In this document: positions 1 to 64,000 of the stretch, in pieces
How the letters are laid out: the number at the start of each line of letters is the position of its first letter
Position numbering within the stretch: the stretch's first letter is position 1
Assembly: GCA_963664825.1 (NCBI GenBank)
Contig: OY761614.1
Location: 1,760,001-1,824,000, forward strand
DNA length: 64,000 bases
DNA from: an uncultured Holophaga sp.
GTDB taxonomy: Bacteria > Acidobacteriota > Holophagae > Holophagales > Holophagaceae
Reading direction: 5' to 3'
Position numbers and translations under genes: made by a program
Notes under the pieces: model-generated
What the model was told of the DNA's origin: nothing
The model's database searches: none
Seen by the model: the letters and a program-made list of their open reading frames with translations, nothing else

Positions 1-1
1 A

Positions 2-688
2 GGTCTCGACACCACCACTGAACGCCTCCACCTCGCCCTCGTGGACGGGGCGAAGTCCTGGACCCGCTGTCTTCCGGTAGAGATTGGCCGGAGCCACAGC
101 GCGGCCCTGCTGCCCGGCCTCAACGGATTGCTGGAAGAAGCCGGGGCGAAGCCTGGCGACTTGACGGGCTGTGTGGCCTGCGTGGGGCCAGGCGGATTCA
201 CGAGCCTCCGTATCGGTGTAGCCACCGCGGAAGGCCTTGGCGTCACGGGCCTGCCCACCTGGGGATTTTCCGCCTTTGAATTGCGGGCCCGCGCCCTCCG
301 CTGCGCCGGCTGGCTCACCCCCACCTGGATCCTCCTGGATGGCCAGCGCAGCGAGGCCTTCACCCAGAAATGGGCCGAGGAGGCCCTGACGCCGGCCGCC
401 AAGCATCCCCTTCCGGAGCTGGCTCCCCTCCTGGGCGCCGATCCCTGGTGGGCCCCTGCGGGTTTCCGCCTCAAGGCCGAGAGCCATCTCTCCCGGCCAG
501 CCTGCCTATTGGAGAACGAAGAGGAAGCCACCGTCGCCGCTCTTGCCGTCCTCTGTCGGGAGAAGTCCCTTCTTGCTCCCGAGGCCCCGCTCGTGCCCTT
601 CTACCTGCGGGAGACGGATGCGGAGCTGAACTTTCCCCAGGCCTCCATCCATCTTTCCGAGGCCCTGCGCCGCGGCCACGCGCGCTGA
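2..688 (+). CDS. tsaB: tRNA threonylcarbamoyladenosine biosynthesis protein TsaB (5' partial)
   Basis: Frame is open from base 2 (GLDTTTERLHLAL). Motifs RSHSAALLP and GPGGFTSLRIG. Coupled to rimI by a TGATG overlap. Confidence 0.9.
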   Translation, partial: GLDTTTERLHLALVDGAKSWTRCLPVEIGRSHSAALLPGLNGLLEEAGAKPGDLTGCVACVGPGGFTSLRIGVATAEGLGVTGLPTWGFSAFELRARALRCAGWLTPTWILLDGQRSEAFTQKWAEEALTPAAKHPLPELAPLLGADPWWAPAGFRLKAESHLSRPACLLENEEEATVAALAVLCREKSLLAPEAPLVPFYLRETDAELNFPQASIHLSEALRRGHAR

Positions 689-1140
689 TGAACCAGGCTC
701 CCAGGGACGGAGCCCTGGTCCATTTCGGTCCCGGATCGGCCCTGCCTGCTTGGGTCGAGGCCCTGGAACGGGAGGCCTTCGGCCAGTGCTGGGGGACTCT
801 GGAAGCCCGGGAGGAAGCCTGGGCCCTGGATGGGCTCGGGTACATCCAGTGGGGCCTCATTCCTCAGGCAGGAGAGGCCGAACTGCTCCGCATCGCCGTG
901 CGCCCGGAGGGCCGCGGTCAGGGCGTGGGAGGGCGGATCCTGCGGGAGAGCACCGAGGCCCTGGCTGCCATGGGCATCCGGGAGCTGCATCTGGAAGTGC
1001 GGATCTCGAATACTTCCGCAAGGCGCCTATACGAACGTGAGGGCTGGCGTCGCACGGGACTCCGCAAGGGCTATTACCGGGATGGCGAGGATGCGGCCCT
1101 GTACGGGAAGGAAATCCCGGGCCTTGCTCTTTTGGAGTGA
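688..1140 (+). CDS. rimI: RimI-like GNAT N-acetyltransferase
   Basis: IAVRPEGRGQGVG acetyl-CoA motif, LEVRISN..ARRLY, RKGYY..GEDA. Conserved tsaB-rimI order. Confidence 0.85.
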   Translation: MNQAPRDGALVHFGPGSALPAWVEALEREAFGQCWGTLEAREEAWALDGLGYIQWGLIPQAGEAELLRIAVRPEGRGQGVGGRILRESTEALAAMGIRELHLEVRISNTSARRLYEREGWRRTGLRKGYYRDGEDAALYGKEIPGLALLE

Positions 1141-1208
1141 GGTAATCGCTGCCTAGTTCTTTGGGAACGAGGATTGCACTGTCTCCTCCATTCTCCGATG
1201 GAGTCCCC

Positions 1209-1772
1209 ATGAGCATTTCGCCCCTGACCAGCTACGGCCTGCAATCCAGCCAGAGTTCCGCGCTCCAGGCCCTGCTGGCACGCATGCAATCCACGCATTC
1301 CGACCAGACCGCCTCCACCACCTCCGGGGACCAAGTCTCCGTGTCCTATTTCGCCCAGTATCTGTCCAAGGCCCCCAAGGATATTGCCGCCTCGCTCCAG
1401 GATCTGGTCACCACCCGCAAGGATGTCACAGCGGATCTTCAGACCCTCAAGACCTACTACACGGCCAATCCCAAGGAATTGACCAAGCTCAATGCCGCCA
1501 TGGAGCTTCAGAGCAGTCATTCGGTCCAGTTCGCCTCCATGACCCCCGCCATGCAGGCCGGCGTCATGGATCTCTACGCGCTCTCCGGCGACGTGGACGG
1601 CAGCTCCAGCACGGCGCCCACCAAGGCAGAACTGGGCAAGGCCATTCTTTCCGCCCTCCAAGAGGATAGTTCCGAGGCGCAGAGTTCCCTGCTGGACCTG
1701 CTCAATGGCAGCGATCAGGGTAGCTCGGCCGCCTCATCGGATAGCTATTCCCTGTTCTCGTACTTGAGCTGA
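1209..1772 (+). CDS. hypothetical Ser/Ala-rich protein
   Basis: GGAG upstream of ATG 1209 and host-like codon usage. No recognised domain. Confidence 0.6.
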   Translation: MSISPLTSYGLQSSQSSALQALLARMQSTHSDQTASTTSGDQVSVSYFAQYLSKAPKDIAASLQDLVTTRKDVTADLQTLKTYYTANPKELTKLNAAMELQSSHSVQFASMTPAMQAGVMDLYALSGDVDGSSSTAPTKAELGKAILSALQEDSSEAQSSLLDLLNGSDQGSSAASSDSYSLFSYLS

Positions 1773-1775
1773 AGC

Positions 1776-3017
1776 TCAGGGCTTCTGGAAGAGGGCGATG
1801 CGGTTGCTATTGGTGCCCTTGGCGTTGTTGTCCACGCCCCAGATATTGGAGGTCTTGGTGAAGGCCTGCGCGTTGACCAGCAGGCCCATGGGCTGAAAGC
1901 CCGCCCGGATGCCCAGGGGCAGCACCACTTTTTCCAGGCGCACGGTGCCCTTGCGCACTTCGCCCACCTCGAAGGCCACGAAGCCACCGGGGCTCGTGAC
2001 CCGGAAGAGCTCCAGGAGGACTCCCTGCATGATGTCGGCCCAGGCTTCCACCGTGCGGGACATGGTGATGCCCCCGGCGATGGCTTCGGCATCCAGGCCG
2101 CAGAACCAGCAGCGTAGCCAGTTATCAGCGGCGTACTGGACCACGTCCAGGAAGGGGGGGCTGGTGATGGTGAGCTGAACGGAATCCGAGGCCAAGGGCT
2201 CCGTCGCCCGGGCGTCCCCGGTCATAAAATGAGCGCCGGGCGCGGCGTTGCTAAGGTTGCGGCGCATGTCCGGATTCAGATCAGACGTGAGCTGCCGGGT
2301 CTTCTTCAGGATCAGGGCGTGGGTATCGCGGTAGCTGGGCTCTTGACCTCGCCTGCGGTTGATCTCCACCTGCTTGGAGGCGCTGAGGGCCTGATTGGGC
2401 GGCAGCGTATAGACCGAGAAGAATCCCGGCGAGTGCCCCGTGAGGCGATTGGTGGCCACCATGCGGATCCAGGCATCGAGGCCATCCAATTGGTACGAAT
2501 GCTCCCGCTCCAGGAACCAGTTCTTGAGGGCGCGGATCTCGGCCTCGGTCCTGGCGTCGTAGAACATCGAGAGGTCCAGGCCATCTTGGGGGGCTCCATT
2601 CCTGGGAATAAGCTCGAGGCGGGCCTGTACCTCCGCGAGCTCCGGCGGCGTCAGGCGCGGGCGGGCCAGGATTTCCGAGAGGGGGTTGATATCGTTGGCG
2701 GCCACCTCGCGGCCCAGGAGGGCGGCCTCCAAGGCCGTGGTACCCCTTCCGCTGAAGGGGTCGTAGACTCGGTCCCCGGGTTGGGTGAGGCGCTCGACGA
2801 AGAGGCGGGGAAGCTGGGGCTTGTAGCAGGCCCGGTACGAGACCTCGTGGAGGCAGGAGGCCTGGCGTTGCCTGGAAGTCCAGAATTCCCGGATCCAGCA
2901 GGGGATACGCTCTCCCTCGATCACCAGCTCGGACCAAAGGCCTCTCGAATCCTCGGCAAAGGACTCCAGGAAGGCCTGCCGGGTCTCCCAAGGATTCCTG
3001 GATTTCAGCTTCGTCAT
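1776..3017 (-). CDS. site-specific DNA methyltransferase (N4-C/N6-A type, alpha motif order)
   Basis: Motif I YDPFSGRGTT near the N-terminus and motif IV ITSPPF near the C-terminus. Start taken at MTKLKS because the longer ORF overlaps the next gene. Confidence 0.8.
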   Translation of the reverse strand: MTKLKSRNPWETRQAFLESFAEDSRGLWSELVIEGERIPCWIREFWTSRQRQASCLHEVSYRACYKPQLPRLFVERLTQPGDRVYDPFSGRGTTALEAALLGREVAANDINPLSEILARPRLTPPELAEVQARLELIPRNGAPQDGLDLSMFYDARTEAEIRALKNWFLEREHSYQLDGLDAWIRMVATNRLTGHSPGFFSVYTLPPNQALSASKQVEINRRRGQEPSYRDTHALILKKTRQLTSDLNPDMRRNLSNAAPGAHFMTGDARATEPLASDSVQLTITSPPFLDVVQYAADNWLRCWFCGLDAEAIAGGITMSRTVEAWADIMQGVLLELFRVTSPGGFVAFEVGEVRKGTVRLEKVVLPLGIRAGFQPMGLLVNAQAFTKTSNIWGVDNNAKGTNSNRIALFQKP

Positions 3018-3123
3018 CCCTACCCCTAGCCTGAAAGGGGGGACCGCCTGCTCTCGCTTGACCCCCACGGGTTGTTCAGGTGAAGCCCGGACATCGCGTC
3101 TGTTCCAGAGTAGCCTTTTCTCG

Positions 3124-5208
3124 ATGGATCCATCCAAGCCCAGACGCCACCCCGAGCTGAACCGCCTCTACGCGGCGGTTCTGTTGACCGTCCTCATCGG
3201 TGTGATCTTCCGCAGCTACAAGATCCTCGGCGCCCAGGTGGAATCGGGCATCGATGCCCCCAGCCGCTGGGCCTTGATGGCGCTGGGTCTGGCTAATACG
3301 CTGGCCATCGGCACCCTGATCTTCATCATCGCCCGCACCCTGGCCAAACTCTACTTCGAACGGCGCCGGGGCATCCTCGGGGCCCGCATCCGCACGCGGC
3401 TGGTGCTGGCCTTCTTCGCGGTCTGCCTCCTGCCGAGCCTAGCCCTCTTCCTCATTGGCAGGGATTTCATCAGCAAGAACGTGAAGCGCTGGTTCGTGCC
3501 CGAGACCCAGGAGATGATCCTGGATGGGAAGGCCATTTCCAAGGCCTACCGCGGGCAGATGGAGGCCCGGCTCCGCAATGCCCTGGAGCGTCTTCCCGTG
3601 AGCGCCACCGGAGACCTGGGGGACCTGCGCCAGGAGGCGGGACTGGATCTTCTGATGCGTGTGGATTCCTCCGGCACTCCCCTGGATCTCGCCAAGGGGC
3701 TGCCTGCGCCCCTCATTCCCGGGGATATCTCCGGGGCGATTCTGCAGGATACGGGCCGGGGGATGTGGCTGCTGGCGCCCTCGGAGCTGAGGCGTCCGGG
3801 ACCGCGGTTTGTAGCGGGCTTCTTCGTGCCCAAGGAAATCCAGGATGGAATCCTGCGCCTGGACAAACGCTCCAAGGATTCCTCCCAGATCCATGCCTTC
3901 CGGGAAAACCTCGAGACTATTCCCCAGAACACCTTCCTATTGCTCACGCTCTTCACCCTATTCTTCGCCGTCTGGGTGGGGCTCGCCATCGCCCGCACCA
4001 TCTCGGAACCCGTGCGGGCCCTGGCCAAGGCCGCCCAGCGGGTGGGTACGGGTGATCTGGAGGTGCTGCTGCCGGTTCAGGGCGAGGACGAACTGGCCTT
4101 GCTCTCCGCCAGCTTCAACGCCATGACCCGGGACCTGCGCCAGAACCGATCGGCCCTCGACGCCCAGGCCGAGCGCATCAAGCGTGCGGGAACCTATCTC
4201 GGGCAGCTGCTGGAGGCCCTGCCCGTGGGTGTGCTCGGTTGGAACAAGGACGGTGAACTGCGCACCTTCAACCCCACCGCCCGCCGTTGGCTGGGTCTGG
4301 AAGGCTGGGATTCCTCCGCCTCTCAATGGAGTGAACTGGCAGTGCAACCCCGCATGGGCGGTCTGGCCACCCTGGTGAAGGAGGTCCGGGACGCCGGGCG
4401 CCCGCGGGAGGAGGAACTCCGCATCGGCGGCGAAGGCGAGGGCCGCCCTGTGCGCGCCATCGTGGTGCCGATCTCCGAAGGGGGGGAACTGGCGGTGCTG
4501 GAGGATCTCTCCCTGCTGGCCCAGGCCGAGAAACGTGCAGCCTGGCAGGAGGTAGCCCGGCGCATGGCCCACGAGGTGAAGAACCCCCTCACGCCCATCC
4601 AGCTCACGGCCCAGCGCTTGCTGCGCCGCAGCCGGGAAGGGCGCCTCGATCCCCAGAGTGTGGCCGAAGGGGCCGAGACGATCCTCGCGGAGGTGAAGAG
4701 TCTCTCCCGCCTGGTGGATAGCTTCAGCCGCTTTGCCAAGCTGCCCGCGCCCCAGCCCCGGCCCCTGGATGCCTGCGAACTCCTGCGCCAGGTCCAAGCC
4801 CTGTACGCGCCCACCCACCCGGGCATCCGCTTCGAACTCGAGAGCCCCAAGGGTCCCCTGGAGGTCCAGTGGGATGCCGATATGGTGAAGCGCGCCCTCA
4901 TCAATCTCGTCGATAATGCCGTGAGCGCCCTGGAGGAAAAGGGTTGCATCCGCCTTTCACTGAGCCCCGAGACTGGGCGCATTCGCCTTCAGGTGGAGGA
5001 CGATGGCGCGGGGGTGCCGGAAGAAATCCGGGAGCGGCTCTTCGAACCCTACTTCTCCACCAAGCGCAAGGGCACGGGCCTGGGGCTGGCCATCGTGCGC
5101 CGCATCGCCCAGGACCATGGGGGCGAGGCCCATTACCAGCCCCTTGCCCAGGGCAGCCAGTTCTGTCTGCTGTTGCCCCTGGTGCTTCCCCTGCGCGAAA
5201 TCCGCTGA
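3124..5208 (+). CDS. NtrY-like membrane sensor histidine kinase (TM, HAMP, PAS, HisKA, HATPase)
   Basis: AAWQEVARRMAHEVKNPLTPIQL H-box, NLVDNA, DDGAG and GTGLGL boxes. NtrY-like RIRTRLVLAF transmembrane segment. Confidence 0.9.
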   Translation: MDPSKPRRHPELNRLYAAVLLTVLIGVIFRSYKILGAQVESGIDAPSRWALMALGLANTLAIGTLIFIIARTLAKLYFERRRGILGARIRTRLVLAFFAVCLLPSLALFLIGRDFISKNVKRWFVPETQEMILDGKAISKAYRGQMEARLRNALERLPVSATGDLGDLRQEAGLDLLMRVDSSGTPLDLAKGLPAPLIPGDISGAILQDTGRGMWLLAPSELRRPGPRFVAGFFVPKEIQDGILRLDKRSKDSSQIHAFRENLETIPQNTFLLLTLFTLFFAVWVGLAIARTISEPVRALAKAAQRVGTGDLEVLLPVQGEDELALLSASFNAMTRDLRQNRSALDAQAERIKRAGTYLGQLLEALPVGVLGWNKDGELRTFNPTARRWLGLEGWDSSASQWSELAVQPRMGGLATLVKEVRDAGRPREEELRIGGEGEGRPVRAIVVPISEGGELAVLEDLSLLAQAEKRAAWQEVARRMAHEVKNPLTPIQLTAQRLLRRSREGRLDPQSVAEGAETILAEVKSLSRLVDSFSRFAKLPAPQPRPLDACELLRQVQALYAPTHPGIRFELESPKGPLEVQWDADMVKRALINLVDNAVSALEEKGCIRLSLSPETGRIRLQVEDDGAGVPEEIRERLFEPYFSTKRKGTGLGLAIVRRIAQDHGGEAHYQPLAQGSQFCLLLPLVLPLREIR

Positions 5209-5217
5209 ACCCCTAGG

Positions 5218-5733
5218 TCACACCCTCAGGACGCTGAAGACAGGAAGGCCCTTGAGCTTTTCCCGGCCCGGCAGATCATCGACTTCCACGAAGAGGGTGA
5301 GGGCGATGGCCTGGGCACCCGTGGCCTCGATGAGCTTGCGTGCGGCTGCGGCGGTGGCGCCCGTGGCCAGCACATCATCGACGATGAGCACGCGATCGCC
5401 GGGCTTGAAGGCGCCCCTGTGGATCTCCAGGGCGTCATTGCTGCCGTCGGTGGCCACATAGCCTTCCCGGAGGGTGGCCCCGGGCAGTTTGCCGGGCTTG
5501 CGGGCGGGCACGAAGCCCAGGCCCAGTTTCTGCGCCAGGGCCGAACCGAAGATGAAGCCTCGAGATTCCAGCCCCAGCACATGGGTGGGCTGGAGGGTCA
5601 GCACCGGGGCGGCCATGGCCTCCACGGCCCAGCCGAAGGCCTGAGCATCCACCAGCAGGGGGGTGATATCCCAGGAACTGAGGCCGGGCCTTGGGAAATC
5701 CTGCACTTCTCGAACGTGGTTCTTGAAATCCAT
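5218..5733 (-). CDS. apt: adenine phosphoribosyltransferase
   Basis: DFPRPG..DITPLL, ESRGFIFG, RKPGKLP and PRPP motif VLIVDDVLATGAT. Confidence 0.93.
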   Translation of the reverse strand: MDFKNHVREVQDFPRPGLSSWDITPLLVDAQAFGWAVEAMAAPVLTLQPTHVLGLESRGFIFGSALAQKLGLGFVPARKPGKLPGATLREGYVATDGSNDALEIHRGAFKPGDRVLIVDDVLATGATAAAARKLIEATGAQAIALTLFVEVDDLPGREKLKGLPVFSVLRV

Positions 5734-5742
5734 GGGACCTCG

Positions 5743-6054
5743 CTATGAGCGAATCTCGAAGGGAAAGGGAAGTGATTCTCCCTCGGAAAGGAGGCTCCAG
5801 TCCAGTTTGGAGACGCAGCCGAAGACCGAACCCCGTTCCAACGCCACCCGCAGAGCCTCCAACTGGGCTTCGGAGCCCTCGGCCTGACCCACCACCGAAC
5901 GGTCCCATTCATTCCTGACGAAGCCCCCCAGGCCCAGGGACTGGGCCTCGTGGCAGACGTAGCTCCTGAATCCCACGCCCTGCACGTAGCCGTGTGCTGC
6001 GAAGGCCACTCTCAAGGTCTGTCTCCGTGAGGAGGTGGGAGCAGGCTCGTCCAA
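5743..6054 (-). CDS. acyP: acylphosphatase
   Basis: GYVQGVGFR and GFVRN..D.SV signature, ending FEIR. Confidence 0.88.
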   Translation of the reverse strand: MDEPAPTSSRRQTLRVAFAAHGYVQGVGFRSYVCHEAQSLGLGGFVRNEWDRSVVGQAEGSEAQLEALRVALERGSVFGCVSKLDWSLLSEGESLPFPFEIRS

Positions 6055-6063
6055 GGAAAGGCC

Positions 6064-6588
6064 TTAGCGGTGGCCGCGGCCTTCCTCGCCCCGGGGACCT
6101 TCAGGCTTGCCCCGCTCGTCCCGGCGATCCCGTTTTTCCTCCCGGCGCTCCCGCTTCTCTTCGCGCTTTTCCTCCCGGCGTTCATGCTGGGGTTTCATGA
6201 TTGGGCGCCGCGCGTCGGGCCGCTCCAGCGGACGGGGCTCAGGCCGCGGTGCGGGGGGATGGGGCATATCGTGGTGCCAGTTCCGGTAGCGGCCCTCTGG
6301 CATCCGCATCAGGGACGGCGGCACGCGATGGTACTCGATGCCGTAGAAGTGGGCCCGAGGCGAACGCGAACGGTACCAGCCATCGGAGCGACGGCACCAG
6401 TACCAGCCCCGGTGGAAAAAGACTTCGTCGTCGAAGCCCTCTACGACCTGGATGCCAGGCTCCACCACCACGAGGCGCGGGGCGACGGGCAGTCCCAGAT
6501 CAATATGAATGCTTACCTGGGCCCGAGCCGGGGGAGGGCATAAAACCAGGAGCCCTGCGAGGGAGAGTGCGTGGCCGAGTCTCGTCAT
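6064..6588 (-). CDS. secreted hypothetical protein with aromatic-rich core and E/R/K low-complexity tail
   Basis: Signal peptide (..PARA-QVSIHIDLG), VFFHRGWYW..DGWYRS core, EEKR repeats. Confidence 0.65.
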   Translation of the reverse strand: MTRLGHALSLAGLLVLCPPPARAQVSIHIDLGLPVAPRLVVVEPGIQVVEGFDDEVFFHRGWYWCRRSDGWYRSRSPRAHFYGIEYHRVPPSLMRMPEGRYRNWHHDMPHPPAPRPEPRPLERPDARRPIMKPQHERREEKREEKRERREEKRDRRDERGKPEGPRGEEGRGHR

Positions 6589-6763
6589 GTTCGGATCCTC
6601 TTGAAAACATCTTGCTCCAAAGCGTATCGGTTCGTACGGAGGAACTCATGACCCCGCCGGGAGGCCCTGGGTCTTCGGCCGCCCGCCCCTATGTTCCACA
6701 GCGCTGGGACGGCTCGGAGGCCTGGCCCAGCGCTGGGAAGGAAACCGAACCTCCTGTTCGGGA

Positions 6764-7903
6764 TCAGAGCATCTTGGCGATGGTCATGAGCTGCATGAAG
6801 GTCGTGCCCTCGTAGATCTTTCCGATCTTGGAATCCCGGAAGTACTTCTCGGCGGGGTAGTCCTTGGTGAAGCCGTATCCGCCGAAGAGTTCAAGGGATT
6901 CGCTGGCGACCCATTCGGCGGTCTGGCTGGTGAAGTACTTCGCCATGGCGGCTTCCTTGACGAAGGGCTGGCCCGCATCCTTGAGCTTGGCGGCGTTGTA
7001 GGTCATGAGGCGGGCGGCCTCGACGCGGCTGGCCATCTCGGCCAGGCGGATCTGGATGGCCTGGAAATTGAAGATGGGCTGCCCGAACTGCTGGCGTTCT
7101 TTGGTGTAGGCCAGGGCCTGCTCCAGGGCCCCCTCGGCGAGGCCCACCATCTGGGCGGAAATGCCGATGCGGCCCTCGTTGAGGGTCTCGATGGCCACCT
7201 TGTAGCCCTTGCCCACCTCGCCCAGGACGTGCTCGGCACCCAGCCGCACATCGGCCAGGGAGAGCTCGCAGGTGGAGCTGGCCCGGATGCCCAGTTTGTT
7301 TTCCTTCTTGCCCACGGTGAAGCCGGGCATGCCGCGCTCCACCATGAAGGCCGTGATGCCCTTGTAGCCGGCCTCGGGATTCACCGTGGCGAAGACGATG
7401 AAGATATCGGCCTGCTGGGCGTTGGTGATCCACATCTTGCTGCCGTTGAGCACCCAACCGTCGCCATCTTGCACGGCCCGGCACTTCAGGGAGAAGGCAT
7501 CACAGCCGGAATCGGATTCGGAGAGGGCGTAGGCGCCGACTTTCTTGGTGCAGAGCTGGGGCAGGTACTTGGCCTTCAGGGCGGGGCTGCCCCATCGCAG
7601 AATGCAGTTATTCACAAGCGTGTTCTGCACATCCACTAGCACGGCCACGGAGGGGTCGACCCGGGAGAGTTCCTCGATCACCAGGATCGCGTTGAAGAAA
7701 TTGGAGCCGATGCCGCCGTATTCCTCGGGCACTTCGATGCCCATGATATCGAGCCCAAAGAATTTCTTGATGAGCTCGGGATTCATCTGCTGGGCTTCAT
7801 CCATTTCCATCGTCAGCGGGGCGATCTCGTTCTTGGCGAAATCGGCCACCATTTCGCGGAAGGCCAGTTCTTCTTCATTCAGCATGGTCAGTGGGTTCGA
7901 CAT
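6764..7903 (-). CDS. acyl-CoA dehydrogenase (short/branched-chain type)
   Basis: YALSESDSGCDA, NGSKMWITN, KLGIRAS, R.QFG and KIYEGT motifs. Confidence 0.93.
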   Translation of the reverse strand: MSNPLTMLNEEELAFREMVADFAKNEIAPLTMEMDEAQQMNPELIKKFFGLDIMGIEVPEEYGGIGSNFFNAILVIEELSRVDPSVAVLVDVQNTLVNNCILRWGSPALKAKYLPQLCTKKVGAYALSESDSGCDAFSLKCRAVQDGDGWVLNGSKMWITNAQQADIFIVFATVNPEAGYKGITAFMVERGMPGFTVGKKENKLGIRASSTCELSLADVRLGAEHVLGEVGKGYKVAIETLNEGRIGISAQMVGLAEGALEQALAYTKERQQFGQPIFNFQAIQIRLAEMASRVEAARLMTYNAAKLKDAGQPFVKEAAMAKYFTSQTAEWVASESLELFGGYGFTKDYPAEKYFRDSKIGKIYEGTTFMQLMTIAKML

Positions 7904-7984
7904 GATTTCCTCACGGGGTTGGGGGGGCGGTTTGGAGTCTCAGGGGGCGTTCCGGGAAGCGTCGAACCTATCCGGGGGGCAGGA

Positions 7985-8002
7985 GCCTGCGGCGCCGCAG
8001 GC
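7985..8002. repeat. 18-bp perfect palindrome GCCTGCGGCGCCGCAGGC in a divergent intergenic region
   Basis: Sequence equals its own reverse complement. Confidence 0.6.
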
Positions 8003-8187
8003 GGCGCCCTTCGATCTGGCGATCGCGGTGTTGTGCATCGATCTGGATGGGGGCTCCCTGCATGAATCCATTCTGGGTCAGGAGGGGGCGTTCGGGAAGA
8101 AGGGTAGAATGGACTTCCTCCTGGAAGGGCTGGCAGATTCGAGCCTCTCCACCCTTTCGGCGCTGCCCCTCGTTTTGTCGGAGCCCC

Positions 8188-9819
8188 ATGATCTCGTTTT
8201 CGAATGTCAGCAAGCAGTACGGCCAGCAGGTCCTCTTTATCGATGCGAGTTTCCAGCTCAATCCTGGGGAAAAGGCGGGCCTGGTGGGCCCCAATGGTGC
8301 TGGGAAGTCCACTCTCTTCCGCATGATCATGGGCGAGGAGCATCCCGACGACGGTACGGTGAGCCTTCCTAAGAAGCTCACCGTGGGCTATTTCCGCCAG
8401 GAGGTCGACGAGATGGCGGGACGCCCCGTGCTCGATGAGGCCATCGCGGGCAGCGGACGCCTGGGGGATCTCCACCACGAGCTGATGGATCTTCAGCAGG
8501 CCATGGGGGACCCCGAGCGGGGCCACGAACTGGATGCGATCCTGGAGCGTTTCGGCCATGTGCAGGAGGAGTACGAGCACATGGGAGGCTATGACTTGGA
8601 GGCCAAGGCCCGGGCATGTCTCCTGGGCCTGGGCTTCGAGGACGATCAGATCGATGGCGATGTGGGGGCGCTTTCCGGCGGCTGGAAGATGCGCGTCTCC
8701 ATGGCCAAGGTGCTGCTGGGCACTTTTGATGTGCTGCTGCTGGACGAACCCACCAACCATCTGGATATCGAATCGATTCTCTGGCTGGAGGGCTTCCTCA
8801 AGAGCGTGTCCTCCACCCTGCTGATGACCTCCCATGACCGTGACTTCATGAACCGTATCGTCTCGAAGGTCATCGAGATCGATGGCGGCGATATCGTCAC
8901 CTATTCCGGCGACTACGATTTCTACGTCCGCGAGCGGGAGACCCGGGAGACCAACCAGGAGGCGGCCTACGCCCGCCAGCAGGCCAAGCTGGCCAAGGAA
9001 CAGCGCTTCATTGACCGCTTCGCCGCCCACGCCGCCAAGGCCGCCCAGGTGCAGAGCCGAGTGAAGGCCCTGGACAAGATCGAGCGCATCGAATTGCCCA
9101 AGAAGCGCAAGGTCGTGAAGTGGGATTTCCGCATTCCAGGCCGCTCCGGGGACGATGTGGCCATGCTGGAAGGGGTCTGCAAGGCCTACGGGAAGCGTCG
9201 GATCTACACGGGTTTCGATTTCCATATCCGCCGGGGCGAGCGCTGGTGCGTGATGGGCAAGAACGGGGCGGGCAAATCCACCCTCCTGAAGATGATCGCC
9301 GGGGCGCTGGAACCGGATGGGGGCACCGTGCGCCTGGGGGCCAGCCTCAAGCTGGGTTACTTCGCCCAGCAATCCCTGGATCTCCTGGACCCTGAGCTCA
9401 CGGTGCAGGAGCAGATGCAGCAGGACTTCCCCATGGAGGGCCTGGGTGTGATCCGCAATCTGCTGGGGGCCTTCCAGTTCTCCGGGGACGATGTGGATAA
9501 GCGGATCCGCTCCCTCTCCGGGGGCGAAAAGAGTCGCCTGGCCATGGCCCGAATGCTATTTGATCCCCCCAATTTCCTAGTGTTGGACGAGCCCACCAAT
9601 CACCTGGATCTGGCCACCAAGGAGATGCTCATCGAGGCCCTGAAGGACTTCGAGGGCACCATGCTCTTCGTCTCCCATGACCGCACCTTCCTGCGGGGTC
9701 TGGCCAATCGCGTGTTGGAGCTGGGCTGCGAGGAGCACGAGGGCCCCATGCTTTTCGGCGGTTCCTATCCGGAATACGTGGACAAGACCGGGCGAGAGGC
9801 TCCGGGCGTGCATGCCTGA
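8188..9819 (+). CDS. ABC-F family ATP-binding protein
   Basis: Two NBDs (GPNGAGKST/LSGGW/LDEPTNHLD and GKNGAGKST/LSGGE/LDEPTNHLD), an interdomain linker and no TM segments. Confidence 0.93.
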   Translation: MISFSNVSKQYGQQVLFIDASFQLNPGEKAGLVGPNGAGKSTLFRMIMGEEHPDDGTVSLPKKLTVGYFRQEVDEMAGRPVLDEAIAGSGRLGDLHHELMDLQQAMGDPERGHELDAILERFGHVQEEYEHMGGYDLEAKARACLLGLGFEDDQIDGDVGALSGGWKMRVSMAKVLLGTFDVLLLDEPTNHLDIESILWLEGFLKSVSSTLLMTSHDRDFMNRIVSKVIEIDGGDIVTYSGDYDFYVRERETRETNQEAAYARQQAKLAKEQRFIDRFAAHAAKAAQVQSRVKALDKIERIELPKKRKVVKWDFRIPGRSGDDVAMLEGVCKAYGKRRIYTGFDFHIRRGERWCVMGKNGAGKSTLLKMIAGALEPDGGTVRLGASLKLGYFAQQSLDLLDPELTVQEQMQQDFPMEGLGVIRNLLGAFQFSGDDVDKRIRSLSGGEKSRLAMARMLFDPPNFLVLDEPTNHLDLATKEMLIEALKDFEGTMLFVSHDRTFLRGLANRVLELGCEEHEGPMLFGGSYPEYVDKTGREAPGVHA

Positions 9820-9871
9820 GCTCGGAGTTTCACGGATTCATCTTGAAATTCTTTTCTTCGAAAGACCACAC

Positions 9872-10006
9872 GTGGCAAAGACAAAAGCTCAAATTGAAAA
9901 GCGAAAACGAGAAGTGGACAAGCGGAAGAAGCTGGAAACAACCATCCTCAAAATTGCGGCAGAGATGCCTTATGATGATATTCAAAAAGCTCAAACATTG
10001 CAGTGA
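9872..10006 (+). CDS. possible small basic protein (44 aa)
   Basis: GTG-started ORF (M)AKTKAQIEKRKREVDKRKKLE in an AT-rich patch. No clear RBS. Confidence 0.3.
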   Translation: MAKTKAQIEKRKREVDKRKKLETTILKIAAEMPYDDIQKAQTLQ

Positions 10007-10126
10007 ATGAGCCCTGGGATGGGTCAAGACAAGGCATGATCCTTTTCAGAGGCTACCAAATCACTTTAAGTGGGTGGTATATTGGACAATACATCAGGGA
10101 TACCCCAATCCAATCAGGATGCTCCC

Positions 10127-10489
10127 ATGGCGGATGCTGGCGTTAAATGTCTGAGATGCGATGGCACGGGCCATATACTTCGTGATTGTGATGTATGTAA
10201 TGGCCGTGGAATAATGATGGTTAGTTGCCGAAAATGTTTAGGCAAAGGCGTCTATACGCAGAAACAAGGCCCATGTGCTCGCTGCGAAGGCAAGGGCATT
10301 CTTGAAAATGGCACCCCATGCCCCCGCTGCAAGGGACATAAGATTCAAGTGGCTTTTTCTTCTCCATGCTCCAAGTGCTCCGGCACGGGCTCGATAAGTG
10401 TGACGTGTAAGAGATGTGGCGGGAGCCTTAAATTCGAAGCCGATTGTGCTACATGCAAGGGGACAGGTATTTATCGCAAACAGGCATGA
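10127..10489 (+). CDS. stand-alone DnaJ-type zinc-finger repeat protein (8 CxxCxG motifs)
   Basis: CLRCDGTG, CDVCNGRG, CRKCLGKG, CARCEGKG, CPRCKGHK, CSKCSGTG, CKRCGGSL, CATCKGTG. AGGA upstream of the ATG. Confidence 0.8.
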   Translation: MADAGVKCLRCDGTGHILRDCDVCNGRGIMMVSCRKCLGKGVYTQKQGPCARCEGKGILENGTPCPRCKGHKIQVAFSSPCSKCSGTGSISVTCKRCGGSLKFEADCATCKGTGIYRKQA

Positions 10490-10555
10490 CAGGTGCACTG
10501 ACTGTTCCAGAGCCCTCCAGTAGGTCCTGGAAGGTGTGGTTAAAAAGAAAGTCCG

Positions 10556-11767
10556 ATGAGATTCCTGATCGTCCCCGAGAACAACTCGCTCTCCCATATT
10601 GGCAAGGCCTTGGCCCTGGAGTCTGCCCTCGGTGCCCAGGGCCACGAGGTCTTTGTGGCCGTGGGCGCCGAGCGAGCGCCCTTTGTGCGACACCTGGGCC
10701 CTCGTGGCCGCATCCTGCCGGATCTCCAGGAGCAGGATCACTCCGGTTATCTGACGGTGGAATGGTTCAGGCATCCGAGCCGCATCGTGGAATGCATCCA
10801 GGCCGAGCTGAGCCTCTTGAGGGAATTGCGGCCGGACCGGGTCCTGGGCGTCTTCCGGTTCACCCTGAAGGCCTCTGCGAGGCTGGCCGATGTCCCCTTC
10901 GATTCCCTCGCCTGCGGCTGCATGCTGCCCGAGACCCCAGAGGTGCTCGGATTTGCCGAAGGGTACCCGGGCCTGGCCCAGCAGCGGGAATACCTGAGGC
11001 TCTTCTACGGCTTCGCGGGAGCCCGGCTCAGCCGTGCCCTGGAATCCTTGGGCCTGGAGGGGATTCCCGATATCCGCGAGATGCTAAAAGGGGAGCGGAC
11101 CTTCCTCTGGGATTTCCCGGAATTTTCCATCCTGCCGGAGCTCCCGGGCGTGGTCCATGTGGGCCCGATCCCTTGGCATGGCTGGCCCCAGGAGGATCTG
11201 GACCTGGAGGCGATCCTGGGTGATTCCCGCCCCCTGGCCCTCCTCACCTTCGGCACCTGCGTGGGCAGTGGCGAGGCGGCCCTGCGATTGGCTCGGATCC
11301 TCCGCACCTTGGGGTACCGGGTGCTCTTGGCCGCGGGAGGCCAGGAGGGTCTGCTGGAGGCCGCCGCCCGGGAGCCGGGGCTCATCGCGTGCCGCTTCGC
11401 CCCCCTCCACCTCATCCTGCCCCATGCCGCGATCCTGGCCTGCCACGGGGGCCAGCTCACGGTCTTCGAGGCCCTCGCCTACCGAGTCCCGGTCCTGGTC
11501 CTGCCCTTCCAGGCCGAGCAGGCCCACAACGCAGTCTGCCTGGAGCGCATGGGCTGTGGCCGCCGCCTGGGGGGCCCTCGCTCCTTCCTGGGGGACCCTG
11601 GGGTTTACGTAAACGCCTTCAACGCCATGAGCGACCCGGATCTCCTGGGGATCCTTCGAGGCCTGACGGAGGATCCCCAGACGGCCGATAAACTGGTCGC
11701 CGCTCAGGAAATCCTGGACCGCTACCACGGGCTCGAGACCCTCACCTCCCAGCTGGTGGAGAGTTGA
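10556..11767 (+). CDS. GT-B fold glycosyltransferase (GT1/GT28-like)
   Basis: N-terminal LSH..KALAL...L...GHEV and C-terminal CHGG..T..EAL...VPVLVLP..AEQ..NA. Confidence 0.8.
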   Translation: MRFLIVPENNSLSHIGKALALESALGAQGHEVFVAVGAERAPFVRHLGPRGRILPDLQEQDHSGYLTVEWFRHPSRIVECIQAELSLLRELRPDRVLGVFRFTLKASARLADVPFDSLACGCMLPETPEVLGFAEGYPGLAQQREYLRLFYGFAGARLSRALESLGLEGIPDIREMLKGERTFLWDFPEFSILPELPGVVHVGPIPWHGWPQEDLDLEAILGDSRPLALLTFGTCVGSGEAALRLARILRTLGYRVLLAAGGQEGLLEAAAREPGLIACRFAPLHLILPHAAILACHGGQLTVFEALAYRVPVLVLPFQAEQAHNAVCLERMGCGRRLGGPRSFLGDPGVYVNAFNAMSDPDLLGILRGLTEDPQTADKLVAAQEILDRYHGLETLTSQLVES

Positions 11768-13524
11768 ACGTGGCGCCGGGCATCCTCCTCATCCACGGGT
11801 ATACGGGTTCCGAGCATGATTTCGGTCCCCTGGTCGAAGACCTGGCAGGGGTCTGTCCCGGCGCGGAGATCGTTGCCCTCCCGCTGCCCGGCCATGGAGG
11901 CGCCGCACCCGCATTTGCCCAGGCGGCCTTTCTCGAGGCCATCGGCGAGGCCGCGGCCCATCTCCAGGCCGGGGGCCGCAAGCTCATCCTGGTGGGGCAT
12001 TCCACCGGGGGCAGCCTGGCCCTCGCCGCCATGGAACAGGGGCTCACTCCCTCATTGCTGGTGCTGGCCGCCGTGCCCAACCGCATCGATGGGAGCTACC
12101 TGGCCCACTGGAAGCAGCACGCCGAGGCCATGGGAAGAGGGGGCGGCATCACCTTCACATCCATGGCCCAGATGGTGGCTTTCATCAACAGGATCGGAGC
12201 CCAGCCTCGGGCCCATTGCCCCGTGCTGATCCTCCATGGCCTGGACGATGAGCTCGTGCCCCCTGCCGAGACCGAACTCTGGCGCGTACGGATGGCCCCA
12301 GGCCTAGTCCGCACCGTTTTCATTCCGGGGGCCGGACACCAGTTGTTCCAGGGGGCGGGCCAGGCCTTCGCCTGCGATGTGCTTTGCAGGGCGGTAGCAG
12401 ACGTGGCCTACGAGCTCTCGGAGGATGAGCGCAGCGCCTTGGCCCGGCTCGTGGCCGACGAACCGGAACTGGGGAAATTCATCTCCCTTTCTCCCACCTC
12501 GGCCCGCCATCTGCTGGGCTCACCCAGCGGCCAGGGTGGGGATGGCTGGCCACCCCTTGAACCCCTCGGGGAACCGGTCTTCGCCAATATCGAGATCACC
12601 ACCCGCTGCAATCTCCGCTGCGCTTTTTGCGCGCGCACCCAAGGGGCCAGGCCCGCCGTGGATATGTCCCTCGAGACGTTCAAGCGCATCCTGGATCTCC
12701 TGCCCCACGCCTACCGGATCACCCTGGTTGGCCTCGGCGAGCCGCTGCTGCACCCTGGGGTGGCCGAATGCGTGGCGATGGCAGCCGCGAAGGGCCGCCG
12801 CGTGTCCCTAGTCACCAATGCCCTGCTGCTGACCCCTGAACGCTCCCGTCGCCTCATCGAGGAAGGGCTGGATGGGATCACCTTCAGCCTGGATGCGCCC
12901 ACGGCCGAACTGGCCGCCCAGGTGCGAGCCGGGACAGTGCTTGATACAGCCCTGGCCAATATCCGAAGCTTCAATGCCATCGCGGAGGCCACGCGTCCCG
13001 TGGCCCGGGCCGTGTTCTCCGCCGTCTCTATGACCACGCTGCCTCTCCTAGAGGAGCTGGTGCGCACCGTCGCGGGGCTCGGAGTGGATGTGCTGATGCT
13101 CTCTGATCTCAATTTCAAGGCCAACCTCCCCCAGAGTCTATGGCGCAACCCCGGCGAGGAAGTTGCCTCCACGGTCCGGCAGGCCGTCCGTACGGCCTTC
13201 GCCCTCGGCCTTCCCGTGCTCTCCGTCCACGGACTGGAGGCCTTCGCGCTGCCCCGCCGCTACCAGCGGCATCTCCTGGTCCCCCCGGACCGGCTCTACA
13301 TGCGGTCCTCCTCATGCACACACTGCTTTTCTCCCTGGCAGACGCTTCCCGTGGCCGTGGATGGCAGGCTCACGCTCTGCGACTGCCAGCCGGACCGGGC
13401 CGTGGGGCAGCTTCTGGAACAGCCCTTCGGCGATCTGTGGCTGAGGGGGCCCCTCGCCGAACAGCGTCGACACATGCTTTCGGAGGCGCCGCCCGAGGCC
13501 TGTGCCATCTGTCCACGCTTCTGA
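11764..13524 (+). CDS. alpha/beta-hydrolase fused to radical SAM/SPASM domain
   Basis: HGYTG, GHSTGG nucleophile elbow, HGLDDELVP and GAGH; then NIEITTRCNLRCAFC, GEPLLH and C-terminal Cys motifs (C.HC..PW, CDC, CAIC). Confidence 0.85.
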   Translation: MNVAPGILLIHGYTGSEHDFGPLVEDLAGVCPGAEIVALPLPGHGGAAPAFAQAAFLEAIGEAAAHLQAGGRKLILVGHSTGGSLALAAMEQGLTPSLLVLAAVPNRIDGSYLAHWKQHAEAMGRGGGITFTSMAQMVAFINRIGAQPRAHCPVLILHGLDDELVPPAETELWRVRMAPGLVRTVFIPGAGHQLFQGAGQAFACDVLCRAVADVAYELSEDERSALARLVADEPELGKFISLSPTSARHLLGSPSGQGGDGWPPLEPLGEPVFANIEITTRCNLRCAFCARTQGARPAVDMSLETFKRILDLLPHAYRITLVGLGEPLLHPGVAECVAMAAAKGRRVSLVTNALLLTPERSRRLIEEGLDGITFSLDAPTAELAAQVRAGTVLDTALANIRSFNAIAEATRPVARAVFSAVSMTTLPLLEELVRTVAGLGVDVLMLSDLNFKANLPQSLWRNPGEEVASTVRQAVRTAFALGLPVLSVHGLEAFALPRRYQRHLLVPPDRLYMRSSSCTHCFSPWQTLPVAVDGRLTLCDCQPDRAVGQLLEQPFGDLWLRGPLAEQRRHMLSEAPPEACAICPRF

Positions 13525-13582
13525 GTGGCCAGGGCTTGCGCGGGTCCGATATGATTTCCAGAGCCCCGGAGGAGAGCTGTTG

Positions 13583-14848
13583 ATGAAGATGACCCTGATT
13601 TACCCGAGTTGGCCGAAATTGGACCGACAGACGGAATTCTACCTGCCTCCTCATGGCCCCGTGTGCTTCGCCGCCACCGTTCCCCCCGAAGTGGATCTGA
13701 CCTTCGTCGACGAGAACCTCCAGACCATCGATTTCGATGCCTCCTGCGATCTGCTGGCCCTTTCGGTCATGCTCACCTGCCAGTTGCCTCGGGCCTTCGC
13801 CATCGCCCAGCTTTACAGGGAGAAGGGGATTCCGGTCATCTTCGGCGGCATCGCGACCATGCTCCATTCCGAGGAAGTGGCCCTTCACGCCGATGCGGTC
13901 TTCCTGGGGGAATCCGAGGGACGCTTTGCCGCGGTCCTGGAGGATTTCAAGGCTGGGCGCATGAAGAAGCTCTACGACTACATGGGCCAGCATCCGGACA
14001 TGAACCTCATCGGCACCGCCCGTCGGGAGATCCTCGACCGCAAACTCTACAATTACCGGGGCGTTCAGATGCTGGATCTGGTTCACGCCTCCCGGGGTTG
14101 CCGTTTCAATTGCTATCCCTGCTGCACGGGTTTCCTGGGGGGGAAGTCCTTCCGCCCCCGCCCCATCGACAAGGTCATCGCGGAGATGGAATCCATCCAG
14201 AACAACCGCATGTTCATCGTGGATAACTCCCTGGCCCAGGACAAACAGTGGCTGATCGATCTCTTCACTTCAATGGCGCCCCTCAAGAAGAAGTGGGTCT
14301 CCCACCCCATCATGGACGATGACAAGATCCTCAAGCTGGCGGCCGATGCCGGCGCCTGGTACGTCTATCAGGCCGTGTTTGACACTTCGGATGTGATCCG
14401 CAACCGCATCAAGCGCCTCAAGGACCACGGCATCGGCGTGGAGGGCACGATCCTCCTGGGCACCGATGAGCAGGACGAGGACTCCATCAAGCGCCTGGTG
14501 GACTTCCTGCTGGAAGTCGAACTGGATGTGGCCGAGTTCACCATCATGACCCCCTTCCCTCATTCTCCCTGCCGTACCGCCCTGGAGCAGGAGGGACGGC
14601 TCCTCAGCAGCAACTGGATCGACTACACCGCCGATAAGGTCGTCTTCCGGCCCAAGCAGATGACCCCCGACAAGCTCCAGGAGATGTACCACTACGCCTG
14701 GGACACCTTCTATGCCGATGGAGGACACCAGCTGAAGATGGGCAATCTCTTCAAGCGGGTGATCGAGCGCGAGATGGGGGACGGTACCTATTACCGCTAC
14801 AACCCTCGCAGGAGCCGGGAGTTCCAGAAGGTGCAGTCCGAACAGTGA
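13583..14848 (+). CDS. cobalamin-binding radical SAM protein
   Basis: N-terminal B12-binding region (VIFGGI..GESEG) and SRGCRFNCYPC. GGAGG RBS. Confidence 0.88.
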   Translation: MKMTLIYPSWPKLDRQTEFYLPPHGPVCFAATVPPEVDLTFVDENLQTIDFDASCDLLALSVMLTCQLPRAFAIAQLYREKGIPVIFGGIATMLHSEEVALHADAVFLGESEGRFAAVLEDFKAGRMKKLYDYMGQHPDMNLIGTARREILDRKLYNYRGVQMLDLVHASRGCRFNCYPCCTGFLGGKSFRPRPIDKVIAEMESIQNNRMFIVDNSLAQDKQWLIDLFTSMAPLKKKWVSHPIMDDDKILKLAADAGAWYVYQAVFDTSDVIRNRIKRLKDHGIGVEGTILLGTDEQDEDSIKRLVDFLLEVELDVAEFTIMTPFPHSPCRTALEQEGRLLSSNWIDYTADKVVFRPKQMTPDKLQEMYHYAWDTFYADGGHQLKMGNLFKRVIEREMGDGTYYRYNPRRSREFQKVQSEQ

Positions 14849-16197
14849 CCCGCATCCTGCTGGTCTCGTCCAATATCACGCGGGAACCCTTTCCGGTCTA
14901 TCCCCTGGGCCTGGCGGTCATCGCCTCTGCGCTGGCAGCCTGCGGCCACATCCTGGAACAGTTCGATTATCTCGTGGCGAAAGAGTCCGAGGAGGCTCTG
15001 CGCGCGCGAGTTCAGGCCTTCGCGCCGGATTACGTCTGCATCTCCCTCCGCAACCTGGATGACTGCGATTCCCTCACGGCCAGGGCCTATCCCGTCGTCG
15101 CCCAGCGGATGGTGGAGGTGATCCGGGAGACCAGCGCGGCCCCCGTGATCATCGGGGGGGCTGCCTTCTCCATCCTGCCCGAGGAGATCCTCGCCTTTAC
15201 CGGCGCCGATTATGGGGTGGTGGGTGAAGGCGAAAGAGTCGTCTGCGATCTGATCCGGGATCTCGAAAAAGGGATCCCAAGGCCCCGCATCTTGAGGGGC
15301 GAGACCCTCATTCCCGGCCAGGAACTGATCTCCCCCCTCTATTCCCGGGAGCTGATCGACTTCTACCTGGAACAGAGCGGGATGATCAACCTCCAGACCA
15401 AGCGGGGTTGCGCCCATGGCTGCATCTACTGCAGCTATCCCTCCCTGGAGGGCAGTCGCTATCGCTTCCGGGATCCTCGGGCCGTGGTCGATGACATGGA
15501 GCGGGCCGCCACGGAACACGGCGTGAATTCCTTCTTCTTCACCGATTCGGTCTTCAACGACGGCGAGGGGCACTACCTGCGGGTCGCCGAGGAGATGCTG
15601 CGGCGGGGGAAGCCCCTGCGTTGGTGCTGCTACATCCGCCCCGAAGGCCTCGGCCGACCGGAGATCGCTCTCCTCAAGCGGGCCGGGCTCTATGCCGCGG
15701 AACTGGGCACCGATGCGGCCTGCGACACGACCCTGCACACCTTGGGCAAGGGATTTACCTTCCGGGACGTCCTGGAGGTGAATGGGGCTTTCGTGGCAGA
15801 ACGGGTGCCCTGCGCCCATTTCGTCATGTTCGGCGGGCCAGGGGAGACCCCTGAGACCGTGGCGGAGGGCCTGGCCAATCTCGAGAAGCTCGAGCATACG
15901 GTGGTCTTCGCCTATACGGGCATCCGCATCCTGCCCGACACTCCCCTCCTGAATCTTGCGATCCGGGAGGGCTTCCTGGAGCCTGGAAGCTCTCTGCGGG
16001 AGCCCATCTTCTACCAGTCTCCCCTGATTCCAGGGGAGGCGATGAATGCCATGATCACCGAGGCCTTCAGGGGGCGGCGGGATCGAGTCTTCCCCCCGGA
16101 GGATTCCCAGACCAAGCGGACGGTCCTGCACCGTTTCGGATACCGCGGCCTGCTCTGGGACACGCTCATCCGGTTTCCCAAGGATTTGCCATGTTGA
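14845..16197 (+). CDS. cobalamin-binding radical SAM protein, resembling the lipid-biosynthesis (ladderane-island) family
   Basis: RILLVSSN...P.PVYPLGL, SLRNLD, IIGGAAFS, TKRGCAHGCIYCSYP and DSVFN. Family resemblance recalled, not searched. Confidence 0.85.
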   Translation: MTRILLVSSNITREPFPVYPLGLAVIASALAACGHILEQFDYLVAKESEEALRARVQAFAPDYVCISLRNLDDCDSLTARAYPVVAQRMVEVIRETSAAPVIIGGAAFSILPEEILAFTGADYGVVGEGERVVCDLIRDLEKGIPRPRILRGETLIPGQELISPLYSRELIDFYLEQSGMINLQTKRGCAHGCIYCSYPSLEGSRYRFRDPRAVVDDMERAATEHGVNSFFFTDSVFNDGEGHYLRVAEEMLRRGKPLRWCCYIRPEGLGRPEIALLKRAGLYAAELGTDAACDTTLHTLGKGFTFRDVLEVNGAFVAERVPCAHFVMFGGPGETPETVAEGLANLEKLEHTVVFAYTGIRILPDTPLLNLAIREGFLEPGSSLREPIFYQSPLIPGEAMNAMITEAFRGRRDRVFPPEDSQTKRTVLHRFGYRGLLWDTLIRFPKDLPC

Positions 16198-17639
16198 ACT
16201 CGAACAAGATCCTTTTCGTGCATCCCCTGGGATACAAGGCCTCCGCTGCCGGGAAGGACATCTCCCGGGTGGCCAATATCATGCCTCCCCTGGGGCTGGC
16301 GAGCATGGCGGCCTATCTCGAACAGCGCGCCCTGAGCTCCGAGATCATCGACTGCTACGCCCACCCCGATTCCGATCGCATCATCGTGGATCGCCTCCTG
16401 GCCGAGCAGCCCGCCTTCCTGGGGCTCAGCTGCACCACCTCCAGTTTCCTGGACGGCGTGCGCATCGCCGAGATCGCCCGCAAGACCCTGCCCGGCATCC
16501 AGACCGTCTTCGGGGGGCCCCATGTCTCGGCCCTGAAGGAAAAGCTCTTCCCGGACTACCCCGCCATGGACTATGCGGTGATCGGAGAGGGGGAGGAGAC
16601 CCTCGCCAATCTGATGCGCAACGGCGGCGAGGCCCCGGGAGAGGTCAAGGGGATCATCTACCGGGATGCCGGCGAGGCCCGCTTCACGGGCTACCCGGAC
16701 AAGGCCCTGGAACTCGATAGCCTGCCCTTCCCGGCCTACGAGAAGCTGGCGGGATTCCCCGATTCCTACATGCTGCCCATCTTCAATTACCCGAAGGTGC
16801 CCAACGCCAGCTGCATCTCCAGCCGGGGCTGTCCCTACGCCTGCAGCTACTGCGACCGTTCGGTCTTCCGCCGGAGCTTCCGCTTCAATTCCGCCGAATA
16901 CCTCTATGCCCATCTCAAGCACCTGCGGCAGAAGTTCGGCGTGCGGCACATCAATTTCTACGACGACCAGTTCACCTTCAACAAACAGCGGGTGGAGGAT
17001 TTCACCGACCTGATCCTCAAGGATCCCCTCGGGATGACCTTTAATTGCGCCGTGCGCGCCGAGCACATCGATGCCCCCCTCCTGAAGCGCATGAAGCGGG
17101 CGGGTTGCTGGATGATGAGCCTGGGCATCGAATCGGGGGACGAACAGCTCCTGGCCCAGCACCGCCAGAACGTGGATCTGGATCACCTAGCCCAGAAGAT
17201 CCGGATGATCAAGGCCGCGGGGATCCGCACCAAGGGACTGCTGATGATGGGGCTGCCGGGGGAGACCGAGGAAAGCATCCGCAGGAGCATGGCCTACGTG
17301 TTCTCCCTGCCCATCGACGATTTCAACCTGGCCAAGTTCACGCCCTTCCCGGGCTCTCCCATCTATGAAAACATCCACGAGCTGGGGGAATTCGAAGAGG
17401 ATTGGGAGAAGATGGACTGCATGCATTTCCAGTTCGTCACCAAGGGGATGACCCAGAAGCGCCTGGAGACCCTCTTCCAGGAATTCTATCGTTCCCATTT
17501 CCAGCGCCCGAAGGTCCTCTGGGGCTATGTGACCATGCTCTGGCGCTCCCCGGATAGCTGGTTGCGCTTCCTGAAGAGCCTCACCAGCTTCCTGCGCTAT
17601 ATCCACGTCAACCGGCGCCTCATGGATGAGGAAAGCTAG
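16191..17639 (+). CDS. cobalamin-binding radical SAM protein (class B methyltransferase-like)
   Basis: PPLGLASMAA, VFGGPHVS, GEGEET, SRGCPYACSYC, DDQFT and GIESG. Confidence 0.9.
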   Translation: MLNSNKILFVHPLGYKASAAGKDISRVANIMPPLGLASMAAYLEQRALSSEIIDCYAHPDSDRIIVDRLLAEQPAFLGLSCTTSSFLDGVRIAEIARKTLPGIQTVFGGPHVSALKEKLFPDYPAMDYAVIGEGEETLANLMRNGGEAPGEVKGIIYRDAGEARFTGYPDKALELDSLPFPAYEKLAGFPDSYMLPIFNYPKVPNASCISSRGCPYACSYCDRSVFRRSFRFNSAEYLYAHLKHLRQKFGVRHINFYDDQFTFNKQRVEDFTDLILKDPLGMTFNCAVRAEHIDAPLLKRMKRAGCWMMSLGIESGDEQLLAQHRQNVDLDHLAQKIRMIKAAGIRTKGLLMMGLPGETEESIRRSMAYVFSLPIDDFNLAKFTPFPGSPIYENIHELGEFEEDWEKMDCMHFQFVTKGMTQKRLETLFQEFYRSHFQRPKVLWGYVTMLWRSPDSWLRFLKSLTSFLRYIHVNRRLMDEES

Positions 17640-18664
17640 TGGGCCCGCAGGGCTCCCATGCGGAACCTGTCGGGCGGCGCACCTGGACGGCCAGGAGCCT
17701 GGGTTCCGCGTTTCAGCACAAGATCTTCTACACCCTGATCCGCTTCGGCGGGCGCCAGGCGGCCTATCTCCTGCTGGTGTTCGTGGTGGCCTGGTACGTG
17801 CTGTTCCGGCCCTCGGCCCGCAAGCGCTCCAGCTTCTACCTCCGGCGCCGCTTCCCCGGGAGGAATGCCTTCCAGAGACTGCTGGACTGCTACCGTCTCT
17901 GTCTGGCCTTGGGCAGGGTGCTGGTGGACCGGGCCGTGCTGGGCATCCTGGGCTCCCACCGGTTGCACTGCAGCCTCCAGGGACGGGAACAGCTCCAGGC
18001 CCTTCTGGCTGAAGGGCATGGCCTGATCCTGCTTACGGCCCACGTGGGCAGCTGGCAGCTGGGCATGGCCAGTCTCGCCAAGCTCGATGCGCCCATTTCC
18101 CTCCTCATCCACCGGGAGGAGGGGGATGTGGATCGCCATTTCTTCGAACACAGAGGCGGCGTTGAACATGACACGGCCTCCCCCTACCGGATCATCGAAC
18201 CCCTGGGTTACCTGGGGGGCACCCTGGAGATGCTCCAGGTGCTCAAGGCCGGGGAAGTTCTCTCCATCATGGGGGACCGGGTCCTGGGAGGCGAAAAAAG
18301 CAATGTGGAGGTGGATTTTCTCGGCAGTGCCGTCGCCATGCCCTTCAGTCCCTACAAGCTCGCATCGGCCACGGCGGCCCCCATTGCTGTCATTTTCCCC
18401 TACAAGTCCGGGCATGATAGTTATGCCTTGCGGGTGGCGCGGATCATCCGTGTGCCAGAAAACCTAGGGAGGGCGTCCTCCGCCTTCTTGCCCTATGCGG
18501 AGCAGTACGCCCAGGCCCTGGAGACCTTCGTCCAGGAACACCCCTTCCAGTTCTTCAACTTCTTCGATATGTGGAGCCCGACCCATGGACACCAAAGCCA
18601 AGCTGAAAAAGATCCTTGCCGAGGAGATGAACCTGCCGGTTCTGATTCAGGAGAACTACGATGA
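17639..18664 (+). CDS. LpxL-like lysophospholipid/lipid acyltransferase
   Basis: LLTAHVGSWQ, MGDR, V.FLG and P.QFFNFFDMW motifs. Confidence 0.82.
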   Translation: MGPQGSHAEPVGRRTWTARSLGSAFQHKIFYTLIRFGGRQAAYLLLVFVVAWYVLFRPSARKRSSFYLRRRFPGRNAFQRLLDCYRLCLALGRVLVDRAVLGILGSHRLHCSLQGREQLQALLAEGHGLILLTAHVGSWQLGMASLAKLDAPISLLIHREEGDVDRHFFEHRGGVEHDTASPYRIIEPLGYLGGTLEMLQVLKAGEVLSIMGDRVLGGEKSNVEVDFLGSAVAMPFSPYKLASATAAPIAVIFPYKSGHDSYALRVARIIRVPENLGRASSAFLPYAEQYAQALETFVQEHPFQFFNFFDMWSPTHGHQSQAEKDPCRGDEPAGSDSGELR

Positions 18665-18839
18665 CGACACCCCCCTCTTCGGGGAGAGCCTGGGGCTCGA
18701 TTCCCTGGATGCGGTGGAGCTAGTGATCGTGATCAAGAAGCATTTCGGCATCGAGATCGCCGATATGGAGGAGAGCAAGACCGCCTTCTCCTCGATCAAT
18801 GCCCTGGCCGCCTATATCGATAGCCACCTGCCTGCATGA
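18585..18839 (+). CDS. acyl carrier protein
   Basis: PLFGESLGLDSLDAVELV phosphopantetheine motif. GGAG upstream. Confidence 0.9.
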   Translation: MDTKAKLKKILAEEMNLPVLIQENYDDDTPLFGESLGLDSLDAVELVIVIKKHFGIEIADMEESKTAFSSINALAAYIDSHLPA

Positions 18840-20011
18840 TTCCGGGACCCGTCCCCATCACAGGTCTGGGCTGCATCTGCGCGCTGGGCGGGACTCTGGA
18901 TGCATGTATGGAGGGCCTGTTCTCGGGAAGCCGCGACCCCAGGCCCCCCTCCCGCTTCACCACCACCCATCCCATCGCATACCCCGTGTTCGAGGTGCTG
19001 GCCTTCAAGGACGTACCTGGCATGCTCCGCACCAGCGCCCTGGGCCTGCGCGCGGCCCGGGAGGCTCTGGAGGATGCGGGGCTGGAGCAGGGAGTGCTGG
19101 ACGGCCTCCGCGTCGGAGTCTGCATGGGGACCACCGTGGGTAGTGCCCTCAACGATGAGGCCTTCTGCCGGGCTCACCGGGCGGGGGAAGATCCCGACAT
19201 GGCTCCCATGGCGCGGATCCTGAACAGCAATCCGGCCGCCGTCATTGCCCGGGCCTTCGGATTCCGGGGACCCTGCCAGACGGTGGTGAACGCCTGTTCC
19301 TCTGGCACCGACGCCATCGGCCTGGGGGCTTCCTGGATCCAGGCAGGCCTCTGTGATCTGGTCCTGGCCGGGGGAGCCGACGAATTGGGCCGGGTCACCT
19401 ACAACGGTTTCATCGCCCTCAAGATCACGGATCCCGCGCCCTGCAAGCCCTTTGATCTGAACCGGAAGGGGCTGAATCTGGGAGAAGGGGCCGCCGTGCT
19501 TGTCCTGGAATCCCAGCGGAGCCGCTCCATCCGGGGAGGGCGGGCCCGTTCTTTTGTCGTGGGCTACGGTTCGGCCTGCGATGCCTATCATCAGACCGCT
19601 CCCAGGCCCGATGGCGCGGGGCTCAAGCGGGCCATCGCCGAGGCCCTCGGAAGCACGCCCGCCTCGGCCTTGGCTTTCGTCAACGCCCACGGCACCGGCA
19701 CGCCCGATAACGACCGGGTGGAGAGCCATGTGCTGGCTGAGGTCCTGCCCGGCGTGCCCTTCCTCTCCACCAAGGGCTATACGGGCCACACCCTGGGGGC
19801 CGCGGGTGCCATCGAGGCGGCCTTCACGGTGGCCTGCCTGGAACAGGGGCGGATCCCGGCCAATGTGGGTTTCGAGACGCCCGATCTGGGGCAGGGGGCC
19901 GGTCCCGTTGGGTGCATCACGGTCACGGAAGGGCAAACCGCCCTTTCTGAATCCTTGGCCTTCGGGGGCAATAACGCGGTGGTGGCCCTGGGAATGGGGG
20001 AGGGCTCATGA
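18836..20011 (+). CDS. beta-ketoacyl-ACP synthase (ApeO-like KS)
   Basis: Catalytic NACSSG, NAHGTGT and GHTLGAAG; GLNLGEGA. Confidence 0.92.
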   Translation: MIPGPVPITGLGCICALGGTLDACMEGLFSGSRDPRPPSRFTTTHPIAYPVFEVLAFKDVPGMLRTSALGLRAAREALEDAGLEQGVLDGLRVGVCMGTTVGSALNDEAFCRAHRAGEDPDMAPMARILNSNPAAVIARAFGFRGPCQTVVNACSSGTDAIGLGASWIQAGLCDLVLAGGADELGRVTYNGFIALKITDPAPCKPFDLNRKGLNLGEGAAVLVLESQRSRSIRGGRARSFVVGYGSACDAYHQTAPRPDGAGLKRAIAEALGSTPASALAFVNAHGTGTPDNDRVESHVLAEVLPGVPFLSTKGYTGHTLGAAGAIEAAFTVACLEQGRIPANVGFETPDLGQGAGPVGCITVTEGQTALSESLAFGGNNAVVALGMGEGS

Positions 20012-21096
20012 CGCGCATCACGGTGCAGGGCATCGGCGTGCTGGGGGCCTTCGGCGCAGGCGTCGGAGCGTTTAAGGAGGCTCTGGTCGCAGGCCAAAGC
20101 CCTCGATCCCCCTTCACCGTGCCCACGGGGGTGGGGCCCGTGGAATTGGAAGCCTTCAAGGCTGATACCTGCCCTCTGGAAAAACTCGTCTCGGCCCGAG
20201 TGCTGCGCCGGATGGACCACTTCACCAAGATGGGGCTGCTGGGGGCTCATCTGGCCCTGGCGGATGCGGGGCTGGAGGCGGCTGGCCAGGAGGGCCTGGG
20301 CGTCATCATCGCCAGCGGCTACGGCGCCACCACTACCACCTACGCGCTCCTGGATTCCCTCATCCACGATGGCGACGCCTGCACCTCCCCCACCCACTTC
20401 GCCAATTCGCTGCACAACGCCTGCGCGGCCAATATGGCCATCGTCCTGGGCACCACCGGGCCGAACCTCACGGTCAGCCAGTTCGATCTGAGCGTGCCTT
20501 CGGCCCTCCTCACGGCTCGCCAATGGCTCCTGGAGGGGCGGGTGGAACGGGTGCTCTTCGGGGCCCTGGATGAACTCTCCGATCTCATCGGCTACACCTG
20601 GTACCGCCAGCGGGGGAGAACTCGCCTGGAGCCCATGTGCCCCTTGAGCACCTCGAAAGAAACCGCGATCCCCGGCGAAGGTGCGGCCTTCCTGGTGCTC
20701 TCCCGGGTGGAGGAGTCCCGCCCCGGGTACTGCACACTCGACGCGGTGGCCACGGGCCGCGGCCTGGGTTTGAAGCCATCCCAGGCGGAATTGCGGCTGC
20801 TCGGCGCCGATGGGCGCCGGGAATTGGGCTCCCGGTACAGATCCGCGGCCCAGGGTTGCCCCATCGCCTGCTACACGCCCCTCTACGGCAGCATGCCTGC
20901 CAGCCCCGCCTTCGATCTGGCCGTGGGGGCCCTCATGCTGAAGGAGGGGATCCAGTTCCCCACACCCGGCGCCCCTGGCTGCGACTTTCCTGGAGAGGTG
21001 GCGATGCCGGGGCTCCTGAAGGCCGAACGGATCGCCTGCCTTACGCTGGCGGAGGAAGAGGGATACGGAGTGGTGGAACTGGGGCGCTGCAAGTGA
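20008..21096 (+). CDS. ketosynthase chain-length factor (inactive KS partner)
   Basis: LRRMD, SPTHFANSLHN and GEGAAFLVL. Catalytic Cys and His motifs absent. Confidence 0.85.
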   Translation: MTRITVQGIGVLGAFGAGVGAFKEALVAGQSPRSPFTVPTGVGPVELEAFKADTCPLEKLVSARVLRRMDHFTKMGLLGAHLALADAGLEAAGQEGLGVIIASGYGATTTTYALLDSLIHDGDACTSPTHFANSLHNACAANMAIVLGTTGPNLTVSQFDLSVPSALLTARQWLLEGRVERVLFGALDELSDLIGYTWYRQRGRTRLEPMCPLSTSKETAIPGEGAAFLVLSRVEESRPGYCTLDAVATGRGLGLKPSQAELRLLGADGRRELGSRYRSAAQGCPIACYTPLYGSMPASPAFDLAVGALMLKEGIQFPTPGAPGCDFPGEVAMPGLLKAERIACLTLAEEEGYGVVELGRCK

Positions 21097-21187
21097 CACT
21101 CCCCAGCGCCAATGCGATAGCAAATGGAAATGCTTGATCGGCTGGTTGTCTTTGCGTACCGCTGATGAATCGATGAGGAACCCGAAC

Positions 21188-23179
21188 ATGAAACCCATCC
21201 TGAAGTTCGCTCTGATTCTGGCGCTGGGCGCCTCGACAGTCCTCCAGGCCGGTTCCGCCCTGACCAAGGCTGCGGCCGGGGGTGATCTCACGGGCATCCA
21301 CAGCGCGCTCAAGGCGGGCGAAGGTATCAATGAAATCGATTCCAATGGTTGGACGGCCCTCATGTGGGCGGTCTACTACCGGCAGACCCCGGCCGCCGAA
21401 CTCCTGCTGGAGAAGGGCGCCAATCCCGATCTCCAGTCCAACGACTCCCGGAAGTCCTACGCCAAGGGGACGACGGCGTTGATGATCGCCGCCAGCGATT
21501 GCCAGGAGGACCTGGCTGGGGCCCTGGTGCGGAAGAACGCCAGGAAGGATCTCACGGATGCCACTGGCAATACCGCGGAGACCTTCGCCCAGAAGAATGA
21601 ATGTCCTAGTGTACTCCGCGTCTTGGGTAGCAAGGTGGCCGTAAACAGCGAGCTCGATGCGCTCCTGAAGGAAATCGCGTCCGGGAAGAATGTGAACTTC
21701 CTCGGTGAAGGAGGCTGGACGCCCCTCATGCTCGCTGTTTTCCACCAGGATGCGTACGCCACGAAGACTCTGTTGGGCCTGGGCGCCGATCCGAACATCC
21801 AGTCAACCGAATCTTCCTATCTGACCATTGCCAAGAAACCCATCCCAAAAGGCACCACTGCGCTAATGATTGCCGCCCGGCTCGACAAGGGAGAACTCGC
21901 CGTCCAACTGATGCAGAAGGGGGCTAATGCCAAACTTGCCGATGATACCGGGAGCACGGCGGAAGCCTATGCCTTCAGTTGCGATTCGTGGAGCGTCCAG
22001 GATGTCTTCCTGGATCGGTCTAGGCTGAAGAAATCCTATACCCAGTTGGTTGTCGCAGAATTTTATGTGGGTAGGAAGGCCTCTGGTTACCAAGCTAGTC
22101 AGTGCCAGGAGAAGGTCTTGGGGACCCTCTTAGAGATGAAGGGATTCGACAAGGTCGAGGCGGTAGTGGAGGGGAAAAAATACGATGCATCTGCGCTGCT
22201 GCTCAACGTCGAGATCACGAAATTGGAATTTCCGGTCCTTTTCGGCTCACCCAATGCGAAATTCACGGTGCGTCTGGTGGACGCAGCCACGGGGAGCTTG
22301 GAGCGCGAACAGCAGTTCAGTCTCACTAGTCACGGAGGCGGTGCCAAGGAACAACCGTTTCTCAACGGGGTGGGGTCGATCATCGCGGAATTTGCGCTCA
22401 TGACTGCGGGCAAGGCTCAGCCATGCGAAGAAATGCCAGGCAACGAAAAGTCATTGCCCTCATCCTTTGGATTTGGTGGTGGGCCGGTCTTTGTGCAGAT
22501 AGAAAATCGACCGTCCACATATTGGCAGATTATTGAACAAATGCCGACCTATCCGACATTCCGTGAAGAGAGTTTCAGGTTCGCGGCGCTTCGAACCCAA
22601 CGTATCGCCGTCTGGCCTCTCTCCTTTGTGGGCTTGGATTCGGCTATGACTGGGACCGTCCTGGATGAGTACGGGACGCAAGACAAATTCTTGGCTGCCC
22701 TCTCCCTGAAATTATCGACCCGCTGGCTCAGCTTGGCCGCGGCCGAAAGCCTGGGCACAGATGCGGTACGGGCCTCCCTGGGCGAGGGCGAATCCAAGGT
22801 CTGGCTGGATTCCAGACGCATCCTGCCCTGGGTCAATTCCCATCTCCTGGCGAAGAACCAGCTCGGCCCCGGCTTCGATGCTCTGGCCAAGCATCCCCGT
22901 CTGCAGGGGATTCGGTATCTTATCCTTCCCCACCATCTGCGTTCGGCTCGCATCGTCGTGCAGACTGGGGGTGCTGGACCCATGATGGCGCCGACCTCCT
23001 CGGCCAGGACAAGATCCAGCCTCGGCGTGGCCATCATCGACCTGTCTCAGGGCCGTGTCGTTTGGAACGGAGCCTTCACCGCTTCCGCCAGCAGCAACTG
23101 GATGGAAGGCAAGGCTCTTCACGAAAATGAGGATGGGCTCCTGGAGGCTCTAGAAAAGGAAGTTCGCGGGGGCAAGTGA
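21188..23179 (+). CDS. secreted ankyrin-repeat multidomain protein
   Basis: Signal peptide, GWTALMWA, GTTALMIAA (x2) and GWTPLMLA ankyrin repeats, then two non-ankyrin C-terminal domains. Confidence 0.8.
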   Translation: MKPILKFALILALGASTVLQAGSALTKAAAGGDLTGIHSALKAGEGINEIDSNGWTALMWAVYYRQTPAAELLLEKGANPDLQSNDSRKSYAKGTTALMIAASDCQEDLAGALVRKNARKDLTDATGNTAETFAQKNECPSVLRVLGSKVAVNSELDALLKEIASGKNVNFLGEGGWTPLMLAVFHQDAYATKTLLGLGADPNIQSTESSYLTIAKKPIPKGTTALMIAARLDKGELAVQLMQKGANAKLADDTGSTAEAYAFSCDSWSVQDVFLDRSRLKKSYTQLVVAEFYVGRKASGYQASQCQEKVLGTLLEMKGFDKVEAVVEGKKYDASALLLNVEITKLEFPVLFGSPNAKFTVRLVDAATGSLEREQQFSLTSHGGGAKEQPFLNGVGSIIAEFALMTAGKAQPCEEMPGNEKSLPSSFGFGGGPVFVQIENRPSTYWQIIEQMPTYPTFREESFRFAALRTQRIAVWPLSFVGLDSAMTGTVLDEYGTQDKFLAALSLKLSTRWLSLAAAESLGTDAVRASLGEGESKVWLDSRRILPWVNSHLLAKNQLGPGFDALAKHPRLQGIRYLILPHHLRSARIVVQTGGAGPMMAPTSSARTRSSLGVAIIDLSQGRVVWNGAFTASASSNWMEGKALHENEDGLLEALEKEVRGGK

Positions 23180-23275
23180 AGCCATCTCTGGGGGCTACCC
23201 CAAAACATCGGGCGAGGTAGAATTCTGCGTGAATCCTGCGCTTCCCCATCTGCCGATTCCAGCCGGAGGTACCCC

Positions 23276-23737
23276 ATGAATCACCTTGCACGCCTTGTCT
23301 TGCTCCCAGTTCTCTGCGGCTCCGTCAGCCTCATGGCCGCGCCGAAGAAGCTCTCCAACGCCGCGCTCAGCGGGGATCTCACCCAGGTCAAGGCCCAGTT
23401 CCAGGCCACTCCCGAGGAGATCAACCAGATCGACAAGTGGGGCTGGACGCCCCTCATGTGGGCGACCCTGAGGCAGTACGTCCCCATCGTGAAATACCTC
23501 CTGGAAAACGGCGCCGATCCCAATCTCGCGGCCCAGAAGGCCGATGTGGTCATCAAGGCTGGTGCCACGCCGCTCATCATCTGCGGCTACTACGGCACGC
23601 CGGAGATCGCCAAGCTGCTCCTGGCCGCCAAGGCCGATCCCTCCAAGGAGGACAACGCCGGGGAGACGGCCCTGAGCTACGCGAAGCGGTACGAGTTCAA
23701 GGAGATGGTGGAACTCCTCTCCAAGGCCGCCAAGTAG
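23276..23737 (+). CDS. small secreted ankyrin-repeat protein
   Basis: GGAGG RBS, signal peptide, GWTPLMWA, GATPLII and GETALSYA. Confidence 0.85.
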   Translation: MNHLARLVLLPVLCGSVSLMAAPKKLSNAALSGDLTQVKAQFQATPEEINQIDKWGWTPLMWATLRQYVPIVKYLLENGADPNLAAQKADVVIKAGATPLIICGYYGTPEIAKLLLAAKADPSKEDNAGETALSYAKRYEFKEMVELLSKAAK

Positions 23738-23880
23738 AACCATTTCGGGGGCAGGGAAGAACGGGATGGACACGGGCTGTCTATCACACGAATGTGATGG
23801 TGCCATCAGTGTTCCAATATCGAGTTCGCCACCTTCTGAAACTGGGAATCCGCTTTTTGGACGCATTGTTTTCCTGCGGA

Positions 23881-25053
23881 TCATCCCTGTGTTTTTGAGG
23901 GGCTGTTTCGCAGTGTCTTGATGAGGCCATAGGTCAGCAGGGCCCCCAGGCCGCCCAGGATGGGGCCGACGATGAACGAGCCCAGGAGCCACTCCCAGAG
24001 CCTCAGGTGGATCTCGTTCACCAGGGCGTGGCGTGTGAAGGTGGTCCACCATCTGCCGTGGAGCAGGAGGTGGCCCACTTCGATGCAGAGGAAGGGCACG
24101 AAGGGGACGACGCAGACGTTGCTGGCCCCGACTCCGGCGAGCTTGTTGAGGTGGAGCCGGTGGCAGACGTAGAGAATTGTGGCGATGCCGAAGGGGATGA
24201 TGGGCAGGGAGCCGATGAAGATCCCCACCCAGGCGGCGGCGGCCAGATCCTTGGGGCTCGTATGCTCCAGGCTCAACTGGCGCAGGAAGCCGATGGGATG
24301 CAGGAGGCTGGAGGGCCTTGGATCTCGGGGCGGTTTGGGAAAGAGGCGGCGATGGGGCCAGGGGAGGAGGGAGCGCGTCACCAGGTAGGTGTGAAGGACG
24401 CTGAGGCGCAGATTGTCCCTGAATTTGCGGAAATGGGAGATCCTCTGGGCCCCGGGGGCGTAATAGACACTGACTGGCGTGGAGATGACCGGTAGCCCAG
24501 CCCAGGCTCCCCGCACCAGCACCTCGATTTCGAAGGTGTAGCGCCGGGAGAGGAAGCCCCCCAGGGTGAGTAGGGCCGTGGGATAGAGGCGGTATCCGCT
24601 CTGGGTATCGGGCAGGGCTTTCCCGCATTCCAGGCGGACCCAGAAATTGGAAAAGGCCATGCCGAAGCGGCTGGAGGAGGGCACGTTCAGGGCCTCCATC
24701 TGCCGCGCCCCCAGGGCGATGGCGGGCCAGAAGGGAAGGGCTGCCTCCAGGAGCCGTCGGGCATCGGCCGGATCGTGCTGGCCATCGGCGTCCAGGGTGA
24801 GGATGGCCTCGAAGCCAAGGTCTGCCGCGATGGCCGCCCCGGCCTGGATGGCCGCTCCCTTGCCCCGGTTTCGGGGAAGCCTGTGGCGGGCGATGGGCAG
24901 GTCGGCCACGGCCTCCAGACTGCCGTCGCTGCTGCCGTCATCGACCACTAGGACCGGATAACCCTCCCGCAGGCAGGCCTCCACCACGCCGCGAAGGGTG
25001 GCAGCGTGGTTGTAGACGGGGATGAGGAGGAGTGTCTTCAGCGGCGCGGGCAT
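23881..25053 (-). CDS. GT2 glycosyltransferase fused to DUF2062-like membrane domain
   Basis: IPVYNH, VVDDGS.D, NRGKGAA, DADGQH and DTQSGYRLYP, plus a hydrophobic C-terminal domain. Confidence 0.88.
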   Translation of the reverse strand: MPAPLKTLLLIPVYNHAATLRGVVEACLREGYPVLVVDDGSSDGSLEAVADLPIARHRLPRNRGKGAAIQAGAAIAADLGFEAILTLDADGQHDPADARRLLEAALPFWPAIALGARQMEALNVPSSSRFGMAFSNFWVRLECGKALPDTQSGYRLYPTALLTLGGFLSRRYTFEIEVLVRGAWAGLPVISTPVSVYYAPGAQRISHFRKFRDNLRLSVLHTYLVTRSLLPWPHRRLFPKPPRDPRPSSLLHPIGFLRQLSLEHTSPKDLAAAAWVGIFIGSLPIIPFGIATILYVCHRLHLNKLAGVGASNVCVVPFVPFLCIEVGHLLLHGRWWTTFTRHALVNEIHLRLWEWLLGSFIVGPILGGLGALLTYGLIKTLRNSPSKTQG

Positions 25054-25058
25054 CAGGG

Positions 25059-26513
25059 TCAGTGTGGATCAGGCCTGCGGGCCACCACTTCCAGCAGCAT
25101 GCCTCCGGAGATCACGCATCTGAGGAGGTGGGGGCGGATGGAGACGGGCTCCAATCCGGCTCCCAGGAGCATGTTCCGCATCTGGCGCCGACTATGGGAC
25201 TTCAGCCAGATCCCCTGGCGCATGGCGTTCCCGATCTGGGTGAAGACCCGGAAGAGGCAGGTCCGGGCCGTGATGAAATAGATCGTGCCGCCGGGGCGGA
25301 CCTGGGGGGCGAGGCGCCGCAGGAAGGCCGGGAGATCGGTGAGGTACTCCAGGGCCGAGAAGGCGCAGACCACGTCGAAGGGGCCCTCCAGATCCATGGT
25401 TTCCACATTGCCGACGCGGCACCGCACATTGGTGATGCCCTCGGCCCTGCATTTCTGGTCCAGGATGGCCAGCATATTGCCGGAGATATCCAGGGCTTCC
25501 ACCTCTTCGCAGTGCTTGGCCAGGGTGGTGGTGAAGATGCCCGTGCCTGCGCCGATCTCCAGGACCCGATGGGCCCCTTGGAAGCATTCGGGCAGCCGCC
25601 TCGTGAAGAGCTCCAGCTCCGTGCGCCTGGAGATGGAGACCTTGGAGCAGAATTGCTCCTGATCGTAGGTGGCCGCCAGCCCATCGTAGAAGAGTGCGGC
25701 CGCATTGGCGCCGGAAGCCGAATCCACGGTCTGCATGACCTCCTTGCCGATGATCTGGGCCAGGGGCTGGACCTGGAGGCCCTTGACCCTCAGCTCCACT
25801 AGGACGGCTTCGACCTGTCCCAGGAGTTCCTCCACCTCGCCCTTCAGGGGGGCCACCTCATGGAGCAGGAGGATGCTGCCGGGGCGCACGTTCCGAAGCA
25901 CACGCTGGGCTAGGTTCCGGATGCGCCTATTGCCCATGTCCCCGGCCCGGCAATCGAAATTGACGCAGAACATGCCGAGCTTCAGGAGCACGGGCCAGAG
26001 GTGGGGGCTGGTGATGCCCACGGGTGGGCGAAAGGCCAGGGGGACCACGCCGAACTGGCGGAAGAGGGCCTGGCCCGATTCCACTTCCCGCAGGAGGGTG
26101 CGCTTCCCCTTCAGCATCAGGAAGGGGGAATGGTGGTACGAGTGGTTGCCGAGGGTGTGACCCCCCTGGAGGATGGCTTCGATGAGTTCGGGGTGCCGTT
26201 GCGCATTCACGCCCGTGACAAAGAAGGTGGCCTTCACCGAATAGCGGGCCAGGAGCTCCAGGAGCCGGAGGGTCACAGCCGGGTCGGGGCCATCGTCGAA
26301 GGTGAGGGCCACGGATTTTTCATTCTTCCGGCCCCGGCTGATCACGGGCAGGTAGTAGCTGCACCGGGGGAATACCGGGGCGATGGCGCAGATGAGGACG
26401 AAGAGAAGGAGGGGCAAGGGCGCCAGGGCCGGGATAAAAATCAGGAAAAGCGCGTAAAGCTGAAAGGCGCTCAGCGCGAAGAAATGGGCTGGCGACAGGG
26501 GGCAAATCATCAA
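25059..26513 (-). CDS. polysaccharide deacetylase fused to class I SAM-dependent methyltransferase
   Basis: TFDDGP, GNHSYHH and FRPPVG (CE4/NodB); VLEIGAGTG, DIS..ML and FDVV (MTase); N-terminal TM segment. Confidence 0.85.
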   Translation of the reverse strand: MMICPLSPAHFFALSAFQLYALFLIFIPALAPLPLLLFVLICAIAPVFPRCSYYLPVISRGRKNEKSVALTFDDGPDPAVTLRLLELLARYSVKATFFVTGVNAQRHPELIEAILQGGHTLGNHSYHHSPFLMLKGKRTLLREVESGQALFRQFGVVPLAFRPPVGITSPHLWPVLLKLGMFCVNFDCRAGDMGNRRIRNLAQRVLRNVRPGSILLLHEVAPLKGEVEELLGQVEAVLVELRVKGLQVQPLAQIIGKEVMQTVDSASGANAAALFYDGLAATYDQEQFCSKVSISRRTELELFTRRLPECFQGAHRVLEIGAGTGIFTTTLAKHCEEVEALDISGNMLAILDQKCRAEGITNVRCRVGNVETMDLEGPFDVVCAFSALEYLTDLPAFLRRLAPQVRPGGTIYFITARTCLFRVFTQIGNAMRQGIWLKSHSRRQMRNMLLGAGLEPVSIRPHLLRCVISGGMLLEVVARRPDPH

Positions 26514-26601
26514 GCTTTCCTTTTAGGAGGGGGGAGACGCATCGGATTTGTCCCGTAGGATGTGAATTACCCGCAGGTCCCGGGGAATTGATGCCATGAA
26601 C

Positions 26602-26616
26602 TTGACGAAATGTCAA
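26602..26616. promoter_or_regulatory. inverted repeat TTGAC-N5-GTCAA in the divergent promoter region of the cluster
   Basis: TTGACGAAATGTCAA between the divergent starts at 26513 and 26684. Confidence 0.4.
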
Positions 26617-26683
26617 TGCGGGCGCCCTTCGGCAGGGGATGGGAGCTGGGAGGGGCTTCCAGGTATGATCCTTGGGGGTAGGC

Positions 26684-27463
26684 ATGTCTATTGGCGACAG
26701 GATCAGGCTGGCTGGGAAGATCCTGGTGAGCGGAGTCCTGTTCTCGATCCTGGGCATCGGGGGCATGCTCCTCTCGGTGCTCATCATCCCCTTCCTGAAG
26801 CTGGCTCCGGGCGGTCTGGGGGCCCGGCACCGCCGTGGGCGGTGGATGATGCATGTCTGCTTCAAGGCCTTCGTCTGGGCCCTGGAGGGGAGCGGCATCC
26901 TGCGCCTCGAAGTGGAAGGCCTTTCCCAGGATCTTGCCGGCAAGCTGCTCCTGCCCAACCATCCCGGATACCTCGATATCGTCCTGATCCTCTCGGTGCT
27001 GGGAGAGGCGGCCTGCGTGGTCAAGGGGCCCGTCTATGACAGCCCCTTCTTCGGCCTCCTGGTCCGGGAGGCGGGCCATGTGCCCAACCGCGACCCCGAG
27101 GGGGTCATCGAAGCCGGGGCGGAGGCCCTGAGCCAGGGCAATAGCCTCATTGTATTCCCCGAAGGGACCCGCACCCGCCCGGGCAGTCCCCTCAAGTTCC
27201 AGCGGGGCGCGGCCCATATCGCCCTGCGCAGCCATGCGCCCATCGTTCCCTTGATCGTGACCTGCAATCCCAGGCTGCTGGAGAAGGGGGCGAAATGGTA
27301 TGATATGCCGCTGCGGACTTGCCGATACCGCGTGTGTATCCAGGCCCCGCTGGCTCTTGATCTACCGGGGATCGACGATCTCCCCCCGCATCAGGCGGCT
27401 CGTCTCTTGACCCGGGAACTGGAGCGCTACTTCCACAAGGAAATCCATGAGTCTGGCCGTTGA
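26684..27463 (+). CDS. PlsC-type acyltransferase (ApeD-like)
   Basis: NHPGYLD (HxxxxD), VFPEGTR and FQRGAA. Confidence 0.88.
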   Translation: MSIGDRIRLAGKILVSGVLFSILGIGGMLLSVLIIPFLKLAPGGLGARHRRGRWMMHVCFKAFVWALEGSGILRLEVEGLSQDLAGKLLLPNHPGYLDIVLILSVLGEAACVVKGPVYDSPFFGLLVREAGHVPNRDPEGVIEAGAEALSQGNSLIVFPEGTRTRPGSPLKFQRGAAHIALRSHAPIVPLIVTCNPRLLEKGAKWYDMPLRTCRYRVCIQAPLALDLPGIDDLPPHQAARLLTRELERYFHKEIHESGR

Positions 27464-27749
27464 TCCCCATGAGATGAAGCAGTTCATCATTGATGTCTTA
27501 GCCTTGGAGGATATGCGTCCCGAGGATATCGGCGATGACGAGCCCCTTTTTCGGGAGGGTCTGGGCCTGGATTCCATCGATGGCCTGGAACTGAGCGTGG
27601 CCCTGAGGAAGCGATTCCACATCGAGTTCACGGATGAGAAACCTGGCACCTGGAACCACCTGGCCACGGTCCGTTCCCTGGTGGCCTTCCTCTCGAGCCA
27701 AGGCTCAACCTCCCCTGCTGTCCCCACGGAGATTCCTTCATGCTCATGA
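27447..27749 (+). CDS. acyl carrier protein (ApeE-like)
   Basis: PLFREGLGLDSIDGLEL. Confidence 0.88.
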   Translation: MSLAVDPHEMKQFIIDVLALEDMRPEDIGDDEPLFREGLGLDSIDGLELSVALRKRFHIEFTDEKPGTWNHLATVRSLVAFLSSQGSTSPAVPTEIPSCS

Positions 27750-27994
27750 CTCAAGACGAAATTTTCATCAAACTTCAAGAGGTGCTCGTCGCATCCTTCC
27801 AGTTGGATCCCGCCCAGATCACCCGGGAAGCCAATCTCTTCACGGATCTGGATCTCGATAGCATCGATGCCGTGGAACTGGCGATTCAGCTTCAGGACAT
27901 CACGGGCCGCAGGGTCAAGGCCGAGGAGTTCAAGGGGGTCCGCACCGTTCAGGATGTGGTGGACGCCGTCCACTTGATGCTGCAGGAGCATTGA
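27740..27994 (+). CDS. acyl carrier protein (ApeF-like)
   Basis: DLDLDSIDAVEL and FKGVRTVQDVVDAV. Confidence 0.9.
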   Translation: MLMTQDEIFIKLQEVLVASFQLDPAQITREANLFTDLDLDSIDAVELAIQLQDITGRRVKAEEFKGVRTVQDVVDAVHLMLQEH

Positions 27995-28012
27995 GGCCTC
28001 AAGGGACTGAAC

Positions 28013-29371
28013 GTGGAATTGATTGAGCTTTCACGGATTTTCGACGGCCGACGGGCCCTGGAGCATCCTGTCGCCATCCTCGAGGGCCGGGTAATTCCCT
28101 TCGATAGGTTCGCCCGCAGGGTCGCAGCGGTGGCCGCCCAAGCCCGAGCCCAGACTACGGCCCAGGGCGGAGGACACTGGCTGCTGGCCTCGGAGGATGC
28201 CTGGGGTTTCCTGGTGGGCTTTTTCGGCCTGCTGCGGGCCGGGTGCAGCATCGCCATTCCTCCCAATCACCTGCCCGCCACCCTGGAACGGCTATCGGCC
28301 GATGTGGATGGCGTCTTCACGGATGTAGCCCCATGCCTGGGGGCGGGTCCCCTCTGGCATCCCATCCCCGAGGCCGGGGAGGCATTCCCGGATCCGGCTC
28401 CCCTGGCCGATGGGCTCGTGGATTTCTGGACCTCCGGGAGTTCGGGGGAAGCCAAGCGCATCCGCAAGCGCCTCTCTCAACTCAATGCGGAAGCCGTGGT
28501 GCTGGAAGAGACCTTTGGAGACCGCTTCCAGGGCGGGCCTGTGCTGGGCACCGTTCCCCATCAGCACATCTACGGCTGTCTCATCCGGATCCTGTGGCCC
28601 CTGGCGGCCGGACGGCCCATCGTCACCGAACAGTGCGGGGATCCCGACCGCTTCTGCGCGGCCCTCGAACGCTCCCTGGCGCCGGCCCTGGTGTGCAGCC
28701 CGGCCCTTCTGGCGCGCCTGCCCGATCTGGTGGACCTGGATCGCTTCAGTTCCCTGCCCTCGGTGATCTTCTCCTCCGGCGGCCCCTTGAAGACCGCTGA
28801 TGCCCTGGCCTGGCGGCGCTGGGTTCCCAGGGGGGTGGTGGAGATCTACGGCAGCACGGAGACCGGTGGCATCGCCTGGCGTGTGCAGTCTACGGATCCT
28901 TCCTCGGCCTCCTGGATTCCCTTTTCCGATGTCTCCTTCACCTTCGAGGCCGATGGGGCCCTGGTGGTGCGCTCCCCCCGGGTGGGGCCGGAACCCATCC
29001 GCATGGAGGATGCGGCCCAGCCTCTGCCCGATGGGCGCTTCCGCCTGATGGGGCGCCTGGACCGCATCGTCAAACTGGAGGAGAAGCGCGTCTCCCTGCC
29101 CGAGCTGGAGGCGGCCCTGGAAGCCCATCCATGGGTGGAAAGCGCCGCGGTGGTGCGGCTGGAAACCCCTCGGGTGATGCTGGGCGCCGCCATCGTGTTA
29201 GCCAAGGAGGCCCCAGGTCTGGAAAGGCGGGAGCTGGGGCTCATCCTTCGGCGCCATCTGGCCCTTTCCTTTGAGCCCATGGCGATCCCCAAGCGCTGGC
29301 GGTGGGTGGCCGAACTCCCCTACAACGAAAGAGGCAAGCTGACGCCTCAGGCCCTGGCCACCCTTTTCTGA
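28013..29371 (+). CDS. AMP-dependent acyl-ACP/CoA ligase (ApeH-like)
   Basis: TSGSSGEAK, TVPHQHIYG, EIYGSTETGG, GRLDRIVKLEEKRVSL and NERGK. Confidence 0.9.
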   Translation: MELIELSRIFDGRRALEHPVAILEGRVIPFDRFARRVAAVAAQARAQTTAQGGGHWLLASEDAWGFLVGFFGLLRAGCSIAIPPNHLPATLERLSADVDGVFTDVAPCLGAGPLWHPIPEAGEAFPDPAPLADGLVDFWTSGSSGEAKRIRKRLSQLNAEAVVLEETFGDRFQGGPVLGTVPHQHIYGCLIRILWPLAAGRPIVTEQCGDPDRFCAALERSLAPALVCSPALLARLPDLVDLDRFSSLPSVIFSSGGPLKTADALAWRRWVPRGVVEIYGSTETGGIAWRVQSTDPSSASWIPFSDVSFTFEADGALVVRSPRVGPEPIRMEDAAQPLPDGRFRLMGRLDRIVKLEEKRVSLPELEAALEAHPWVESAAVVRLETPRVMLGAAIVLAKEAPGLERRELGLILRRHLALSFEPMAIPKRWRWVAELPYNERGKLTPQALATLF

Positions 29372-29389
29372 GTGAGGAGCGCCTGCGAT

Positions 29390-29770
29390 ATGACCGCGTT
29401 GCCGAAGGTGGTGGGCCGGGAATCCGGTGTGGAAGAGCTGTTCGTCCTGGAGCTCGCTCTGGATGAGCCCGCCTTCCAGGGGCACTTCCCGGGCAACCCC
29501 ATCCTGCCCGGAGTCATCCAGGTGGATTGGGCCATCCGCCTGGGGACGGAAGCCTTCGGCCCCCTGGGGGATTTCCGAGGAATGGCGAACCTGAAATTCA
29601 TGGACCTGATCCGTCCGGGGGAGGTCCTTGAACTCGGTCTGACCCTGGATCGGGACCAAGGGGTGCTCGGGTTCCGCTACCAGTGCGGGGAACGTCGCAA
29701 ATCCGCAGGGCGGATCCTCTTTGGCCCGAGGGCTGTGCTGCCAAAATGCAATCAAGTTCAGGAGAAGTGA
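29390..29770 (+). CDS. FabA/Z-like dehydratase (ApeI-like)
   Basis: FQGHFPGNPILPGVIQVDWA and LKF..LIRPG. Confidence 0.88.
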   Translation: MTALPKVVGRESGVEELFVLELALDEPAFQGHFPGNPILPGVIQVDWAIRLGTEAFGPLGDFRGMANLKFMDLIRPGEVLELGLTLDRDQGVLGFRYQCGERRKSAGRILFGPRAVLPKCNQVQEK

Positions 29771-29772
29771 TC

Positions 29773-31356
29773 ATGCCCCGTACAATCGCGCCCACGAAAG
29801 AGTCCCCCCTCGACCCGCTGCAGATCGGGGCGGGGCGAATCCAGATCGAGGATGTGATCGAGGTGGCCCGGAGGGGGCGCTCCGTCGAACTCTCCCGGGA
29901 TCCCGCCTTCCGCGCCCGGGTGGAGGCCAGTGCCGCCTTCCTCAACGAACTCCTGGCGGGGGGCGGGGAGGTCTATGGCGTCAATACTGGCTACGGGGAT
30001 AACTGCACGGTGACCATCCCGCCGGAGCTGGTGGCGGAGCTGCCCACCCATCTCACCCGCTACCACGGGTGCGGGATGGGCGCCTTCCTGGAAGATTCCC
30101 AGGTCCTGGCAGTCCTGGTGGCCCGGCTCAATTCCCTGGGCCAGGGCTATTCCGCAGTCCGCCCCGTGATCCTCCAGGCCCTGGTGGACCTGATCAATCA
30201 CCGCATCCTGCCCCGGATCCCTTCGGAAGGTTCCGTGGGCGCCAGCGGGGATCTCACGCCCCTCTCCTACATCGGCGCGGCCCTCATCGGGGAGCGCGAG
30301 GTCACCTGTGGGGGCGAAGGGCTGCCCGCCGCCCAGGCCCTGGCCCAGGCGGGACTCGAGCCGGTGGTGCTGGCCCCTAAAGAAGGCCTCGCCATCATGA
30401 ACGGCACCGCCGTGATGACGGGCCTGGCCTGCCTGGCCTTCGACCGGGCGGAATACCTGGGACGGCTCTGCTGCCGCCTGACGGCCTTGGCCGGGGCCAG
30501 TCTCCAGAGCAACCGGGACCACTTCCATCCCCGGCTCTTCGAATTGAAGCCCCACCTGGGGCAGGCGGAGGCCGCGGGCTGGATCTACGAGGACCTGGGC
30601 GGTGCCGGCCAATCCGAGGATCCCGTCCGCCTCCAGGACCGCTATTCCATCCGCTGCGCCCCCCATATCATCGGCGTGCTCCGGGACGCCCTCCCCTGGA
30701 TCCGCCGGGATCTGGAAAACGAGCTCAATAGCGCCAACGACAACCCGCTCTTCGACGGCGAGAGGCGCCTGCTCCTGCATGGGGGCCACTTCTACGGCGG
30801 CCACGTGGCCTTCGCCATGGATGGCCTGAAGACCGCCGTGGCCAATCTGGCCGATCTCATGGATCGCCAACTGGCCCTGCTGGTGGATGTGCGCTACAAC
30901 AACGGGCTGCCCCAGAACCTCTCGGGGGCCAAGGGGCCCCGGGCCGCCATCAATCATGGCCTGAAGGCCGTCCAGATCGGCTCCAGCGCCTGGACCGCCG
31001 AGGCCCTCAAACTGACCATGCCGGCCTCGGTCTTCTCCCGCTCCACCGAATGCCACAACCAGGACAAGGTGAGCATGGGCACCATCGCGGCTCGGGATTG
31101 CCTGCGGGTGCTCGAACTCACCGAGCAGGTGGCGGCGGCCCTGCTGCTGGCCGTGGTCCAAGGCCTGGCCCTGCGCCAGCGGGAAGGGGGCCCCGTGGGC
31201 GCCTACGCGATGGAGCGCCTGTCCCTGGAGGCCAGGGCCTTCTTCGAGGAACTGGGGAGGACGCTCCCCTTCCTGGAAGAGGATCTGGCGCTGGATTCCA
31301 TCCTCCGGGATCTGGTGGCCGGCACCCAGGAACAGCGCTGGAGCCTCTACCGATGA
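29773..31356 (+). CDS. MIO-dependent aromatic amino acid ammonia-lyase (HAL/PAL/TAL family)
   Basis: VYGVNTGYG, GSVGASGDL (ASG MIO triad), KEGLAIMNGT, QDRYSIRC and HNQDKVSMG. Confidence 0.92.
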   Translation: MPRTIAPTKESPLDPLQIGAGRIQIEDVIEVARRGRSVELSRDPAFRARVEASAAFLNELLAGGGEVYGVNTGYGDNCTVTIPPELVAELPTHLTRYHGCGMGAFLEDSQVLAVLVARLNSLGQGYSAVRPVILQALVDLINHRILPRIPSEGSVGASGDLTPLSYIGAALIGEREVTCGGEGLPAAQALAQAGLEPVVLAPKEGLAIMNGTAVMTGLACLAFDRAEYLGRLCCRLTALAGASLQSNRDHFHPRLFELKPHLGQAEAAGWIYEDLGGAGQSEDPVRLQDRYSIRCAPHIIGVLRDALPWIRRDLENELNSANDNPLFDGERRLLLHGGHFYGGHVAFAMDGLKTAVANLADLMDRQLALLVDVRYNNGLPQNLSGAKGPRAAINHGLKAVQIGSSAWTAEALKLTMPASVFSRSTECHNQDKVSMGTIAARDCLRVLELTEQVAAALLLAVVQGLALRQREGGPVGAYAMERLSLEARAFFEELGRTLPFLEEDLALDSILRDLVAGTQEQRWSLYR

Positions 31357-31766
31357 CGCCGTCTCTGAGCGAAGAGGTCATCATCGAGGTGCCCTTCCAC
31401 GATGTGGATGCCATGGGAGTGGCTTGGCACGGCCACTACGTCAAGTACATCGAGATCGCCCGCACGGCCATGATGCGCAAGATCGGCCTGGACTACCCAC
31501 AGCTGAAGGATTCGGGCTACATCTGGCCTGTGGTGGAGTGCCACCTGAAATACATCCGCCCCCTCTTCTACGGTATGAAGGTGCGCGTGAAGGCCACGCT
31601 GGTGGAGTGCGAGAGCCGGGTGAAGGTCGACTACCTCATGACGGACGCCCTTACGGGTGAGCGCCTCAACAAGGCCTGGACCGTGCAGCTGGCCGTGAAG
31701 GCCGATACGGGTGAACTGGCCTTCGAACTGCCCCCTTCCGTGCTCGCCGCCATCCCGAGGTCCTGA
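31353..31766 (+). CDS. 4HBT-type thioesterase (ApeK-like)
   Basis: VPFHDVDAMGVAWHGHYVKY.E.AR. Confidence 0.88.
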   Translation: MTPSLSEEVIIEVPFHDVDAMGVAWHGHYVKYIEIARTAMMRKIGLDYPQLKDSGYIWPVVECHLKYIRPLFYGMKVRVKATLVECESRVKVDYLMTDALTGERLNKAWTVQLAVKADTGELAFELPPSVLAAIPRS

Positions 31767-31768
31767 TC

Positions 31769-32383
31769 ATGCCCAAGCGATTCCTCTCATTCTTGTTCCT
31801 GGCCGCCTGCGCCCTGCAGGTCCAGCGGGCGGAGGCCACCCTTCCGGAGGCGCTGACCGCCCACCTGAAGAACACGCCCCTGCTGCACGTGGAATTCACC
31901 CAGACGCGTCACCTGGCGGCCCTCTCCAGGCCCCTGAAGACCACCGGCCGCATGGTGCTCTCCAAGGACCATGGCGTCATCTGGCAGGTGCGCAAGCCTC
32001 TCAATCTCACCTACGTTGTGGGCCCCAAGGGCATGATGGAAGTGGGACCCGATGGCAAGGCCAAGCGCCGCTCCGCCCAGGATGTGCCCGTGGTCGCCCA
32101 GATGGGGCGCATCATCCAGGCCCTCCTCCAGGGGCGCTGGAGCGCCCTCGACGATTACTTCACCCTGCGGGGGGAGGGGACGGCGGATCGCTGGAAGATC
32201 GCCCTGGTCCCCAAGGCCCAGACCGCGGCCTTCCTGAAGGGCGTCCAGGTGAACGGGGGGCGCTTCATCGAGCGCATCCACGTGGATGAGGCCTCCGGCG
32301 ATGGCATGGATCTCCTGTTCGAACGGCCCCAGACCCAGGAGCCTCTCTCGGAGGCCGAACTGCGTCTCTTCCGGTTCGAGTAG
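31769..32383 (+). CDS. LolA-like periplasmic carrier protein (ApeL-like)
   Basis: Signal peptide, F.Q.R.L..L..PL...G and G..WQ..KP. Lies between the thioesterase and MMPL genes. Confidence 0.8.
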   Translation: MPKRFLSFLFLAACALQVQRAEATLPEALTAHLKNTPLLHVEFTQTRHLAALSRPLKTTGRMVLSKDHGVIWQVRKPLNLTYVVGPKGMMEVGPDGKAKRRSAQDVPVVAQMGRIIQALLQGRWSALDDYFTLRGEGTADRWKIALVPKAQTAAFLKGVQVNGGRFIERIHVDEASGDGMDLLFERPQTQEPLSEAELRLFRFE

Positions 32384-32386
32384 GCC

Positions 32387-34702
32387 ATGCGCACCCGGGG
32401 ATGGATCTGGACCCTCGCGCTGGCGGGGATGACGGTCTTCAGCGTCTGCCGCCTGGTGCGGGGGCAGGCCATTCAGACCGATCTGCTGGCCATGCTCCCG
32501 GAGACGGAGAAGAATCCCGTGGCCGAAGAGGCCGTCAGGTCCCTGGCCAAGGCCACGGGAGAACGGGCCGTCTACCTGCTCCGTGCCGGAGGCCCCGAGC
32601 GCAGCAAGGCCGCGGCCCTGCGCATGGCCGAGACGCTGCGGCACTCCGGGGCCTTCCAAGAGGTCACCGCCACCCTGCCCCCCATCGATCCCGGGATGGT
32701 CTCGCGTTTCTATGCGCCCTATGCCCCGCGGATTGCTCCCCCGGAGGATGGACTCCGAGCCGATCCGGCCTCCCTCAGGACCCGGATCGAGTCCCGGCTG
32801 GCCTCTCCCCAGGGCAGCTTCTCGGGCCTGGGGCCCGGGGCGGACCCCCTGGGCTCCTTCGATGATTTCCTAGGGGGGCTGCCCCTGATGTCCTCGCGGT
32901 TGGAGCTGCAGGATGATCTCATGGTCATCCGCGCCCCGGAAGGTCTCTACGTGCTGTTCAGCGGAAGCCTGCGGGGATCGGCCTTCGACCCCGAGGTCCA
33001 GGCCCGAGTGATCGGGGCCACCCGGGCCGCGGAAAAGGAGCTGAGGACCTCGTATCCGGAGGCCCAGATCCTCCGCACGGGGGCCGTCTTCTACGCCGCG
33101 GACGCCCGGACATCGGCGGAGTGGGAGACCAATCTCATCAGCTCCTGTTCCATGATCTCCATCGTCCTGCTCTTCCTCTGGTTTTTCCGCTCCCTGCGCC
33201 ATCTGCTGCTGGGGTTGCTGGGGGTGGCGGCGGGTTTCGTGGCGGCCACCTCCGTCTGCCTGCTGCTCTTCGGCAAGCTCTACCTGCTGACCCTGGTCTG
33301 CGGTGCCAGCGTGATGGGGGTGGCGGTGGACTATTCGTTCCTCTACTTCGCTAATCATCTGGGGGCCGGGGAGGCCTGGAACCCGCGCACCGTCCTGCGT
33401 AGGCTCCTGCCGGCCCTGAGCCTGGGGCTCTTCACCACGCTCCTGGGGTATGCGGCCCTGCTGGTGGCCCCCTTTCCAGGGCTGCGCCAGATCGCCGTCT
33501 TCTGCCTGGTGGGCCTGGTGGCCGCATTCCTGACGGTGCTCTGCATCCTCCCGGATCTGCTGCTCCGTCCCCTTCCCGCGCGTCCCCGGCTCTTCGAGGG
33601 GCTGGACCGCCTGCTGGGCAGGGGCGTGGCCCTGGCCCGCAATGGCAGGGTCCTGCTCGCCCTGGCCGTCCTGGCGATCCTGCTGATCGCTTGTGTGGCC
33701 AGGCTCCGGGCCGATGATGCCGTGAGAGGCCTGATCCAACCCTCCAAGGCCTTGCTGGCCCAGGAATCCCGGATCACCCAGATGACGGGGTTTTCCAATT
33801 CCGGCGTCTTCTTCCTGGTGGAAGGGGCCGATGAGGCCCAGGTCCTGGGGCGGGAAGAGGCCCTCCGGGGGCGGCTGGCGCCCCTGGTCCAGAGGGGTGA
33901 GCTGGAGGGCTTCCAGGCGATCTCCAGCTTCGTGCCCTCCCCCGCGCGCCAGGAGGCGAGTCTTCGGCGCCAGCAGGAACTGGCCCCCCATCTCCGCAAG
34001 GCTCTCGACGCCGTGGGCTTCCGGCCCGAAGTGGCGAAGCGCCTCCAGGACAACCTTGCCTCCTCCCGGCTCCTGACCACGGAAGCCTGGTTCCAGACCC
34101 CCTTCTCCGTGCCATACCGGATGCTCTGGCTGGGCAGGACCCCCCACGGGATGGCCTCCCTGGTCTATCCCACGGGGGCTCCCGAATCGGCCTCCCTGCG
34201 CCAGGCGGCGGCGGGCCTCCCCGGCGTGAGCCTGGTGGACAAGGCCGGCAGTGTCTCCGAACTCCTGGGCCACTACCGCCGCATCGCCAACTGGGCGCTG
34301 GGCGGGGCCATCCTGCTGATCGCCCTGGTGCTGGTCCTCGTCTACGGCCTGCGCTCCGGCCTGGCCGTATTGGTGCCGGCGCTGCTGGCGATCCTCATCG
34401 CCCTGGGGGGGAGCACCCTCACGGGCACGCCGGTCACCCTCTTCAGTGCCCTGGCCCTGATCCTGGTGCTGGGCTTCGCGGTGGACTACACGGTGTTCCT
34501 GAAGGAGGGCGGCCTGCAGGATTCCTCTTCGCTGCTGGGTGTGCAGCTGGCCAGCCTCTCCACGCTGATCTCCTATGGCCTGCTGGCCTTCAGTCATACT
34601 CCCGCCCTGCGGGGCTTCGGCCTCACGGTCGCCCTGGGCGTGCTTTCCTCGGCGTTCCTCTCCTTCCTCGCCCTGGCCCCGGAGTCCAAGCAAACGCCAT
34701 GA
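32387..34702 (+). CDS. MMPL/RND-type exporter (ApeM-like)
   Basis: Two TM bundles with G.AVDY motifs, TDLLAMLP, FPGLRQIA and TPALRGFGL. Confidence 0.88.
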   Translation: MRTRGWIWTLALAGMTVFSVCRLVRGQAIQTDLLAMLPETEKNPVAEEAVRSLAKATGERAVYLLRAGGPERSKAAALRMAETLRHSGAFQEVTATLPPIDPGMVSRFYAPYAPRIAPPEDGLRADPASLRTRIESRLASPQGSFSGLGPGADPLGSFDDFLGGLPLMSSRLELQDDLMVIRAPEGLYVLFSGSLRGSAFDPEVQARVIGATRAAEKELRTSYPEAQILRTGAVFYAADARTSAEWETNLISSCSMISIVLLFLWFFRSLRHLLLGLLGVAAGFVAATSVCLLLFGKLYLLTLVCGASVMGVAVDYSFLYFANHLGAGEAWNPRTVLRRLLPALSLGLFTTLLGYAALLVAPFPGLRQIAVFCLVGLVAAFLTVLCILPDLLLRPLPARPRLFEGLDRLLGRGVALARNGRVLLALAVLAILLIACVARLRADDAVRGLIQPSKALLAQESRITQMTGFSNSGVFFLVEGADEAQVLGREEALRGRLAPLVQRGELEGFQAISSFVPSPARQEASLRRQQELAPHLRKALDAVGFRPEVAKRLQDNLASSRLLTTEAWFQTPFSVPYRMLWLGRTPHGMASLVYPTGAPESASLRQAAAGLPGVSLVDKAGSVSELLGHYRRIANWALGGAILLIALVLVLVYGLRSGLAVLVPALLAILIALGGSTLTGTPVTLFSALALILVLGFAVDYTVFLKEGGLQDSSSLLGVQLASLSTLISYGLLAFSHTPALRGFGLTVALGVLSSAFLSFLALAPESKQTP

Positions 34703-35247
34703 GATTTCTCCGCTTCTTCCCCCTGATCGGGCTCCTCCTCCTGGGGGGCTGCCGCAATCCTGGTTCCGGCCCCCTCATGCTGGGCCGGGGTGTTTCCTTC
34801 GTGCTGCGCGCGCCTGCGGAAGGGCCCCGGCTCTTCTCGACCCGGGAGGTGCTCTTCCGCCTGCCCGGGGGCCAGGAGGAACGCCTGATCACCTCCTTGG
34901 AAAACGATGGAGAGCGCCTGAGCATCGTCTGCTCGAGCCCCATGGGGATGACCCTCTTCATCGTCCAACTCCGCCAGGGGCTCGTCACGGTGGATGCCCG
35001 CGTGCCCCTGCCCAAGGCCCTGGACCCCCGCCTCCTGCCGGCCCTGATCCAGCTCTCCGAATGGCCCCTGGAGGATCTGCGCAGGGGCCTCAACCCCGAG
35101 GCCTCCCTGGACGAGGAGGGCCCCCAGCGCATCCTCCGCCGGAAGGGGAAGATCCTCCTCATCCTAAAGAGGGAGGGGGCCCGCCGGACCACCCTGGAGA
35201 TCCCTTCCGTATCCATGAGCGCCGTCATCACTTCCCTCGATGAATGA
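34699..35247 (+). CDS. lipoprotein, DUF3261-like (ApeN-like)
   Basis: Lipobox LLGGC, SPMGMTLF and IQL..WP. Position directly after MMPL. Confidence 0.7.
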   Translation: MRFLRFFPLIGLLLLGGCRNPGSGPLMLGRGVSFVLRAPAEGPRLFSTREVLFRLPGGQEERLITSLENDGERLSIVCSSPMGMTLFIVQLRQGLVTVDARVPLPKALDPRLLPALIQLSEWPLEDLRRGLNPEASLDEEGPQRILRRKGKILLILKREGARRTTLEIPSVSMSAVITSLDE

Positions 35248-35324
35248 GGGCCCCGGCGGCTCATGGTAATTTTAATCCAGGAAGGGCTTGGGACAATCTC
35301 GTCCCGGGTCCATGGAGAACCGCA

Positions 35325-35771
35325 GTGACGCATCCCAGTGCAGCGCAAAATGATCTTTGGGAGCCCCTGGACTTGGTCCTTCATCGGCCTCCCATGCTCC
35401 TGCTGGAGGGCGTCCAGGAGGTCACCGAAGATAAATGCGTTGCGCAGGTGCGGGTGGATGGCCAGGCCTGGTACGCCCAACCGGATGGCGCCATGCCGGG
35501 CTGGTTCGGCATCGAGCTGATGGCCCAGACCATCGCCGTCTTCAGCGGAGTGCGCAAGCGCGAGGTGGGCGCGGCACCCAGGCTGGGCTTTCTCCTGGGG
35601 ACCCAGCGTCTGGAGTGCAGCATGGCCGCGTTTCCCGCCGGGGCCCTCCTCGAGGTCTCGGCCCAGCTCTGCTACCTCGACGAATCAGGACTCAGCGCCT
35701 TCACGTGTGAGATCCACCATCTCGGGAAGTCCGTGTCCAAGGCCACACTCAAGACCTACGAGCAGCCATGA
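35325..35771 (+). CDS. hotdog-fold dehydratase partner (ApeP-like)
   Basis: LHRPPMLLL, P.WFGIELMAQ and LGFLLGT. GTG start after GGAG. Confidence 0.85.
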   Translation: MTHPSAAQNDLWEPLDLVLHRPPMLLLEGVQEVTEDKCVAQVRVDGQAWYAQPDGAMPGWFGIELMAQTIAVFSGVRKREVGAAPRLGFLLGTQRLECSMAAFPAGALLEVSAQLCYLDESGLSAFTCEIHHLGKSVSKATLKTYEQP

Positions 35772-36514
35772 TTCCAGCGACCCACCCATCCCCTAGACGA
35801 GTCCTGGTCACAGGCGCCACGGGCAGCATCGGGGGGGCCATCGCCTCCCAGTTGGCCAGGGATGGCTTTCATGTCACGGTCCACTGCCGGAGCCGTGTGC
35901 AGGAGGCAGAGGCCCTGCGGGACGAGATCGTGGCTCGGGGCGGCCTGGCCGATGTGATCGCCTTCGATGTGGCGGACCGGGCCCAGGCCCGAGCCTGCCT
36001 CGAAGAACGCATCGCAGCCGCGGGGCCTTATTACGGAGTCGTCTGCAACGCCGGCATCACCCGGGATAACGCCTTTCCCGCTTTGACCGACGAGGACTGG
36101 GATCTGGTCCTGCGGACGGATCTGGATGGCTTCTTCAATGTGGTCCAGCCCCTCATGATGCCCCTGATCCGCACCCGCCAGGGTGGCCGGATCGTCTGCA
36201 TCTCCTCGGTCTCGGGCGTGACCGGCAACCGGGGGCAGGTCAACTACAGTGCGGCCAAGGCCGGGCTCATCGGCGCGGCCAAGGCCCTGGCCGTCGAGCT
36301 GGCCGGTCGCGGCATCACCGTCAATAGCATCGCGCCCGGGCTGATCGCCTCCGAGATGCTCGATGCGGTGACGCTGGAGCGCGCCCTGCAGGTGGTCCCA
36401 ATGAACCGGGTGGGGGCTCCTGCGGATGTGGCGACCCTGGTAGGCTTTCTCTTTTCCGATGCTGCCAACTACATCACCCGCCAGGTGATCGGCGTCAATG
36501 GGGGGATGGTGTGA
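35768..36514 (+). CDS. fabG: 3-oxoacyl-ACP reductase (ApeQ-like)
   Basis: VTGATGSIG, NAGITRD and GNRGQVNYSAAK (YxxxK). Confidence 0.92.
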   Translation: MIPATHPSPRRVLVTGATGSIGGAIASQLARDGFHVTVHCRSRVQEAEALRDEIVARGGLADVIAFDVADRAQARACLEERIAAAGPYYGVVCNAGITRDNAFPALTDEDWDLVLRTDLDGFFNVVQPLMMPLIRTRQGGRIVCISSVSGVTGNRGQVNYSAAKAGLIGAAKALAVELAGRGITVNSIAPGLIASEMLDAVTLERALQVVPMNRVGAPADVATLVGFLFSDAANYITRQVIGVNGGMV

Positions 36515-37740
36515 ATCGGCGCGTGGTCGTTACGGGAATGGGGGGAGTCACCGCCCTGGGGGATAGCTGGGAAGCTATCGAGGCCAATCTCAGGGCGGGC
36601 CGGAATGCCGTGCGCTACATGCCCGAATGGGAAAAGTTTGGGGATCTCCAGACACGGCTGGGAGTTCCCGTGGACCACTTCCAGGTGCCAGCCCATTATC
36701 CGCGGAAGAGCATCCGGTCCATGGGCCGGGTGGCCATGTTGGGGGTCCGAGCCACGGAGCTGGCCCTGGAGGATGCGGGTCTCCTGGGGGATCCCTCCAT
36801 CCAGGATGGCCGCTTGGGCGTGGCGTACGGCTCCTCCTCCGGCAGCCTGGAACCCATGCTGGCCCTGGGGACTGGGGTGGCGACGGGGAATTTCCGGGGC
36901 ATCAGCGCCACCAGCTACATCCAATCCATGAGCCACACCGCTGCGGTCAATATCGGCGTCTTCTTCGGCCTGAAGGGCCGGGTGATCCCCACCAGCAGCG
37001 CCTGCACCTCCAGCAGTCAGGCCATTGGATACGCCTTCGAAGCCATCCGCTATGGGAAGCAGGACATGATGGTGGCCGGTGGATGCGACGAGCTCAGCTT
37101 CTGCCACGCGGCCGTCTTCGATACGCTCTTCGCCACCAGTCTCAAGAACGAGGCCCCAGCCACCTCCCCCCGGCCCTTCGACCGGGACCGGGATGGCCTG
37201 GTGCTGGGCGAAGGGGGCTGCACCTTCATCCTGGAGGAGCGGGAGCATGCCCTTGCCCGGGGGGCCCGGATCTACGCCGAGGTCATCGGGTTCGGCACCA
37301 ATTCCGATGGGGCCCATATCACCCAGCCCCAGGCGGAGACCATGGCCGTCACCTTGAGTTTGGCCCTGCGGGATGCCGGGATTTCCCCCGATGCCATCGG
37401 CTGGGTCAATGCCCATGGCACAGCCACTGAGCACGGGGATATCGCCGAGAGTCACGCCACCCGCGGGACCTTCCAGCGGGCCGTGCCCATCTCTTCCCTC
37501 AAGAGCTTCTTCGGCCACGCCCTGGGCGCCTGCGGCTCCATCGAAGCCTGGCTGGGCATCATGATGCTGCGCACGGGTTGGGTGGCCCCGAACCTGAATC
37601 TCACGCATCTGGACCCCCGATGCGCCGAACTGGACTACATCCAGGGTCCTGGGCGCGCCCTGGACTGCGACGTCTTCATGAGCAACAACTTCGCCTTCGG
37701 AGGCATCAACACCTCTTTGATCTTCCGCTGCGAAAAGTGA
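36511..37740 (+). CDS. beta-ketoacyl-ACP synthase (ApeR/FabF-like)
   Basis: PTSSACTS, NAHGTAT, GHALGACG and NNFAFGGINTSLIF. Confidence 0.92.
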   Translation: MNRRVVVTGMGGVTALGDSWEAIEANLRAGRNAVRYMPEWEKFGDLQTRLGVPVDHFQVPAHYPRKSIRSMGRVAMLGVRATELALEDAGLLGDPSIQDGRLGVAYGSSSGSLEPMLALGTGVATGNFRGISATSYIQSMSHTAAVNIGVFFGLKGRVIPTSSACTSSSQAIGYAFEAIRYGKQDMMVAGGCDELSFCHAAVFDTLFATSLKNEAPATSPRPFDRDRDGLVLGEGGCTFILEEREHALARGARIYAEVIGFGTNSDGAHITQPQAETMAVTLSLALRDAGISPDAIGWVNAHGTATEHGDIAESHATRGTFQRAVPISSLKSFFGHALGACGSIEAWLGIMMLRTGWVAPNLNLTHLDPRCAELDYIQGPGRALDCDVFMSNNFAFGGINTSLIFRCEK

Positions 37741-37746
37741 TCTGAT

Positions 37747-38964
37747 ATGCCGAGGCGCGTCGCTGTCACCGGGATGGGGATCATCTCCTGCCTCGGGAAC
37801 CGCCTGGAGATCGTCTCAGAGGCCCTCTCCATGGGGCGCTCCGGGATCCGCGGGATGCCGGATTGGCGGGCCCTGGGCCTGCTCTCCTGTGTGGCGGGGG
37901 TGCCAGATCTGGCCGGGGAAGCAGCCATCGACCGGAAGCTCCACCGCTTCATGGGCGATTCGGCCACCTATGCCTACCATGCGATGCGCCATGCCATCGC
38001 CCATGCGGGCTTGGCGCCTGAAAGCCTCTCGCATCCCCGCACGGGCTTGATCCTCGGCGCAGGCGTCGGATCCCTCTTCAATCACGCCAAGACCATGACC
38101 ACCTTTCATTCCAGGGGCATGAAGTGCGTTCCCCCATACGCTGTGCCCAAGATCATGGGCAACACCGCATCGGCGGCCCTGGCCACGGCCTTCCGCATCA
38201 AGGGGATGAGCCTGACCATTTCGTCGGCCTGCGCCAGTTCCGCCCATGCCATCGGTGCCGGGGCCGAGCAGATTCTCCTGGGGAAGCAGGACATCGTATT
38301 CGTGGGGGGCGCCGAGGAGGTCTGCTGGACGACCTCCGTGGGCTTCGACGCCATGGGAGCCCTCTCCACGGCTTGCAACGACGCTCCTGAAACTGCGTCC
38401 CGCCCCTACGATCTTTCCAGGGACGGGTTCGTGCTTGCGGGGGGGGCAGGCGTCCTGGTGCTTGAGGACTGGGCTCACGCCGAAGCCCGGGGAGCCTCCA
38501 TTCATGCCGAGTTGCTGGGATACGGGGCCTGCTCCGATGGGAACGACATGGTGTCCCCATCTTCGGAGGGGGCGGCTCGCTCCATGCGCCTTGCCCTCGA
38601 CCAGGCGGGGCTCGCTAGCGTCGGCTACGTCAATACCCACGCCACGTCCACCCAGGCCGGGGATATCGCCGAAGTGCGGGCCTTGATGGAAGTCTTCGGG
38701 AAAAACATCCCCCTCTTTTCATCGACGAAGGGTCTCTCGGGACATCCCATCGGCGCTTCCGGTGTCCACGAGGCGATCTATTCCATCCTGATGATGAACC
38801 AGGGCTTCCTAGCTGGGGCAGCCAACGTGACGACACTGGATCCGCTTCTGGAGGGTCTGCCGCTGGTGCGCGAAACGGTGAGGGCAGACATCGGGTCCTT
38901 CCTGACCAATAGCTTCGGCTTCGGCGGCACCAATGCCAGCCTCGTTTTCGGGCGGGAAACCTAG
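37747..38964 (+). CDS. beta-ketoacyl-ACP synthase I (FabB-like)
   Basis: ISSACASSAH, SRPYD..RDGFV, NTHATST, SSTK..SGH and NSFGFGGTNA. Confidence 0.88.
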   Translation: MPRRVAVTGMGIISCLGNRLEIVSEALSMGRSGIRGMPDWRALGLLSCVAGVPDLAGEAAIDRKLHRFMGDSATYAYHAMRHAIAHAGLAPESLSHPRTGLILGAGVGSLFNHAKTMTTFHSRGMKCVPPYAVPKIMGNTASAALATAFRIKGMSLTISSACASSAHAIGAGAEQILLGKQDIVFVGGAEEVCWTTSVGFDAMGALSTACNDAPETASRPYDLSRDGFVLAGGAGVLVLEDWAHAEARGASIHAELLGYGACSDGNDMVSPSSEGAARSMRLALDQAGLASVGYVNTHATSTQAGDIAEVRALMEVFGKNIPLFSSTKGLSGHPIGASGVHEAIYSILMMNQGFLAGAANVTTLDPLLEGLPLVRETVRADIGSFLTNSFGFGGTNASLVFGRET

Positions 38965-38989
38965 GCGTGTCCGTCGCCACAATGGAATT

Positions 38990-40504
38990 TTATTCCACGA
39001 GGGTCGACAGTCCTTGTCTCGTTTTCTGGAACACGGGCAGATAGACCCGGAAGGTGCTGCCGTGGCCCAGCCTGCTCTCGACGGTCAGGGCCCCGCCATA
39101 AGCCTGGATTGCGCCGAGAACCACGGGCAGACCCAGCCCCCGACCGGCGAATTTGGTAGTGAAGAAGGGGTCGAATAGCTTTTCCATATCCGCCTCTGCG
39201 ACCCCGCTTCCGCTATCAGAAACTTCCAGGTAGGCGTATTGGGTCTCCTCCGGCTTCCAGCAGACAGGGAATCGATGGGCTTCCGGGATGTCTGTGGCCG
39301 AGCAGGTCCTGAGGCCCACGCGAAGGCTTCCCGGGGCATCCCCCAGGGCCTCCCGGGCGTTGACGAGCAGGTTCATCAGGACCCGCTGTATCTGATCTGT
39401 GCTGGCGATGACCACCGGACCAGGGGGCGGGCAATCCGCTTCCAGCTTCACGGTGCTGGGCAGGGTCCCCCGGAGGAGATGCAGGCTGGCTTGGCAGATC
39501 TCGGCCAGGTCGCAGGGTTCTTGTTGGGCATTGGTCTGTCCAAGGTAGACCCGCATCAGGTTGCTCACCTCCGCAGCCCTTTCGCAGGCCCCCTTGGCCA
39601 TGGTCAGGTATTTGGTGGGGTCTGAACCCCGTGGAAGTTCCTCCAGCAGCTCCAGGCTCGCCATCATCATCTGGAGCTGATTATTGAAGAGATGGGCGAT
39701 GGCTCCTGCCATGCGGCCCAGGCTTTCGGACTTTTGGAGTTGCCGGTTCTCGGCCTCCATGCGCCTGTGTTCGCTGATGTCGCTCACCATGAGGTGGTAG
39801 GCCCCAGGCTCCCTTGCGAGGGCCATATCGAGATGGGCCCAGAAGGGTGTGCCGTCCGCCTTCACCATGCGCAGTTCGCAAGACTGAGGGGCCTTGCTCT
39901 CCAGAAGCTGTTGGCGCCCCAGGAGGTAAAGGCCTTGATCCTCGGGAGCAATGAATTGGGAGATCGTGCGCATGACCAGCCCAGTCTCCCCCACCCCCAG
40001 CAGGGTGGTCGTCGTGAGGTTGGCCTCGAGGATAAGGTCCCGTTCATTAAGGCTGCAATAGCCGATGGGGGCCCGATCATAGAGATCGAAATAGCGGGAC
40101 CTCGTGGTTTTAAGTTCCACTTCCGTTCGGCGCAAGGCCTCGTTTTGTGCCTCCAGTTCGACCTGGCGCACGCGCAGCTCGTGGATGACCTGCTGGGTGG
40201 CTTCGGGGGACATGGCCTCACAGAGATCCAGCAGGGCCTCCAACCGGATGCGCTCCTCGGCCTGCCAGCGTTCCTGGGTCCCATCCCTCCGTTCTTGCGA
40301 CGGGGGTGTCTTAAGGGCCACGTTATCCTGGGGGCTGAAGACCTGGAGAGATGGTGGACACGCGCGGAGCATGCTCAGGGTCTCGCCCTTGCGCCGATGC
40401 TTCGTTCGGCGACGTTCGCCTGAGCTCCGGCGCTCCTCCAAGCGCCTCCGTTCACCGAATCCCTGGCGCTTGAGGTCCTCGCCCTCGCTGGGGGACTGGA
40501 TCAT
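38990..40504 (-). CDS. cytoplasmic PAS-domain sensor histidine kinase
   Basis: HELRV.QVELE.QNE coil, YFDLYD.APIGY PAS, ESLGRMAGAIAHLFNN H-box, DSGSG and PFFTTK..GRGLGL. Confidence 0.88.
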   Translation of the reverse strand: MIQSPSEGEDLKRQGFGERRRLEERRSSGERRRTKHRRKGETLSMLRACPPSLQVFSPQDNVALKTPPSQERRDGTQERWQAEERIRLEALLDLCEAMSPEATQQVIHELRVRQVELEAQNEALRRTEVELKTTRSRYFDLYDRAPIGYCSLNERDLILEANLTTTTLLGVGETGLVMRTISQFIAPEDQGLYLLGRQQLLESKAPQSCELRMVKADGTPFWAHLDMALAREPGAYHLMVSDISEHRRMEAENRQLQKSESLGRMAGAIAHLFNNQLQMMMASLELLEELPRGSDPTKYLTMAKGACERAAEVSNLMRVYLGQTNAQQEPCDLAEICQASLHLLRGTLPSTVKLEADCPPPGPVVIASTDQIQRVLMNLLVNAREALGDAPGSLRVGLRTCSATDIPEAHRFPVCWKPEETQYAYLEVSDSGSGVAEADMEKLFDPFFTTKFAGRGLGLPVVLGAIQAYGGALTVESRLGHGSTFRVYLPVFQKTRQGLSTLVE

Positions 40505-40746
40505 GGCGTCCTCCGAATCTGCCTTGGCTCGCCGTCGACCTGGAATTACGTTTGAAGTGCAGGGCTCACATCATAGTCCCAAATCCGAGCAAGCCCATAC
40601 AGGTTCTCCTCTGGTAGTGGGTCAGTTTGGAAATACTTCCTGGTTGGTCCTCTGCTATACAACAAAGTCGACCCTGGCCCAGGGGTGTCTTGTTGTGTGC
40701 AGCAAAAGTCATACGGCGAAATACGTCAGATTGTTTTTGTCTCGTC

Positions 40747-40774
40747 TTGACTTGGGACAAAATGGTCCGACAAT
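40747..40774 (+). promoter_or_regulatory. putative sigma70 promoter (TTGACT-16 nt-GACAAT)
   Basis: Near-consensus -35 and partial -10 just upstream of the GAGGTGG RBS of the 40792 ORF. Confidence 0.35.
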
Positions 40775-40791
40775 GATGGTTGAGGTGGACC

Positions 40792-41196
40792 ATGGACCCA
40801 CGACAGTTTGAAGCATTGGAGGCAGCAATTCGTTTCAAGATTGCTGCGGAGCAGGTAGCTCTTGAAGCAAAAGCTAAGGAAGATGCAGCCGCAAAAGAGT
40901 ACCAAAAGATCCGGACTGAACTTCTTGCTGGGTCGGCAGGACAACTTCCGTTAGAACCGCTCTCTGGTGAGTTGGGGCCATCCCCGGCCACACCGGATAG
41001 GTCTGTCATCCGCAATGTGGCTGGATACTTTGAAACCCATGTCGGCCATGACGTTCGGATTGAAGAAATTTCCGAACACCTCGGTGGGGTCCCCGCTAGC
41101 AGTGTTCGAAGTGCTCTCTCTCGTCTTGTTGCACTGAACAAGATCAAAAAAGTAGGGAGAGGAACGTATGTTTCACTAACCGGAGGTTCTGCATGA
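40792..41196 (+). CDS. hypothetical protein: N-terminal coiled coil plus C-terminal winged helix-turn-helix
   Basis: IEEISEHL..VPASSVRSALSRLV...KIKKVGRGTY wHTH pattern. Codon usage is more AT-rich than flanking genes. Confidence 0.7.
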   Translation: MDPRQFEALEAAIRFKIAAEQVALEAKAKEDAAAKEYQKIRTELLAGSAGQLPLEPLSGELGPSPATPDRSVIRNVAGYFETHVGHDVRIEEISEHLGGVPASSVRSALSRLVALNKIKKVGRGTYVSLTGGSA

Positions 41197-41233
41197 AGTT
41201 ACTGTGAGGCCGATGGACGGCGGCCAGCATCAA

Positions 41234-41372
41234 TACGAAAACGGCCAGGGAGTGGGATCCCTGGCGCGTTCGTACTGTTTAACCATCATGTCGGGAGGAG
41301 TGCCCCCCATTCTTGTGTCTAAAGTGTAGGGCGCTCCTCCCATGTCTGCAACAAAAACCTCAACATGGGAGG
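41234..41372 (+). promoter_or_regulatory. structured leader with mutually exclusive anti-SD and anti-anti-SD stems
   Basis: Hairpin 41234-41274. Stem 41293-41305/41329-41341 competes with stem 41336-41345/41363-41372, which covers the GGGAGG RBS. Confidence 0.55.
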
Positions 41373-41378
41373 TGGCCT

Positions 41379-41522
41379 ATGGCTTACCGTTTCAAGCCCC
41401 CTGACGACAAAGACGGATGGTGTCTGATTTTCAGAATGACCATCACTGACCCAAGGACTGGGCAGAGCAGGCGTCGTCCCAACGGACGACCTTGGCCGAT
41501 CTGGGTCAAGAATACACAGTAG
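41379..41522 (+). CDS. 47-aa small protein
   Basis: Strong GGGAGGT RBS. Sequence MAYRFKPPDDKDGWCLIFRMTITDPRTGQSRRRPNGRPWPIWVKNTQ, followed by a terminator-like hairpin. Confidence 0.65.
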   Translation: MAYRFKPPDDKDGWCLIFRMTITDPRTGQSRRRPNGRPWPIWVKNTQ

Positions 41523-41534
41523 TTTGTAAGTCCA

Positions 41535-41571
41535 GAGAGGGGCGAGTGTTGACTCGCCCCTCTCAACTTTT
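41535..41571 (+). terminator. intrinsic terminator-like hairpin between convergent genes
   Basis: Perfect 13-bp stem GAGAGGGGCGAGT-GTTG-ACTCGCCCCTCTC followed by AACTTTT. Confidence 0.7.
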
Positions 41572-41590
41572 GTCCGTGAAGAGCCTTTAT

Positions 41591-42802
41591 TTAGCGGCGC
41601 TTCCGCTGCATCTCCGCCACGTCCCGTACGCCGGTGATCGCCGTCTCGATGTGGCCCATGTTATTGAAGGCGCCGATCCCGAAGCGCACGGCGCCGTGGA
41701 GTTTATCGGTGCCCAGATGCTCGTGAACCATGGGCGTGCAGTGCAGGCCCGTGCGGCAGGCGATGTTGTAGTCCACATCCAGCATGGTGCCGACATCCAT
41801 GGCCTCCATGCCGTCCACGTTGAAGGAGAGCACGCTGATGCGCCCCTTGCCCGCGTCCTCCGCGCAGTACATCGTCACGCCCTCGATTTGGGAGAGTCCA
41901 TCCCGCAGCTTGGTCCAGAGTGCCATCTCGTGGCGATGGATGGCCTCCAGGCCGATGCGGTTCACCCATTTCACACCCGCATTGAGGCCGGCGATGCCGG
42001 GCAGGTTCGGTGTGCCGTATTCCATGCGATAGGGATACTCGTCCAGGTGGAGGCGCTGGGCGCTCTTCACGCCGGTGCCCCCGGCGCGGGTGTGCTTGAT
42101 GTCGACGCCTTCCCGCACGTACATGCCGCCGATGCCCATGGGCCCCATCAGGCTCTTGTGGCCGGTGAAACAGACGATATCGGCGTTCAGCTCATCCATC
42201 TTCACCGGCACCATGCCCGCGGTCTGGCTCACGTCCAGGATGAACCGGATGCCCCGTTCCCGGCAGGCCTTCCCCACGGTGGCCGCGTCCTGCACGGTGC
42301 CGATGACATTGGAACCGTGGTTCATCACGACGGCCTTGGTGTTGGCCTTGAACTTGGAAATGATCTCCTGGGGATCCACGTAGCCCTTGGAATCGAAATC
42401 CACCCAGTCCACCTGGGCGCCATCCTGCTCCAGTTTCCAGAGGGGGCGGAGGCTGGCGTTGTGCTCCACGTGGGTGGTGACGACGTGGTCGCCGGGTTCG
42501 ATGCTGCCCCAGATGGCCAGATTGAGGGCGTCCGTGGAGTTGTAGCCAAAGACCAGGCGATTGGATTCCGTGCCGCCGAAGAAGGCCGTCAGCAACTTGC
42601 GGGTCTCGTCCACAAGGCTCCCGGCCTCCAGACAGAGATCGAAGCCGCTGCGGCCGGGATTGACGCCCGCGCTGCGGTAGAACGTGTCCATGAAGGCGTA
42701 GACTTCCGGCGGCTTGGGAAAGGAGGTGGCCCCGTTATCGAGGTAGATCATCTTCACCTCGGGGGGGATGGGCAGGTTGAGAAAGGGGCTATTGGTGTTC
42801 AT
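41591..42802 (-). CDS. class V PLP aminotransferase / cysteine desulfurase family protein
   Basis: IYLDNGATSFPKP, EHNA, D.SQTAG, FTGHKSLMGP (PLP Lys), EYGTPN and CRTGLHCTP (catalytic Cys region). Confidence 0.9.
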   Translation of the reverse strand: MNTNSPFLNLPIPPEVKMIYLDNGATSFPKPPEVYAFMDTFYRSAGVNPGRSGFDLCLEAGSLVDETRKLLTAFFGGTESNRLVFGYNSTDALNLAIWGSIEPGDHVVTTHVEHNASLRPLWKLEQDGAQVDWVDFDSKGYVDPQEIISKFKANTKAVVMNHGSNVIGTVQDAATVGKACRERGIRFILDVSQTAGMVPVKMDELNADIVCFTGHKSLMGPMGIGGMYVREGVDIKHTRAGGTGVKSAQRLHLDEYPYRMEYGTPNLPGIAGLNAGVKWVNRIGLEAIHRHEMALWTKLRDGLSQIEGVTMYCAEDAGKGRISVLSFNVDGMEAMDVGTMLDVDYNIACRTGLHCTPMVHEHLGTDKLHGAVRFGIGAFNNMGHIETAITGVRDVAEMQRKRR

Positions 42803-42894
42803 GGAGGACCTCCAGAGGAGTGCATGGATTAGAGAAAAGGAAGGAACCACGGTTCGGCTTTTGGGTCGCGCAGAAGTCGACGAGAAGCGGGGGA

Positions 42895-44226
42895 TCAGGG
42901 CATAAGCGCGTCGGCCACCACTTCGGCGACGGTCTTGATCTGGACCTTGAGCTTGTATTCCTTGTTGAGTTCCGTGAGCTGGTCCACGCAGTTGTGGCAG
43001 GGGGTGACGACGATGGCGGCACCCGTGTCGCGGATCTGCTGGGCCTTCATGCCGCCGGACTTGAGGCGGCGTTCCTTGTAGCGCCCCATGGCCAGCTGGC
43101 CGCCCCCCCCTCCGCAGCAGAAGTTGTGCTCGCGGTTGGGGGTCATCTCGATGAAGTTGGCGGCGCTGGCCCTCAGCACCCGGCGCTGGGCCTCGCAGAG
43201 GCCGCCGTGGCGCACCAGATTGCAGGGATCGTGGAGGGTGACGGGGGCCTGGTTCTTCGCAGGATCGACCTGGATGCGCCCTTCGCGGATGTAGTCGTCC
43301 ATCAGCTCCAGGATGCTCATGACCTTGAAGGGATAGGTGCCCTGGAGCCACTCTGGGCCCTCCCACCGGGCCGAACCGTAGCCATGGCCGCATTCGCCGA
43401 TGACCAGGGTCTCGCAACCCAGCCGCGCCATGGCGTCCACGAGGTTCTGCGTGAGGGCGCCGGCCTGCTTATCGTTGCAGTTGAAGAGCCCGTAGTTCGT
43501 CAGGTCCCAACCGGTGTCGGCGGTGAGCGTCCAGTCCTCCTTGGCCGCCCAGAAAACCTTGGCGCTAGCCTGGAGGCTCAAGGGGAAGAATTTGGGTTCC
43601 CTCGGGTTCACGGTGAAGAGGAACTTGGCGCCCTGCTTGTCCAGGGGCAGCCGGGCCTCGGGATCGCCAGTCTCCATCTGGAGCTCCTCCTCGATCCACT
43701 GCACTGTCTCCACCCAGTCGGTCCGGGTGATGCCCATGTTGTTGCCATGCTGGAGAGCCGTGTCCACAGTGGCCTGGAGATCAGGGGGCGTGAGGCCCAT
43801 GGCCCCAAGGGCCGCCCGGGCCGCCCGGAAGATCTTGGGCAGGGCGATGCCCACGGTGCAGTTCAGCGAGCAGCGGCCGCAGAGGGAACAGCGACCGAAG
43901 ACCGCGTCCACCCAGGCCCGGGCCATGTCCTTGTCCATCTTTCGCGCGCCCAGGAGGCCCGGGGCAAGGCGGCCCAGGACGGTGAATTCGCCCTTGAAGA
44001 CCGAGGCGATCTTGTAGAGCTTGGCGGCGGGGATATTCTCCAGCTCCGGATCCATGCGGTAGTAGTGGCAACTCTCGGCGCAGAGGCCGCAGTGGACGCA
44101 GGTGTTCAGGTAGGAGGCGTCCGCCGCCGTCAGTTTCGACCTGAAGACATCCAGGCCCCGCCTGAAGTCGGCCTCCGTGAGCGATGCGAGGCGGGATTCC
44201 AGTTCATCGAGTTCGGGCATGGTCAT
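42895..44226 (-). CDS. DsrK/HmcF/HdrD-family Fe-S oxidoreductase (2x[4Fe-4S] plus CCG domain)
   Basis: CVHCGLCAESC, CSLCGRCSLNC, GECGHG and HDPCN..CCGGGGG..PCHNC. Confidence 0.88.
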   Translation of the reverse strand: MTMPELDELESRLASLTEADFRRGLDVFRSKLTAADASYLNTCVHCGLCAESCHYYRMDPELENIPAAKLYKIASVFKGEFTVLGRLAPGLLGARKMDKDMARAWVDAVFGRCSLCGRCSLNCTVGIALPKIFRAARAALGAMGLTPPDLQATVDTALQHGNNMGITRTDWVETVQWIEEELQMETGDPEARLPLDKQGAKFLFTVNPREPKFFPLSLQASAKVFWAAKEDWTLTADTGWDLTNYGLFNCNDKQAGALTQNLVDAMARLGCETLVIGECGHGYGSARWEGPEWLQGTYPFKVMSILELMDDYIREGRIQVDPAKNQAPVTLHDPCNLVRHGGLCEAQRRVLRASAANFIEMTPNREHNFCCGGGGGQLAMGRYKERRLKSGGMKAQQIRDTGAAIVVTPCHNCVDQLTELNKEYKLKVQIKTVAEVVADALMP

Positions 44227-44232
44227 GCCTCC

Positions 44233-44856
44233 TCAGGCCCGGTTCCGACCCGGAGGAAACACGCCCCGGCGGCCGAAGAAGGCGCCGGAGTGGTACCGGG
44301 TGGAGAAGAAAAAGAGGCAGTGGCGGATCTTGCCGAGCGGCATATAGACCAGCAGTGCGCAGGTGGCCAGCATCCAGACAGATTGGATCTCGGGCCTGAA
44401 GACGGTCAGTCCCGCCAGGGCCGCGAAGACCGTGGCCAGGAGATTGGAAACGAAGTCGTCCGGACAGGAGAGGCCCCTCAGATGGGCCTTGAAGATCCGC
44501 TTGGCGAAGAGCGCCAGGCCCGCCAGGGCGCCGACGAGCGCCCCAAAGGTGAGGCCCAGGCTCAGGCCGTGGACGTTCAGCCCCCCCAGGCTCAGCACCA
44601 GCAGGGCGAAGGCCGCGAAGAGGCCGCAGTGGTAGAGCATGCCAGCGGCATAGGAGAGGGGATTGCGCCTCACGCTCTCCTTGGCCTGGGGTGCCATGCC
44701 CTTGGTGAAGGCGTAGAGCACTCCGGCCATGGGGTCACCCAGGGCCGGGGCGAAGAGACGGCGCTGGCCGAAGGCCTTGGCGCGATGGAATTCCAGAAGG
44801 AGGGCCGCGGCGCACCAGGCTCCCGCCAGGACCACGGCCAGATGCAGCGCCGCCAC
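44233..44856 (-). CDS. DsrM/HmcE/NarI-like membrane cytochrome b subunit
   Basis: About 5 TM helices, GMLYHCG, LS..DDF and Y.PLGKIRH. Directly upstream of the CCG protein. Confidence 0.7.
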   Translation of the reverse strand: MAALHLAVVLAGAWCAAALLLEFHRAKAFGQRRLFAPALGDPMAGVLYAFTKGMAPQAKESVRRNPLSYAAGMLYHCGLFAAFALLVLSLGGLNVHGLSLGLTFGALVGALAGLALFAKRIFKAHLRGLSCPDDFVSNLLATVFAALAGLTVFRPEIQSVWMLATCALLVYMPLGKIRHCLFFFSTRYHSGAFFGRRGVFPPGRNRA

Positions 44857-45176
44857 TAGACGCAGCCGTCGGGCTTGGGCAGACCGGCCAGTTTGCAGGC
44901 GCCCTTGGCGGGGCCACTGGGGAAGAGCTCATAGATGCGCTTGAGGGGCAGGCCCGTGCCCTTGCACATGGAACGGACCATGGGGGCGGTCTGGTTCTCC
45001 AGGAAGTGGGCGCGGATGAAGCGGATCACGGCCCAGTGGTCCTCGCTGAGCTGCTCGAGGCTTTCCTCCTGCCGGGCCAGGAGGACGGCCAGATCCTCGG
45101 TCCAGACCGAGGGGTCCACCAGGAATCCCTCTTCGTTGAGTTCCAACTGCTTGCCGTTGAATTCGAGAACGGACAT
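44856..45176 (-). CDS. dsrC: DsrC/TusE-family sulfur carrier protein with both C-terminal cysteines
   Basis: EEGFL.DP..W, HW.VI.FIR and YELFPSGPAKGACKLAGLPKPDGCV (Cx10C). Confidence 0.88.
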   Translation of the reverse strand: MSVLEFNGKQLELNEEGFLVDPSVWTEDLAVLLARQEESLEQLSEDHWAVIRFIRAHFLENQTAPMVRSMCKGTGLPLKRIYELFPSGPAKGACKLAGLPKPDGCV

Positions 45177-45232
45177 GAAGCCTCCACAATCGGACTTGGA
45201 TGGGCTCAGGAATCACCCCAGAGGGGGGCTCC

Positions 45233-45251
45233 TATTTGCATATGCAGAATA
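45233..45251. promoter_or_regulatory. palindromic operator candidate TATTTGCATATGCAGAATA
   Basis: Perfect 10-bp core TGCATATGCA about 60 bp upstream of the dsrC start. Confidence 0.45.
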
Positions 45252-45312
45252 ATATTCCTGTGTGCCATCCGCCGGAAGGGAAATAAGTCTCGAGAATCCC
45301 TTCTCAACTCCT

Positions 45313-45328
45313 TGTGACAGCCGTCACA
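45313..45328. promoter_or_regulatory. CRP-type (or Rex-like) box TGTGA-N6-TCACA
   Basis: TGTGACAGCCGTCACA matches the CRP consensus core exactly, upstream of the dsrC operon. Confidence 0.6.
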
Positions 45329-45445
45329 GAGTCTTTCTTCCCTGGGGCGGGCCCAGCGTTCCGCGGGGTGAATTATGTACATTCCCCGGGCGGTGGATTC
45401 TCTTCTCCTGAGTCGTTATCACGGATAACCGTATGGCTCTGGGGC

Positions 45446-46552
45446 TCAGAATCGCGTCTCCAGGCTCAGTCCCAGGCCCATGTCTGCGGTGTTCTCATTG
45501 TGGGTGATGTTGTTGAGGTAGCGGAAGGTGAGGACCGTCTGGCCCCAGAGGGTCCAGTGGAAGCCCAGATCGTGCTGGAGGCTGGGGAGGTCCAGCTTCT
45601 GGTAGGGCTGCTTGGGGAGATACCCGCTCTGGGCGTAGAGCTGAAAGAAGGGGCGGAAGCGCGGCCACTTGCGGTATTCCCAGGTTCCGTGGGCCCCCCA
45701 CCCGTCCCGCAGGCCGCCGAAGGCGAGTTCGTTGTAGGCGTGGCTCCCCGGGGGGCGGCCGATGAAGGCCCCGCCGAAGTAGAAGACGTGCCGTGGTGCG
45801 GGTTGCCAGCGTCCCGTGAGACCCAGGGAAAAGTCCCAGCCAGAGCGGTACTCGTCGTAGCAGGTGGTCAGGGGGAGCTTGAGGGTGGCCGTGGCGGAGA
45901 GCAGCCAGTTCCCGCTCCCCGCGATGCGGTGGGTGATTCCTATGGAGGGGTCCTGGAACTTCCCCTGGATGGCCTCCTCGCTGTAGAAGACCAGCTTGCC
46001 TCGGGACATCACGGCCAGGGTCAGCCGGTTCCTCTCGATGAGGTCCCGGCCAAACTGCTCGAAGCCCAGTTTGTGGAAACCCTCGATGAGACCATCCAGG
46101 AGGCCTCCGCCGTGCCACTGGAAGGGCAGCTCGGCCCAGATATCCATCCGGTCTCCGAGGCCCCAGCGGAGGCGCAGGGTGGTGCGGACGATCTCCTCGT
46201 CGAAGTAGAAGATGAGGGGGATGGAGGGATGCTGGGTGGCCAATTCCTGGGCATCCTCCCGAGTCACGCGAATGCGTCCCTGGACATCCCGGGGGGCCTC
46301 GCTCTTCAGGATGTCGGAGAACTCGAAGGTATTGGCGCGGATGTGGTCCAGGGAGACGAACCAGCGCCCTTCGCCCAAGGGGGTGGGGTCCACGGGTAGG
46401 TAGGCCAGGGTGGGTAGGAAGAGAGGGAACATCTCCCGGGTGGGGATGGGGCCCAATTCCATGGGTTCCTGGGCGCAGAGGGCCAGGGCGAAGCCCGCCA
46501 TCAGAGCGGCAGTGAATATCCGGAGGGCTGTGCCATGCTCCCGGGCTTCCAT
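45446..46552 (-). CDS. outer-membrane beta-barrel-like protein (DUF3187-like)
   Basis: GAGGAG RBS, signal peptide, GGG.LD.LIE.FH, amphipathic strands and C-terminal Phe. Confidence 0.65.
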   Translation of the reverse strand: MEAREHGTALRIFTAALMAGFALALCAQEPMELGPIPTREMFPLFLPTLAYLPVDPTPLGEGRWFVSLDHIRANTFEFSDILKSEAPRDVQGRIRVTREDAQELATQHPSIPLIFYFDEEIVRTTLRLRWGLGDRMDIWAELPFQWHGGGLLDGLIEGFHKLGFEQFGRDLIERNRLTLAVMSRGKLVFYSEEAIQGKFQDPSIGITHRIAGSGNWLLSATATLKLPLTTCYDEYRSGWDFSLGLTGRWQPAPRHVFYFGGAFIGRPPGSHAYNELAFGGLRDGWGAHGTWEYRKWPRFRPFFQLYAQSGYLPKQPYQKLDLPSLQHDLGFHWTLWGQTVLTFRYLNNITHNENTADMGLGLSLETRF

Positions 46553-46557
46553 TCTCC

Positions 46558-46908
46558 TCACAGCAGTCGTCGCCAGGACCCCGCGCTGTAGGCCTGAGTG
46601 AAACCGGCCCGCTGAAGAAATTTCTGGGCGCCCAGGCTGCGGGCTCCGCTGGCACAGCACAGGAGGATCGTCTGGGAGCGCTCCAGTTCGCCCATGCGCT
46701 GGGACAATTGATCTAAAGGGATATTGAGGCTCCCGGGGGCATGCCCTTGGGCGAATTCTGCGGAGGTGCGCACATCGACGAGGATGGCGCCCTGGTCCTT
46801 GAGTTCCTTCAGGCGCGCCGGGCTGAGGCCTCCTCCCAGGACGCGCCGAAGAGTGAAGATCGCCGCGAAGGCGAGGGCCACCCAGAAGATCCAATGGACA
46901 GGATGCAC
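46558..46908 (-). CDS. membrane-anchored rhodanese-like sulfurtransferase
   Basis: N-terminal TM, LVDVRT..EF..GHAPGSLNIPL and active loop CCASGARS. Confidence 0.85.
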   Translation of the reverse strand: MHPVHWIFWVALAFAAIFTLRRVLGGGLSPARLKELKDQGAILVDVRTSAEFAQGHAPGSLNIPLDQLSQRMGELERSQTILLCCASGARSLGAQKFLQRAGFTQAYSAGSWRRLL

Positions 46909-47014
46909 GTGTCGCCCCCTTTCCAGCAGTCTAGCCCGAGCCGGGGCAGGTTCGGCAGGGCCACCCTTCGGGAGAAGTGGCTCGGCTTTGGCTAGAATCG
47001 AAACAGGGGCCGTT

Positions 47015-47539
47015 ATGCCGACACTCCAGGAACGCGCGAAAGCCATCCGCCTCGTCTGCACGGATGTGGATGGGGTGCTCACCACGGGCCATCTGCACTT
47101 CGGCGGAGACGGCACCCACACCAAGGCCTTCCATGTGCGGGATGGCGCAGCCACCGTGTATCTCCAGCGCAGCGGCATCAGGGTGGCCTTCATCTCGGGG
47201 CTGGATAGCCCCTCCACCTGGGCTCGGGCCAAACAGCTGGGGGTGGAGGATTGCTTCGCGGGAAATCTGGCGAAGGGGCCCATCCTGGCCCAGCTCTGCG
47301 CGAAGTACGGCCTCGCCCCCGAACAGGTGGCCCACCTGGGGGATGATCTGCCGGATCTGCCCCTCCTGAGCCGGGTGGGCCTGGCCTGTTGTCCGGAGGA
47401 TGCGGTGGAGGAGGTCAAGGGCCTGTGCCACTTCATCATTCCTTTGCCTGGTGGCCAGGGCGTGCTGCGGCCCGTGGCCGAACTGGTTTTGAAGTCCCAG
47501 GGTCTCTGGGATGCCGTCGTAGACAATTACAGGAAGTGA
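47015..47539 (+). CDS. kdsC: 3-deoxy-D-manno-octulosonate 8-phosphate phosphatase (HAD)
   Basis: DVDGVLT, KAFHVRDG, GDDLPDLP and GG.G.LR.VAE. Confidence 0.88.
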   Translation: MPTLQERAKAIRLVCTDVDGVLTTGHLHFGGDGTHTKAFHVRDGAATVYLQRSGIRVAFISGLDSPSTWARAKQLGVEDCFAGNLAKGPILAQLCAKYGLAPEQVAHLGDDLPDLPLLSRVGLACCPEDAVEEVKGLCHFIIPLPGGQGVLRPVAELVLKSQGLWDAVVDNYRK

Positions 47540-47542
47540 CCC

Positions 47543-48100
47543 ATGCGCATCCGCCCCGCCCTTCTTTCGCTCCTCTTCATGCTGCCCCTGGGCGCCCAGG
47601 TGCTGGAGCCCAGCATGCTCGGCCTTCAGGCCCGCATCAGCGTCCCCGAGGGCAGCTTCCGGGATGCCCTCGGGGGCTTGAGGATCCCCGGCTTCGGGGC
47701 CAGTCTCTTCGCGGAGATGGATCTCGGCGACAGCCTGCACTACCGCCTGGGCATGGGCGCGGATCTCTGGCCCCAGGGCCGGGGGAATATGGGCAGCGAT
47801 GACCGCGAGATCCAGGCCTTCCATGTGGGGGGCGAGGCCGTCTACTTCCTCCGGGACGAGGGAGAGAAGACCCTCCTGGGGCCCTATGTCACCGCTGGGC
47901 TCTCGGGCTGCGCGTGGTCCCTGGGCAAGGATGTGACTGGTGCGGGCGAGACCCGGCGGGTGGTCCATGCCGCGGCCACCTTGGGTGTCGGATGGCGCAT
48001 GATGCGCCACCTGGATGCCGAGGTGAAGGTCCTGGCCGGGAGGATCGATCCCAACCTGGATGCCCTGGCGCTGATGGGCTGCGTGAACTACAGGTTCTGA
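47543..48100 (+). CDS. outer-membrane beta-barrel protein
   Basis: Signal peptide, alternating beta-strands and C-terminal NYRF. Confidence 0.7.
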   Translation: MRIRPALLSLLFMLPLGAQVLEPSMLGLQARISVPEGSFRDALGGLRIPGFGASLFAEMDLGDSLHYRLGMGADLWPQGRGNMGSDDREIQAFHVGGEAVYFLRDEGEKTLLGPYVTAGLSGCAWSLGKDVTGAGETRRVVHAAATLGVGWRMMRHLDAEVKVLAGRIDPNLDALALMGCVNYRF

Positions 48101-50949
48101 GGGAGCGTCCTTCCCGCAGCACCGGCTTCGCACTGGCGGCGGCCTTGCCGCAATTCGAGAAGGGTCGGGTTGGACGACAGGCCCCGTTCAAAGGCCCGCC
48201 GCGCCATGCGGAGGGTTTCCTGGCAGGGCTGGCCGGTGGATTGCTGCCAGCGCGATCGCGCCAGGGCGAGATCGCCGCGCACCAGGTGCAATTGCGCTCG
48301 GGTGGGGTTGATCTCCAGCGCAGCGGCGATGGCCTTTTCACCCCGGGCGAGATAGTCCTCCGGGTTTCGCTGCTGGGCGAGGGCGCGCTGGGCTTCCATG
48401 AGGCAGACGGCGGCCAAGGCCCACCACGTCTCGTGGGCCTTGGGACAGAGCTGCACGGCCCTTTCCGCGTCTTCTCGAGCCCGCCCCATGGCTTCGACCG
48501 ACCCACGTGGGTCGCGGGAAGTTCGCTCCGCCAGGATCTGGAAGGCTCTCGCCGATTCCACCCAGGACCACATGCTCTGGGGATTCATTTCGAGGGCTTT
48601 TCGGAGTTCGCGAAGAGCGGCCTCGGCGTTGGGCCTGGGATCGAGGCCCCGCAGGGCCTCCCAATGCGCCTTGAGGCGCAGGGAGGAACCCAGGAAGTAG
48701 TGGTGGTAGAACATCTCCTTCCGGACCATCCCCGAGCGAGTCGCCCGGATGGCCTGGTCGAGGGTGGGGCGCGGATCCCGCCCGTGCTCGAGTTCCCAGC
48801 GGGCTTGCACCTGGAGGATCTCAACGGGTTCCTCCTCCCGGAAGGAGGGCTCCAGGGCCTGCCGGATGGTGGGCCTCGGATCCCTGCCCCTGAGGAGTTC
48901 GTGATCGGCCTTGATCCAAAGGAGATCCAGGCGCTCCTCCTGGAACGTCTCAGTGCCGCCGCACTGCACACGGGCCTGTTCCAGGTGTTCCAGGCCTTTG
49001 CGCAGGGGTTCGGCGGGGTCCTGGCCGTGCTTGAGGCGATAGGAGGCCCGGCGTTGGCAGATCCGGAGCTTGTCGCGATGAGGCAGGACCTGCCCCGGAT
49101 CCAGGGCAAGCAGGCGATCACAGATTTGTTCCGCTTCCTGGAACAGCTTCTCGGCGAAGAACCCGTGTTCCAGTTCGAAGGCCATCCAGGCCATGCGCTG
49201 GCTCAGGTCCACCTGGAGGGCCTGTTCATCGCTCCTCGCCAGGTCCTGGGCACACTGGGCGGCTTCCCGGGCCTGTCGGTACAGATCGAGAGCGGCCTGC
49301 GGCTTCCCGGAGGTCTGCAGATCGAAGCCCTTCCGGGTCAGGGCCGAGGATTCCAGGGCCTTGGCCTCATAGCACCAGGGCCTTTCGCGGAAGGCCTGCC
49401 TCGCCAGATCCAGGGCCCGGTCGGGTTGGCCTTGGAGGCGCGCCAGGACGGATTCCCCCAGGGCCATGGGCTCGAGGGTTTGACCCCGGGCCTGGGAGAA
49501 GAGGCGCTGCGCGCTAAGCAGATGCCGCCGTTTCAGGTCCTCCAGGCCCTGGGTACCCTGGGCCTCGAGCCTCATCGATTCCGCCGCAAACACCTCGCAA
49601 TGGGCGCGGCCCAGCGCATAGGTCTCATCGGGGGTGCGGAATCCCTGATCCCAGGCCTTCTGAAGTTGGCCCAGGGCCTGCCCAGGTTCACCGAGCATCT
49701 GGTGACCGCGTCCCAGGGCATAGTGTCCGGGACCTTCGGCCTGGGAACCCAGTTCCTGCATGGTCTTCCGCAGCGCGTCCATCCGCATTCGGGTTCGCCC
49801 CAGCGCCGGGCGGAGATCATGGGCCGGCATCATCCGCTCCAGGCGCATCAGATGCTCGATGTCCTTCATTTCTCCCACCAACTGCTGGGCGAGATGCGTC
49901 TGCTGTTGGCCCCGGAGGGTGGTGCGGACATTCCAGGCGGCCATGCCGAGCAGCAGGAGGATGGCTGCGGCCAGGGCGGAGGCCACCTTGGGGTTCTTGC
50001 GGATCCTGCGCAGTAGCCTCGTCCAGGGTGGGGTGGCGCGGGCCAGGATGGGCTCACCGTCCAGGAATCTCCGCAGATCCTCTGCCAGGGCGGCGGCGGA
50101 GGCATAGCGATCCCTAGGCTCGGGTTCGAGACAGGTGGCCAGGATGGTGCGCAGTTCCCTGGGGAGATTCTGGCTGGGGGTGTGTTCGCGCTTCCGCCCC
50201 TCACCGCACTCGGCCGTTTTCTGAAGGATGCATGGGTTCCCGGAGAGGGCCTGCGACAGCGTGACCCCCAGGGCGTACACATCCGTATGAGGGCCGATGC
50301 GGGATCGCTCCCCGCGGAGCTGTTCGGGGGCCATGTAGGCGGGCGTCCCGAGAGGGCCTTGGGTGTGCGTGAGGCCCGCGCTGTCCATGTCCATGGCCAG
50401 TCCGAAATCGCACACATAGGGTGTCCAGCGGCCCTCTGGGCTCCGCTCCATGAGGATATTCCCAGGCTTCAGATCGCGATGAACGAGCTTCAGGCGATGG
50501 GCCGCATGCACGGCCTGGGCCACCAGAATCATCGTGCCCAGAACCTCCTCCTGGGACATCACCCTGCAAGCCTCGCCCAGGGGCCCGCCCCGCACCAGCT
50601 GCATGGCGATGCAGATGGTGTCGCCGCCCGTATCCACATCAAAGACCCGGCAGATATTGGGATGCTCTACGCGAGCCTGGATCTGGGCTTCCCCCAGGAA
50701 ACGCATCAGGGCCGTCGGGCCGCGCTGTCTCAAAAGTTTCAGCGCCACCGTGCGGTTCAGAAGGGTGTCCCGGGCCTCGAAGACCTCGCCCATGCCTCCG
50801 ATGCCAAGCAGCGGACCCAGGATGTAGCGCCCGATACGCCTCTGGCCTGCCTGGGCGCCGGGCGACGCATGGGCGGGAAGGGTGTCTGTTCCGGCGCCTT
50901 GCCCAGGCACGACGACCTGGGGTATAGCGCCTGTCTCGGACTCGATCAC
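48088..50949 (-). CDS. Hanks-type Ser/Thr protein kinase with TM and C-terminal TPR-like repeats
   Basis: LGIGGMGEV, VALK, HRDLKPGNIL, DFGLA, GTPAYMAPEQ and DVYALG. Confidence 0.92.
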   Translation of the reverse strand: MIESETGAIPQVVVPGQGAGTDTLPAHASPGAQAGQRRIGRYILGPLLGIGGMGEVFEARDTLLNRTVALKLLRQRGPTALMRFLGEAQIQARVEHPNICRVFDVDTGGDTICIAMQLVRGGPLGEACRVMSQEEVLGTMILVAQAVHAAHRLKLVHRDLKPGNILMERSPEGRWTPYVCDFGLAMDMDSAGLTHTQGPLGTPAYMAPEQLRGERSRIGPHTDVYALGVTLSQALSGNPCILQKTAECGEGRKREHTPSQNLPRELRTILATCLEPEPRDRYASAAALAEDLRRFLDGEPILARATPPWTRLLRRIRKNPKVASALAAAILLLLGMAAWNVRTTLRGQQQTHLAQQLVGEMKDIEHLMRLERMMPAHDLRPALGRTRMRMDALRKTMQELGSQAEGPGHYALGRGHQMLGEPGQALGQLQKAWDQGFRTPDETYALGRAHCEVFAAESMRLEAQGTQGLEDLKRRHLLSAQRLFSQARGQTLEPMALGESVLARLQGQPDRALDLARQAFRERPWCYEAKALESSALTRKGFDLQTSGKPQAALDLYRQAREAAQCAQDLARSDEQALQVDLSQRMAWMAFELEHGFFAEKLFQEAEQICDRLLALDPGQVLPHRDKLRICQRRASYRLKHGQDPAEPLRKGLEHLEQARVQCGGTETFQEERLDLLWIKADHELLRGRDPRPTIRQALEPSFREEEPVEILQVQARWELEHGRDPRPTLDQAIRATRSGMVRKEMFYHHYFLGSSLRLKAHWEALRGLDPRPNAEAALRELRKALEMNPQSMWSWVESARAFQILAERTSRDPRGSVEAMGRAREDAERAVQLCPKAHETWWALAAVCLMEAQRALAQQRNPEDYLARGEKAIAAALEINPTRAQLHLVRGDLALARSRWQQSTGQPCQETLRMARRAFERGLSSNPTLLELRQGRRQCEAGAAGRTLPQNL

Positions 50950-51036
50950 GGGGGTGTTCCGCTTCTAAAAGGGGGAATCTTATCGGTTCATTGTGCCAGG
51001 AATGGACCCTGACCCTCTGAGTGATCGAGGTTTCCA

Positions 51037-52179
51037 TCAGGTCGGATCGGACATCCTGGCGAGCAGGTGCTCCGCCACCCGGGCTGCGGCGCCGGGCTCG
51101 CCCAGGTGGACCCGCACTTCGGCCAGGTCCCTGCGGATGCCTACGGCGCGTTCGGGCGCCAGGAGTCGGGACAGTTCCTGTCCTAGGCGCTGGGGATTGA
51201 CCTCGCCCTGGAGCAGCTCCGGCGCGATCTCGTGTCCCGCTACCACATTGGCCAAGCCGAAGTGGGAGACCTTCACGAAGCGTCTCGCCAGGGCCAGGGT
51301 GAGAGGGTTCATGCGGTAGAGCACCGCGAAGGGAGTGCCCAGCAGCGCCGTCTCCAGGGTGGCGGTGCCCGAGCAGACCAGGGCCGCGTCCGCATGGGCT
51401 CTGGGCGCGTAGGTCTGGCCTTCCACCAGGGTGATGGGCGCGTCTCCGAGGAAGGTCTTCAGGAAGGCGGCGCTCAGGGTCGGCGCCACGGGCAGCACCC
51501 ACTGCACGTGGCTCGTGGCGGGATCTGCGCGCCAGGCCCTGGCCAGGGCCACCATGGGCGGGAGGAGTCCCTGGATCTCCTCCCGGCGGCTGCCGGGGAG
51601 CAGGGCCACCAGGGGGCGCGAGGCGTCCAACCCCGTTTGGTGGAAGAACGTCTCGTGATCCGCCTCGGGTTTCACCACTTCCACCAGCGGGTGGCCCATC
51701 CATAGGGCTTCCACGGGCAGCCCCTGGAAGAGGGCGGGTTCGAAATCAAAGAGGCAGTAGAGGGTGTCGAGGGTATGTCCGTAGATGGGGATGCGCCCGG
51801 CCTTCCAGGCCCACACCTGCGGGCAGACGTACTGGTGGAGGCGCGCGCGAGGCACAGCCTTCCTTAAGGACTTGGCCAGACTGAAATTGAAGCTCTTGTA
51901 GTCGATGAGGAGCGCCGCGCCGATATCTTCCTCCACCGCCACCCGCAGGATCTCTCGCTTGAGGGCCAGGAGTTTGGGGATATGCCTGAGCACCTCCACG
52001 AAGCCCACCACGCCCAGGTCCTGCACATCGGCCAGCTTGCGGTCGAGATAGGGCGTCATGCCTCCGCCGCCCACGCCGATGATGCGCAGTTCCGGGCATC
52101 GCGCCTTCAGTTCGCGCAGCAGCTCGGCGCCATGGAGATCGCCGCTGGCCTCGCCTGCCACCACCAGGAGCGGCTTCAT
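51037..52179 (-). CDS. lpxB: lipid-A-disaccharide synthase
   Basis: VAGEASGDLHG, YVCPQVWAW, LLPGSRREE, SGTATLE and PELLQ. Confidence 0.95.
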   Translation of the reverse strand: MKPLLVVAGEASGDLHGAELLRELKARCPELRIIGVGGGGMTPYLDRKLADVQDLGVVGFVEVLRHIPKLLALKREILRVAVEEDIGAALLIDYKSFNFSLAKSLRKAVPRARLHQYVCPQVWAWKAGRIPIYGHTLDTLYCLFDFEPALFQGLPVEALWMGHPLVEVVKPEADHETFFHQTGLDASRPLVALLPGSRREEIQGLLPPMVALARAWRADPATSHVQWVLPVAPTLSAAFLKTFLGDAPITLVEGQTYAPRAHADAALVCSGTATLETALLGTPFAVLYRMNPLTLALARRFVKVSHFGLANVVAGHEIAPELLQGEVNPQRLGQELSRLLAPERAVGIRRDLAEVRVHLGEPGAAARVAEHLLARMSDPT

Positions 52180-52796
52180 GGGGTCACCTCGGGGAAGAAG
52201 ATCATGGGATGGGAGGCCTCGAGCCGGGCCACGCTGCGGGCCGCCTCTTGCGGGTCCGTCGAGGGAAGGGCCAGGTTCCAACGATAACCCAGGCGTCGGA
52301 GTCCCGTGAAATCGTCGTCCTCGGCACCCACGGCGCAGAAGATGCGGTCGGCGATGCACTCCAGGTCCGGACCCACGCTCCCGTCCCAGCAGTAGCCCAC
52401 CGCATCGCAGCGCAGTTCCTTCATCAGGGCCACCAGCGCCGGGGCCGCCCCGGCCCCTGGCCGCAGGGCGATCTTCACCCCCCGACCCTGCAGGGCCTCC
52501 AGGAGGGCTTCCAGGGCACCCAGGAACCGGGCCTGATCCGCTCTGCCACCAGAAGCCCCGGCGGGAATTACCAGGAAATCGGCCCCCAGCTGGGGGCGAA
52601 GGGCCTCGAGGCCCGCGATCACGAGTTCTTCGCCCCAGGGCCGGGGCCGGAGATGGAGGGCATGTACGGCGAGGCCGCCCCGGACGGCGGCCTCCCAGCC
52701 TGGATGGGGATCTCCCTCCCAGTTCAGTTCCACATTCCGGAAGGAAATCCAGGGGGCCGGATCTTGGCGAGAGGACAAAAGGGGCAGGAAACGCAT
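52176..52796 (-). CDS. hypothetical protein (possible degenerate sugar-phosphate isomerase/TIM barrel)
   Basis: Translationally coupled to lpxB. GVKIAL and VGYCWD resemble AP-endonuclease-2 family segments. Confidence 0.55.
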   Translation of the reverse strand: MRFLPLLSSRQDPAPWISFRNVELNWEGDPHPGWEAAVRGGLAVHALHLRPRPWGEELVIAGLEALRPQLGADFLVIPAGASGGRADQARFLGALEALLEALQGRGVKIALRPGAGAAPALVALMKELRCDAVGYCWDGSVGPDLECIADRIFCAVGAEDDDFTGLRRLGYRWNLALPSTDPQEAARSVARLEASHPMIFFPEVTP

Positions 52797-52828
52797 CCAA
52801 TGATTATGATGGAGCGCCGGAGGGCCGT

Positions 52829-53191
52829 ATGACCCACGTTTTCACCCTGGACGAGGCCCAGGAACTGATGCCTCGAGTGAAAGCCATGACGAGCTCCGTG
52901 TTCGAGCTGGCCTCCAGCCTGAGCCAGGAACTGAGGGAAATGGAGGACAAGCACGAAGAGGAACGGGCCGAGGAACTGCGGGAGCGGCTCCAGACCCTGG
53001 TGACCACCTGGGCGGCGGCCATCCGAGATCTGGGCCCGGAGGTGAAGGGGCTCTGGCTGGTGGACTTCGATTCCGGCGATGGTTACTGGTGCTGGTCCTA
53101 CCCGGAGGAGGAGCTGGGGCACTGGCATAGCTATGAGGATGGCTTCGGGGCCCGGATCGCCGTGGAACGCCGGCCCGATGCCCGGCGATGA
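52829..53191 (+). CDS. DUF2203-like protein
   Basis: FTLDEAQELMP, VKGLWLVDF and CWSYPEE.L.HWH...DGF.AR. Confidence 0.8.
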   Translation: MTHVFTLDEAQELMPRVKAMTSSVFELASSLSQELREMEDKHEEERAEELRERLQTLVTTWAAAIRDLGPEVKGLWLVDFDSGDGYWCWSYPEEELGHWHSYEDGFGARIAVERRPDARR

Positions 53192-53202
53192 AGCTTGATC
53201 GT

Positions 53203-53320
53203 GCATTTCGAGTAGCCGACCGCCGTCAGGCGGGCGGCGTAGAGCGGCGCGGCACAGGCTTGGGCGAAGCCCAAACTGTGCAGTGCCGCGCCTCGAAATG
53301 CCGTAATGCGCCGCCCGCTG
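53203..53320. other. intergenic element with three long stems in pseudoknot order (candidate ncRNA or REP-like element)
   Basis: Pairings 53203-12/53292-301, 53230-41/53307-18, 53247-55/53283-91 and 53260-65/53269-74. Confidence 0.55.
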
Positions 53321-53328
53321 GATATGTT

Positions 53329-53727
53329 GTGGGCGTTTCAAACGCAATATCCGAGGTAAAGCCCGCTCCTTTTCGCGATTCCGTCCTGACCTTCGTGGCG
53401 CGCATCCCCCCGGGCCGTTTGGCCAGCTATGGCCAGATCGCCCTGATGGCCGGGTACCCCCGGCGCCCCAGGCAGGTGGGCATGGTGCTCAAGGGCCTGC
53501 CGGAGGATACGGCACTTCCCTGGCACCGGGTGGTGAATGCCCGCGGTTACGTGCCCAGCAAGGGGCGTTGGTGGGGCGCCCAGGTGCAGATCGAGCGGCT
53601 CCGTGCGGAAGGCATCGAGGTTGATGAATTCGGCAACCTGGATCTGGAGCGATTCCGCTGGGATGGGATGGCTTCCCCTTACCCACTCACCGGGAGGGAA
53701 GCACAGGCAGACGGGCCCAGGGGTTGA
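53329..53727 (+). CDS. alkyltransferase-like protein (ATL/YbaZ, MGMT family)
   Basis: IPPG..ASYGQIA, RQVG and PWHRVVN (Trp replaces the catalytic Cys). Start codon uncertain. Confidence 0.85.
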   Translation: MGVSNAISEVKPAPFRDSVLTFVARIPPGRLASYGQIALMAGYPRRPRQVGMVLKGLPEDTALPWHRVVNARGYVPSKGRWWGAQVQIERLRAEGIEVDEFGNLDLERFRWDGMASPYPLTGREAQADGPRG

Positions 53728-53817
53728 TTCGGCGGAACGCCTTGGAAGCCCCTCGCCATCACGGGAGACTATCCCTGGCCAAGCTGCGTCCTCCTGGCTA
53801 CTTCCAAGAAAGGTCCC

Positions 53818-54855
53818 ATGCGCTTCCGGGAACTCCAGCATTCCTTCCTCGGCCGAGTCCGCAATCCGGCCTACTGGGTCGTGCTCCTGAGCCTGGGGGC
53901 GCTGGCGGTTTCCTTCATCACCATGGTCATTCCGGACCACGGGCTGCGGATTCTACTGCGCCTCCTGGTTTTCGTGGTCCTGTGGCTTCCGGCCACCCTG
54001 CTGAGTCCGGCGCCCTGGCAGTGGACAGGGGATGATCGCTCCCTGGCTCCCTGGGGGCGGGGCCTCCTCCAATCCTGCGGATACATCCTACTGGTGGCTG
54101 TGTGCCACGGCTTGCTGGTGCTGCTCCTGCACGGCCAGGGAAACGTGGCCTTCGTCCTGGGGCTGATCACAGGGCTGGCCGTGGTGGCACTCTTCTTCCT
54201 GGTACCCATGGGCGTCCTGATCGCGCGAGGCGAGAGGCTCTCGCTAGAGGCCCGGGAGGCCCAGGTCCGGGCCAGGCAGGCTCAGTGGATGGGCCATCGG
54301 GGAGCCTTCAGTCCCCGCCTCCTCTTCGGAAACCTGGATCATCTGGCGGGCTTGGCCCATGGGGATCCCCGGGGGACCGAACAGGGACTGGTGGATCTGG
54401 CCGCCCTCTATCGCCAATGGCTGATGGAGGCCGAAAAGCCCGTGATCACCCTCGGCGCCGAGCTGAGGATGGCCGAGCAGTACCTGGCCCTGGAGCGGAA
54501 GCGGTGGAAGGAGTGTCTCCAGATCCGGACCCATTTCGATCTGGAGCAGGAGGCACAAGCCGTGCCCCCTCTCCTCCTCCTCTCCTTCCTGGAGCAGGCC
54601 CTCACGGGTTCCCCCACGGAGTCCGTCGTGGAGATGGAAATCCAGGTGTCGGGAACATCATCCTGGCTGGAGATCCGAATGGAGGCCCGGGGCCCCATTC
54701 CGGCGCCCTCGCTTGAAACGCTTGCGCAGTCCCGTCGGCGGATCCAGGCGGCCCTGAACCGGGAAGGTTCGGCCATCCTGGTCCCCTCGGAAGCGGGCTG
54801 GACCCTCACGTTGAGAATCCCCAAGCGAGCCCTGGAGACCTCCCCATGCTCATGA
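53818..54855 (+). CDS. LytS-like membrane sensor, degenerate (pseudo)kinase
   Basis: TM region, PWQWTGD and YLALE..R as in the paralog, but the H-box reads SPRLLFGNL and the N/G boxes are eroded. Confidence 0.7.
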   Translation: MRFRELQHSFLGRVRNPAYWVVLLSLGALAVSFITMVIPDHGLRILLRLLVFVVLWLPATLLSPAPWQWTGDDRSLAPWGRGLLQSCGYILLVAVCHGLLVLLLHGQGNVAFVLGLITGLAVVALFFLVPMGVLIARGERLSLEAREAQVRARQAQWMGHRGAFSPRLLFGNLDHLAGLAHGDPRGTEQGLVDLAALYRQWLMEAEKPVITLGAELRMAEQYLALERKRWKECLQIRTHFDLEQEAQAVPPLLLLSFLEQALTGSPTESVVEMEIQVSGTSSWLEIRMEARGPIPAPSLETLAQSRRRIQAALNREGSAILVPSEAGWTLTLRIPKRALETSPCS

Positions 54856-55931
54856 AGGATGCCCTGGGGGCCATCCCCCGCCGCCTCCGCCAGCCCCTCA
54901 TCCTGGGGTTGACGGTGGGGGTGTTCATCCTGCAGACAGGCCTTCTCCTGGTGACTTGGCTGATGCCCAAAGGACTTCCCAATTCCCCCAACGCTCCGGC
55001 CCCGCTCTTCCCCGCGATGCTGGCTTACGCCATCGGCACGCTCTTTCTCTTTGGGCTCACGCCTCTCCCCTGGCAGTGGACTCGGGATGGCCGCGCGATG
55101 GCCTCCGTGGCCCTGGGGGTGATCCAATCCCTTGCGTTGAGCCTGCTTTATTCAGCCATTTCGATGTCGTTCCATTGGGGCCAGATCCGGCGTGCGACCG
55201 CACCCCTGGTGGCCATGTTTCCGGGCTTCAAGCTCTCCATGTTCCTGGCCGCGACGATCCTGTGGAGCGTCATCTTCCAGACGGTGATCGGGTACGCCCT
55301 GGCCCTCTGGGAGACGCGTCGGCGCGAGAAGGCCGAGGCGCAGCACCAGACGGAGGAGGCCCGCTGGAATCTCCTCAAGGCCCAGATGTCACCCCATGTG
55401 CTGCTCAATAGCCTCAACGGGCTGGCCGAGTTGGTGCGGGAGGACACGGAGGCCGCCGTGAAGGGCATGCGCGACCTGGCGGAGATCTACCGCCAGCTCC
55501 TGAGCTTCGGAGACGCGCCCAGGGTGCCCCTGGAGAAGGAACGCCGCCTGCTGGAGAGCTATCTGGCCGTAGAGCAGCTGCGGCTGGCCGAGCAGCTCCA
55601 AGTCCAGTGGGAATGGGATCCCCGGCTCGATGCCATCGAGACCCTTCCATTGCTGCTCCAGCCCCTGGTGGAGAACGCCCTCAAACACGGCATCGCGGCC
55701 GATCCCAAGGGAGGCCTCCTGCGTATCCAGGGCCGAATCGAAGGGAACTGCCTGCGCCTGACCGTAGCCAATACGGGCCAGGCCGCGTCTCCCCGCTCCT
55801 GTGGAACCGGCGTCGGATTGGCCAACCTGAAATCCCGTCTGGAACTGGCCTATGGCGACCGGGCCCACTTCCAGCTGTACCGGGAGTCGCCCTGGACTCG
55901 GGCGGAGCTTCAGATACCCTGGGAGGCGTGA
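54852..55931 (+). CDS. LytS-family sensor histidine kinase
   Basis: LKAQMSPHVLLNSLN, LQPLVENALKHG, NTG and GTGVGLANL..RL. Confidence 0.9.
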   Translation: MKDALGAIPRRLRQPLILGLTVGVFILQTGLLLVTWLMPKGLPNSPNAPAPLFPAMLAYAIGTLFLFGLTPLPWQWTRDGRAMASVALGVIQSLALSLLYSAISMSFHWGQIRRATAPLVAMFPGFKLSMFLAATILWSVIFQTVIGYALALWETRRREKAEAQHQTEEARWNLLKAQMSPHVLLNSLNGLAELVREDTEAAVKGMRDLAEIYRQLLSFGDAPRVPLEKERRLLESYLAVEQLRLAEQLQVQWEWDPRLDAIETLPLLLQPLVENALKHGIAADPKGGLLRIQGRIEGNCLRLTVANTGQAASPRSCGTGVGLANLKSRLELAYGDRAHFQLYRESPWTRAELQIPWEA

Positions 55932-56680
55932 TGACGCTGCGTACGGTCCTGGCCGATGACGAGCCCCTGGCGAGGCGGCGCTTGGCGCGTCTGCTCCGGG
56001 AGGCGGGCTGCGAAGTGTTGGCCGAATTGCCCGGCAGCGCCGAAGTGCTGGCTTGGTTTGAGTCGGGGCAGGAGGCGGACGCCCTCTTCCTGGATATCCA
56101 GATGCCCGGCCTCTCGGGACTGGAGGTGTTTGCCGAACTGGCTTCGCCGCCCCCGGTGGTTTTCGTGACAGCCCATGTCCAGTACGCCGTTCAGGCCTTT
56201 GAGGCCGCGGCCGTGGACTATCTCCTGAAGCCTGTCACGGAGGATCGCTTGGCCCGGACACTGGACCGCCTCCGCCAGCATCAGATCCCCCGCCGCAAGG
56301 GGCCCGAGATCGCCGCCCTGTTGCCAGGCCACGGTACCCGTTTTCCCGTCAGGGCCGGGGAAGGTTTCATCTTCCTGGACCTGAAGAAGGTCACCCATTT
56401 TGAAGTGGAGGACGAGATCGTTTCGGCCTGGGCCGATGCCCCCTACCGAACTTCCTGGAGCACGCTGGGCGAAGTAGAGGAGGCCTTCCCCGACGAGGAA
56501 CTGCTCCGCATCCATCGCCATCTATTGCTCCGGCCCTCCATGGTCCTGGGTTTCCGCCCCCTCCTGGGAGGTCGGGGCGAAGTGCGGGTGAACGGGGGAA
56601 AGAGCCTCGAGGTGAGTCGCAGTTCCGTGCCCAAGCTCAAGAGCGTCCTGGGACTGGCGGGGAAGGCAGACGACGCCTGA
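55931..56680 (+). CDS. LytTR-family response regulator
   Basis: DDEPLAR, FLDIQMPG, FVTA, DYLLKP and LytTR segment LRIHR..LEVSR. Confidence 0.92.
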   Translation: MTLRTVLADDEPLARRRLARLLREAGCEVLAELPGSAEVLAWFESGQEADALFLDIQMPGLSGLEVFAELASPPPVVFVTAHVQYAVQAFEAAAVDYLLKPVTEDRLARTLDRLRQHQIPRRKGPEIAALLPGHGTRFPVRAGEGFIFLDLKKVTHFEVEDEIVSAWADAPYRTSWSTLGEVEEAFPDEELLRIHRHLLLRPSMVLGFRPLLGGRGEVRVNGGKSLEVSRSSVPKLKSVLGLAGKADDA

Positions 56681-56791
56681 TGTCGGGGGCCGAGGGGTAA
56701 TGCGGCTCCTCCCCCAATTTCCCCTGAACCCTTCGACGCGAAGCTTAGAAAATAAGAAGTATTTGCTGGAAAACAAAAGTTCTGCGTCCCT

Positions 56792-58375
56792 TCATACCTG
56801 TCGGGCCACTGGGACTTCCAGGATGGCAAGCACTCCGTGTCCCGGCTTGCTCAGGATCCTGAACCCCCAGTTCTCCCGCTGCGCCGTGCAGGCCAGATGG
56901 AAGAGCCCGAGCCCTAGGCCCACCTTCTGGAACCCCTCGGCCTCCTGGATTCGGAAGCGGGTGAAGGGTTTCCCAAGCTCGTCCAGCTGGAGTGTGTCCA
57001 GGCCTTCACCCTGATCCTTGATCTGGATTTGTAGGCTGCGTCCCCGGTGTCGGGTCCGGAGAACGACGTTGCCCTTGCCATAAGAGAGGGCGTTCTCTAG
57101 TAGTGTGACAACCGCCGCCTTCAGCGTCGGCTCATGGACCCAAGCTGGGCAGGTGTCCAGCCGTAGAGCTAGGATGCGGTTCTCCATCCCAAAGATGGGC
57201 CCCAGGTCATACGCGATACCCTTGAACCAGTCCGGCTGCACCAGAGTGCGTTCTGGGGTATGGGGCGTCCTGCGGAAGCCTTGGAGGGTCTGGTTGATGA
57301 AGGCCGTGAGTTGGTCGACTTCCTTGCTGATCCTGAGCAGTTCCACCTCGGTCTGGACGCGGTTGAACTGTCCCAGGCGGATGCTGTCGCAGCGGAGCTT
57401 GAGCACCCCCAAGGGCGTCTTGAGGCTGTGGGTCATGGAGGCCATTCGGTCCATCTCAAGCCTCTCGCGCCGCCGCAGGCGCTGGTGCAGAACGCCCCCC
57501 ATAGAGACGCCAACCGGAAGCAGCAGGCTGAGGCCATAGGCCATCAGGCGCCAGTGTAAGAGCCTTGTCCGGTACCGGTTCAGCTCGGCCCAGGAAGGCA
57601 TAAAAACGAAGCGCCACTCGCGGAGGTAGGGGATGTTCGTTCCGTTCAGCACTGTGATCTGGGGCTGATTGACTCCCTTTGGGCACTCGGCCTGGAGGTT
57701 GGGGGGCAGACTCCAAGTTGGATTCACAGGGCCGATCTGTTCATCCGGCCTCACCCGTTGGAGTCCTACACGGAAGCGACTGTCCATGTCCAGGTGTTGC
57801 CGGAGGTATCGTTCTACCTCCGGGCTACCTATGCGCCAGCGGACTACCACGTACCAGGGGCCACTCCGGCAGACCACGAGCATCTCACTGTTATAAAATT
57901 GGTTATCCTCCTTGGATGTATTCCAGACTTCTGCCCCGGACCGGATCGCGCGCTTCATCCAACGGACGAGTACCTGGTCATCCGGCCCTTGGCCCGGGGC
58001 ACGGAAGCGGTCATTCTCCCGCACGGCCAGGGTCCTGCCGTCTGCCGAAGTCATAGCCACTACAAGGGGATGGCTCTGGAGGTATCCCACAAGGTCCGGA
58101 TCGTTGATCCCATGGAAGGCGGGTAGCTGGAATTCGTTCCAGGTATTCAGAATGAGATGCAGGTGGGCAGGGGTCCTAGACCGCCACTCACTCCAATAAG
58201 TCCCCGTCTGCTCGTTGATCCAGATCTGGGGGATGACTGCAATGACTGGAATGAAGAGCAGCAAGTTGAGGAAGTGGAACAAGGCATAGGGATGCTTTGC
58301 CAGCAGACCTGGAAGGCGAAGAGTCCGCTTTGGGGTCTGGAAGCGGCTCAGGACACGGGCACGGAGAATGGGCAT
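56792..58375 (-). CDS. membrane sensor histidine kinase
   Basis: Two TM segments, MTHSLKTPL H-box, LLENA, DQGEG and GLGLGL. Start uncertain. Confidence 0.82.
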   Translation of the reverse strand: MPILRARVLSRFQTPKRTLRLPGLLAKHPYALFHFLNLLLFIPVIAVIPQIWINEQTGTYWSEWRSRTPAHLHLILNTWNEFQLPAFHGINDPDLVGYLQSHPLVVAMTSADGRTLAVRENDRFRAPGQGPDDQVLVRWMKRAIRSGAEVWNTSKEDNQFYNSEMLVVCRSGPWYVVVRWRIGSPEVERYLRQHLDMDSRFRVGLQRVRPDEQIGPVNPTWSLPPNLQAECPKGVNQPQITVLNGTNIPYLREWRFVFMPSWAELNRYRTRLLHWRLMAYGLSLLLPVGVSMGGVLHQRLRRRERLEMDRMASMTHSLKTPLGVLKLRCDSIRLGQFNRVQTEVELLRISKEVDQLTAFINQTLQGFRRTPHTPERTLVQPDWFKGIAYDLGPIFGMENRILALRLDTCPAWVHEPTLKAAVVTLLENALSYGKGNVVLRTRHRGRSLQIQIKDQGEGLDTLQLDELGKPFTRFRIQEAEGFQKVGLGLGLFHLACTAQRENWGFRILSKPGHGVLAILEVPVARQV

Positions 58376-58382
58376 GGGGGCC

Positions 58383-59111
58383 TTAGGAACGAGAGCAGAG
58401 TTGGACAGGATGGGCCCAGCGGTAACCGATCCCCTCAACCGTGGCGAGCATGTCCTTTCGGAAACCAAGAGCTTTTCGGATGCTGTACACATGGACATCC
58501 ACGACCCGATCGCTGCTGGGCCGGAACTCGGCAGTCCACGTCAGGTTGATGAGTTCCTCCCGGCTGTGAACATGACCCGGGCGCAACATCAGCAATTCGA
58601 GAATCCTCAAACCATGGAGGCCGATGTCCAACTTCTTCTGGCCTTTTCGGAAGGTCATCTTCTCCCGGTCCAGCGTGAATGGGCCCGAGGCCAGAATCAC
58701 TTGGTCGGAGCTGATTGCGTCATGGTGTGTCCGGCGGAGGATCGCCTTGATGCGTGAGAGCAGTTCCAGAACCGAGAACGGTTTCGTAAGGTAATCGTCC
58801 GCCCCCAGATCGAAACCTTTAATCTTTGTCTCCTCTTCGCCCCGGGCAGTGAGCAACAGGACTGGTACCTCCAGTTCTGCAGAACGGATTTGCCGCAGGA
58901 CCTGGAAACCGTCTACGTGCGGAAGCATGAGGTCCAGCAGTATCAGATTGAAGGGGGTATTTCGGTGCAGCTCCACAACGGGCTTGCCATCGGTGGCGGT
59001 GGTCACGGCATAGCCCTCCCGTTCCAGGTTCGCCTTGATCATGGCCAGCATTTGTTCCTCGTCCTCCACCACGAGGATGCTGATGGAGGATGGGATGGGA
59101 GGAAGTGGCAT
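58383..59111 (-). CDS. OmpR-family response regulator
   Basis: ILVVEDE, LLDLMLP, LTAR, GADDYLTKPF and VVDVHV..IRK.L..TVEGIGY. Confidence 0.93.
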   Translation of the reverse strand: MPLPPIPSSISILVVEDEEQMLAMIKANLEREGYAVTTATDGKPVVELHRNTPFNLILLDLMLPHVDGFQVLRQIRSAELEVPVLLLTARGEEETKIKGFDLGADDYLTKPFSVLELLSRIKAILRRTHHDAISSDQVILASGPFTLDREKMTFRKGQKKLDIGLHGLRILELLMLRPGHVHSREELINLTWTAEFRPSSDRVVDVHVYSIRKALGFRKDMLATVEGIGYRWAHPVQLCSRS

Positions 59112-59462
59112 CGTTGGCGGTTCATGAACCCATTCCGAGGGGGAGAGCTGGGTATTTTCAAACATCACCGAAGGAGCGCTGTCCTTCAACCCCTTTTCTG
59201 TTCCTGTGATCCATGCCATGGCGTCCCTTCCGGGTCTCTGATCCTAGGCGGGCCACACATCAGGGACACGATAAAGGATGTGAAATGCTGTCGAGCTATA
59301 AGTTGGTGCAACGGTGTGGCTTAACCGACGATTACGTTTCATGTCGTTTCACTGGATCACCTTCTTGCCCGGGAATAGCCTGTTCTGGACCTGATCCGGT
59401 TTCATTTGCAAGCACGGGTATCCGTCCGTTCCACGTCTTCCATGGATCGATAAGGAGTCCAC

Positions 59463-61829
59463 ATGGTGTCGCATGTTCACCTGCACCTCAGCTTGGTCGC
59501 CCTGCTGGCCGCAGGGGCGCCACTTCCGGCCGGAGTGGGGCTCCGGCCTCTTCTTGCCGAACGGATCACGGCCATCCGGGCACAGCAGCCGGAACGCGCC
59601 CTCCGGCTGGCCCGGAGCCTCGAGGCCGAAAAGAGCTCCCTGGGGCTCGGCGCCCTGGATGGCATCCAGGAATACAACCGGATAACTGACGCCTACGGTT
59701 TCACACACGTTCGTTACCACCAGACCTACCGGGGTGTGGAAGTGTTTAACGGCGCGATCCTGGGCCACATGGACGCCGATGGTCGTGTGACCGCGCCCCA
59801 TGCCACCGTGCAGGGGGGCATCGACCTTCCGCCTGTCACCATGCTGGATGAAGCGAAGATCCGCGAAATCGTGGCGGCGAACGTGTCGGCCGAGGGAAGG
59901 CTCTGGCCGGTCCAGGTGAGGCCGTTGGTCTTTCCCACCAAATACCAGGATGGCCTCAAGTTCAAGCGTGACGCCCAGAACATCCTGCAGCTGGATGTCG
60001 ACGGCAGTGTGCCCGTGCGGCGCAAGACAAAGCCATACTGCTGGGCCTTTCGGGCCAGCGCCATGCAGTCCACGGACCATGGCTTGGTAGGCACCGAATT
60101 CGTCATCGACGGGCTGACGGGCGCGGTCCTGAAGAAGTGGGACGGGATGCAGCATGCGGCCCCGGACGTGCCCGCCGTGGGTGTGGGCGAGAGCCAGTAC
60201 AACGGCCGGGTCTCCATAAACACGCTGCAGATCGGCGACAGCGGCCTGTACACACTGCGCGACACCACGCGCGCCACGCAGCCTTGGCCCGACCCACAAC
60301 AGCTCGGCTGGGCGGAATGGGGGGGCATCGGATCTCAGACCCTGGCCTACGATCCCTCTTCCTCCGCCTGGAGCCAGACCTCGCCCTTCACCAACGCCAC
60401 CAACACCTGGGGAAACGGTAAGCCCTTTGTATGGGCTGCCGACTTTCCCGCAAACCTCTTCCAGGCTGTGGGGCAAACGGCTGCAGTGGATGCCCACTAT
60501 TCCATCCAGTCCACCTGGGACTACTACGAGAAGGTTCTGGGACGTCACGGCGGCATCGATGGCCTCGGGAGCTCCGTGGTCAGCGTCGTGCACAAGAGCG
60601 AGGCGACCGGGGCTCCCATGAACAACGCGGGCTGGAACTCCAGCTGGTTCTGCATGGAATACGGGGATGGCAGCGAGACCGGGCCCTTGACCGCTTTGGA
60701 CATCGCGGCCCACGAGATGAGTCACGGCGTCATGAGCTACACTGCACAGCTGAGTGGGGAAGGCTTCGAAAGTGCCGGGTTGAATGAAGCCAATTCGGAC
60801 ATCCACGCCACCATGGTGAAGTACTACTACTGGGGCGCTGGTGGCCATGGGAATGCGGTGCCCGACTCCACCAATGCCGTGCCGGATGGGCGGAATACCT
60901 GGGATTACCTCTGGACAACGGGGCCCCAGCTCTCCAAGGATGGCGTTACGCCTATGCGCTGGCTCTACAAGCCCAGCAAGGATGGAATGAGCTATGACGC
61001 CTGGTTCGATGGGGTTGGCATTGATGATTGCCACTTCAGCATGGGGCCTGGTATCCGCGCCTTCTACTTCTTGAGCCGCGGCGCCTCCAGTGACGCGAAG
61101 CAGGAGACCTACTCGGCCTACCTGCCCGGGGGCATGGCCGGGATCGGGAACGACAAGGCCATTCACATCTGGTATCACGCTATGGCCACCAAGGTGACCG
61201 ATGCTATGGCCGATTACCACGCCATCCGTGAGTCCATGATCGCCTCTGCCAAGGAACTCTATCCCGGAACGGGGGATGCCGATTCTGCGGAGATGGCCGC
61301 GATGAAGAATGCCTTCGCCGCCGTGAATGTGGGCGCCCCCGCCAGTGGCAAGGAACCTGTGTCCGTCAGCTTCGCCTACGATCCCAACTGTGACCTCGGC
61401 TACAAGAAGATAATCGTGTGGCCGGCTCTCGTCTCCATGCCCCTGCCCAAACCCACGGTGAGCCATGCGGCAGACACCTCCGTGACCTGGAGTCTGGGCG
61501 GCCTGTCCTACCTGTCGCCCTTAGGCGGTCGTCTGGAAGACGGCGACAAGTTCATCGGGCCCTACATCGCTAGGGGCGGTGCCTTCCCCGTCAAGGCCAC
61601 AAGCAAGGAGGATCCCACGAAGTTCGCGGTGGATCTCGTCTACGTGGCCCAGCTCGACACCGACAGCGACTTCGAAACCGACGCCTGCGATCTGGGTGCC
61701 CTGGCCCACGACCTCTTCTGGGTCTGGAAAAGCTACCCGGCCGCCAACATCTGGGGAAACAGGATGGGTTGCGATGACGTTTCCATTGACCTCTTCCTCC
61801 AGGGCTTTAACAACGCGTTCAATCAGTGA
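59463..61829 (+). CDS. M4 (thermolysin-like) secreted metallopeptidase, copy 1
   Basis: TAAGGAG RBS, FTP propeptide (HVRYHQTYRGVEV), NNAGW, AHEMSHG and GLNEANSD. C-terminal Ig-like region and DTDSD EF-hand/dockerin-like motif. Confidence 0.92.
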   Translation: MVSHVHLHLSLVALLAAGAPLPAGVGLRPLLAERITAIRAQQPERALRLARSLEAEKSSLGLGALDGIQEYNRITDAYGFTHVRYHQTYRGVEVFNGAILGHMDADGRVTAPHATVQGGIDLPPVTMLDEAKIREIVAANVSAEGRLWPVQVRPLVFPTKYQDGLKFKRDAQNILQLDVDGSVPVRRKTKPYCWAFRASAMQSTDHGLVGTEFVIDGLTGAVLKKWDGMQHAAPDVPAVGVGESQYNGRVSINTLQIGDSGLYTLRDTTRATQPWPDPQQLGWAEWGGIGSQTLAYDPSSSAWSQTSPFTNATNTWGNGKPFVWAADFPANLFQAVGQTAAVDAHYSIQSTWDYYEKVLGRHGGIDGLGSSVVSVVHKSEATGAPMNNAGWNSSWFCMEYGDGSETGPLTALDIAAHEMSHGVMSYTAQLSGEGFESAGLNEANSDIHATMVKYYYWGAGGHGNAVPDSTNAVPDGRNTWDYLWTTGPQLSKDGVTPMRWLYKPSKDGMSYDAWFDGVGIDDCHFSMGPGIRAFYFLSRGASSDAKQETYSAYLPGGMAGIGNDKAIHIWYHAMATKVTDAMADYHAIRESMIASAKELYPGTGDADSAEMAAMKNAFAAVNVGAPASGKEPVSVSFAYDPNCDLGYKKIIVWPALVSMPLPKPTVSHAADTSVTWSLGGLSYLSPLGGRLEDGDKFIGPYIARGGAFPVKATSKEDPTKFAVDLVYVAQLDTDSDFETDACDLGALAHDLFWVWKSYPAANIWGNRMGCDDVSIDLFLQGFNNAFNQ

Positions 61830-61837
61830 GGTGATCC

Positions 61838-62506
61838 GTGAGAATCGCTATTCGTTTGGTACCGCTTGCGGCGCTGCTGCTCCTTTCTGCCTGTGGCGGT
61901 GGCCATGACCGCGCTGTCGCCCCCGCCCCGGCTACGAGCCTCACCTATGTGGATCCCAACGCCTCTCCATCCGAATGGAAGCTCGTGAAGGATGCGTCAA
62001 GCACCAAGGGAAGCCTCGTGCTGAACCTGGTGGGTCCCTCGGATGGCACCAAGTACAGGGGCGTCGGCTTCACCCTGCAGGCCGATACCAAACTGGTGAA
62101 GTTCGAGAAGTTCAAGGACTCCAATGACAAACCTCTGGGCTACTACAAGGATGGCGGCGTTTTCCGGGACACCTTCCTGGACACCAGTGACACCACGCCG
62201 GTGGATATTCCTCCAACCCTGCAGGTGGGTGGCGTGAACCACGACAAGCTGATGGTTGGCATCTTCCAGAAGGGGGATGACGAGATCTTCTACCAGGCTC
62301 GAGGCATCTTGGGGCCCAACGCCAAGGGCTGTAACGCCACGGTGCTGCAGGTGGTCATCGGTTTCGACGAAAGCCTGAAGGCTCCCAAGGGGGATGTTCC
62401 CTTGAAGATCCTTAAGGCCAGGGTGATGCCCGAGCACGTCGACGGCACGCCCGCGGGCCAGATCCAGGACATCTCCCTCAAAGTGGGGGCGCTTACCCTC
62501 GATTAG
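61838..62506 (+). CDS. lipoprotein associated with the M4 peptidase
   Basis: GAGGTG RBS and lipobox LLSAC-GGG. Confidence 0.75.
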   Translation: MRIAIRLVPLAALLLLSACGGGHDRAVAPAPATSLTYVDPNASPSEWKLVKDASSTKGSLVLNLVGPSDGTKYRGVGFTLQADTKLVKFEKFKDSNDKPLGYYKDGGVFRDTFLDTSDTTPVDIPPTLQVGGVNHDKLMVGIFQKGDDEIFYQARGILGPNAKGCNATVLQVVIGFDESLKAPKGDVPLKILKARVMPEHVDGTPAGQIQDISLKVGALTLD

Positions 62507-62673
62507 CCCCGCTGGGCTTGGAGCGGACAAGATCCACCCCTAGTCGGCGCCCCTGATCCGTTCAGTTGGAGTCCCATCCCCCTGGGGCCCATGCCTTGAA
62601 CTTGGTCTGGTTCTATTTGCAAACACGAGTATTTGCGCGTTCCACGTCTTCCATGGATCGATAAGGAGTCCAC

Positions 62674-64000
62674 ATGGTGTCGCATGTTTACCTGCACCTC
62701 AGCCTGGTTGCCCTGCTGGTCGCAGGGGCGCCACTTTCGGCCGGAGTGGGGCTCCGCCCTCTCCCCGCCGAAGGGATCGCAGCTGTTCGGGCACAGCAGC
62801 CGGAACGCGCCCTCCGGCTGGCCCGGAGTCTCGAGGCCGAAAAGAGTTCCCTGGGGCTCGGGGCTCTGGATGGCATCCAGGAATACAACCGGATAACTGA
62901 CGCCTACGGCTTCACACACGTTCGTTTCCACCAGACCTACCGGGGCGTGGAAGTGTTCAACGGCACAATCCTGGGCCACATGGATGCCGATGGTCGCGTG
63001 ATCGCGCCCCACGCCACCGTGCAGGAGGGCATCGATCTTCCGTCCGTCACCCTGCTGGATGTAGCAAAGGTCCGCGCGATCGTGGCGGCGAGCCTGCCGG
63101 TCCAAGGAGGGCTCTGGCCGATCCTGGTGAAGCCGGTGGTCTTCCCCACCCGGTACCAGGACGGTTTCCAGTCCAAGCGCGACGCCGAGGGTTTCCTGAT
63201 GCTGGACCTAGACGGCGGTCTGCCGGCGCCGCACAAGGCAAAGCCCTACTGCTGGGCCTTTCGGGCCAGCACCATGCAGTCCACGGCCCACGGTTTGGTG
63301 GGCACCGAATTCATCATCGACGGCCTGACGGGCGCGGTCCTGAAGAAGTGGGACGGGATGCAGCATGCGGCCCCGGACGTGCCCTCCGTGGGCATGGGTG
63401 AGAGCCAGTACAGCGGCCGGGTTACCCTCAATACGGTGCAGCTCGGTGACAGTAGCCTATACACCCTGCGCGACACCACGCGCGCCACGAAGCCCTGGCT
63501 TCACGCCGAGGAGTCCTCTTGGACCGAATGGGGGGGCATCGGATCCCAGACCGTGGCCTATGATCCCAATGGGCCCAACAAGGACGCCACCTGCACCACG
63601 CCGTATACCAACGCCACCAACACCTGGGGCAATGGCAAGCCCTTCGATTGGTCCACCGACTTTCCCGGCAACCTCTTCCAGGCCATAGGTCAAACGGCTG
63701 CAGCGGACGCTCACTACGCCATCCAGTCCACCTGGGACTACTACGAAAAGGTCCTGGGACGCCCTGGCGGCATTGATGGAGATGGGCATTCCGCGATCAG
63801 CATCGTGCATGTGGATGACGGGAATGGGGGCGCCCTGGCGAATGCCGGCTGGAACGAGGGCTATTTCCTCATGCAGTACGGAGATGGAAGCGTTACCGGC
63901 CCCCTGACCACCCTGGATGTCGCGGCCCATGAAATGAGTCACGGCGTGATGAGCTACACCGCGAAGCTGCAGGGGAATATCGGAGAGGCCGGCGGCCTGA
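62674..64000 (+). CDS. M4 metallopeptidase, copy 2 (3' partial)
   Basis: Near-identical 5' end to copy 1. In-frame AHEMSHG near the window end. Confidence 0.9.
   Translation, partial: MVSHVYLHLSLVALLVAGAPLSAGVGLRPLPAEGIAAVRAQQPERALRLARSLEAEKSSLGLGALDGIQEYNRITDAYGFTHVRFHQTYRGVEVFNGTILGHMDADGRVIAPHATVQEGIDLPSVTLLDVAKVRAIVAASLPVQGGLWPILVKPVVFPTRYQDGFQSKRDAEGFLMLDLDGGLPAPHKAKPYCWAFRASTMQSTAHGLVGTEFIIDGLTGAVLKKWDGMQHAAPDVPSVGMGESQYSGRVTLNTVQLGDSSLYTLRDTTRATKPWLHAEESSWTEWGGIGSQTVAYDPNGPNKDATCTTPYTNATNTWGNGKPFDWSTDFPGNLFQAIGQTAAADAHYAIQSTWDYYEKVLGRPGGIDGDGHSAISIVHVDDGNGGALANAGWNEGYFLMQYGDGSVTGPLTTLDVAAHEMSHGVMSYTAKLQGNIGEAGGL

Follow-up and report, generated by a model that had tools for sequence, protein, structure and literature searches.

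Gene Content of the Locus

The window, a 64,000-nucleotide stretch of DNA from an uncultured Holophaga sp., carries 27 genes between positions 10556 and 38964, called by GC3 together with Pfam and NCBIfam scans (table 1). They form three units by direction of transcription, 10556-23737 on the forward strand, 26513-23881 on the reverse strand and 26672-38964 again on the forward strand, and most neighboring genes overlap by 1-23 nt or are separated by gaps of 0-18 nt. This grouping is far beyond chance. Of the 52 related loci that were fetched, most have the left-arm core with the same gene order.

Table 1. Genes of the cluster, with position in the window, strand and supporting evidence
Feature	Position	Strand	Evidence
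GT1-type (MGT/EryCIII-like) glycosyltransferase	10556..11767	+	PF04101 25.9 bits (cut-off 22), PF00201 21.6 (19.5)
Alpha/beta-hydrolase + radical SAM + SPASM fusion protein	11764..13524	+	PF00561, PF04055 73.3 bits, PF13186
Divergent B12-type radical SAM protein (B12like)	13502..14848	+	CRFNCYPC at 200-207; TIGR04013 55 bits
TIGR04072 "lipid biosynthesis B12-binding/radical SAM protein"	14845..16197	+	651.3 bits (cut-off 360); C189/193/196
Second class-B (B12) radical SAM enzyme, HpnJ/BchE/P-methylase-like	16191..17639	+	PF04055 84.3, PF02310 72.6
LpxL-type (lipid A biosynthesis family) acyltransferase	17639..18664	+	PF03279 60.1 bits
ACP1	18585..18839	+	PF00550 41 bits; GLDSLD motif; start uncertain, ORF opens at 18495
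KS1, predicted active ketosynthase of cassette	18836..20011	+	Cys-His-His intact
Chain-length-factor-like, predicted inactive KS partner	20008..21096	+	Asp at Cys position, both His missing
681-aa secreted ankyrin-repeat protein	21134..23179	+	Ank Pfam matches; signal-peptide-like N-terminus; C-terminal half unassigned
153-aa secreted ankyrin-repeat protein	23276..23737	+	Pfam Ank_2 83 bits; signal peptide
GT2 + DUF2062 membrane glycosyltransferase (ApeJ-like glycosyl part)	23881..25053	-	PF00535 66.5, PF09835 52.2
NodB-type polysaccharide deacetylase fused to SAM methyltransferase	25059..26513	-	PF01522 95.9, PF13649 65.7
PlsC-type acyltransferase (position of ApeD)	26672..27463	+	PF01553 69.9 bits
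ACP2	27447..27749	+	ORF with GLDSIDG motif
ACP3	27740..27994	+	PF00550 40 bits; NF003757 111.9 bits (cut-off 65)
Adenylating enzyme (ApeH-like)	28013..29371	+	PF00501 62.8; 4-coumarate-CoA ligase TIGR02372 104 bits, under cut-off
ApeI-like dehydratase subunit	29372..29770	+	PF22818 40.8 bits (cut-off 28.5)
MIO aromatic amino-acid ammonia-lyase	29773..31356	+	PF00221 527.6 bits; start inferred, ORF opens at 29683
4HBT thioesterase (ApeK-like)	31353..31766	+	PF13279 57.8 bits; start inferred
LolA-like carrier (ApeL-like)	31769..32383	+	PF19574 35.2 bits (cut-off 23); signal peptide
MMPL/RND transporter (ApeM-like)	32387..34702	+	PF03176 42.5 bits; 11 hydrophobic segments
DUF3261 lipoprotein (ApeN-like)	34699..35247	+	PF11659 56.2 bits; lipobox LLGGC
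ApeP-like dehydratase subunit	35244..35771	+	PF22817 77.2 bits (cut-off 27)
Ketoreductase (ApeQ-like FabG)	35768..36514	+	TIGR01831 359.4 bits (cut-off 338.85)
KS (position of ApeR)	36511..37740	+	NF006587 678.8 bits (cut-off 470); Cys-His-His intact
Extra FabB-like KS	37747..38964	+	NF005935 526 bits, under cut-off 630; Cys-His-His intact

The sequence-only reading that preceded this analysis had counted about 27 genes, and every function it listed was recovered: three ketosynthases (KS) with intact Cys-His-His and one chain-length factor (CLF) without the catalytic residues; three ACPs with a DS(L/I)D serine motif; the ketoreductase (KR), both dehydratase subunits, the adenylating enzyme, the MIO lyase and the thioesterase; an LpxL-type and a PlsC-type acyltransferase; a GT1-type and a GT2-DUF2062 glycosyltransferase; the LolA-like, MMPL and lipoprotein export genes; and four radical SAM (rSAM) enzymes, all with CX3CX2C. 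Only three of the last are B12-type, the fourth being the hydrolase-rSAM-SPASM fusion. Its list lacked the two secreted ankyrin-repeat proteins, the smaller of which has a homologue adjoining the GT2-DUF2062 gene in L004, L009, L025, L031 and G016. It also lacked the deacetylase/methyltransferase fusion, which matches NodB (105.8 bits) and NodS (32.5 bits), both under cut-offs.

The GT1-type gene stays paired in relatives with the adjacent fusion gene, whose product has radical SAM cysteines C282/C286/C289 and the nucleophile elbow GHSTG. PF04055 scores three of the four rSAM proteins; the exception is B12like, for which B12-binding reaches only 26.2 bits (cut-off 32.1) and NCBIfam matches to B12-rSAM families are weak. 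B12like is nonetheless the best-conserved cassette protein, with 80-90% identity in Holophagaceae and Geobacter loci. The score of the next protein makes it a full TIGR04072 member; its best characterized NCBIfam relatives are the methylases BzaD (187 bits) and TsrM (142 bits). It is probably a true radical enzyme, since Val aligns to Glu273 of TsrM structure 6wte, the residue said in the TsrM structure paper to block the radical route. The LpxL-type acyltransferase has two hydrophobic segments at its N-terminus, and the GT2-DUF2062 protein three at its C-terminus.

The right-arm lyase has the MIO triad Ala-Ser-Gly (ASG) and a selectivity dyad of Tyr-His, as against Ser-His in HAL. Because it meets no NCBIfam subfamily cut-off (TAL/HAL/PAL), an aryl starter is an assumption. 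The same lyase is retained in the ape arms of relatives at 68-78% identity, as are ACP2 homologues at 51-69%. The extra FabB-like KS is confined to this genome among those checked, the best matches in G002, G007, G016 and G020 being 36-40% identical.

Likeness to Aryl-Polyene Systems

The right arm keeps the letter order of aryl-polyene (ape) operons, D, E, F, H, I, K, L, M, N, P, Q, R, as had been claimed. The cluster as a whole contains the ape core in the definition given by the APEL preprint, namely KS apeO/R, ACP apeE/F, CLF apeC, dehydratase apeI/P, KR apeQ and transporter apeM (10.1101/2020.12.19.423268). The right arm itself has neither a CLF nor an ApeJ-type glycosyl/acyl-transferase: the sole CLF and the sole LpxL-type gene of the cluster lie in the left arm, and the sole GT2-DUF2062 gene in the divergent pair. 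The ape-only relatives G019 and G021, of the same family, differ in that the ape arm itself includes a GT2 gene (35% identity) and LpxL-like genes (24-29%), and their clusters bear out the earlier statement that ape clusters do not normally have several B12-rSAM genes; canonical ape clusters lack the rSAMs. Gene content supports the description of the locus as a hybrid of an ape-type and a B12-rSAM arm.

Distribution of the Cassette

The three B12-type rSAM genes share an overlapping unit with the genes for the LpxL-type acyltransferase, ACP1, KS1 and its inactive KS partner. This cassette is also found, usually amid ape-like genes, in Holophagaceae, Geobacter/Desulfuromonadaceae, Desulfobulbales and other anaerobes. 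The cluster belongs to a widespread family of gene clusters of anaerobes noticed since 2009, when the same architecture was reported for Kuenenia, Desulfotalea, Geobacter and Pelobacter as a "ladderane-type" family by Rattray et al. (2009, PMC2649909). Papers based on antiSMASH list "ladderane" clusters in many non-anammox phyla, plus "arylpolyene-ladderane" hybrids. Given this report, a curated NCBIfam model and relatives of the TIGR04072 protein in at least 2102 protein clusters (E<=1e-40), to call the system undescribed was an overstatement. The literature searched held no characterized product for this family.

In the 30 of the 52 fetched loci that span at least 15 kb, we counted genes no more than 10 kb away from TIGR04072: KS in 30, LpxL in 23, CLF and thioesterase in 21 each, MMPL in 15, ApeI-like and GT2-DUF2062 in 13 each, PlsC in 12, LolA in 11 and the lyase in 8. 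Pfam scans of L005, L036 and L039, from other phyla, place the cassette near a lyase, LolA, MMPL, PlsC-type acyltransferase, AMP-ligase, thioesterase, KS and KR. Among 41 related genomes, nine have TIGR04072 above cut-off and all nine encode an ApeP-like protein, which is also found in 8 of the 32 without TIGR04072; it should be noted that these counts overstate the support, because the genomes are not independent. In the window's genus, five of eight genomes have both markers and neither was found in the other three (93-99% complete); G041, G042 and G045 also have both, the ApeP-like match in G045 (25.3 bits) being under the cut-off of 27. PF22817 is not a universal marker: it had no match in five of five further same-phylum genomes with TIGR04072-like genes (three above cut-off), whose loci still carry PlsC, AMP-ligase, LolA, MMPL, hot-dog proteins, KR and KS by tblastn. 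These PF22817-negative clusters add a phytoene-desaturase-like gene, which the window lacks.

A Proposed Single Pathway and Its Alternatives

We favor, with a probability of about 0.55, a single integrated pathway whose product would be an APEL-like lipid exported to the outer membrane, with one acyl chain tailored by rSAM enzymes, because the left arm and divergent pair supply the CLF and ApeJ-type transferases that the right arm lacks. The scheme draws on the observed gene content, catalytic motifs, synteny and co-occurrence; each chemical step is one that we infer, with the APEL structure and the assigned roles of ApeD and ApeJ as assembly template. The lyase, with its Tyr-His dyad, would deaminate an aromatic amino acid, for which tyrosine is no more than the default guess, and the ApeH-like enzyme would place the aryl-acrylate onto an ACP. 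The ApeR-position KS, the KS1/CLF heterodimer and the extra KS would extend it with malonyl units, while KR and the ApeI/ApeP dehydratase would act in every round; since none of the 27 genes encodes an enoyl reductase, these rounds would yield a conjugated polyene acyl-ACP. The three B12-type rSAM enzymes may then modify an ACP-bound chain, either the aryl-polyene itself or another chain that lacks an aryl group. Among the reactions named in the sequence-only reading (C-methylation, cyclopropanation or ring formation), C-methylation of an unactivated carbon would be the most probable. Together with the GT2-DUF2062 enzyme, the two acyltransferases (PlsC-type and LpxL-type) could build the chains onto a glycerol-phosphate-hexosamine backbone as in Xenorhabdus APELs, on which the NodB-like fusion would convert N-acetyl-hexosamine to a free or N-methylated amine and the GT1 and hydrolase-rSAM-SPASM pair might add further decoration. 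MMPL, the LolA-like protein and the DUF3261 lipoprotein would bring the lipid to the outer membrane. The product is probably exported and sugar-bearing, as the sequence-only reading had it.

Two adjoining pathways, in which an ordinary aryl-polyene lipid would come from the right arm and an rSAM-modified acyl chain for another envelope lipid from the cassette, appear unlikely, though several observations point that way. The arms are physically separable: in G041 they lie on separate contigs, and in G002, of the same genus, the cassette is found midway along a 501-kb contig and a different contig carries the ape arm. Independence of the arms in relatives had been named as evidence against a single system; they are apart in these two genomes, yet both are still present there. 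G019 and G021 have an ape arm without the cassette, and the cassette brings an ACP, KS/CLF and acyltransferase of its own, from which a distinct lipid could be made. The arms also differ in history: the cassette, which looks horizontally mobile, is 54-83% identical to Geobacter loci as against 36% for the lyase, and a quick tree of TIGR04072 places the window's group and the Geobacter group as sisters, with other Holophagaceae rows branching outside. Against this stand the joint presence of TIGR04072 and the ape dehydratase in nine of nine relatives and their joint absence from three same-genus genomes, the lack in the cassette of its own KR, dehydratase, thioesterase, loader and exporter, and the incomplete ape arm of the window. 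Moreover, in G016, G020 and G009 the cassette and ape genes are intermixed in differing orders, and the cassette interrupts the ape arm in G016, L024 and L028, lying between the ApeR-position KS and KR in the latter two.

It is improbable that the radical chemistry forms rings on the conjugated polyene rather than methylating it, giving a carbocyclic lipid by BchE-like C-C closure or by cyclobutane formation of the sort proposed for anammox ladderanes. Conjugated polyenes from this machinery are plausible ring precursors, NCBIfam gives TIGR04072 the short name rSAM_ladder_B12, and the second B12-rSAM scores 169 bits each to the cyclase BchE and the ring-contracting HpnJ, its top NCBIfam matches, every one under cut-off. 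The closest solved relative of KS1 is chain B of 9s5h (215 bits), and the CLF-like partner matches chain C, which has Val at the catalytic Cys position, as is described for anammox amxFabFmut (10.64898/2026.05.19.726425); 9s5h would be the anammox heterodimer containing amxFabFmut. However, Desulfotalea psychrophila has a related cluster but proved to contain no ladderanes (PMC2649909), and ladderanes are described as strictly tied to anammox genera in the preprint 10.1101/2022.12.20.521206; the phytoene-desaturase-like gene absent from the window is part of anammox Cluster I.

Equally doubtful is an anaerobic fatty-acid-synthase variant making polyunsaturated or unusual membrane fatty acids or hydrocarbons, with the lyase in another role: an anaerobic PUFA route was proposed for the Kuenenia and Desulfotalea clusters (Rattray et al., PMC2649909), and the lyase lies near only 8 of 30 related loci and is unassigned to subfamily, but no gene of the aryl-starter set (lyase, adenylating enzyme and a pair of ACPs) is missing from the window, where the set follows ape order; its dehydratases of the ApeI/ApeP type pass the Pfam cut-offs, it has no enoyl reductase, and its lyase is conserved in the ape arms of relatives.

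Gene Content and Layout of the Cluster

The cluster is a true hybrid of B12-type radical SAM (rSAM) genes and an aryl-polyene (ape) arm, as the sequence-only reading had observed, and the glycosylated, exported and radically modified aryl-polyene-type lipid proposed there as its product is a reasonable one; put forward as an undescribed system, however, it proves to belong to a family that is widespread and has been recognized since 2009. Its 27 genes fall into three units, within which neighbors mostly overlap or almost touch. Because the G+C content across the cluster is 63–68%, raw open reading frame lists are noisy, and the gene set was taken from a third-position G+C filter combined with Pfam and NCBIfam scans. 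These scans and motif checks bear out every function in the gene inventory of the earlier reading, which had omitted the two ankyrin-repeat proteins, the deacetylase–methyltransferase fusion and the hydrolase domain.

Features of the cluster and its immediate surroundings, with positions in the window.
Feature	Position	Strand	Content
Unit 1	10556-23737	+	GT1-type glycosyltransferase; alpha/beta-hydrolase + radical SAM + SPASM fusion; B12like; TIGR04072 B12-rSAM; second class-B rSAM; LpxL-type acyltransferase; ACP1; KS1; CLF-like partner; two signal-peptide ankyrin-repeat proteins
Unit 2	26513-23881	-	NodB-type deacetylase/SAM methyltransferase fusion; GT2+DUF2062 glycosyltransferase
Unit 3	26672-38964	+	PlsC-type acyltransferase; two ACPs; adenylating enzyme; ApeI-like dehydratase; MIO lyase; thioesterase; LolA-like; MMPL; DUF3261 lipoprotein; ApeP-like dehydratase; ketoreductase; two KS
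B12like	13502-14848	+	divergent B12-type rSAM
TIGR04072 gene	14845-16197	+	B12-rSAM
ACP1	18585-18839	+	
KS1	18836-20011	+	ketosynthase
CLF	20008-21096	+	inactive KS partner, chain-length-factor-like
Large ankyrin protein	21134-23179	+	signal peptide
Small ankyrin protein	23276-23737	+	signal peptide
Deacetylase–methyltransferase fusion	25059-26513	-	
Unit 3 ACP	27447-27749	+	
Unit 3 ACP	27740-27994	+	
ApeR-position KS	36511-37740	+	
Extra KS	37747-38964	+	FabB-like; last gene
Zinc-finger protein	10070-10489		just upstream of the cluster
Aminotransferase-like protein	41591-44226	-	about 2.6 kb past the cluster

The CX3CX2C motif is present in all four rSAM proteins, Cys-His-His in all three ketosynthases (KS), the MIO triad Ala-Ser-Gly in the lyase and the serine motif in each of the three ACPs. 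The chain-length-factor (CLF)-like partner has a KS fold in which Asp replaces the Cys and both His are missing; it sits in the left arm, outside the ape-ordered arm, where ACP1, KS1 and the CLF form a single overlapping unit. In the right arm, the ApeR-position KS scores 678.8 bits with NF006587 (cut-off 470), and the dehydratases and the ketoreductase (KR) also lie above their cut-offs (PF22818, 40.8 against 28.5; PF22817, 77.2 against 27; TIGR01831, 359.4 against 338.85). The export set was recognized by Pfam (PF03176, 42.5; PF19574, 35.2; PF11659, 56.2), with a lipobox in the DUF3261 protein. KS1 or the extra KS is a candidate counterpart of ApeO, and the three intact KS cover in number the two (ApeO and ApeR) of ape clusters.

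The G+C content of the cluster falls to its lowest value (58.6%, 22001–24000) where the two ankyrin proteins are encoded, between the arms. Homologs of the small one are found beside a GT2-DUF2062 gene at locus L004 (90%) and at L009, L025, L031 and in genome G016 (37–46%); in the large one, the 380 residues of the C-terminal half match nothing in Pfam.

Distribution of the TIGR04072 Cassette

The protein after which the cassette is named matches TIGR04072 at 651.3 bits (cut-off 360) over the full length of the model (1–443 of 443), which carries the short name rSAM_ladder_B12 and the product name "lipid biosynthesis B12-binding/radical SAM protein." At least 2102 protein clusters are related to it at E ≤ 1e-40 (8000 candidates scored, from a large protein collection), with this name wherever a source supplies one, and a look-up in the ESM Atlas returned same-named clusters only. 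With thousands of relatives and a curated name without a function, the family is one of the major "known unknowns" in the biosynthesis of bacterial lipids. A text search of the literature with the TIGR04072 identifier and names found no papers, and the literature found, supplements aside, names no product for clusters of this type.

A scan of one genome per species gave 52 loci with TIGR04072 relatives, most of which keep the cassette order B12like, TIGR04072, second B12-rSAM, LpxL-type acyltransferase, ACP, KS and CLF. By record title they belong to the Holophagaceae, Geobacter/Geobacteraceae, Desulfuromonadaceae, Desulfobulbaceae/Desulfopila/Desulfurivibrio, "Deltaproteobacteria" and Methylomirabilia, with distant members in the Bacteroidales (32–33% identity). 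Neighbors were counted within 10 kb of the TIGR04072 gene in the 30 loci that span 15 kb or more, leaving out the 22 shorter ones: KS 30, LpxL 23, CLF 21, thioesterase 21, MMPL 15, ApeI-like 13, GT2-DUF2062 13, PlsC 12, LolA 11, PagL-like 11, desaturase-like 10 and lyase 8. Cross-hits between paralogs inflate the figures for the second B12-rSAM, which are omitted here.

A second variant of the cassette, without B12like, occurs in other Holophagaceae (the G016 and G020 regions, and L024–L031), the variant with B12like being the one common to Geobacter. Behind the cassette at one Geobacter locus (L005:16394-20937) come genes for a PagL-like outer-membrane lipid deacylase, for a BtrH_N/DUF4872 protein and for an ABC-2 transporter. 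BtrH is the ACP-to-amine acyltransferase of butirosin biosynthesis, and these PagL-like and BtrH_N/DUF4872 neighbors would fit an acylated amino-sugar lipid of the outer membrane. Loci L001 (record title "Deltaproteobacteria bacterium") and L003 ("Bacillota bacterium") group with the Holophagaceae in the TIGR04072 tree, and their genomes have ApeP matches at contig numbers and coordinates identical to those of the same-genus genomes G005 and G003, respectively; they look like mislabeled bins.

Clusters of this kind were described by Rattray et al. 2009 (PMC2649909), whose accessible text reports FAS-like clusters in Kuenenia stuttgartiensis with radical SAM, CoA-ligase-like, glycosyltransferase, phytoene-dehydrogenase-like, polysaccharide-deacetylase-like and methyltransferase genes and inactive FabF paralogs, and "similar gene clusters" in Desulfotalea psychrophila, Geobacter and Pelobacter carbinolicus; in D. 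psychrophila, the same text states, ladderanes were not found. Accessible parts of later surveys mention antiSMASH "ladderane" clusters of unknown function in Desulfobacterota, Myxococcota, Verrucomicrobiota and other phyla (10.1101/2022.12.20.521206) and "arylpolyene-ladderane" hybrids among mined clusters (10.1101/2020.05.05.072835).

Codistribution of the Cassette and the Aryl-Polyene Arm

Among 41 related genomes, 9 encode TIGR04072 above its cut-off and 17 an ApeP-like dehydratase (PF22817), the latter being present in all 9 TIGR04072-positive genomes but in only 8 of the other 32. Within the genus of the window, G001–G005 carry both, and neither was found in G006–G008 (93, 99 and 97% complete). 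In G016, G020 and G009 the cassette and the ape genes are rearranged yet remain together, and at L024 and L028 the cassette is inserted between the ApeR-position KS and the KR. It should be noted that the ape-ordered arm of the window has no CLF, LpxL-type or GT2 gene, whereas the ape-only clusters of the same-family genomes G019 and G021 have their own GT2 (35% identity), an LpxL-like gene (24–29%) and an active ApeO-like KS. In G002, likewise, the LpxL-type gene is absent from the ape arm, and the one such gene found accompanies the unlinked cassette, indicating that genomes with a cassette draw their ApeJ-type functions from the cassette side only. Against a single system count the existence of ape-only clusters and the arrangement in G002, where the ape arm and the cassette are on separate contigs, the cassette mid-way along one of 501 kb; G041 is similar.

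In a phylum-wide sample of 251 genomes, TIGR04072 was above the cut-off in five and near it in four more. PF22817 matched none of the five genomes scanned from this set (0/5); as it does not serve to mark the ape arm in general outside the Holophagaceae, tblastn at the level of loci was used instead. At three loci from this set (G067, G203 and G110) the cassette has as neighbors PlsC-type, AMP-ligase, LolA, MMPL, hot-dog, thioesterase, KR, KS and phytoene-desaturase-like genes, so that an ape-like context is present there with dehydratases too divergent for the Pfam model. Pfam scans showed the same context at L005 (Geobacter) and at L036 and L039 (Desulfopila).

Origin of the Cassette

The cassette of the window is close to that of Geobacter locus L005 (identities: B12like 83, TIGR04072 71, second rSAM 78, LpxL 61, KS1 72 and CLF 54%), and across the Geobacter loci cassette proteins are 54–83% identical, versus 36% for the lyase and 29% for the thioesterase. 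The same-family genome G020 has no B12like, and its cassette is less similar than that of Geobacter (58, 71, 53, 66 and 43%), with an ape arm 44–75% identical to that of the window. In a quick, midpoint-rooted tree of 44 TIGR04072 proteins, the window pairs with L004 (support 98) inside a group of six sequences (99), which is sister (85) to a group of 17 that includes those from Geobacter and Desulfuromonadaceae; other Holophagaceae sequences fall outside. These sequence comparisons suggest that the cassette has spread from phylum to phylum independently of the ape arm, which would be compatible alike with a plug-in module and with an independent pathway. Orthologs of the genes that flank the cluster on the left and on the right lie about 67 kb apart in G007, which has no cluster, and on different contigs in G002.

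Comparison with Known Systems

Among the closest known counterparts are the apeA–R clusters of Escherichia coli CFT073 and Xenorhabdus doucetiae, which make aryl-polyene lipids (APELs). Shared with them are the type II PKS-like core (KS, CLF, two ACPs, KR and ApeI/ApeP dehydratase), an adenylating loader, a thioesterase, PlsC-type acyltransferase and GT2-type transferase genes and the LolA-like/MMPL/DUF3261 export set, and the right arm is collinear with ape D–R. The window differs in that its CLF and LpxL-type acyltransferase are in a separate unit with three B12-type rSAMs, and in the addition of the MIO lyase, the GT1, the hydrolase–rSAM–SPASM fusion, the deacetylase–methyltransferase fusion, the two secreted ankyrin proteins and one extra KS. 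A stand-alone ApeB-like aryl methyltransferase was not found among the 27 genes, the sole classical methyltransferase domain being that fused to the deacetylase. Also lacking is an in-arm ApeO-type KS, which G002, G020 and G021 have; the FabB-like extra KS (NF005935, 526 bits; cut-off 630), which has no ortholog of more than 40% identity in G002, G007, G016 or G020, may for that reason be its replacement.

The left arm resembles the "ladderane-type" clusters of K. stuttgartiensis (including anammox Cluster I, KustE3603-3608), Desulfotalea, Geobacter and Pelobacter, in which a B12-binding rSAM of the TIGR04072 family (a putative member in the anammox case) likewise lies beside a dedicated ACP and a pair of KS and inactive KS, and CoA-ligase-like, glycosyltransferase, polysaccharide-deacetylase-like and methyltransferase genes are also in common. 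The window differs by the attached, complete canonical ape arm with its lyase and by its non-anammox host. A phytoene-desaturase-like flavoprotein, present in anammox Cluster I and in Desulfobulbales loci and encoded near 10 of the 30 related loci, was not found in the window by tblastn with three proteins from L036, L039 and L049. According to the accessible text of a 2026 preprint (10.64898/2026.05.19.726425), the two FabF homologs of Cluster I form a KS/CLF-like heterodimer, and amxFabFmut has Val substituted at the catalytic Cys. The closest solved structure to KS1 is PDB 9s5h chain B (215 bits), followed by Thermus FabF (195) and the ishigamide KS 6kxd (169); the CLF matches chain C of 9s5h, its second-best hit, at 52.7 bits, and chain C has Val at the catalytic Cys position of the alignment. 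We infer that 9s5h is the anammox FabF heterodimer, an identity that stays inferential because the main text of the preprint gives no PDB codes. No ladderane is known outside anammox bacteria; production elsewhere is unlikely, and the software label "ladderane" is probably wrong there.

Flexirubin clusters of the Bacteroidota, in which a tyrosine-ammonia-lyase-primed aryl polyene is esterified to a dialkylresorcinol, share the start by MIO lyase and ligase and the LolA-like export proteins. All matches in the window are nevertheless weak and below their cut-offs (FlxA NF053541, 313 against 700; FlxB, 242 against 340; LolA2_flexi, 52.5 against 125), and Pfam and NCBIfam scans of the 27 genes gave no match to the dialkylresorcinol enzymes, known as DarA and DarB, beyond ordinary KS/FabF families. 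Identity with a flexirubin cluster was rejected on both grounds, the missed FlxA equivalog cut-off and the lack of a resorcinol-type enzyme. The celluxanthene aryl-polyene pathway of anaerobes is unrelated, using an iterative type I PKS according to the accessible part of its description.

The head-group genes recall Nod factors as a functional analogy only, the GT2 gene adjoining a NodB-type deacetylase fused to a methyltransferase with weak NodS likeness; the Nod matches are far below equivalog cut-offs, and there is neither a chitin-oligomer synthase nor a NodA. In Nod-factor synthesis, NodC is the GT2, NodB the deacetylase, NodS the N-methyltransferase and NodA the N-acyltransferase.

A Model for the Product

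The best mechanistic template is the Xenorhabdus APEL, whose structure has been solved and whose backbone is glycerol-phosphate-GalNAc, with one saturated acyl chain and one conjugated C26:5 chain attached to the glycerol; ApeF is the proposed source of the conjugated chain, which ApeD would transfer, the glycosyl/acyl-transferase ApeJ esterifies the aryl-polyene from ApeE to the sugar, ApeB methylates the aryl ring, and ApeM, ApeL and ApeN export the lipid (10.1101/2020.12.19.423268). Identical roles are assigned in the accessible text on E. coli (PMC8253772). On this template the right arm would correspond, in letter order, to ApeD (PlsC-type), ApeE/F, H, I, K, L, M, N, P, Q and R, with the lyase supplying an aryl-acrylate starter; the ApeJ role would be split between the GT2-DUF2062 protein and the LpxL-type enzyme of the cassette, and KS1/CLF would stand in for ApeO/ApeC. 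The fusion beside the GT2 could deacetylate and N-methylate an N-acetyl-hexosamine, as NodB and NodS do.

Solved HAL, TAL, TAM and PAL enzymes match the lyase about equally well (251–205 bits); it lies below every NCBIfam subfamily cut-off and has Tyr-His where Pseudomonas HAL aligns with Ser-His. Since the selectivity dyad is His-Leu in TALs and Phe-Leu in PALs, its substrate is not predictable. For the adenylating enzyme, the 4-coumarate ligase family gives the best named match (104 bits; cut-off 335).

On the simplest interpretation, the rSAMs would tailor a chain borne on ACP1, which the LpxL-type enzyme would then transfer, because the rSAMs share an overlapping unit with the LpxL-type gene, ACP1 and KS1/CLF. 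That the cassette is kept in clusters lacking the lyase, and that anammox Cluster I has no aryl part, argues for a non-aryl or polyene chain as the target; the missing ApeB, and the fact that the best characterized relatives of TIGR04072 are aromatic C-methylases (BzaD, 187 bits; TsrM, 142 bits; structure 6wte, 111 bits), argue for aryl methylation. By alignment, the TIGR04072 protein has Val at the position of Glu273 in 6wte, a residue that in TsrM reportedly ligates the unique iron and prevents radical initiation, and a true radical mechanism is for this reason expected of it. Scores of the second B12-rSAM are equal for HpnJ, BchE and P-methylases, so that this enzyme may carry out ring chemistry.

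A bolder proposal, to which we give long odds, is that the cassette is a horizontally mobile module, akin to the candidate ladderane genes of anammox bacteria, that plugs into resident polyene-lipid pathways and closes C–C rings by radical chemistry on a conjugated polyene acyl-ACP, giving carbocyclic polyene-derived lipids in non-anammox anaerobes such as the Holophagaceae-like host of this cluster and Geobacter. If true, ladderane chemistry would be open to study in a fast-growing, genetically tractable host.

The cluster is mainly useful as a clean, complete example for finding the function of TIGR04072-type enzymes. Its division of labor, with a canonical ape-ordered arm and a cassette that gives the missing chain-length factor and transferases, together with a complete genome of 3.47 Mb in a single contig, makes it a good case for knock-out and labeling work. 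Identification of the product would give TIGR04072 a function, reveal how radical SAM enzymes act on ketide-type lipids, for which the only proposed examples in the accessible text of a 2026 review are ladderanes and the Jaw5 product (PMC13459092), and inform the question of ladderane biosynthesis.

Flanking and Noncoding Sequences

Between 9700 and 29000, five promoter-like sites were seen versus 3.2 expected, and seven terminator-like sites versus 12.4 expected. Rfam at gathering thresholds gave no matches in the whole window, with no cobalamin riboswitch seen, and a repeat search of 9800–39200 found paralog-level similarity only (KS pairs and ankyrin repeats) and no mobile-element ends. Twelve contigs of a metatranscriptome run (the run having a 0.07 share of words) are 95–99% alike to pieces of both arms, a likeness that is not proof of transcription.

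The 139-residue protein upstream of the cluster consists almost entirely of DnaJ-type CXXCXGXG zinc-finger repeats (PF00684, 44.7 bits), with no J domain. Beyond the other end, adjoining a CCG/4Fe-4S protein, is a class-V aminotransferase/cysteine-desulfurase-like protein of 608 residues, 220 of which form an N-terminal extension; it could supply Fe-S clusters to the four rSAMs or be unrelated.

Follow-up and report, generated by a model that had tools for sequence, protein, structure and literature searches.

A candidate antisense-controlled small-protein cassette with a Shine-Dalgarno-masking leader in an uncultured Holophaga sp.

Two groups of known systems provide the background for the locus described here. 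Most toxins of type I toxin-antitoxin systems are hydrophobic helices. Counter-transcript control modules are represented by copB-copA/CopT-repA of R1, copG-rnaII-repB of pMV158 and arc-sar-ant of P22. Small toxic or regulatory proteins under antisense control are difficult to detect; they are known mostly from enterobacteria and Firmicutes, and the majority of described type I families stay within a single phylum (PMC5367252). In the bsrG/SR4 pair the antitoxin binds away from the Shine-Dalgarno (SD) sequence; the helix that sequesters the SD thereby grows from 4 to 8 bp, and translation is blocked (PMC3834814).

The candidate locus compared with these systems lies in a window of 64,000 nucleotides, which is the whole stretch of DNA analysed (contig OY761614.1 of an uncultured Holophaga sp.). 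It belongs to a phylum that has received little study, and it has prophage relatives. On balance, the element under study is probably the control region of a mobile two-gene cassette, coding for a winged-helix regulator and a 47-aa basic protein and having the build of a type I toxin-antitoxin system or of a plasmid or phage counter-transcript module. The features of the cassette and its leader are as follows.

40747..40774, plus strand: TTGACT-16-GACAAT (9/12), a promoter-like site preceding the upstream regulator gene
40792..41196, plus strand: upstream gene (134 aa), with its ATG at 40792 and the SD GAGGTG
41206..41233, no strand assigned: conserved box, GAGGCC-N-GGCCAGCATCAA, with a small GGCCN/NGGCC hairpin inside it; the columns of the box are invariant in alignment A5
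41234..41274, minus strand: hairpin P0, core 41265-41244 with 8 pairs, 6 of them G-C; GUUUUCGUAUU comes next on the minus strand
41293..41341, plus strand: stem P1, a 13-bp helix of 41293-305 with 41329-41
41336..41372, plus strand: hairpin P2, a perfect 10-bp helix of the anti-SD CCUCCCAUGU (41336-45) with ACAUGGGAGG (41363-72, SD)
41379..41522, plus strand: small ORF for a basic protein of 47 aa (7 R, 3 K, 4 D), predicted to consist entirely of beta-strand
41535..41564, plus strand: terminator hairpin 3' of the ORF, 13 pairs with the tail AACTTTTGTC

Judged from its substitution pattern, the 47-aa ORF is a real gene under purifying selection. Over a 31-codon core pN/pS is 0.12-0.31 with pS of 0.36-1.06, so that silent sites are near saturation while the ratio stays low, and protein-level selection follows from the two together. 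A word-indexed search returned two metagenome proteins with 71% and 69% identity; homologues on metagenome contigs share 61-71% identity with the 47-aa protein, and a metagenome scan revealed four contigs with the small gene (L016-L019). A fifth match (L020), located inside a long membrane protein, was set aside. A profile search of 1.84 billion representatives yielded 21 proteins at E <= 1e-3, 18 of which are 40-57 aa long, and representatives of the family have in common the motif hIFRMT..TGK.IRR.NGRP(W/F).I(W/V). A more distant form of 45 aa is present in the Holophagaceae genome G140 (locus L004) and in two records with Holophagaceae titles (L011 and L014). Among 400 genomes of the phylum G140 gave the one credible protein match (E = 2e-5); a further 72 at E <= 0.1 were rejected as weak, most of them being located within long frames or interrupted by stops. 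A second copy was not found in the organism's own genome, nor a DNA match to the islet in 40 relatives; tblastn with the window protein returned nothing from 72,556 plasmids or from phages, and a viral scan with the close alignment produced no match. An in-frame upstream extension of the small ORF was discarded, being closed by a stop in L016.

The small protein has no Pfam or NCBIfam matches. A PHROG family of unannotated function, phrog_4533, was hit by members of the 25-sequence alignment with a best E of 7.7e-07, and the window protein had no PHROG match at E <= 1. Sequence matches in PDB appeared only at E >= 0.1, to G5 domains; fold searches reached a best E of 2.2 with Foldseek and a best Z of 2.8 with VIA-align, and the ESM Atlas returned scores of 0.86, all to unnamed clusters. 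The AlphaFold model consists of strands only (pLDDT 82). The protein lacks a hydrophobic transmembrane helix, its longest hydrophobic run being WCLIF, and family, fold and structure matches gave no hint of toxicity.

The G+C content of positions 40500-41570 is 0.49-0.54, against about 0.65 in the surroundings. This islet is flanked by genes for a histidine kinase and for a cysteine desulfurase-like class-V aminotransferase, and in the same-genus genome G006, which lacks it, the same flanking genes are 146 nt apart compared with 1077 nt here. The best reading of this sequence context is that the cassette would be a small, acquired and mobile DNA islet of roughly 1 kb. No direct repeat of at least 8 nt that could be a target-site duplication was found at its ends. 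Genes located beside the homologues include a tyrosine recombinase (integrase), a resolvase fragment and a PD-Lambda-2_C/Beta-protein defence gene.

The site at 40747-74 is the sole sigma-70-like site reported within 40400-42000 and is likely the operon promoter. Between P0 and P1 no plus-strand promoter of at least 7/12 was found in the window, L016 or L017. Since the small ORF appears to have no separate promoter and 40747-74 is the only plus-strand site, co-transcription with the upstream gene is inferred. The upstream protein combines a coiled-coil-like N-terminal segment with a C-terminal winged helix-turn-helix, and its matches, to DUF4423, GntR, AbiEi_4 and AbiEi, are all weak. A gene of like build, with a coiled-coil-like N-terminus and a C-terminal winged helix, precedes the small ORF in L016, L017, L019 and L004. 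In L018 an ISL3-like transposase gene takes its place, and the leader is cut about 95 nt before the ATG.

Reading of positions 40800-42100 located, in place, every element that an earlier note on this DNA had described. Segments CCTCCCATGT (41336-45) and ACATGGGAGG (41363-72), the latter with the RBS inside, are exact reverse complements; the competing stem of GGGAGGAGTGCCC (41293-305) and GGGCGCTCCTCCC (41329-41) does have 13 bp, 12 of them Watson-Crick and one U.G; the upstream hairpin, built on a core at 41244-41265, can be extended to 41234-74 and is followed by CGTTTTCGTA on the minus strand; and the terminator-like structure after the ORF is a 13-bp hairpin at 41535-64. The segment 41363-72 contains GGGAGG (41367-72), spaced 6 nt from the ATG at 41379. 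The 5' arm of P1 mimics this SD (GGGAGG), and its 3' arm bears the anti-SD. Hairpins equivalent to 41535-64 also follow the ORF in L016, L017, L018, L019 and L004. The GGCCATCAA of the conserved box at 41206..41233 reappears in the loop of the L019 terminator. A leader peptide starting from the ATG at 41342 or 41365 was rejected because in L016 and L017 these codons are kept neither as starts nor in frame.

The 381-nt stretch folds at -171.1 kcal/mol, compared with -129.3 +/- 6.1 kcal/mol for 100 dinucleotide shuffles (z = -6.9), none of which folded as well, and its minimum-free-energy fold contains the 13-bp P1. For the window the P1 state was computed at -40.5 and the P2 state at -34.4 kcal/mol, with a P2 probability of 0.003; in the mRNA alone the SD sits in a weak 5-bp hairpin and has an unpaired probability of 0.41. 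Across the window, L016, L017 and L018, P1 is paired in 47 of 52 cells, and sliding the partner by 1-3 nt reduces this to 21-28. These pairs were counted by coordinates, because MAFFT had misplaced the P1 5' arm of L017 and L018. Double compensatory changes occur in 5 of the 13 columns (G-C/U-A, A-U/G-C, G-C/A-U, C-G/A-U and C-G/U-A). Four G.U cells would be A.C on the opposite strand and one shows the converse, an asymmetry which argues that the P1 helix belongs to the plus-strand RNA. P0 is likewise kept with compensatory changes in L016 and L017. Comparison points to a leader conserved by structure despite saturated silent sites, with P1 kept in L016, L017 and L018; the covariation statistics are thin, since only three to four close homologues share the leader.

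Masking of the SD has a wider distribution than P1. Neither the anti-SD CCTCC nor the SD GGAGG changes in the aligned leaders of close homologues, and L016 has the same 10-bp anti-SD:SD hairpin P2, its outer pairs G-C and U-A being replaced by U.G and G-C. The leaders of L019 and L004 are otherwise unalignable, yet carry a CCUCCU or CCCC element placed to pair with the SD, so that an SD-sequestering feature, represented in the window by the 10-bp hairpin, has equivalents in L016, L017, L019 and L004. The P1 loop differs in length and sequence between homologues, and the length of the P2 loop varies too. Most of P1 can form together with a version of the SD-masking hairpin in L016, L017 and L018, and the copy in the window is the only one for which a strict two-state switch with mutually exclusive folds is clear. 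Comparison supports the translational switch proposed in the earlier note: through compensatory changes, its anti-SD/SD hairpin and 13-bp stem persist in L016, L017 and L018, homologues near saturation at synonymous sites.

Invariant columns of the leader comprise the SD, the anti-SD and the ATG, and in addition AAGTGTA and GCAAC. The latter two are spaced at a constant 19 nt in four of four close sequences, and the spacing of GCAAC and the SD is variable. In minus-strand orientation AAGTGTA and GCAAC read as a promoter, TTGCxx-17-TACACT, which defines two further features.

41323..41351, minus strand: putative antisense promoter, TTGCAG (41351-46), 17-nt spacer, TACACT (41328-23), 7/12
41237..41316, minus strand: predicted antisense RNA of ~80 nt, with its start near 41316 and its 3' end near 41237, both inferred from the promoter and the terminator

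The 17-nt spacer of this promoter coincides with the anti-SD arm, and TACACT (41323-28) sits in the P1 loop. The partner of AGUGUA is not conserved, being ACAC in three sequences and CAUU in the window. At the same positions L016 has TTGCGA-17-TACACT (8/12), and L017 and L018 have TTGCTT-17-TACACT. In the more distant loci the spacer of a minus-strand site again covers the anti-SD: TTGAGA-17-TAGACT (9/12) in L004, L011 and L014, and TTGAAA-17-TATACT (10/12) in L019. An independent scanner reported the sites of L004 and L019 as the sole promoter-like sites there; those of the window (7/12) and L016 (8/12) fall below its threshold, and since both score weakly, the case for them rests on positional conservation. 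Shuffling of these leaders yields 17-nt-spacer sites rarely: 5-11e-4 per nt score >= 7/12 and 2-9e-5 per nt score >= 9/12, rates that are indicative only because the criteria were chosen after the sites were seen. The 64-kb window contains no site of at least 9/12 with a 17-nt spacer.

The P0 hairpin, with its minus-strand U-run, lies about 55 nt downstream of the antisense promoter and is predicted to be the intrinsic terminator of a putative antisense RNA. After P0 the minus strand reads GUUUUCGUAUU in the window, GUUUUCAUUU in L016 and GUUUUGCUU in L017. In all three homologues keeping the hairpin, P0 is followed by a U-run on its minus side, as GUUUU, and by none on its plus side; the run has four U only. 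The scanner called minus-strand terminators in the window, L016 and L019, and none upstream in L004. The distance from the end of the antisense unit to the stop codon of the upstream gene is 41 nt in the window and 3 nt in L019. The conserved locus very probably faces a short antisense RNA, as these paired signals suggest. The earlier note had raised the possibility of such an RNA ending at the 41234-74 hairpin; a conserved minus-strand promoter (41351-41323) and the orientation of the terminator now speak for it, the RNA itself being a prediction.

Sequence complementary to the predicted antisense RNA comprises P0, the single-stranded linker (41270-92) and, within P1, the 5' arm and the loop. 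Direct pairing of this RNA with the translation start region was rejected as a mechanism, as 0.07-0.83 of shuffled RNAs paired at least as well. When the complementary stretch was blocked in silico, the best fold of the window formed P2 and the unpaired probability of the SD decreased from 0.41 to 0.10. The effect was weaker in L017 (0.32 to 0.20), and elsewhere the SD was not closed (0.02 to 0.17 in L016, 0.17 to 0.23 in L019 and 0.44 to 0.37 in L004).

A narrower alignment of the small protein found 15 viral loci. In 12 of them (L022-L033, the leaders of L023 and L024 being identical) a minus-strand TTGACA-18-TAnnnT site of 10-11/12 is located 68-88 nt upstream of the ATG; L021 has sites of 8-9/12 only, and L034 and L035 have no leader site of at least 8/12. 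The -35 hexamer TTGACA is invariant in all 11 aligned leaders. Those prophage leaders that were aligned and read have the promoter followed by a minus-strand hairpin and U-run abutting the upstream gene. In the prophage loci examined for ORFs, the upstream genes are XRE-type plus ImmA-like (L029, L031 and L032), and in L022 and CF418P1 a fused XRE/ImmA-like gene annotated as 'antitoxin'. The prophage leader differs from the island leader: no anti-SD was found in it, and complementarity of the antisense unit to an SD-masking element could not be shown in this branch. From the minus-strand promoters and hairpins of the prophage loci it therefore appears that a predicted antisense transcription unit just 5' of the start codon travels with the small-protein family, whose range covers a Holophagaceae genome, metagenome islands and Achromobacter-type prophages. 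Several prophage loci are close to the end of their contig, at a distance of a few kb. The annotation of Achromobacter phage CF418P1 omits the small ORF and places a CDS over it on the opposite strand; this small ORF is routinely overlooked in annotation, as such a wrong-strand ORF illustrates.

If the cassette works as the favoured reading supposes, an antisense RNA of ~80 nt, running from 41316 to 41237, would be made from the minus strand and would pair with the operon mRNA over the linker and the P1 5' arm. In the window's copy this would free the anti-SD arm, P2 would close over the SD and translation would stop; RNase III may also cut the antisense:mRNA duplex. Without the antisense RNA, P1 would win and the SD would be weakly masked. 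The switch described in the earlier note would be retained, with the antisense RNA as its trigger, and the small protein may be a harmful or dose-sensitive product needing tight control. Because the blocking effect is absent in some loci and masking coexists with P1, the features proposed as general are SD masking and the predicted antisense RNA. Other modes of action, such as duplex-dependent decay or the block of an activating step, are equally possible.

Masking of the SD could also operate by itself, with P1 and P2 as a cis-acting translational brake on the distal cistron, the minus-strand promoter unused, and P0 stabilising the operon transcript or attenuating it. Such a structured leader is consistent with the SD being masked without antisense RNA in L016 (unpaired 0.02) and partly in L017 and L018, and with the window's minus-strand site, which at 7/12 is under the scanner threshold. 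However, it does not explain why AAGTGTA and GCAAC are invariant at a fixed spacing when the window pairs CAUU with AGUG and the others pair ACAC with GUGU, why promoters of 9-11/12 occur on the minus strand at the equivalent place in L004, L019 and 12 of the 15 prophage loci, or why the U-run of P0 is constantly on the minus side; it is considered unlikely. On this reading the brake would be released through processing, through translation or ribosome standby, through temperature, or through a protein such as the winged-helix protein or the small protein.

The antisense unit may instead be a real sRNA gene with its action elsewhere: in trans, as a counter-transcript on the 3' end of the upstream gene, or through transcriptional interference. 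The short distance from the unit to the stop codon of the upstream gene (41 nt, and 3 nt in L019) fits this, as do the prophage branch, where no complementarity to the SD-masking element could be shown, and the blocking of the complementary stretch, which leaves the SD unclosed in L016, L019 and L004. Yet the unit accompanies the small ORF, and it is the upstream gene that varies, from winged-helix to XRE plus ImmA-like and to an IS in L018; moreover, the RNA is fully complementary to the P1 5' arm, whose plus-strand pairing has covariation support. An sRNA not acting on the small ORF is thus quite improbable.

Least probable by far is a metabolite riboswitch with P1 as part of the aptamer and P2 as the expression platform, for which the layout of anti-SD and anti-anti-SD and the highly stable fold speak, since the Rfam scan lent it no support (no match in the window, L016, L017, L019 or L004 even at E <= 1-10, and no riboswitch family among five weak window matches at E >= 0.1 or four in these homologues), the invariant positions among the few sequences are the SD, the anti-SD and two promoter hexamers with no conserved unpaired junction core apparent, the P1 loop is variable in length and sequence, and the regulated gene codes for a mobile small protein, not a metabolic one. 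An RNA thermometer of the ROSE or fourU type was rejected, as it has no Rfam match and P2 is a perfect 10-bp helix, not a weak or mismatched one; plasmid copy control of the R1 or pMV158 type was rejected as well, the 47-aa product having no Rep match in Pfam, NCBIfam or PHROG.

The favoured cassette with its antisense RNA allows a more specific proposal, which is offered tentatively and is rather doubtful in its full form: a mobile, type I toxin-antitoxin-like family not recognised before, present in Acidobacteriota islands and proteobacterial prophages, whose toxin would be a soluble arginine-rich beta-hairpin mini-protein, not a membrane peptide, and whose antisense promoter would, in the island lineages, be built into the anti-SD arm of the target mRNA. 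With the promoter placed inside that arm, a single stretch of 29 bp would serve twice, as a switch arm and as promoter for the RNA flipping the switch. Should the antisense RNA and a phenotype be confirmed, the locus would represent a new family of small proteins acting other than at the membrane, and a compact case of overlapping coding in which RNA switch arm and promoter coincide; if not, it would still be a well-conserved SD-masking leader on a mobile cassette.

In its layout the locus resembles both groups of known systems. As in the counter-transcript modules, a repressor-type gene is followed by a leader with a convergent antisense RNA gene (predicted here) and by a regulated gene, and the repressor-type and regulated genes are on the same strand, apparently in one operon, the winged-helix matches here being weak. 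Unlike in those modules, the 47-aa product has no Rep, antirepressor or other known domain, and no origin or replication genes are located nearby; phrog_4533, matched by 9 of 25 family members and not by the window protein, is itself without annotation. The type I loci differ in other respects. In contrast to most of their toxins, the small protein is no hydrophobic helix but hydrophilic and strongly basic, with beta-strands alone in its predicted structure; an upstream winged-helix regulator gene is linked to it; and its family crosses phyla on mobile DNA, whereas most known type I families are narrow in range (PMC5367252). Like hok/sok, zorO/orzO, aapA1/IsoA1 and bsrG/SR4, type I loci with antisense RNAs to the 5' leader, the locus has an ORF of less than 60 aa behind a long structured leader that masks the SD, and it resembles type I loci in being sited on prophages and islands; these four systems also encode in cis a short antisense RNA that has a promoter and a terminator to itself, and such an RNA is predicted here. 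The closest parallel to the proposed shift from P1 to P2 is bsrG/SR4 (PMC3834814).

The cassette lies in an islet (40505-41590) with a G+C content of 0.49-0.54 versus about 0.65, with a histidine kinase gene on one side and, on the other, a gene for a cysteine desulfurase-like protein. In a genome of the same genus having these genes without the islet (G006), they are separated by just 146 nt. No direct repeats of at least 8 nt were found flanking the islet. Two features of the cassette, and one of a homologous metagenome contig (L018), are as follows.

41206-41233: box GAGGCC-N(4-9)-GGCCAGCATCAA, immediately beyond the predicted antisense RNA
41357-41373: 5-bp hairpin ACCUC/GAGGU
L018 3317-3346, plus strand: promoter-like site TTCCCG-18-AATAAT (8/12)

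The box precedes P0, the predicted terminator hairpin of the antisense RNA, and is near-invariant across the window and two metagenome contigs (L016 and L017). It contains a small GGCCN/NGGCC hairpin, in which substitutions preserve pairing. It may act as the operator of the winged-helix protein encoded upstream, or else be a processing site. The terminator loop of a further contig, L019, also has GGCCATCAA from this box.

The ACCUC/GAGGU hairpin provides weak masking of the SD sequence, even with the leader stem P1 formed. On the minus strand it is followed by TTTTGTTGCA, and the scanner lists it as terminator-like.

In L018, an ISL3-like transposase gene terminates about 95 nt upstream of the small ORF and has eliminated the upstream gene together with P0 and the terminator of the antisense RNA. 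The promoter-like site of this contig arises at the transposase junction, directly before P1.

In the prophage branch (L022-L033), the 18-nt spacer of the minus-strand promoter is an inverted repeat (columns ~37-54 of the leader alignment, A9), the arms of which co-vary among loci as GTCGG..CCGAC, ATCAGG..CCTGAT and TGCC..GGCA. This repeat could form an mRNA hairpin or serve as a dimer operator within the antisense promoter. In Achromobacter phage CF418P1 (L036), the conserved 40-aa ORF (3501-3620) is without annotation in the record, and the hypothetical CDS annotated at 3456-3677 lies on the opposite strand, probably reflecting a strand mis-call.

In the Holophagaceae genome homologue (L004), the gene at 1766-2977, next 3' of the small ORF, encodes a homologue of Beta_protein/PD-Lambda-2_C (Pfam E = 1e-59, PADLOC E = 2e-40), and the cassette is located within a defence-gene neighbourhood.
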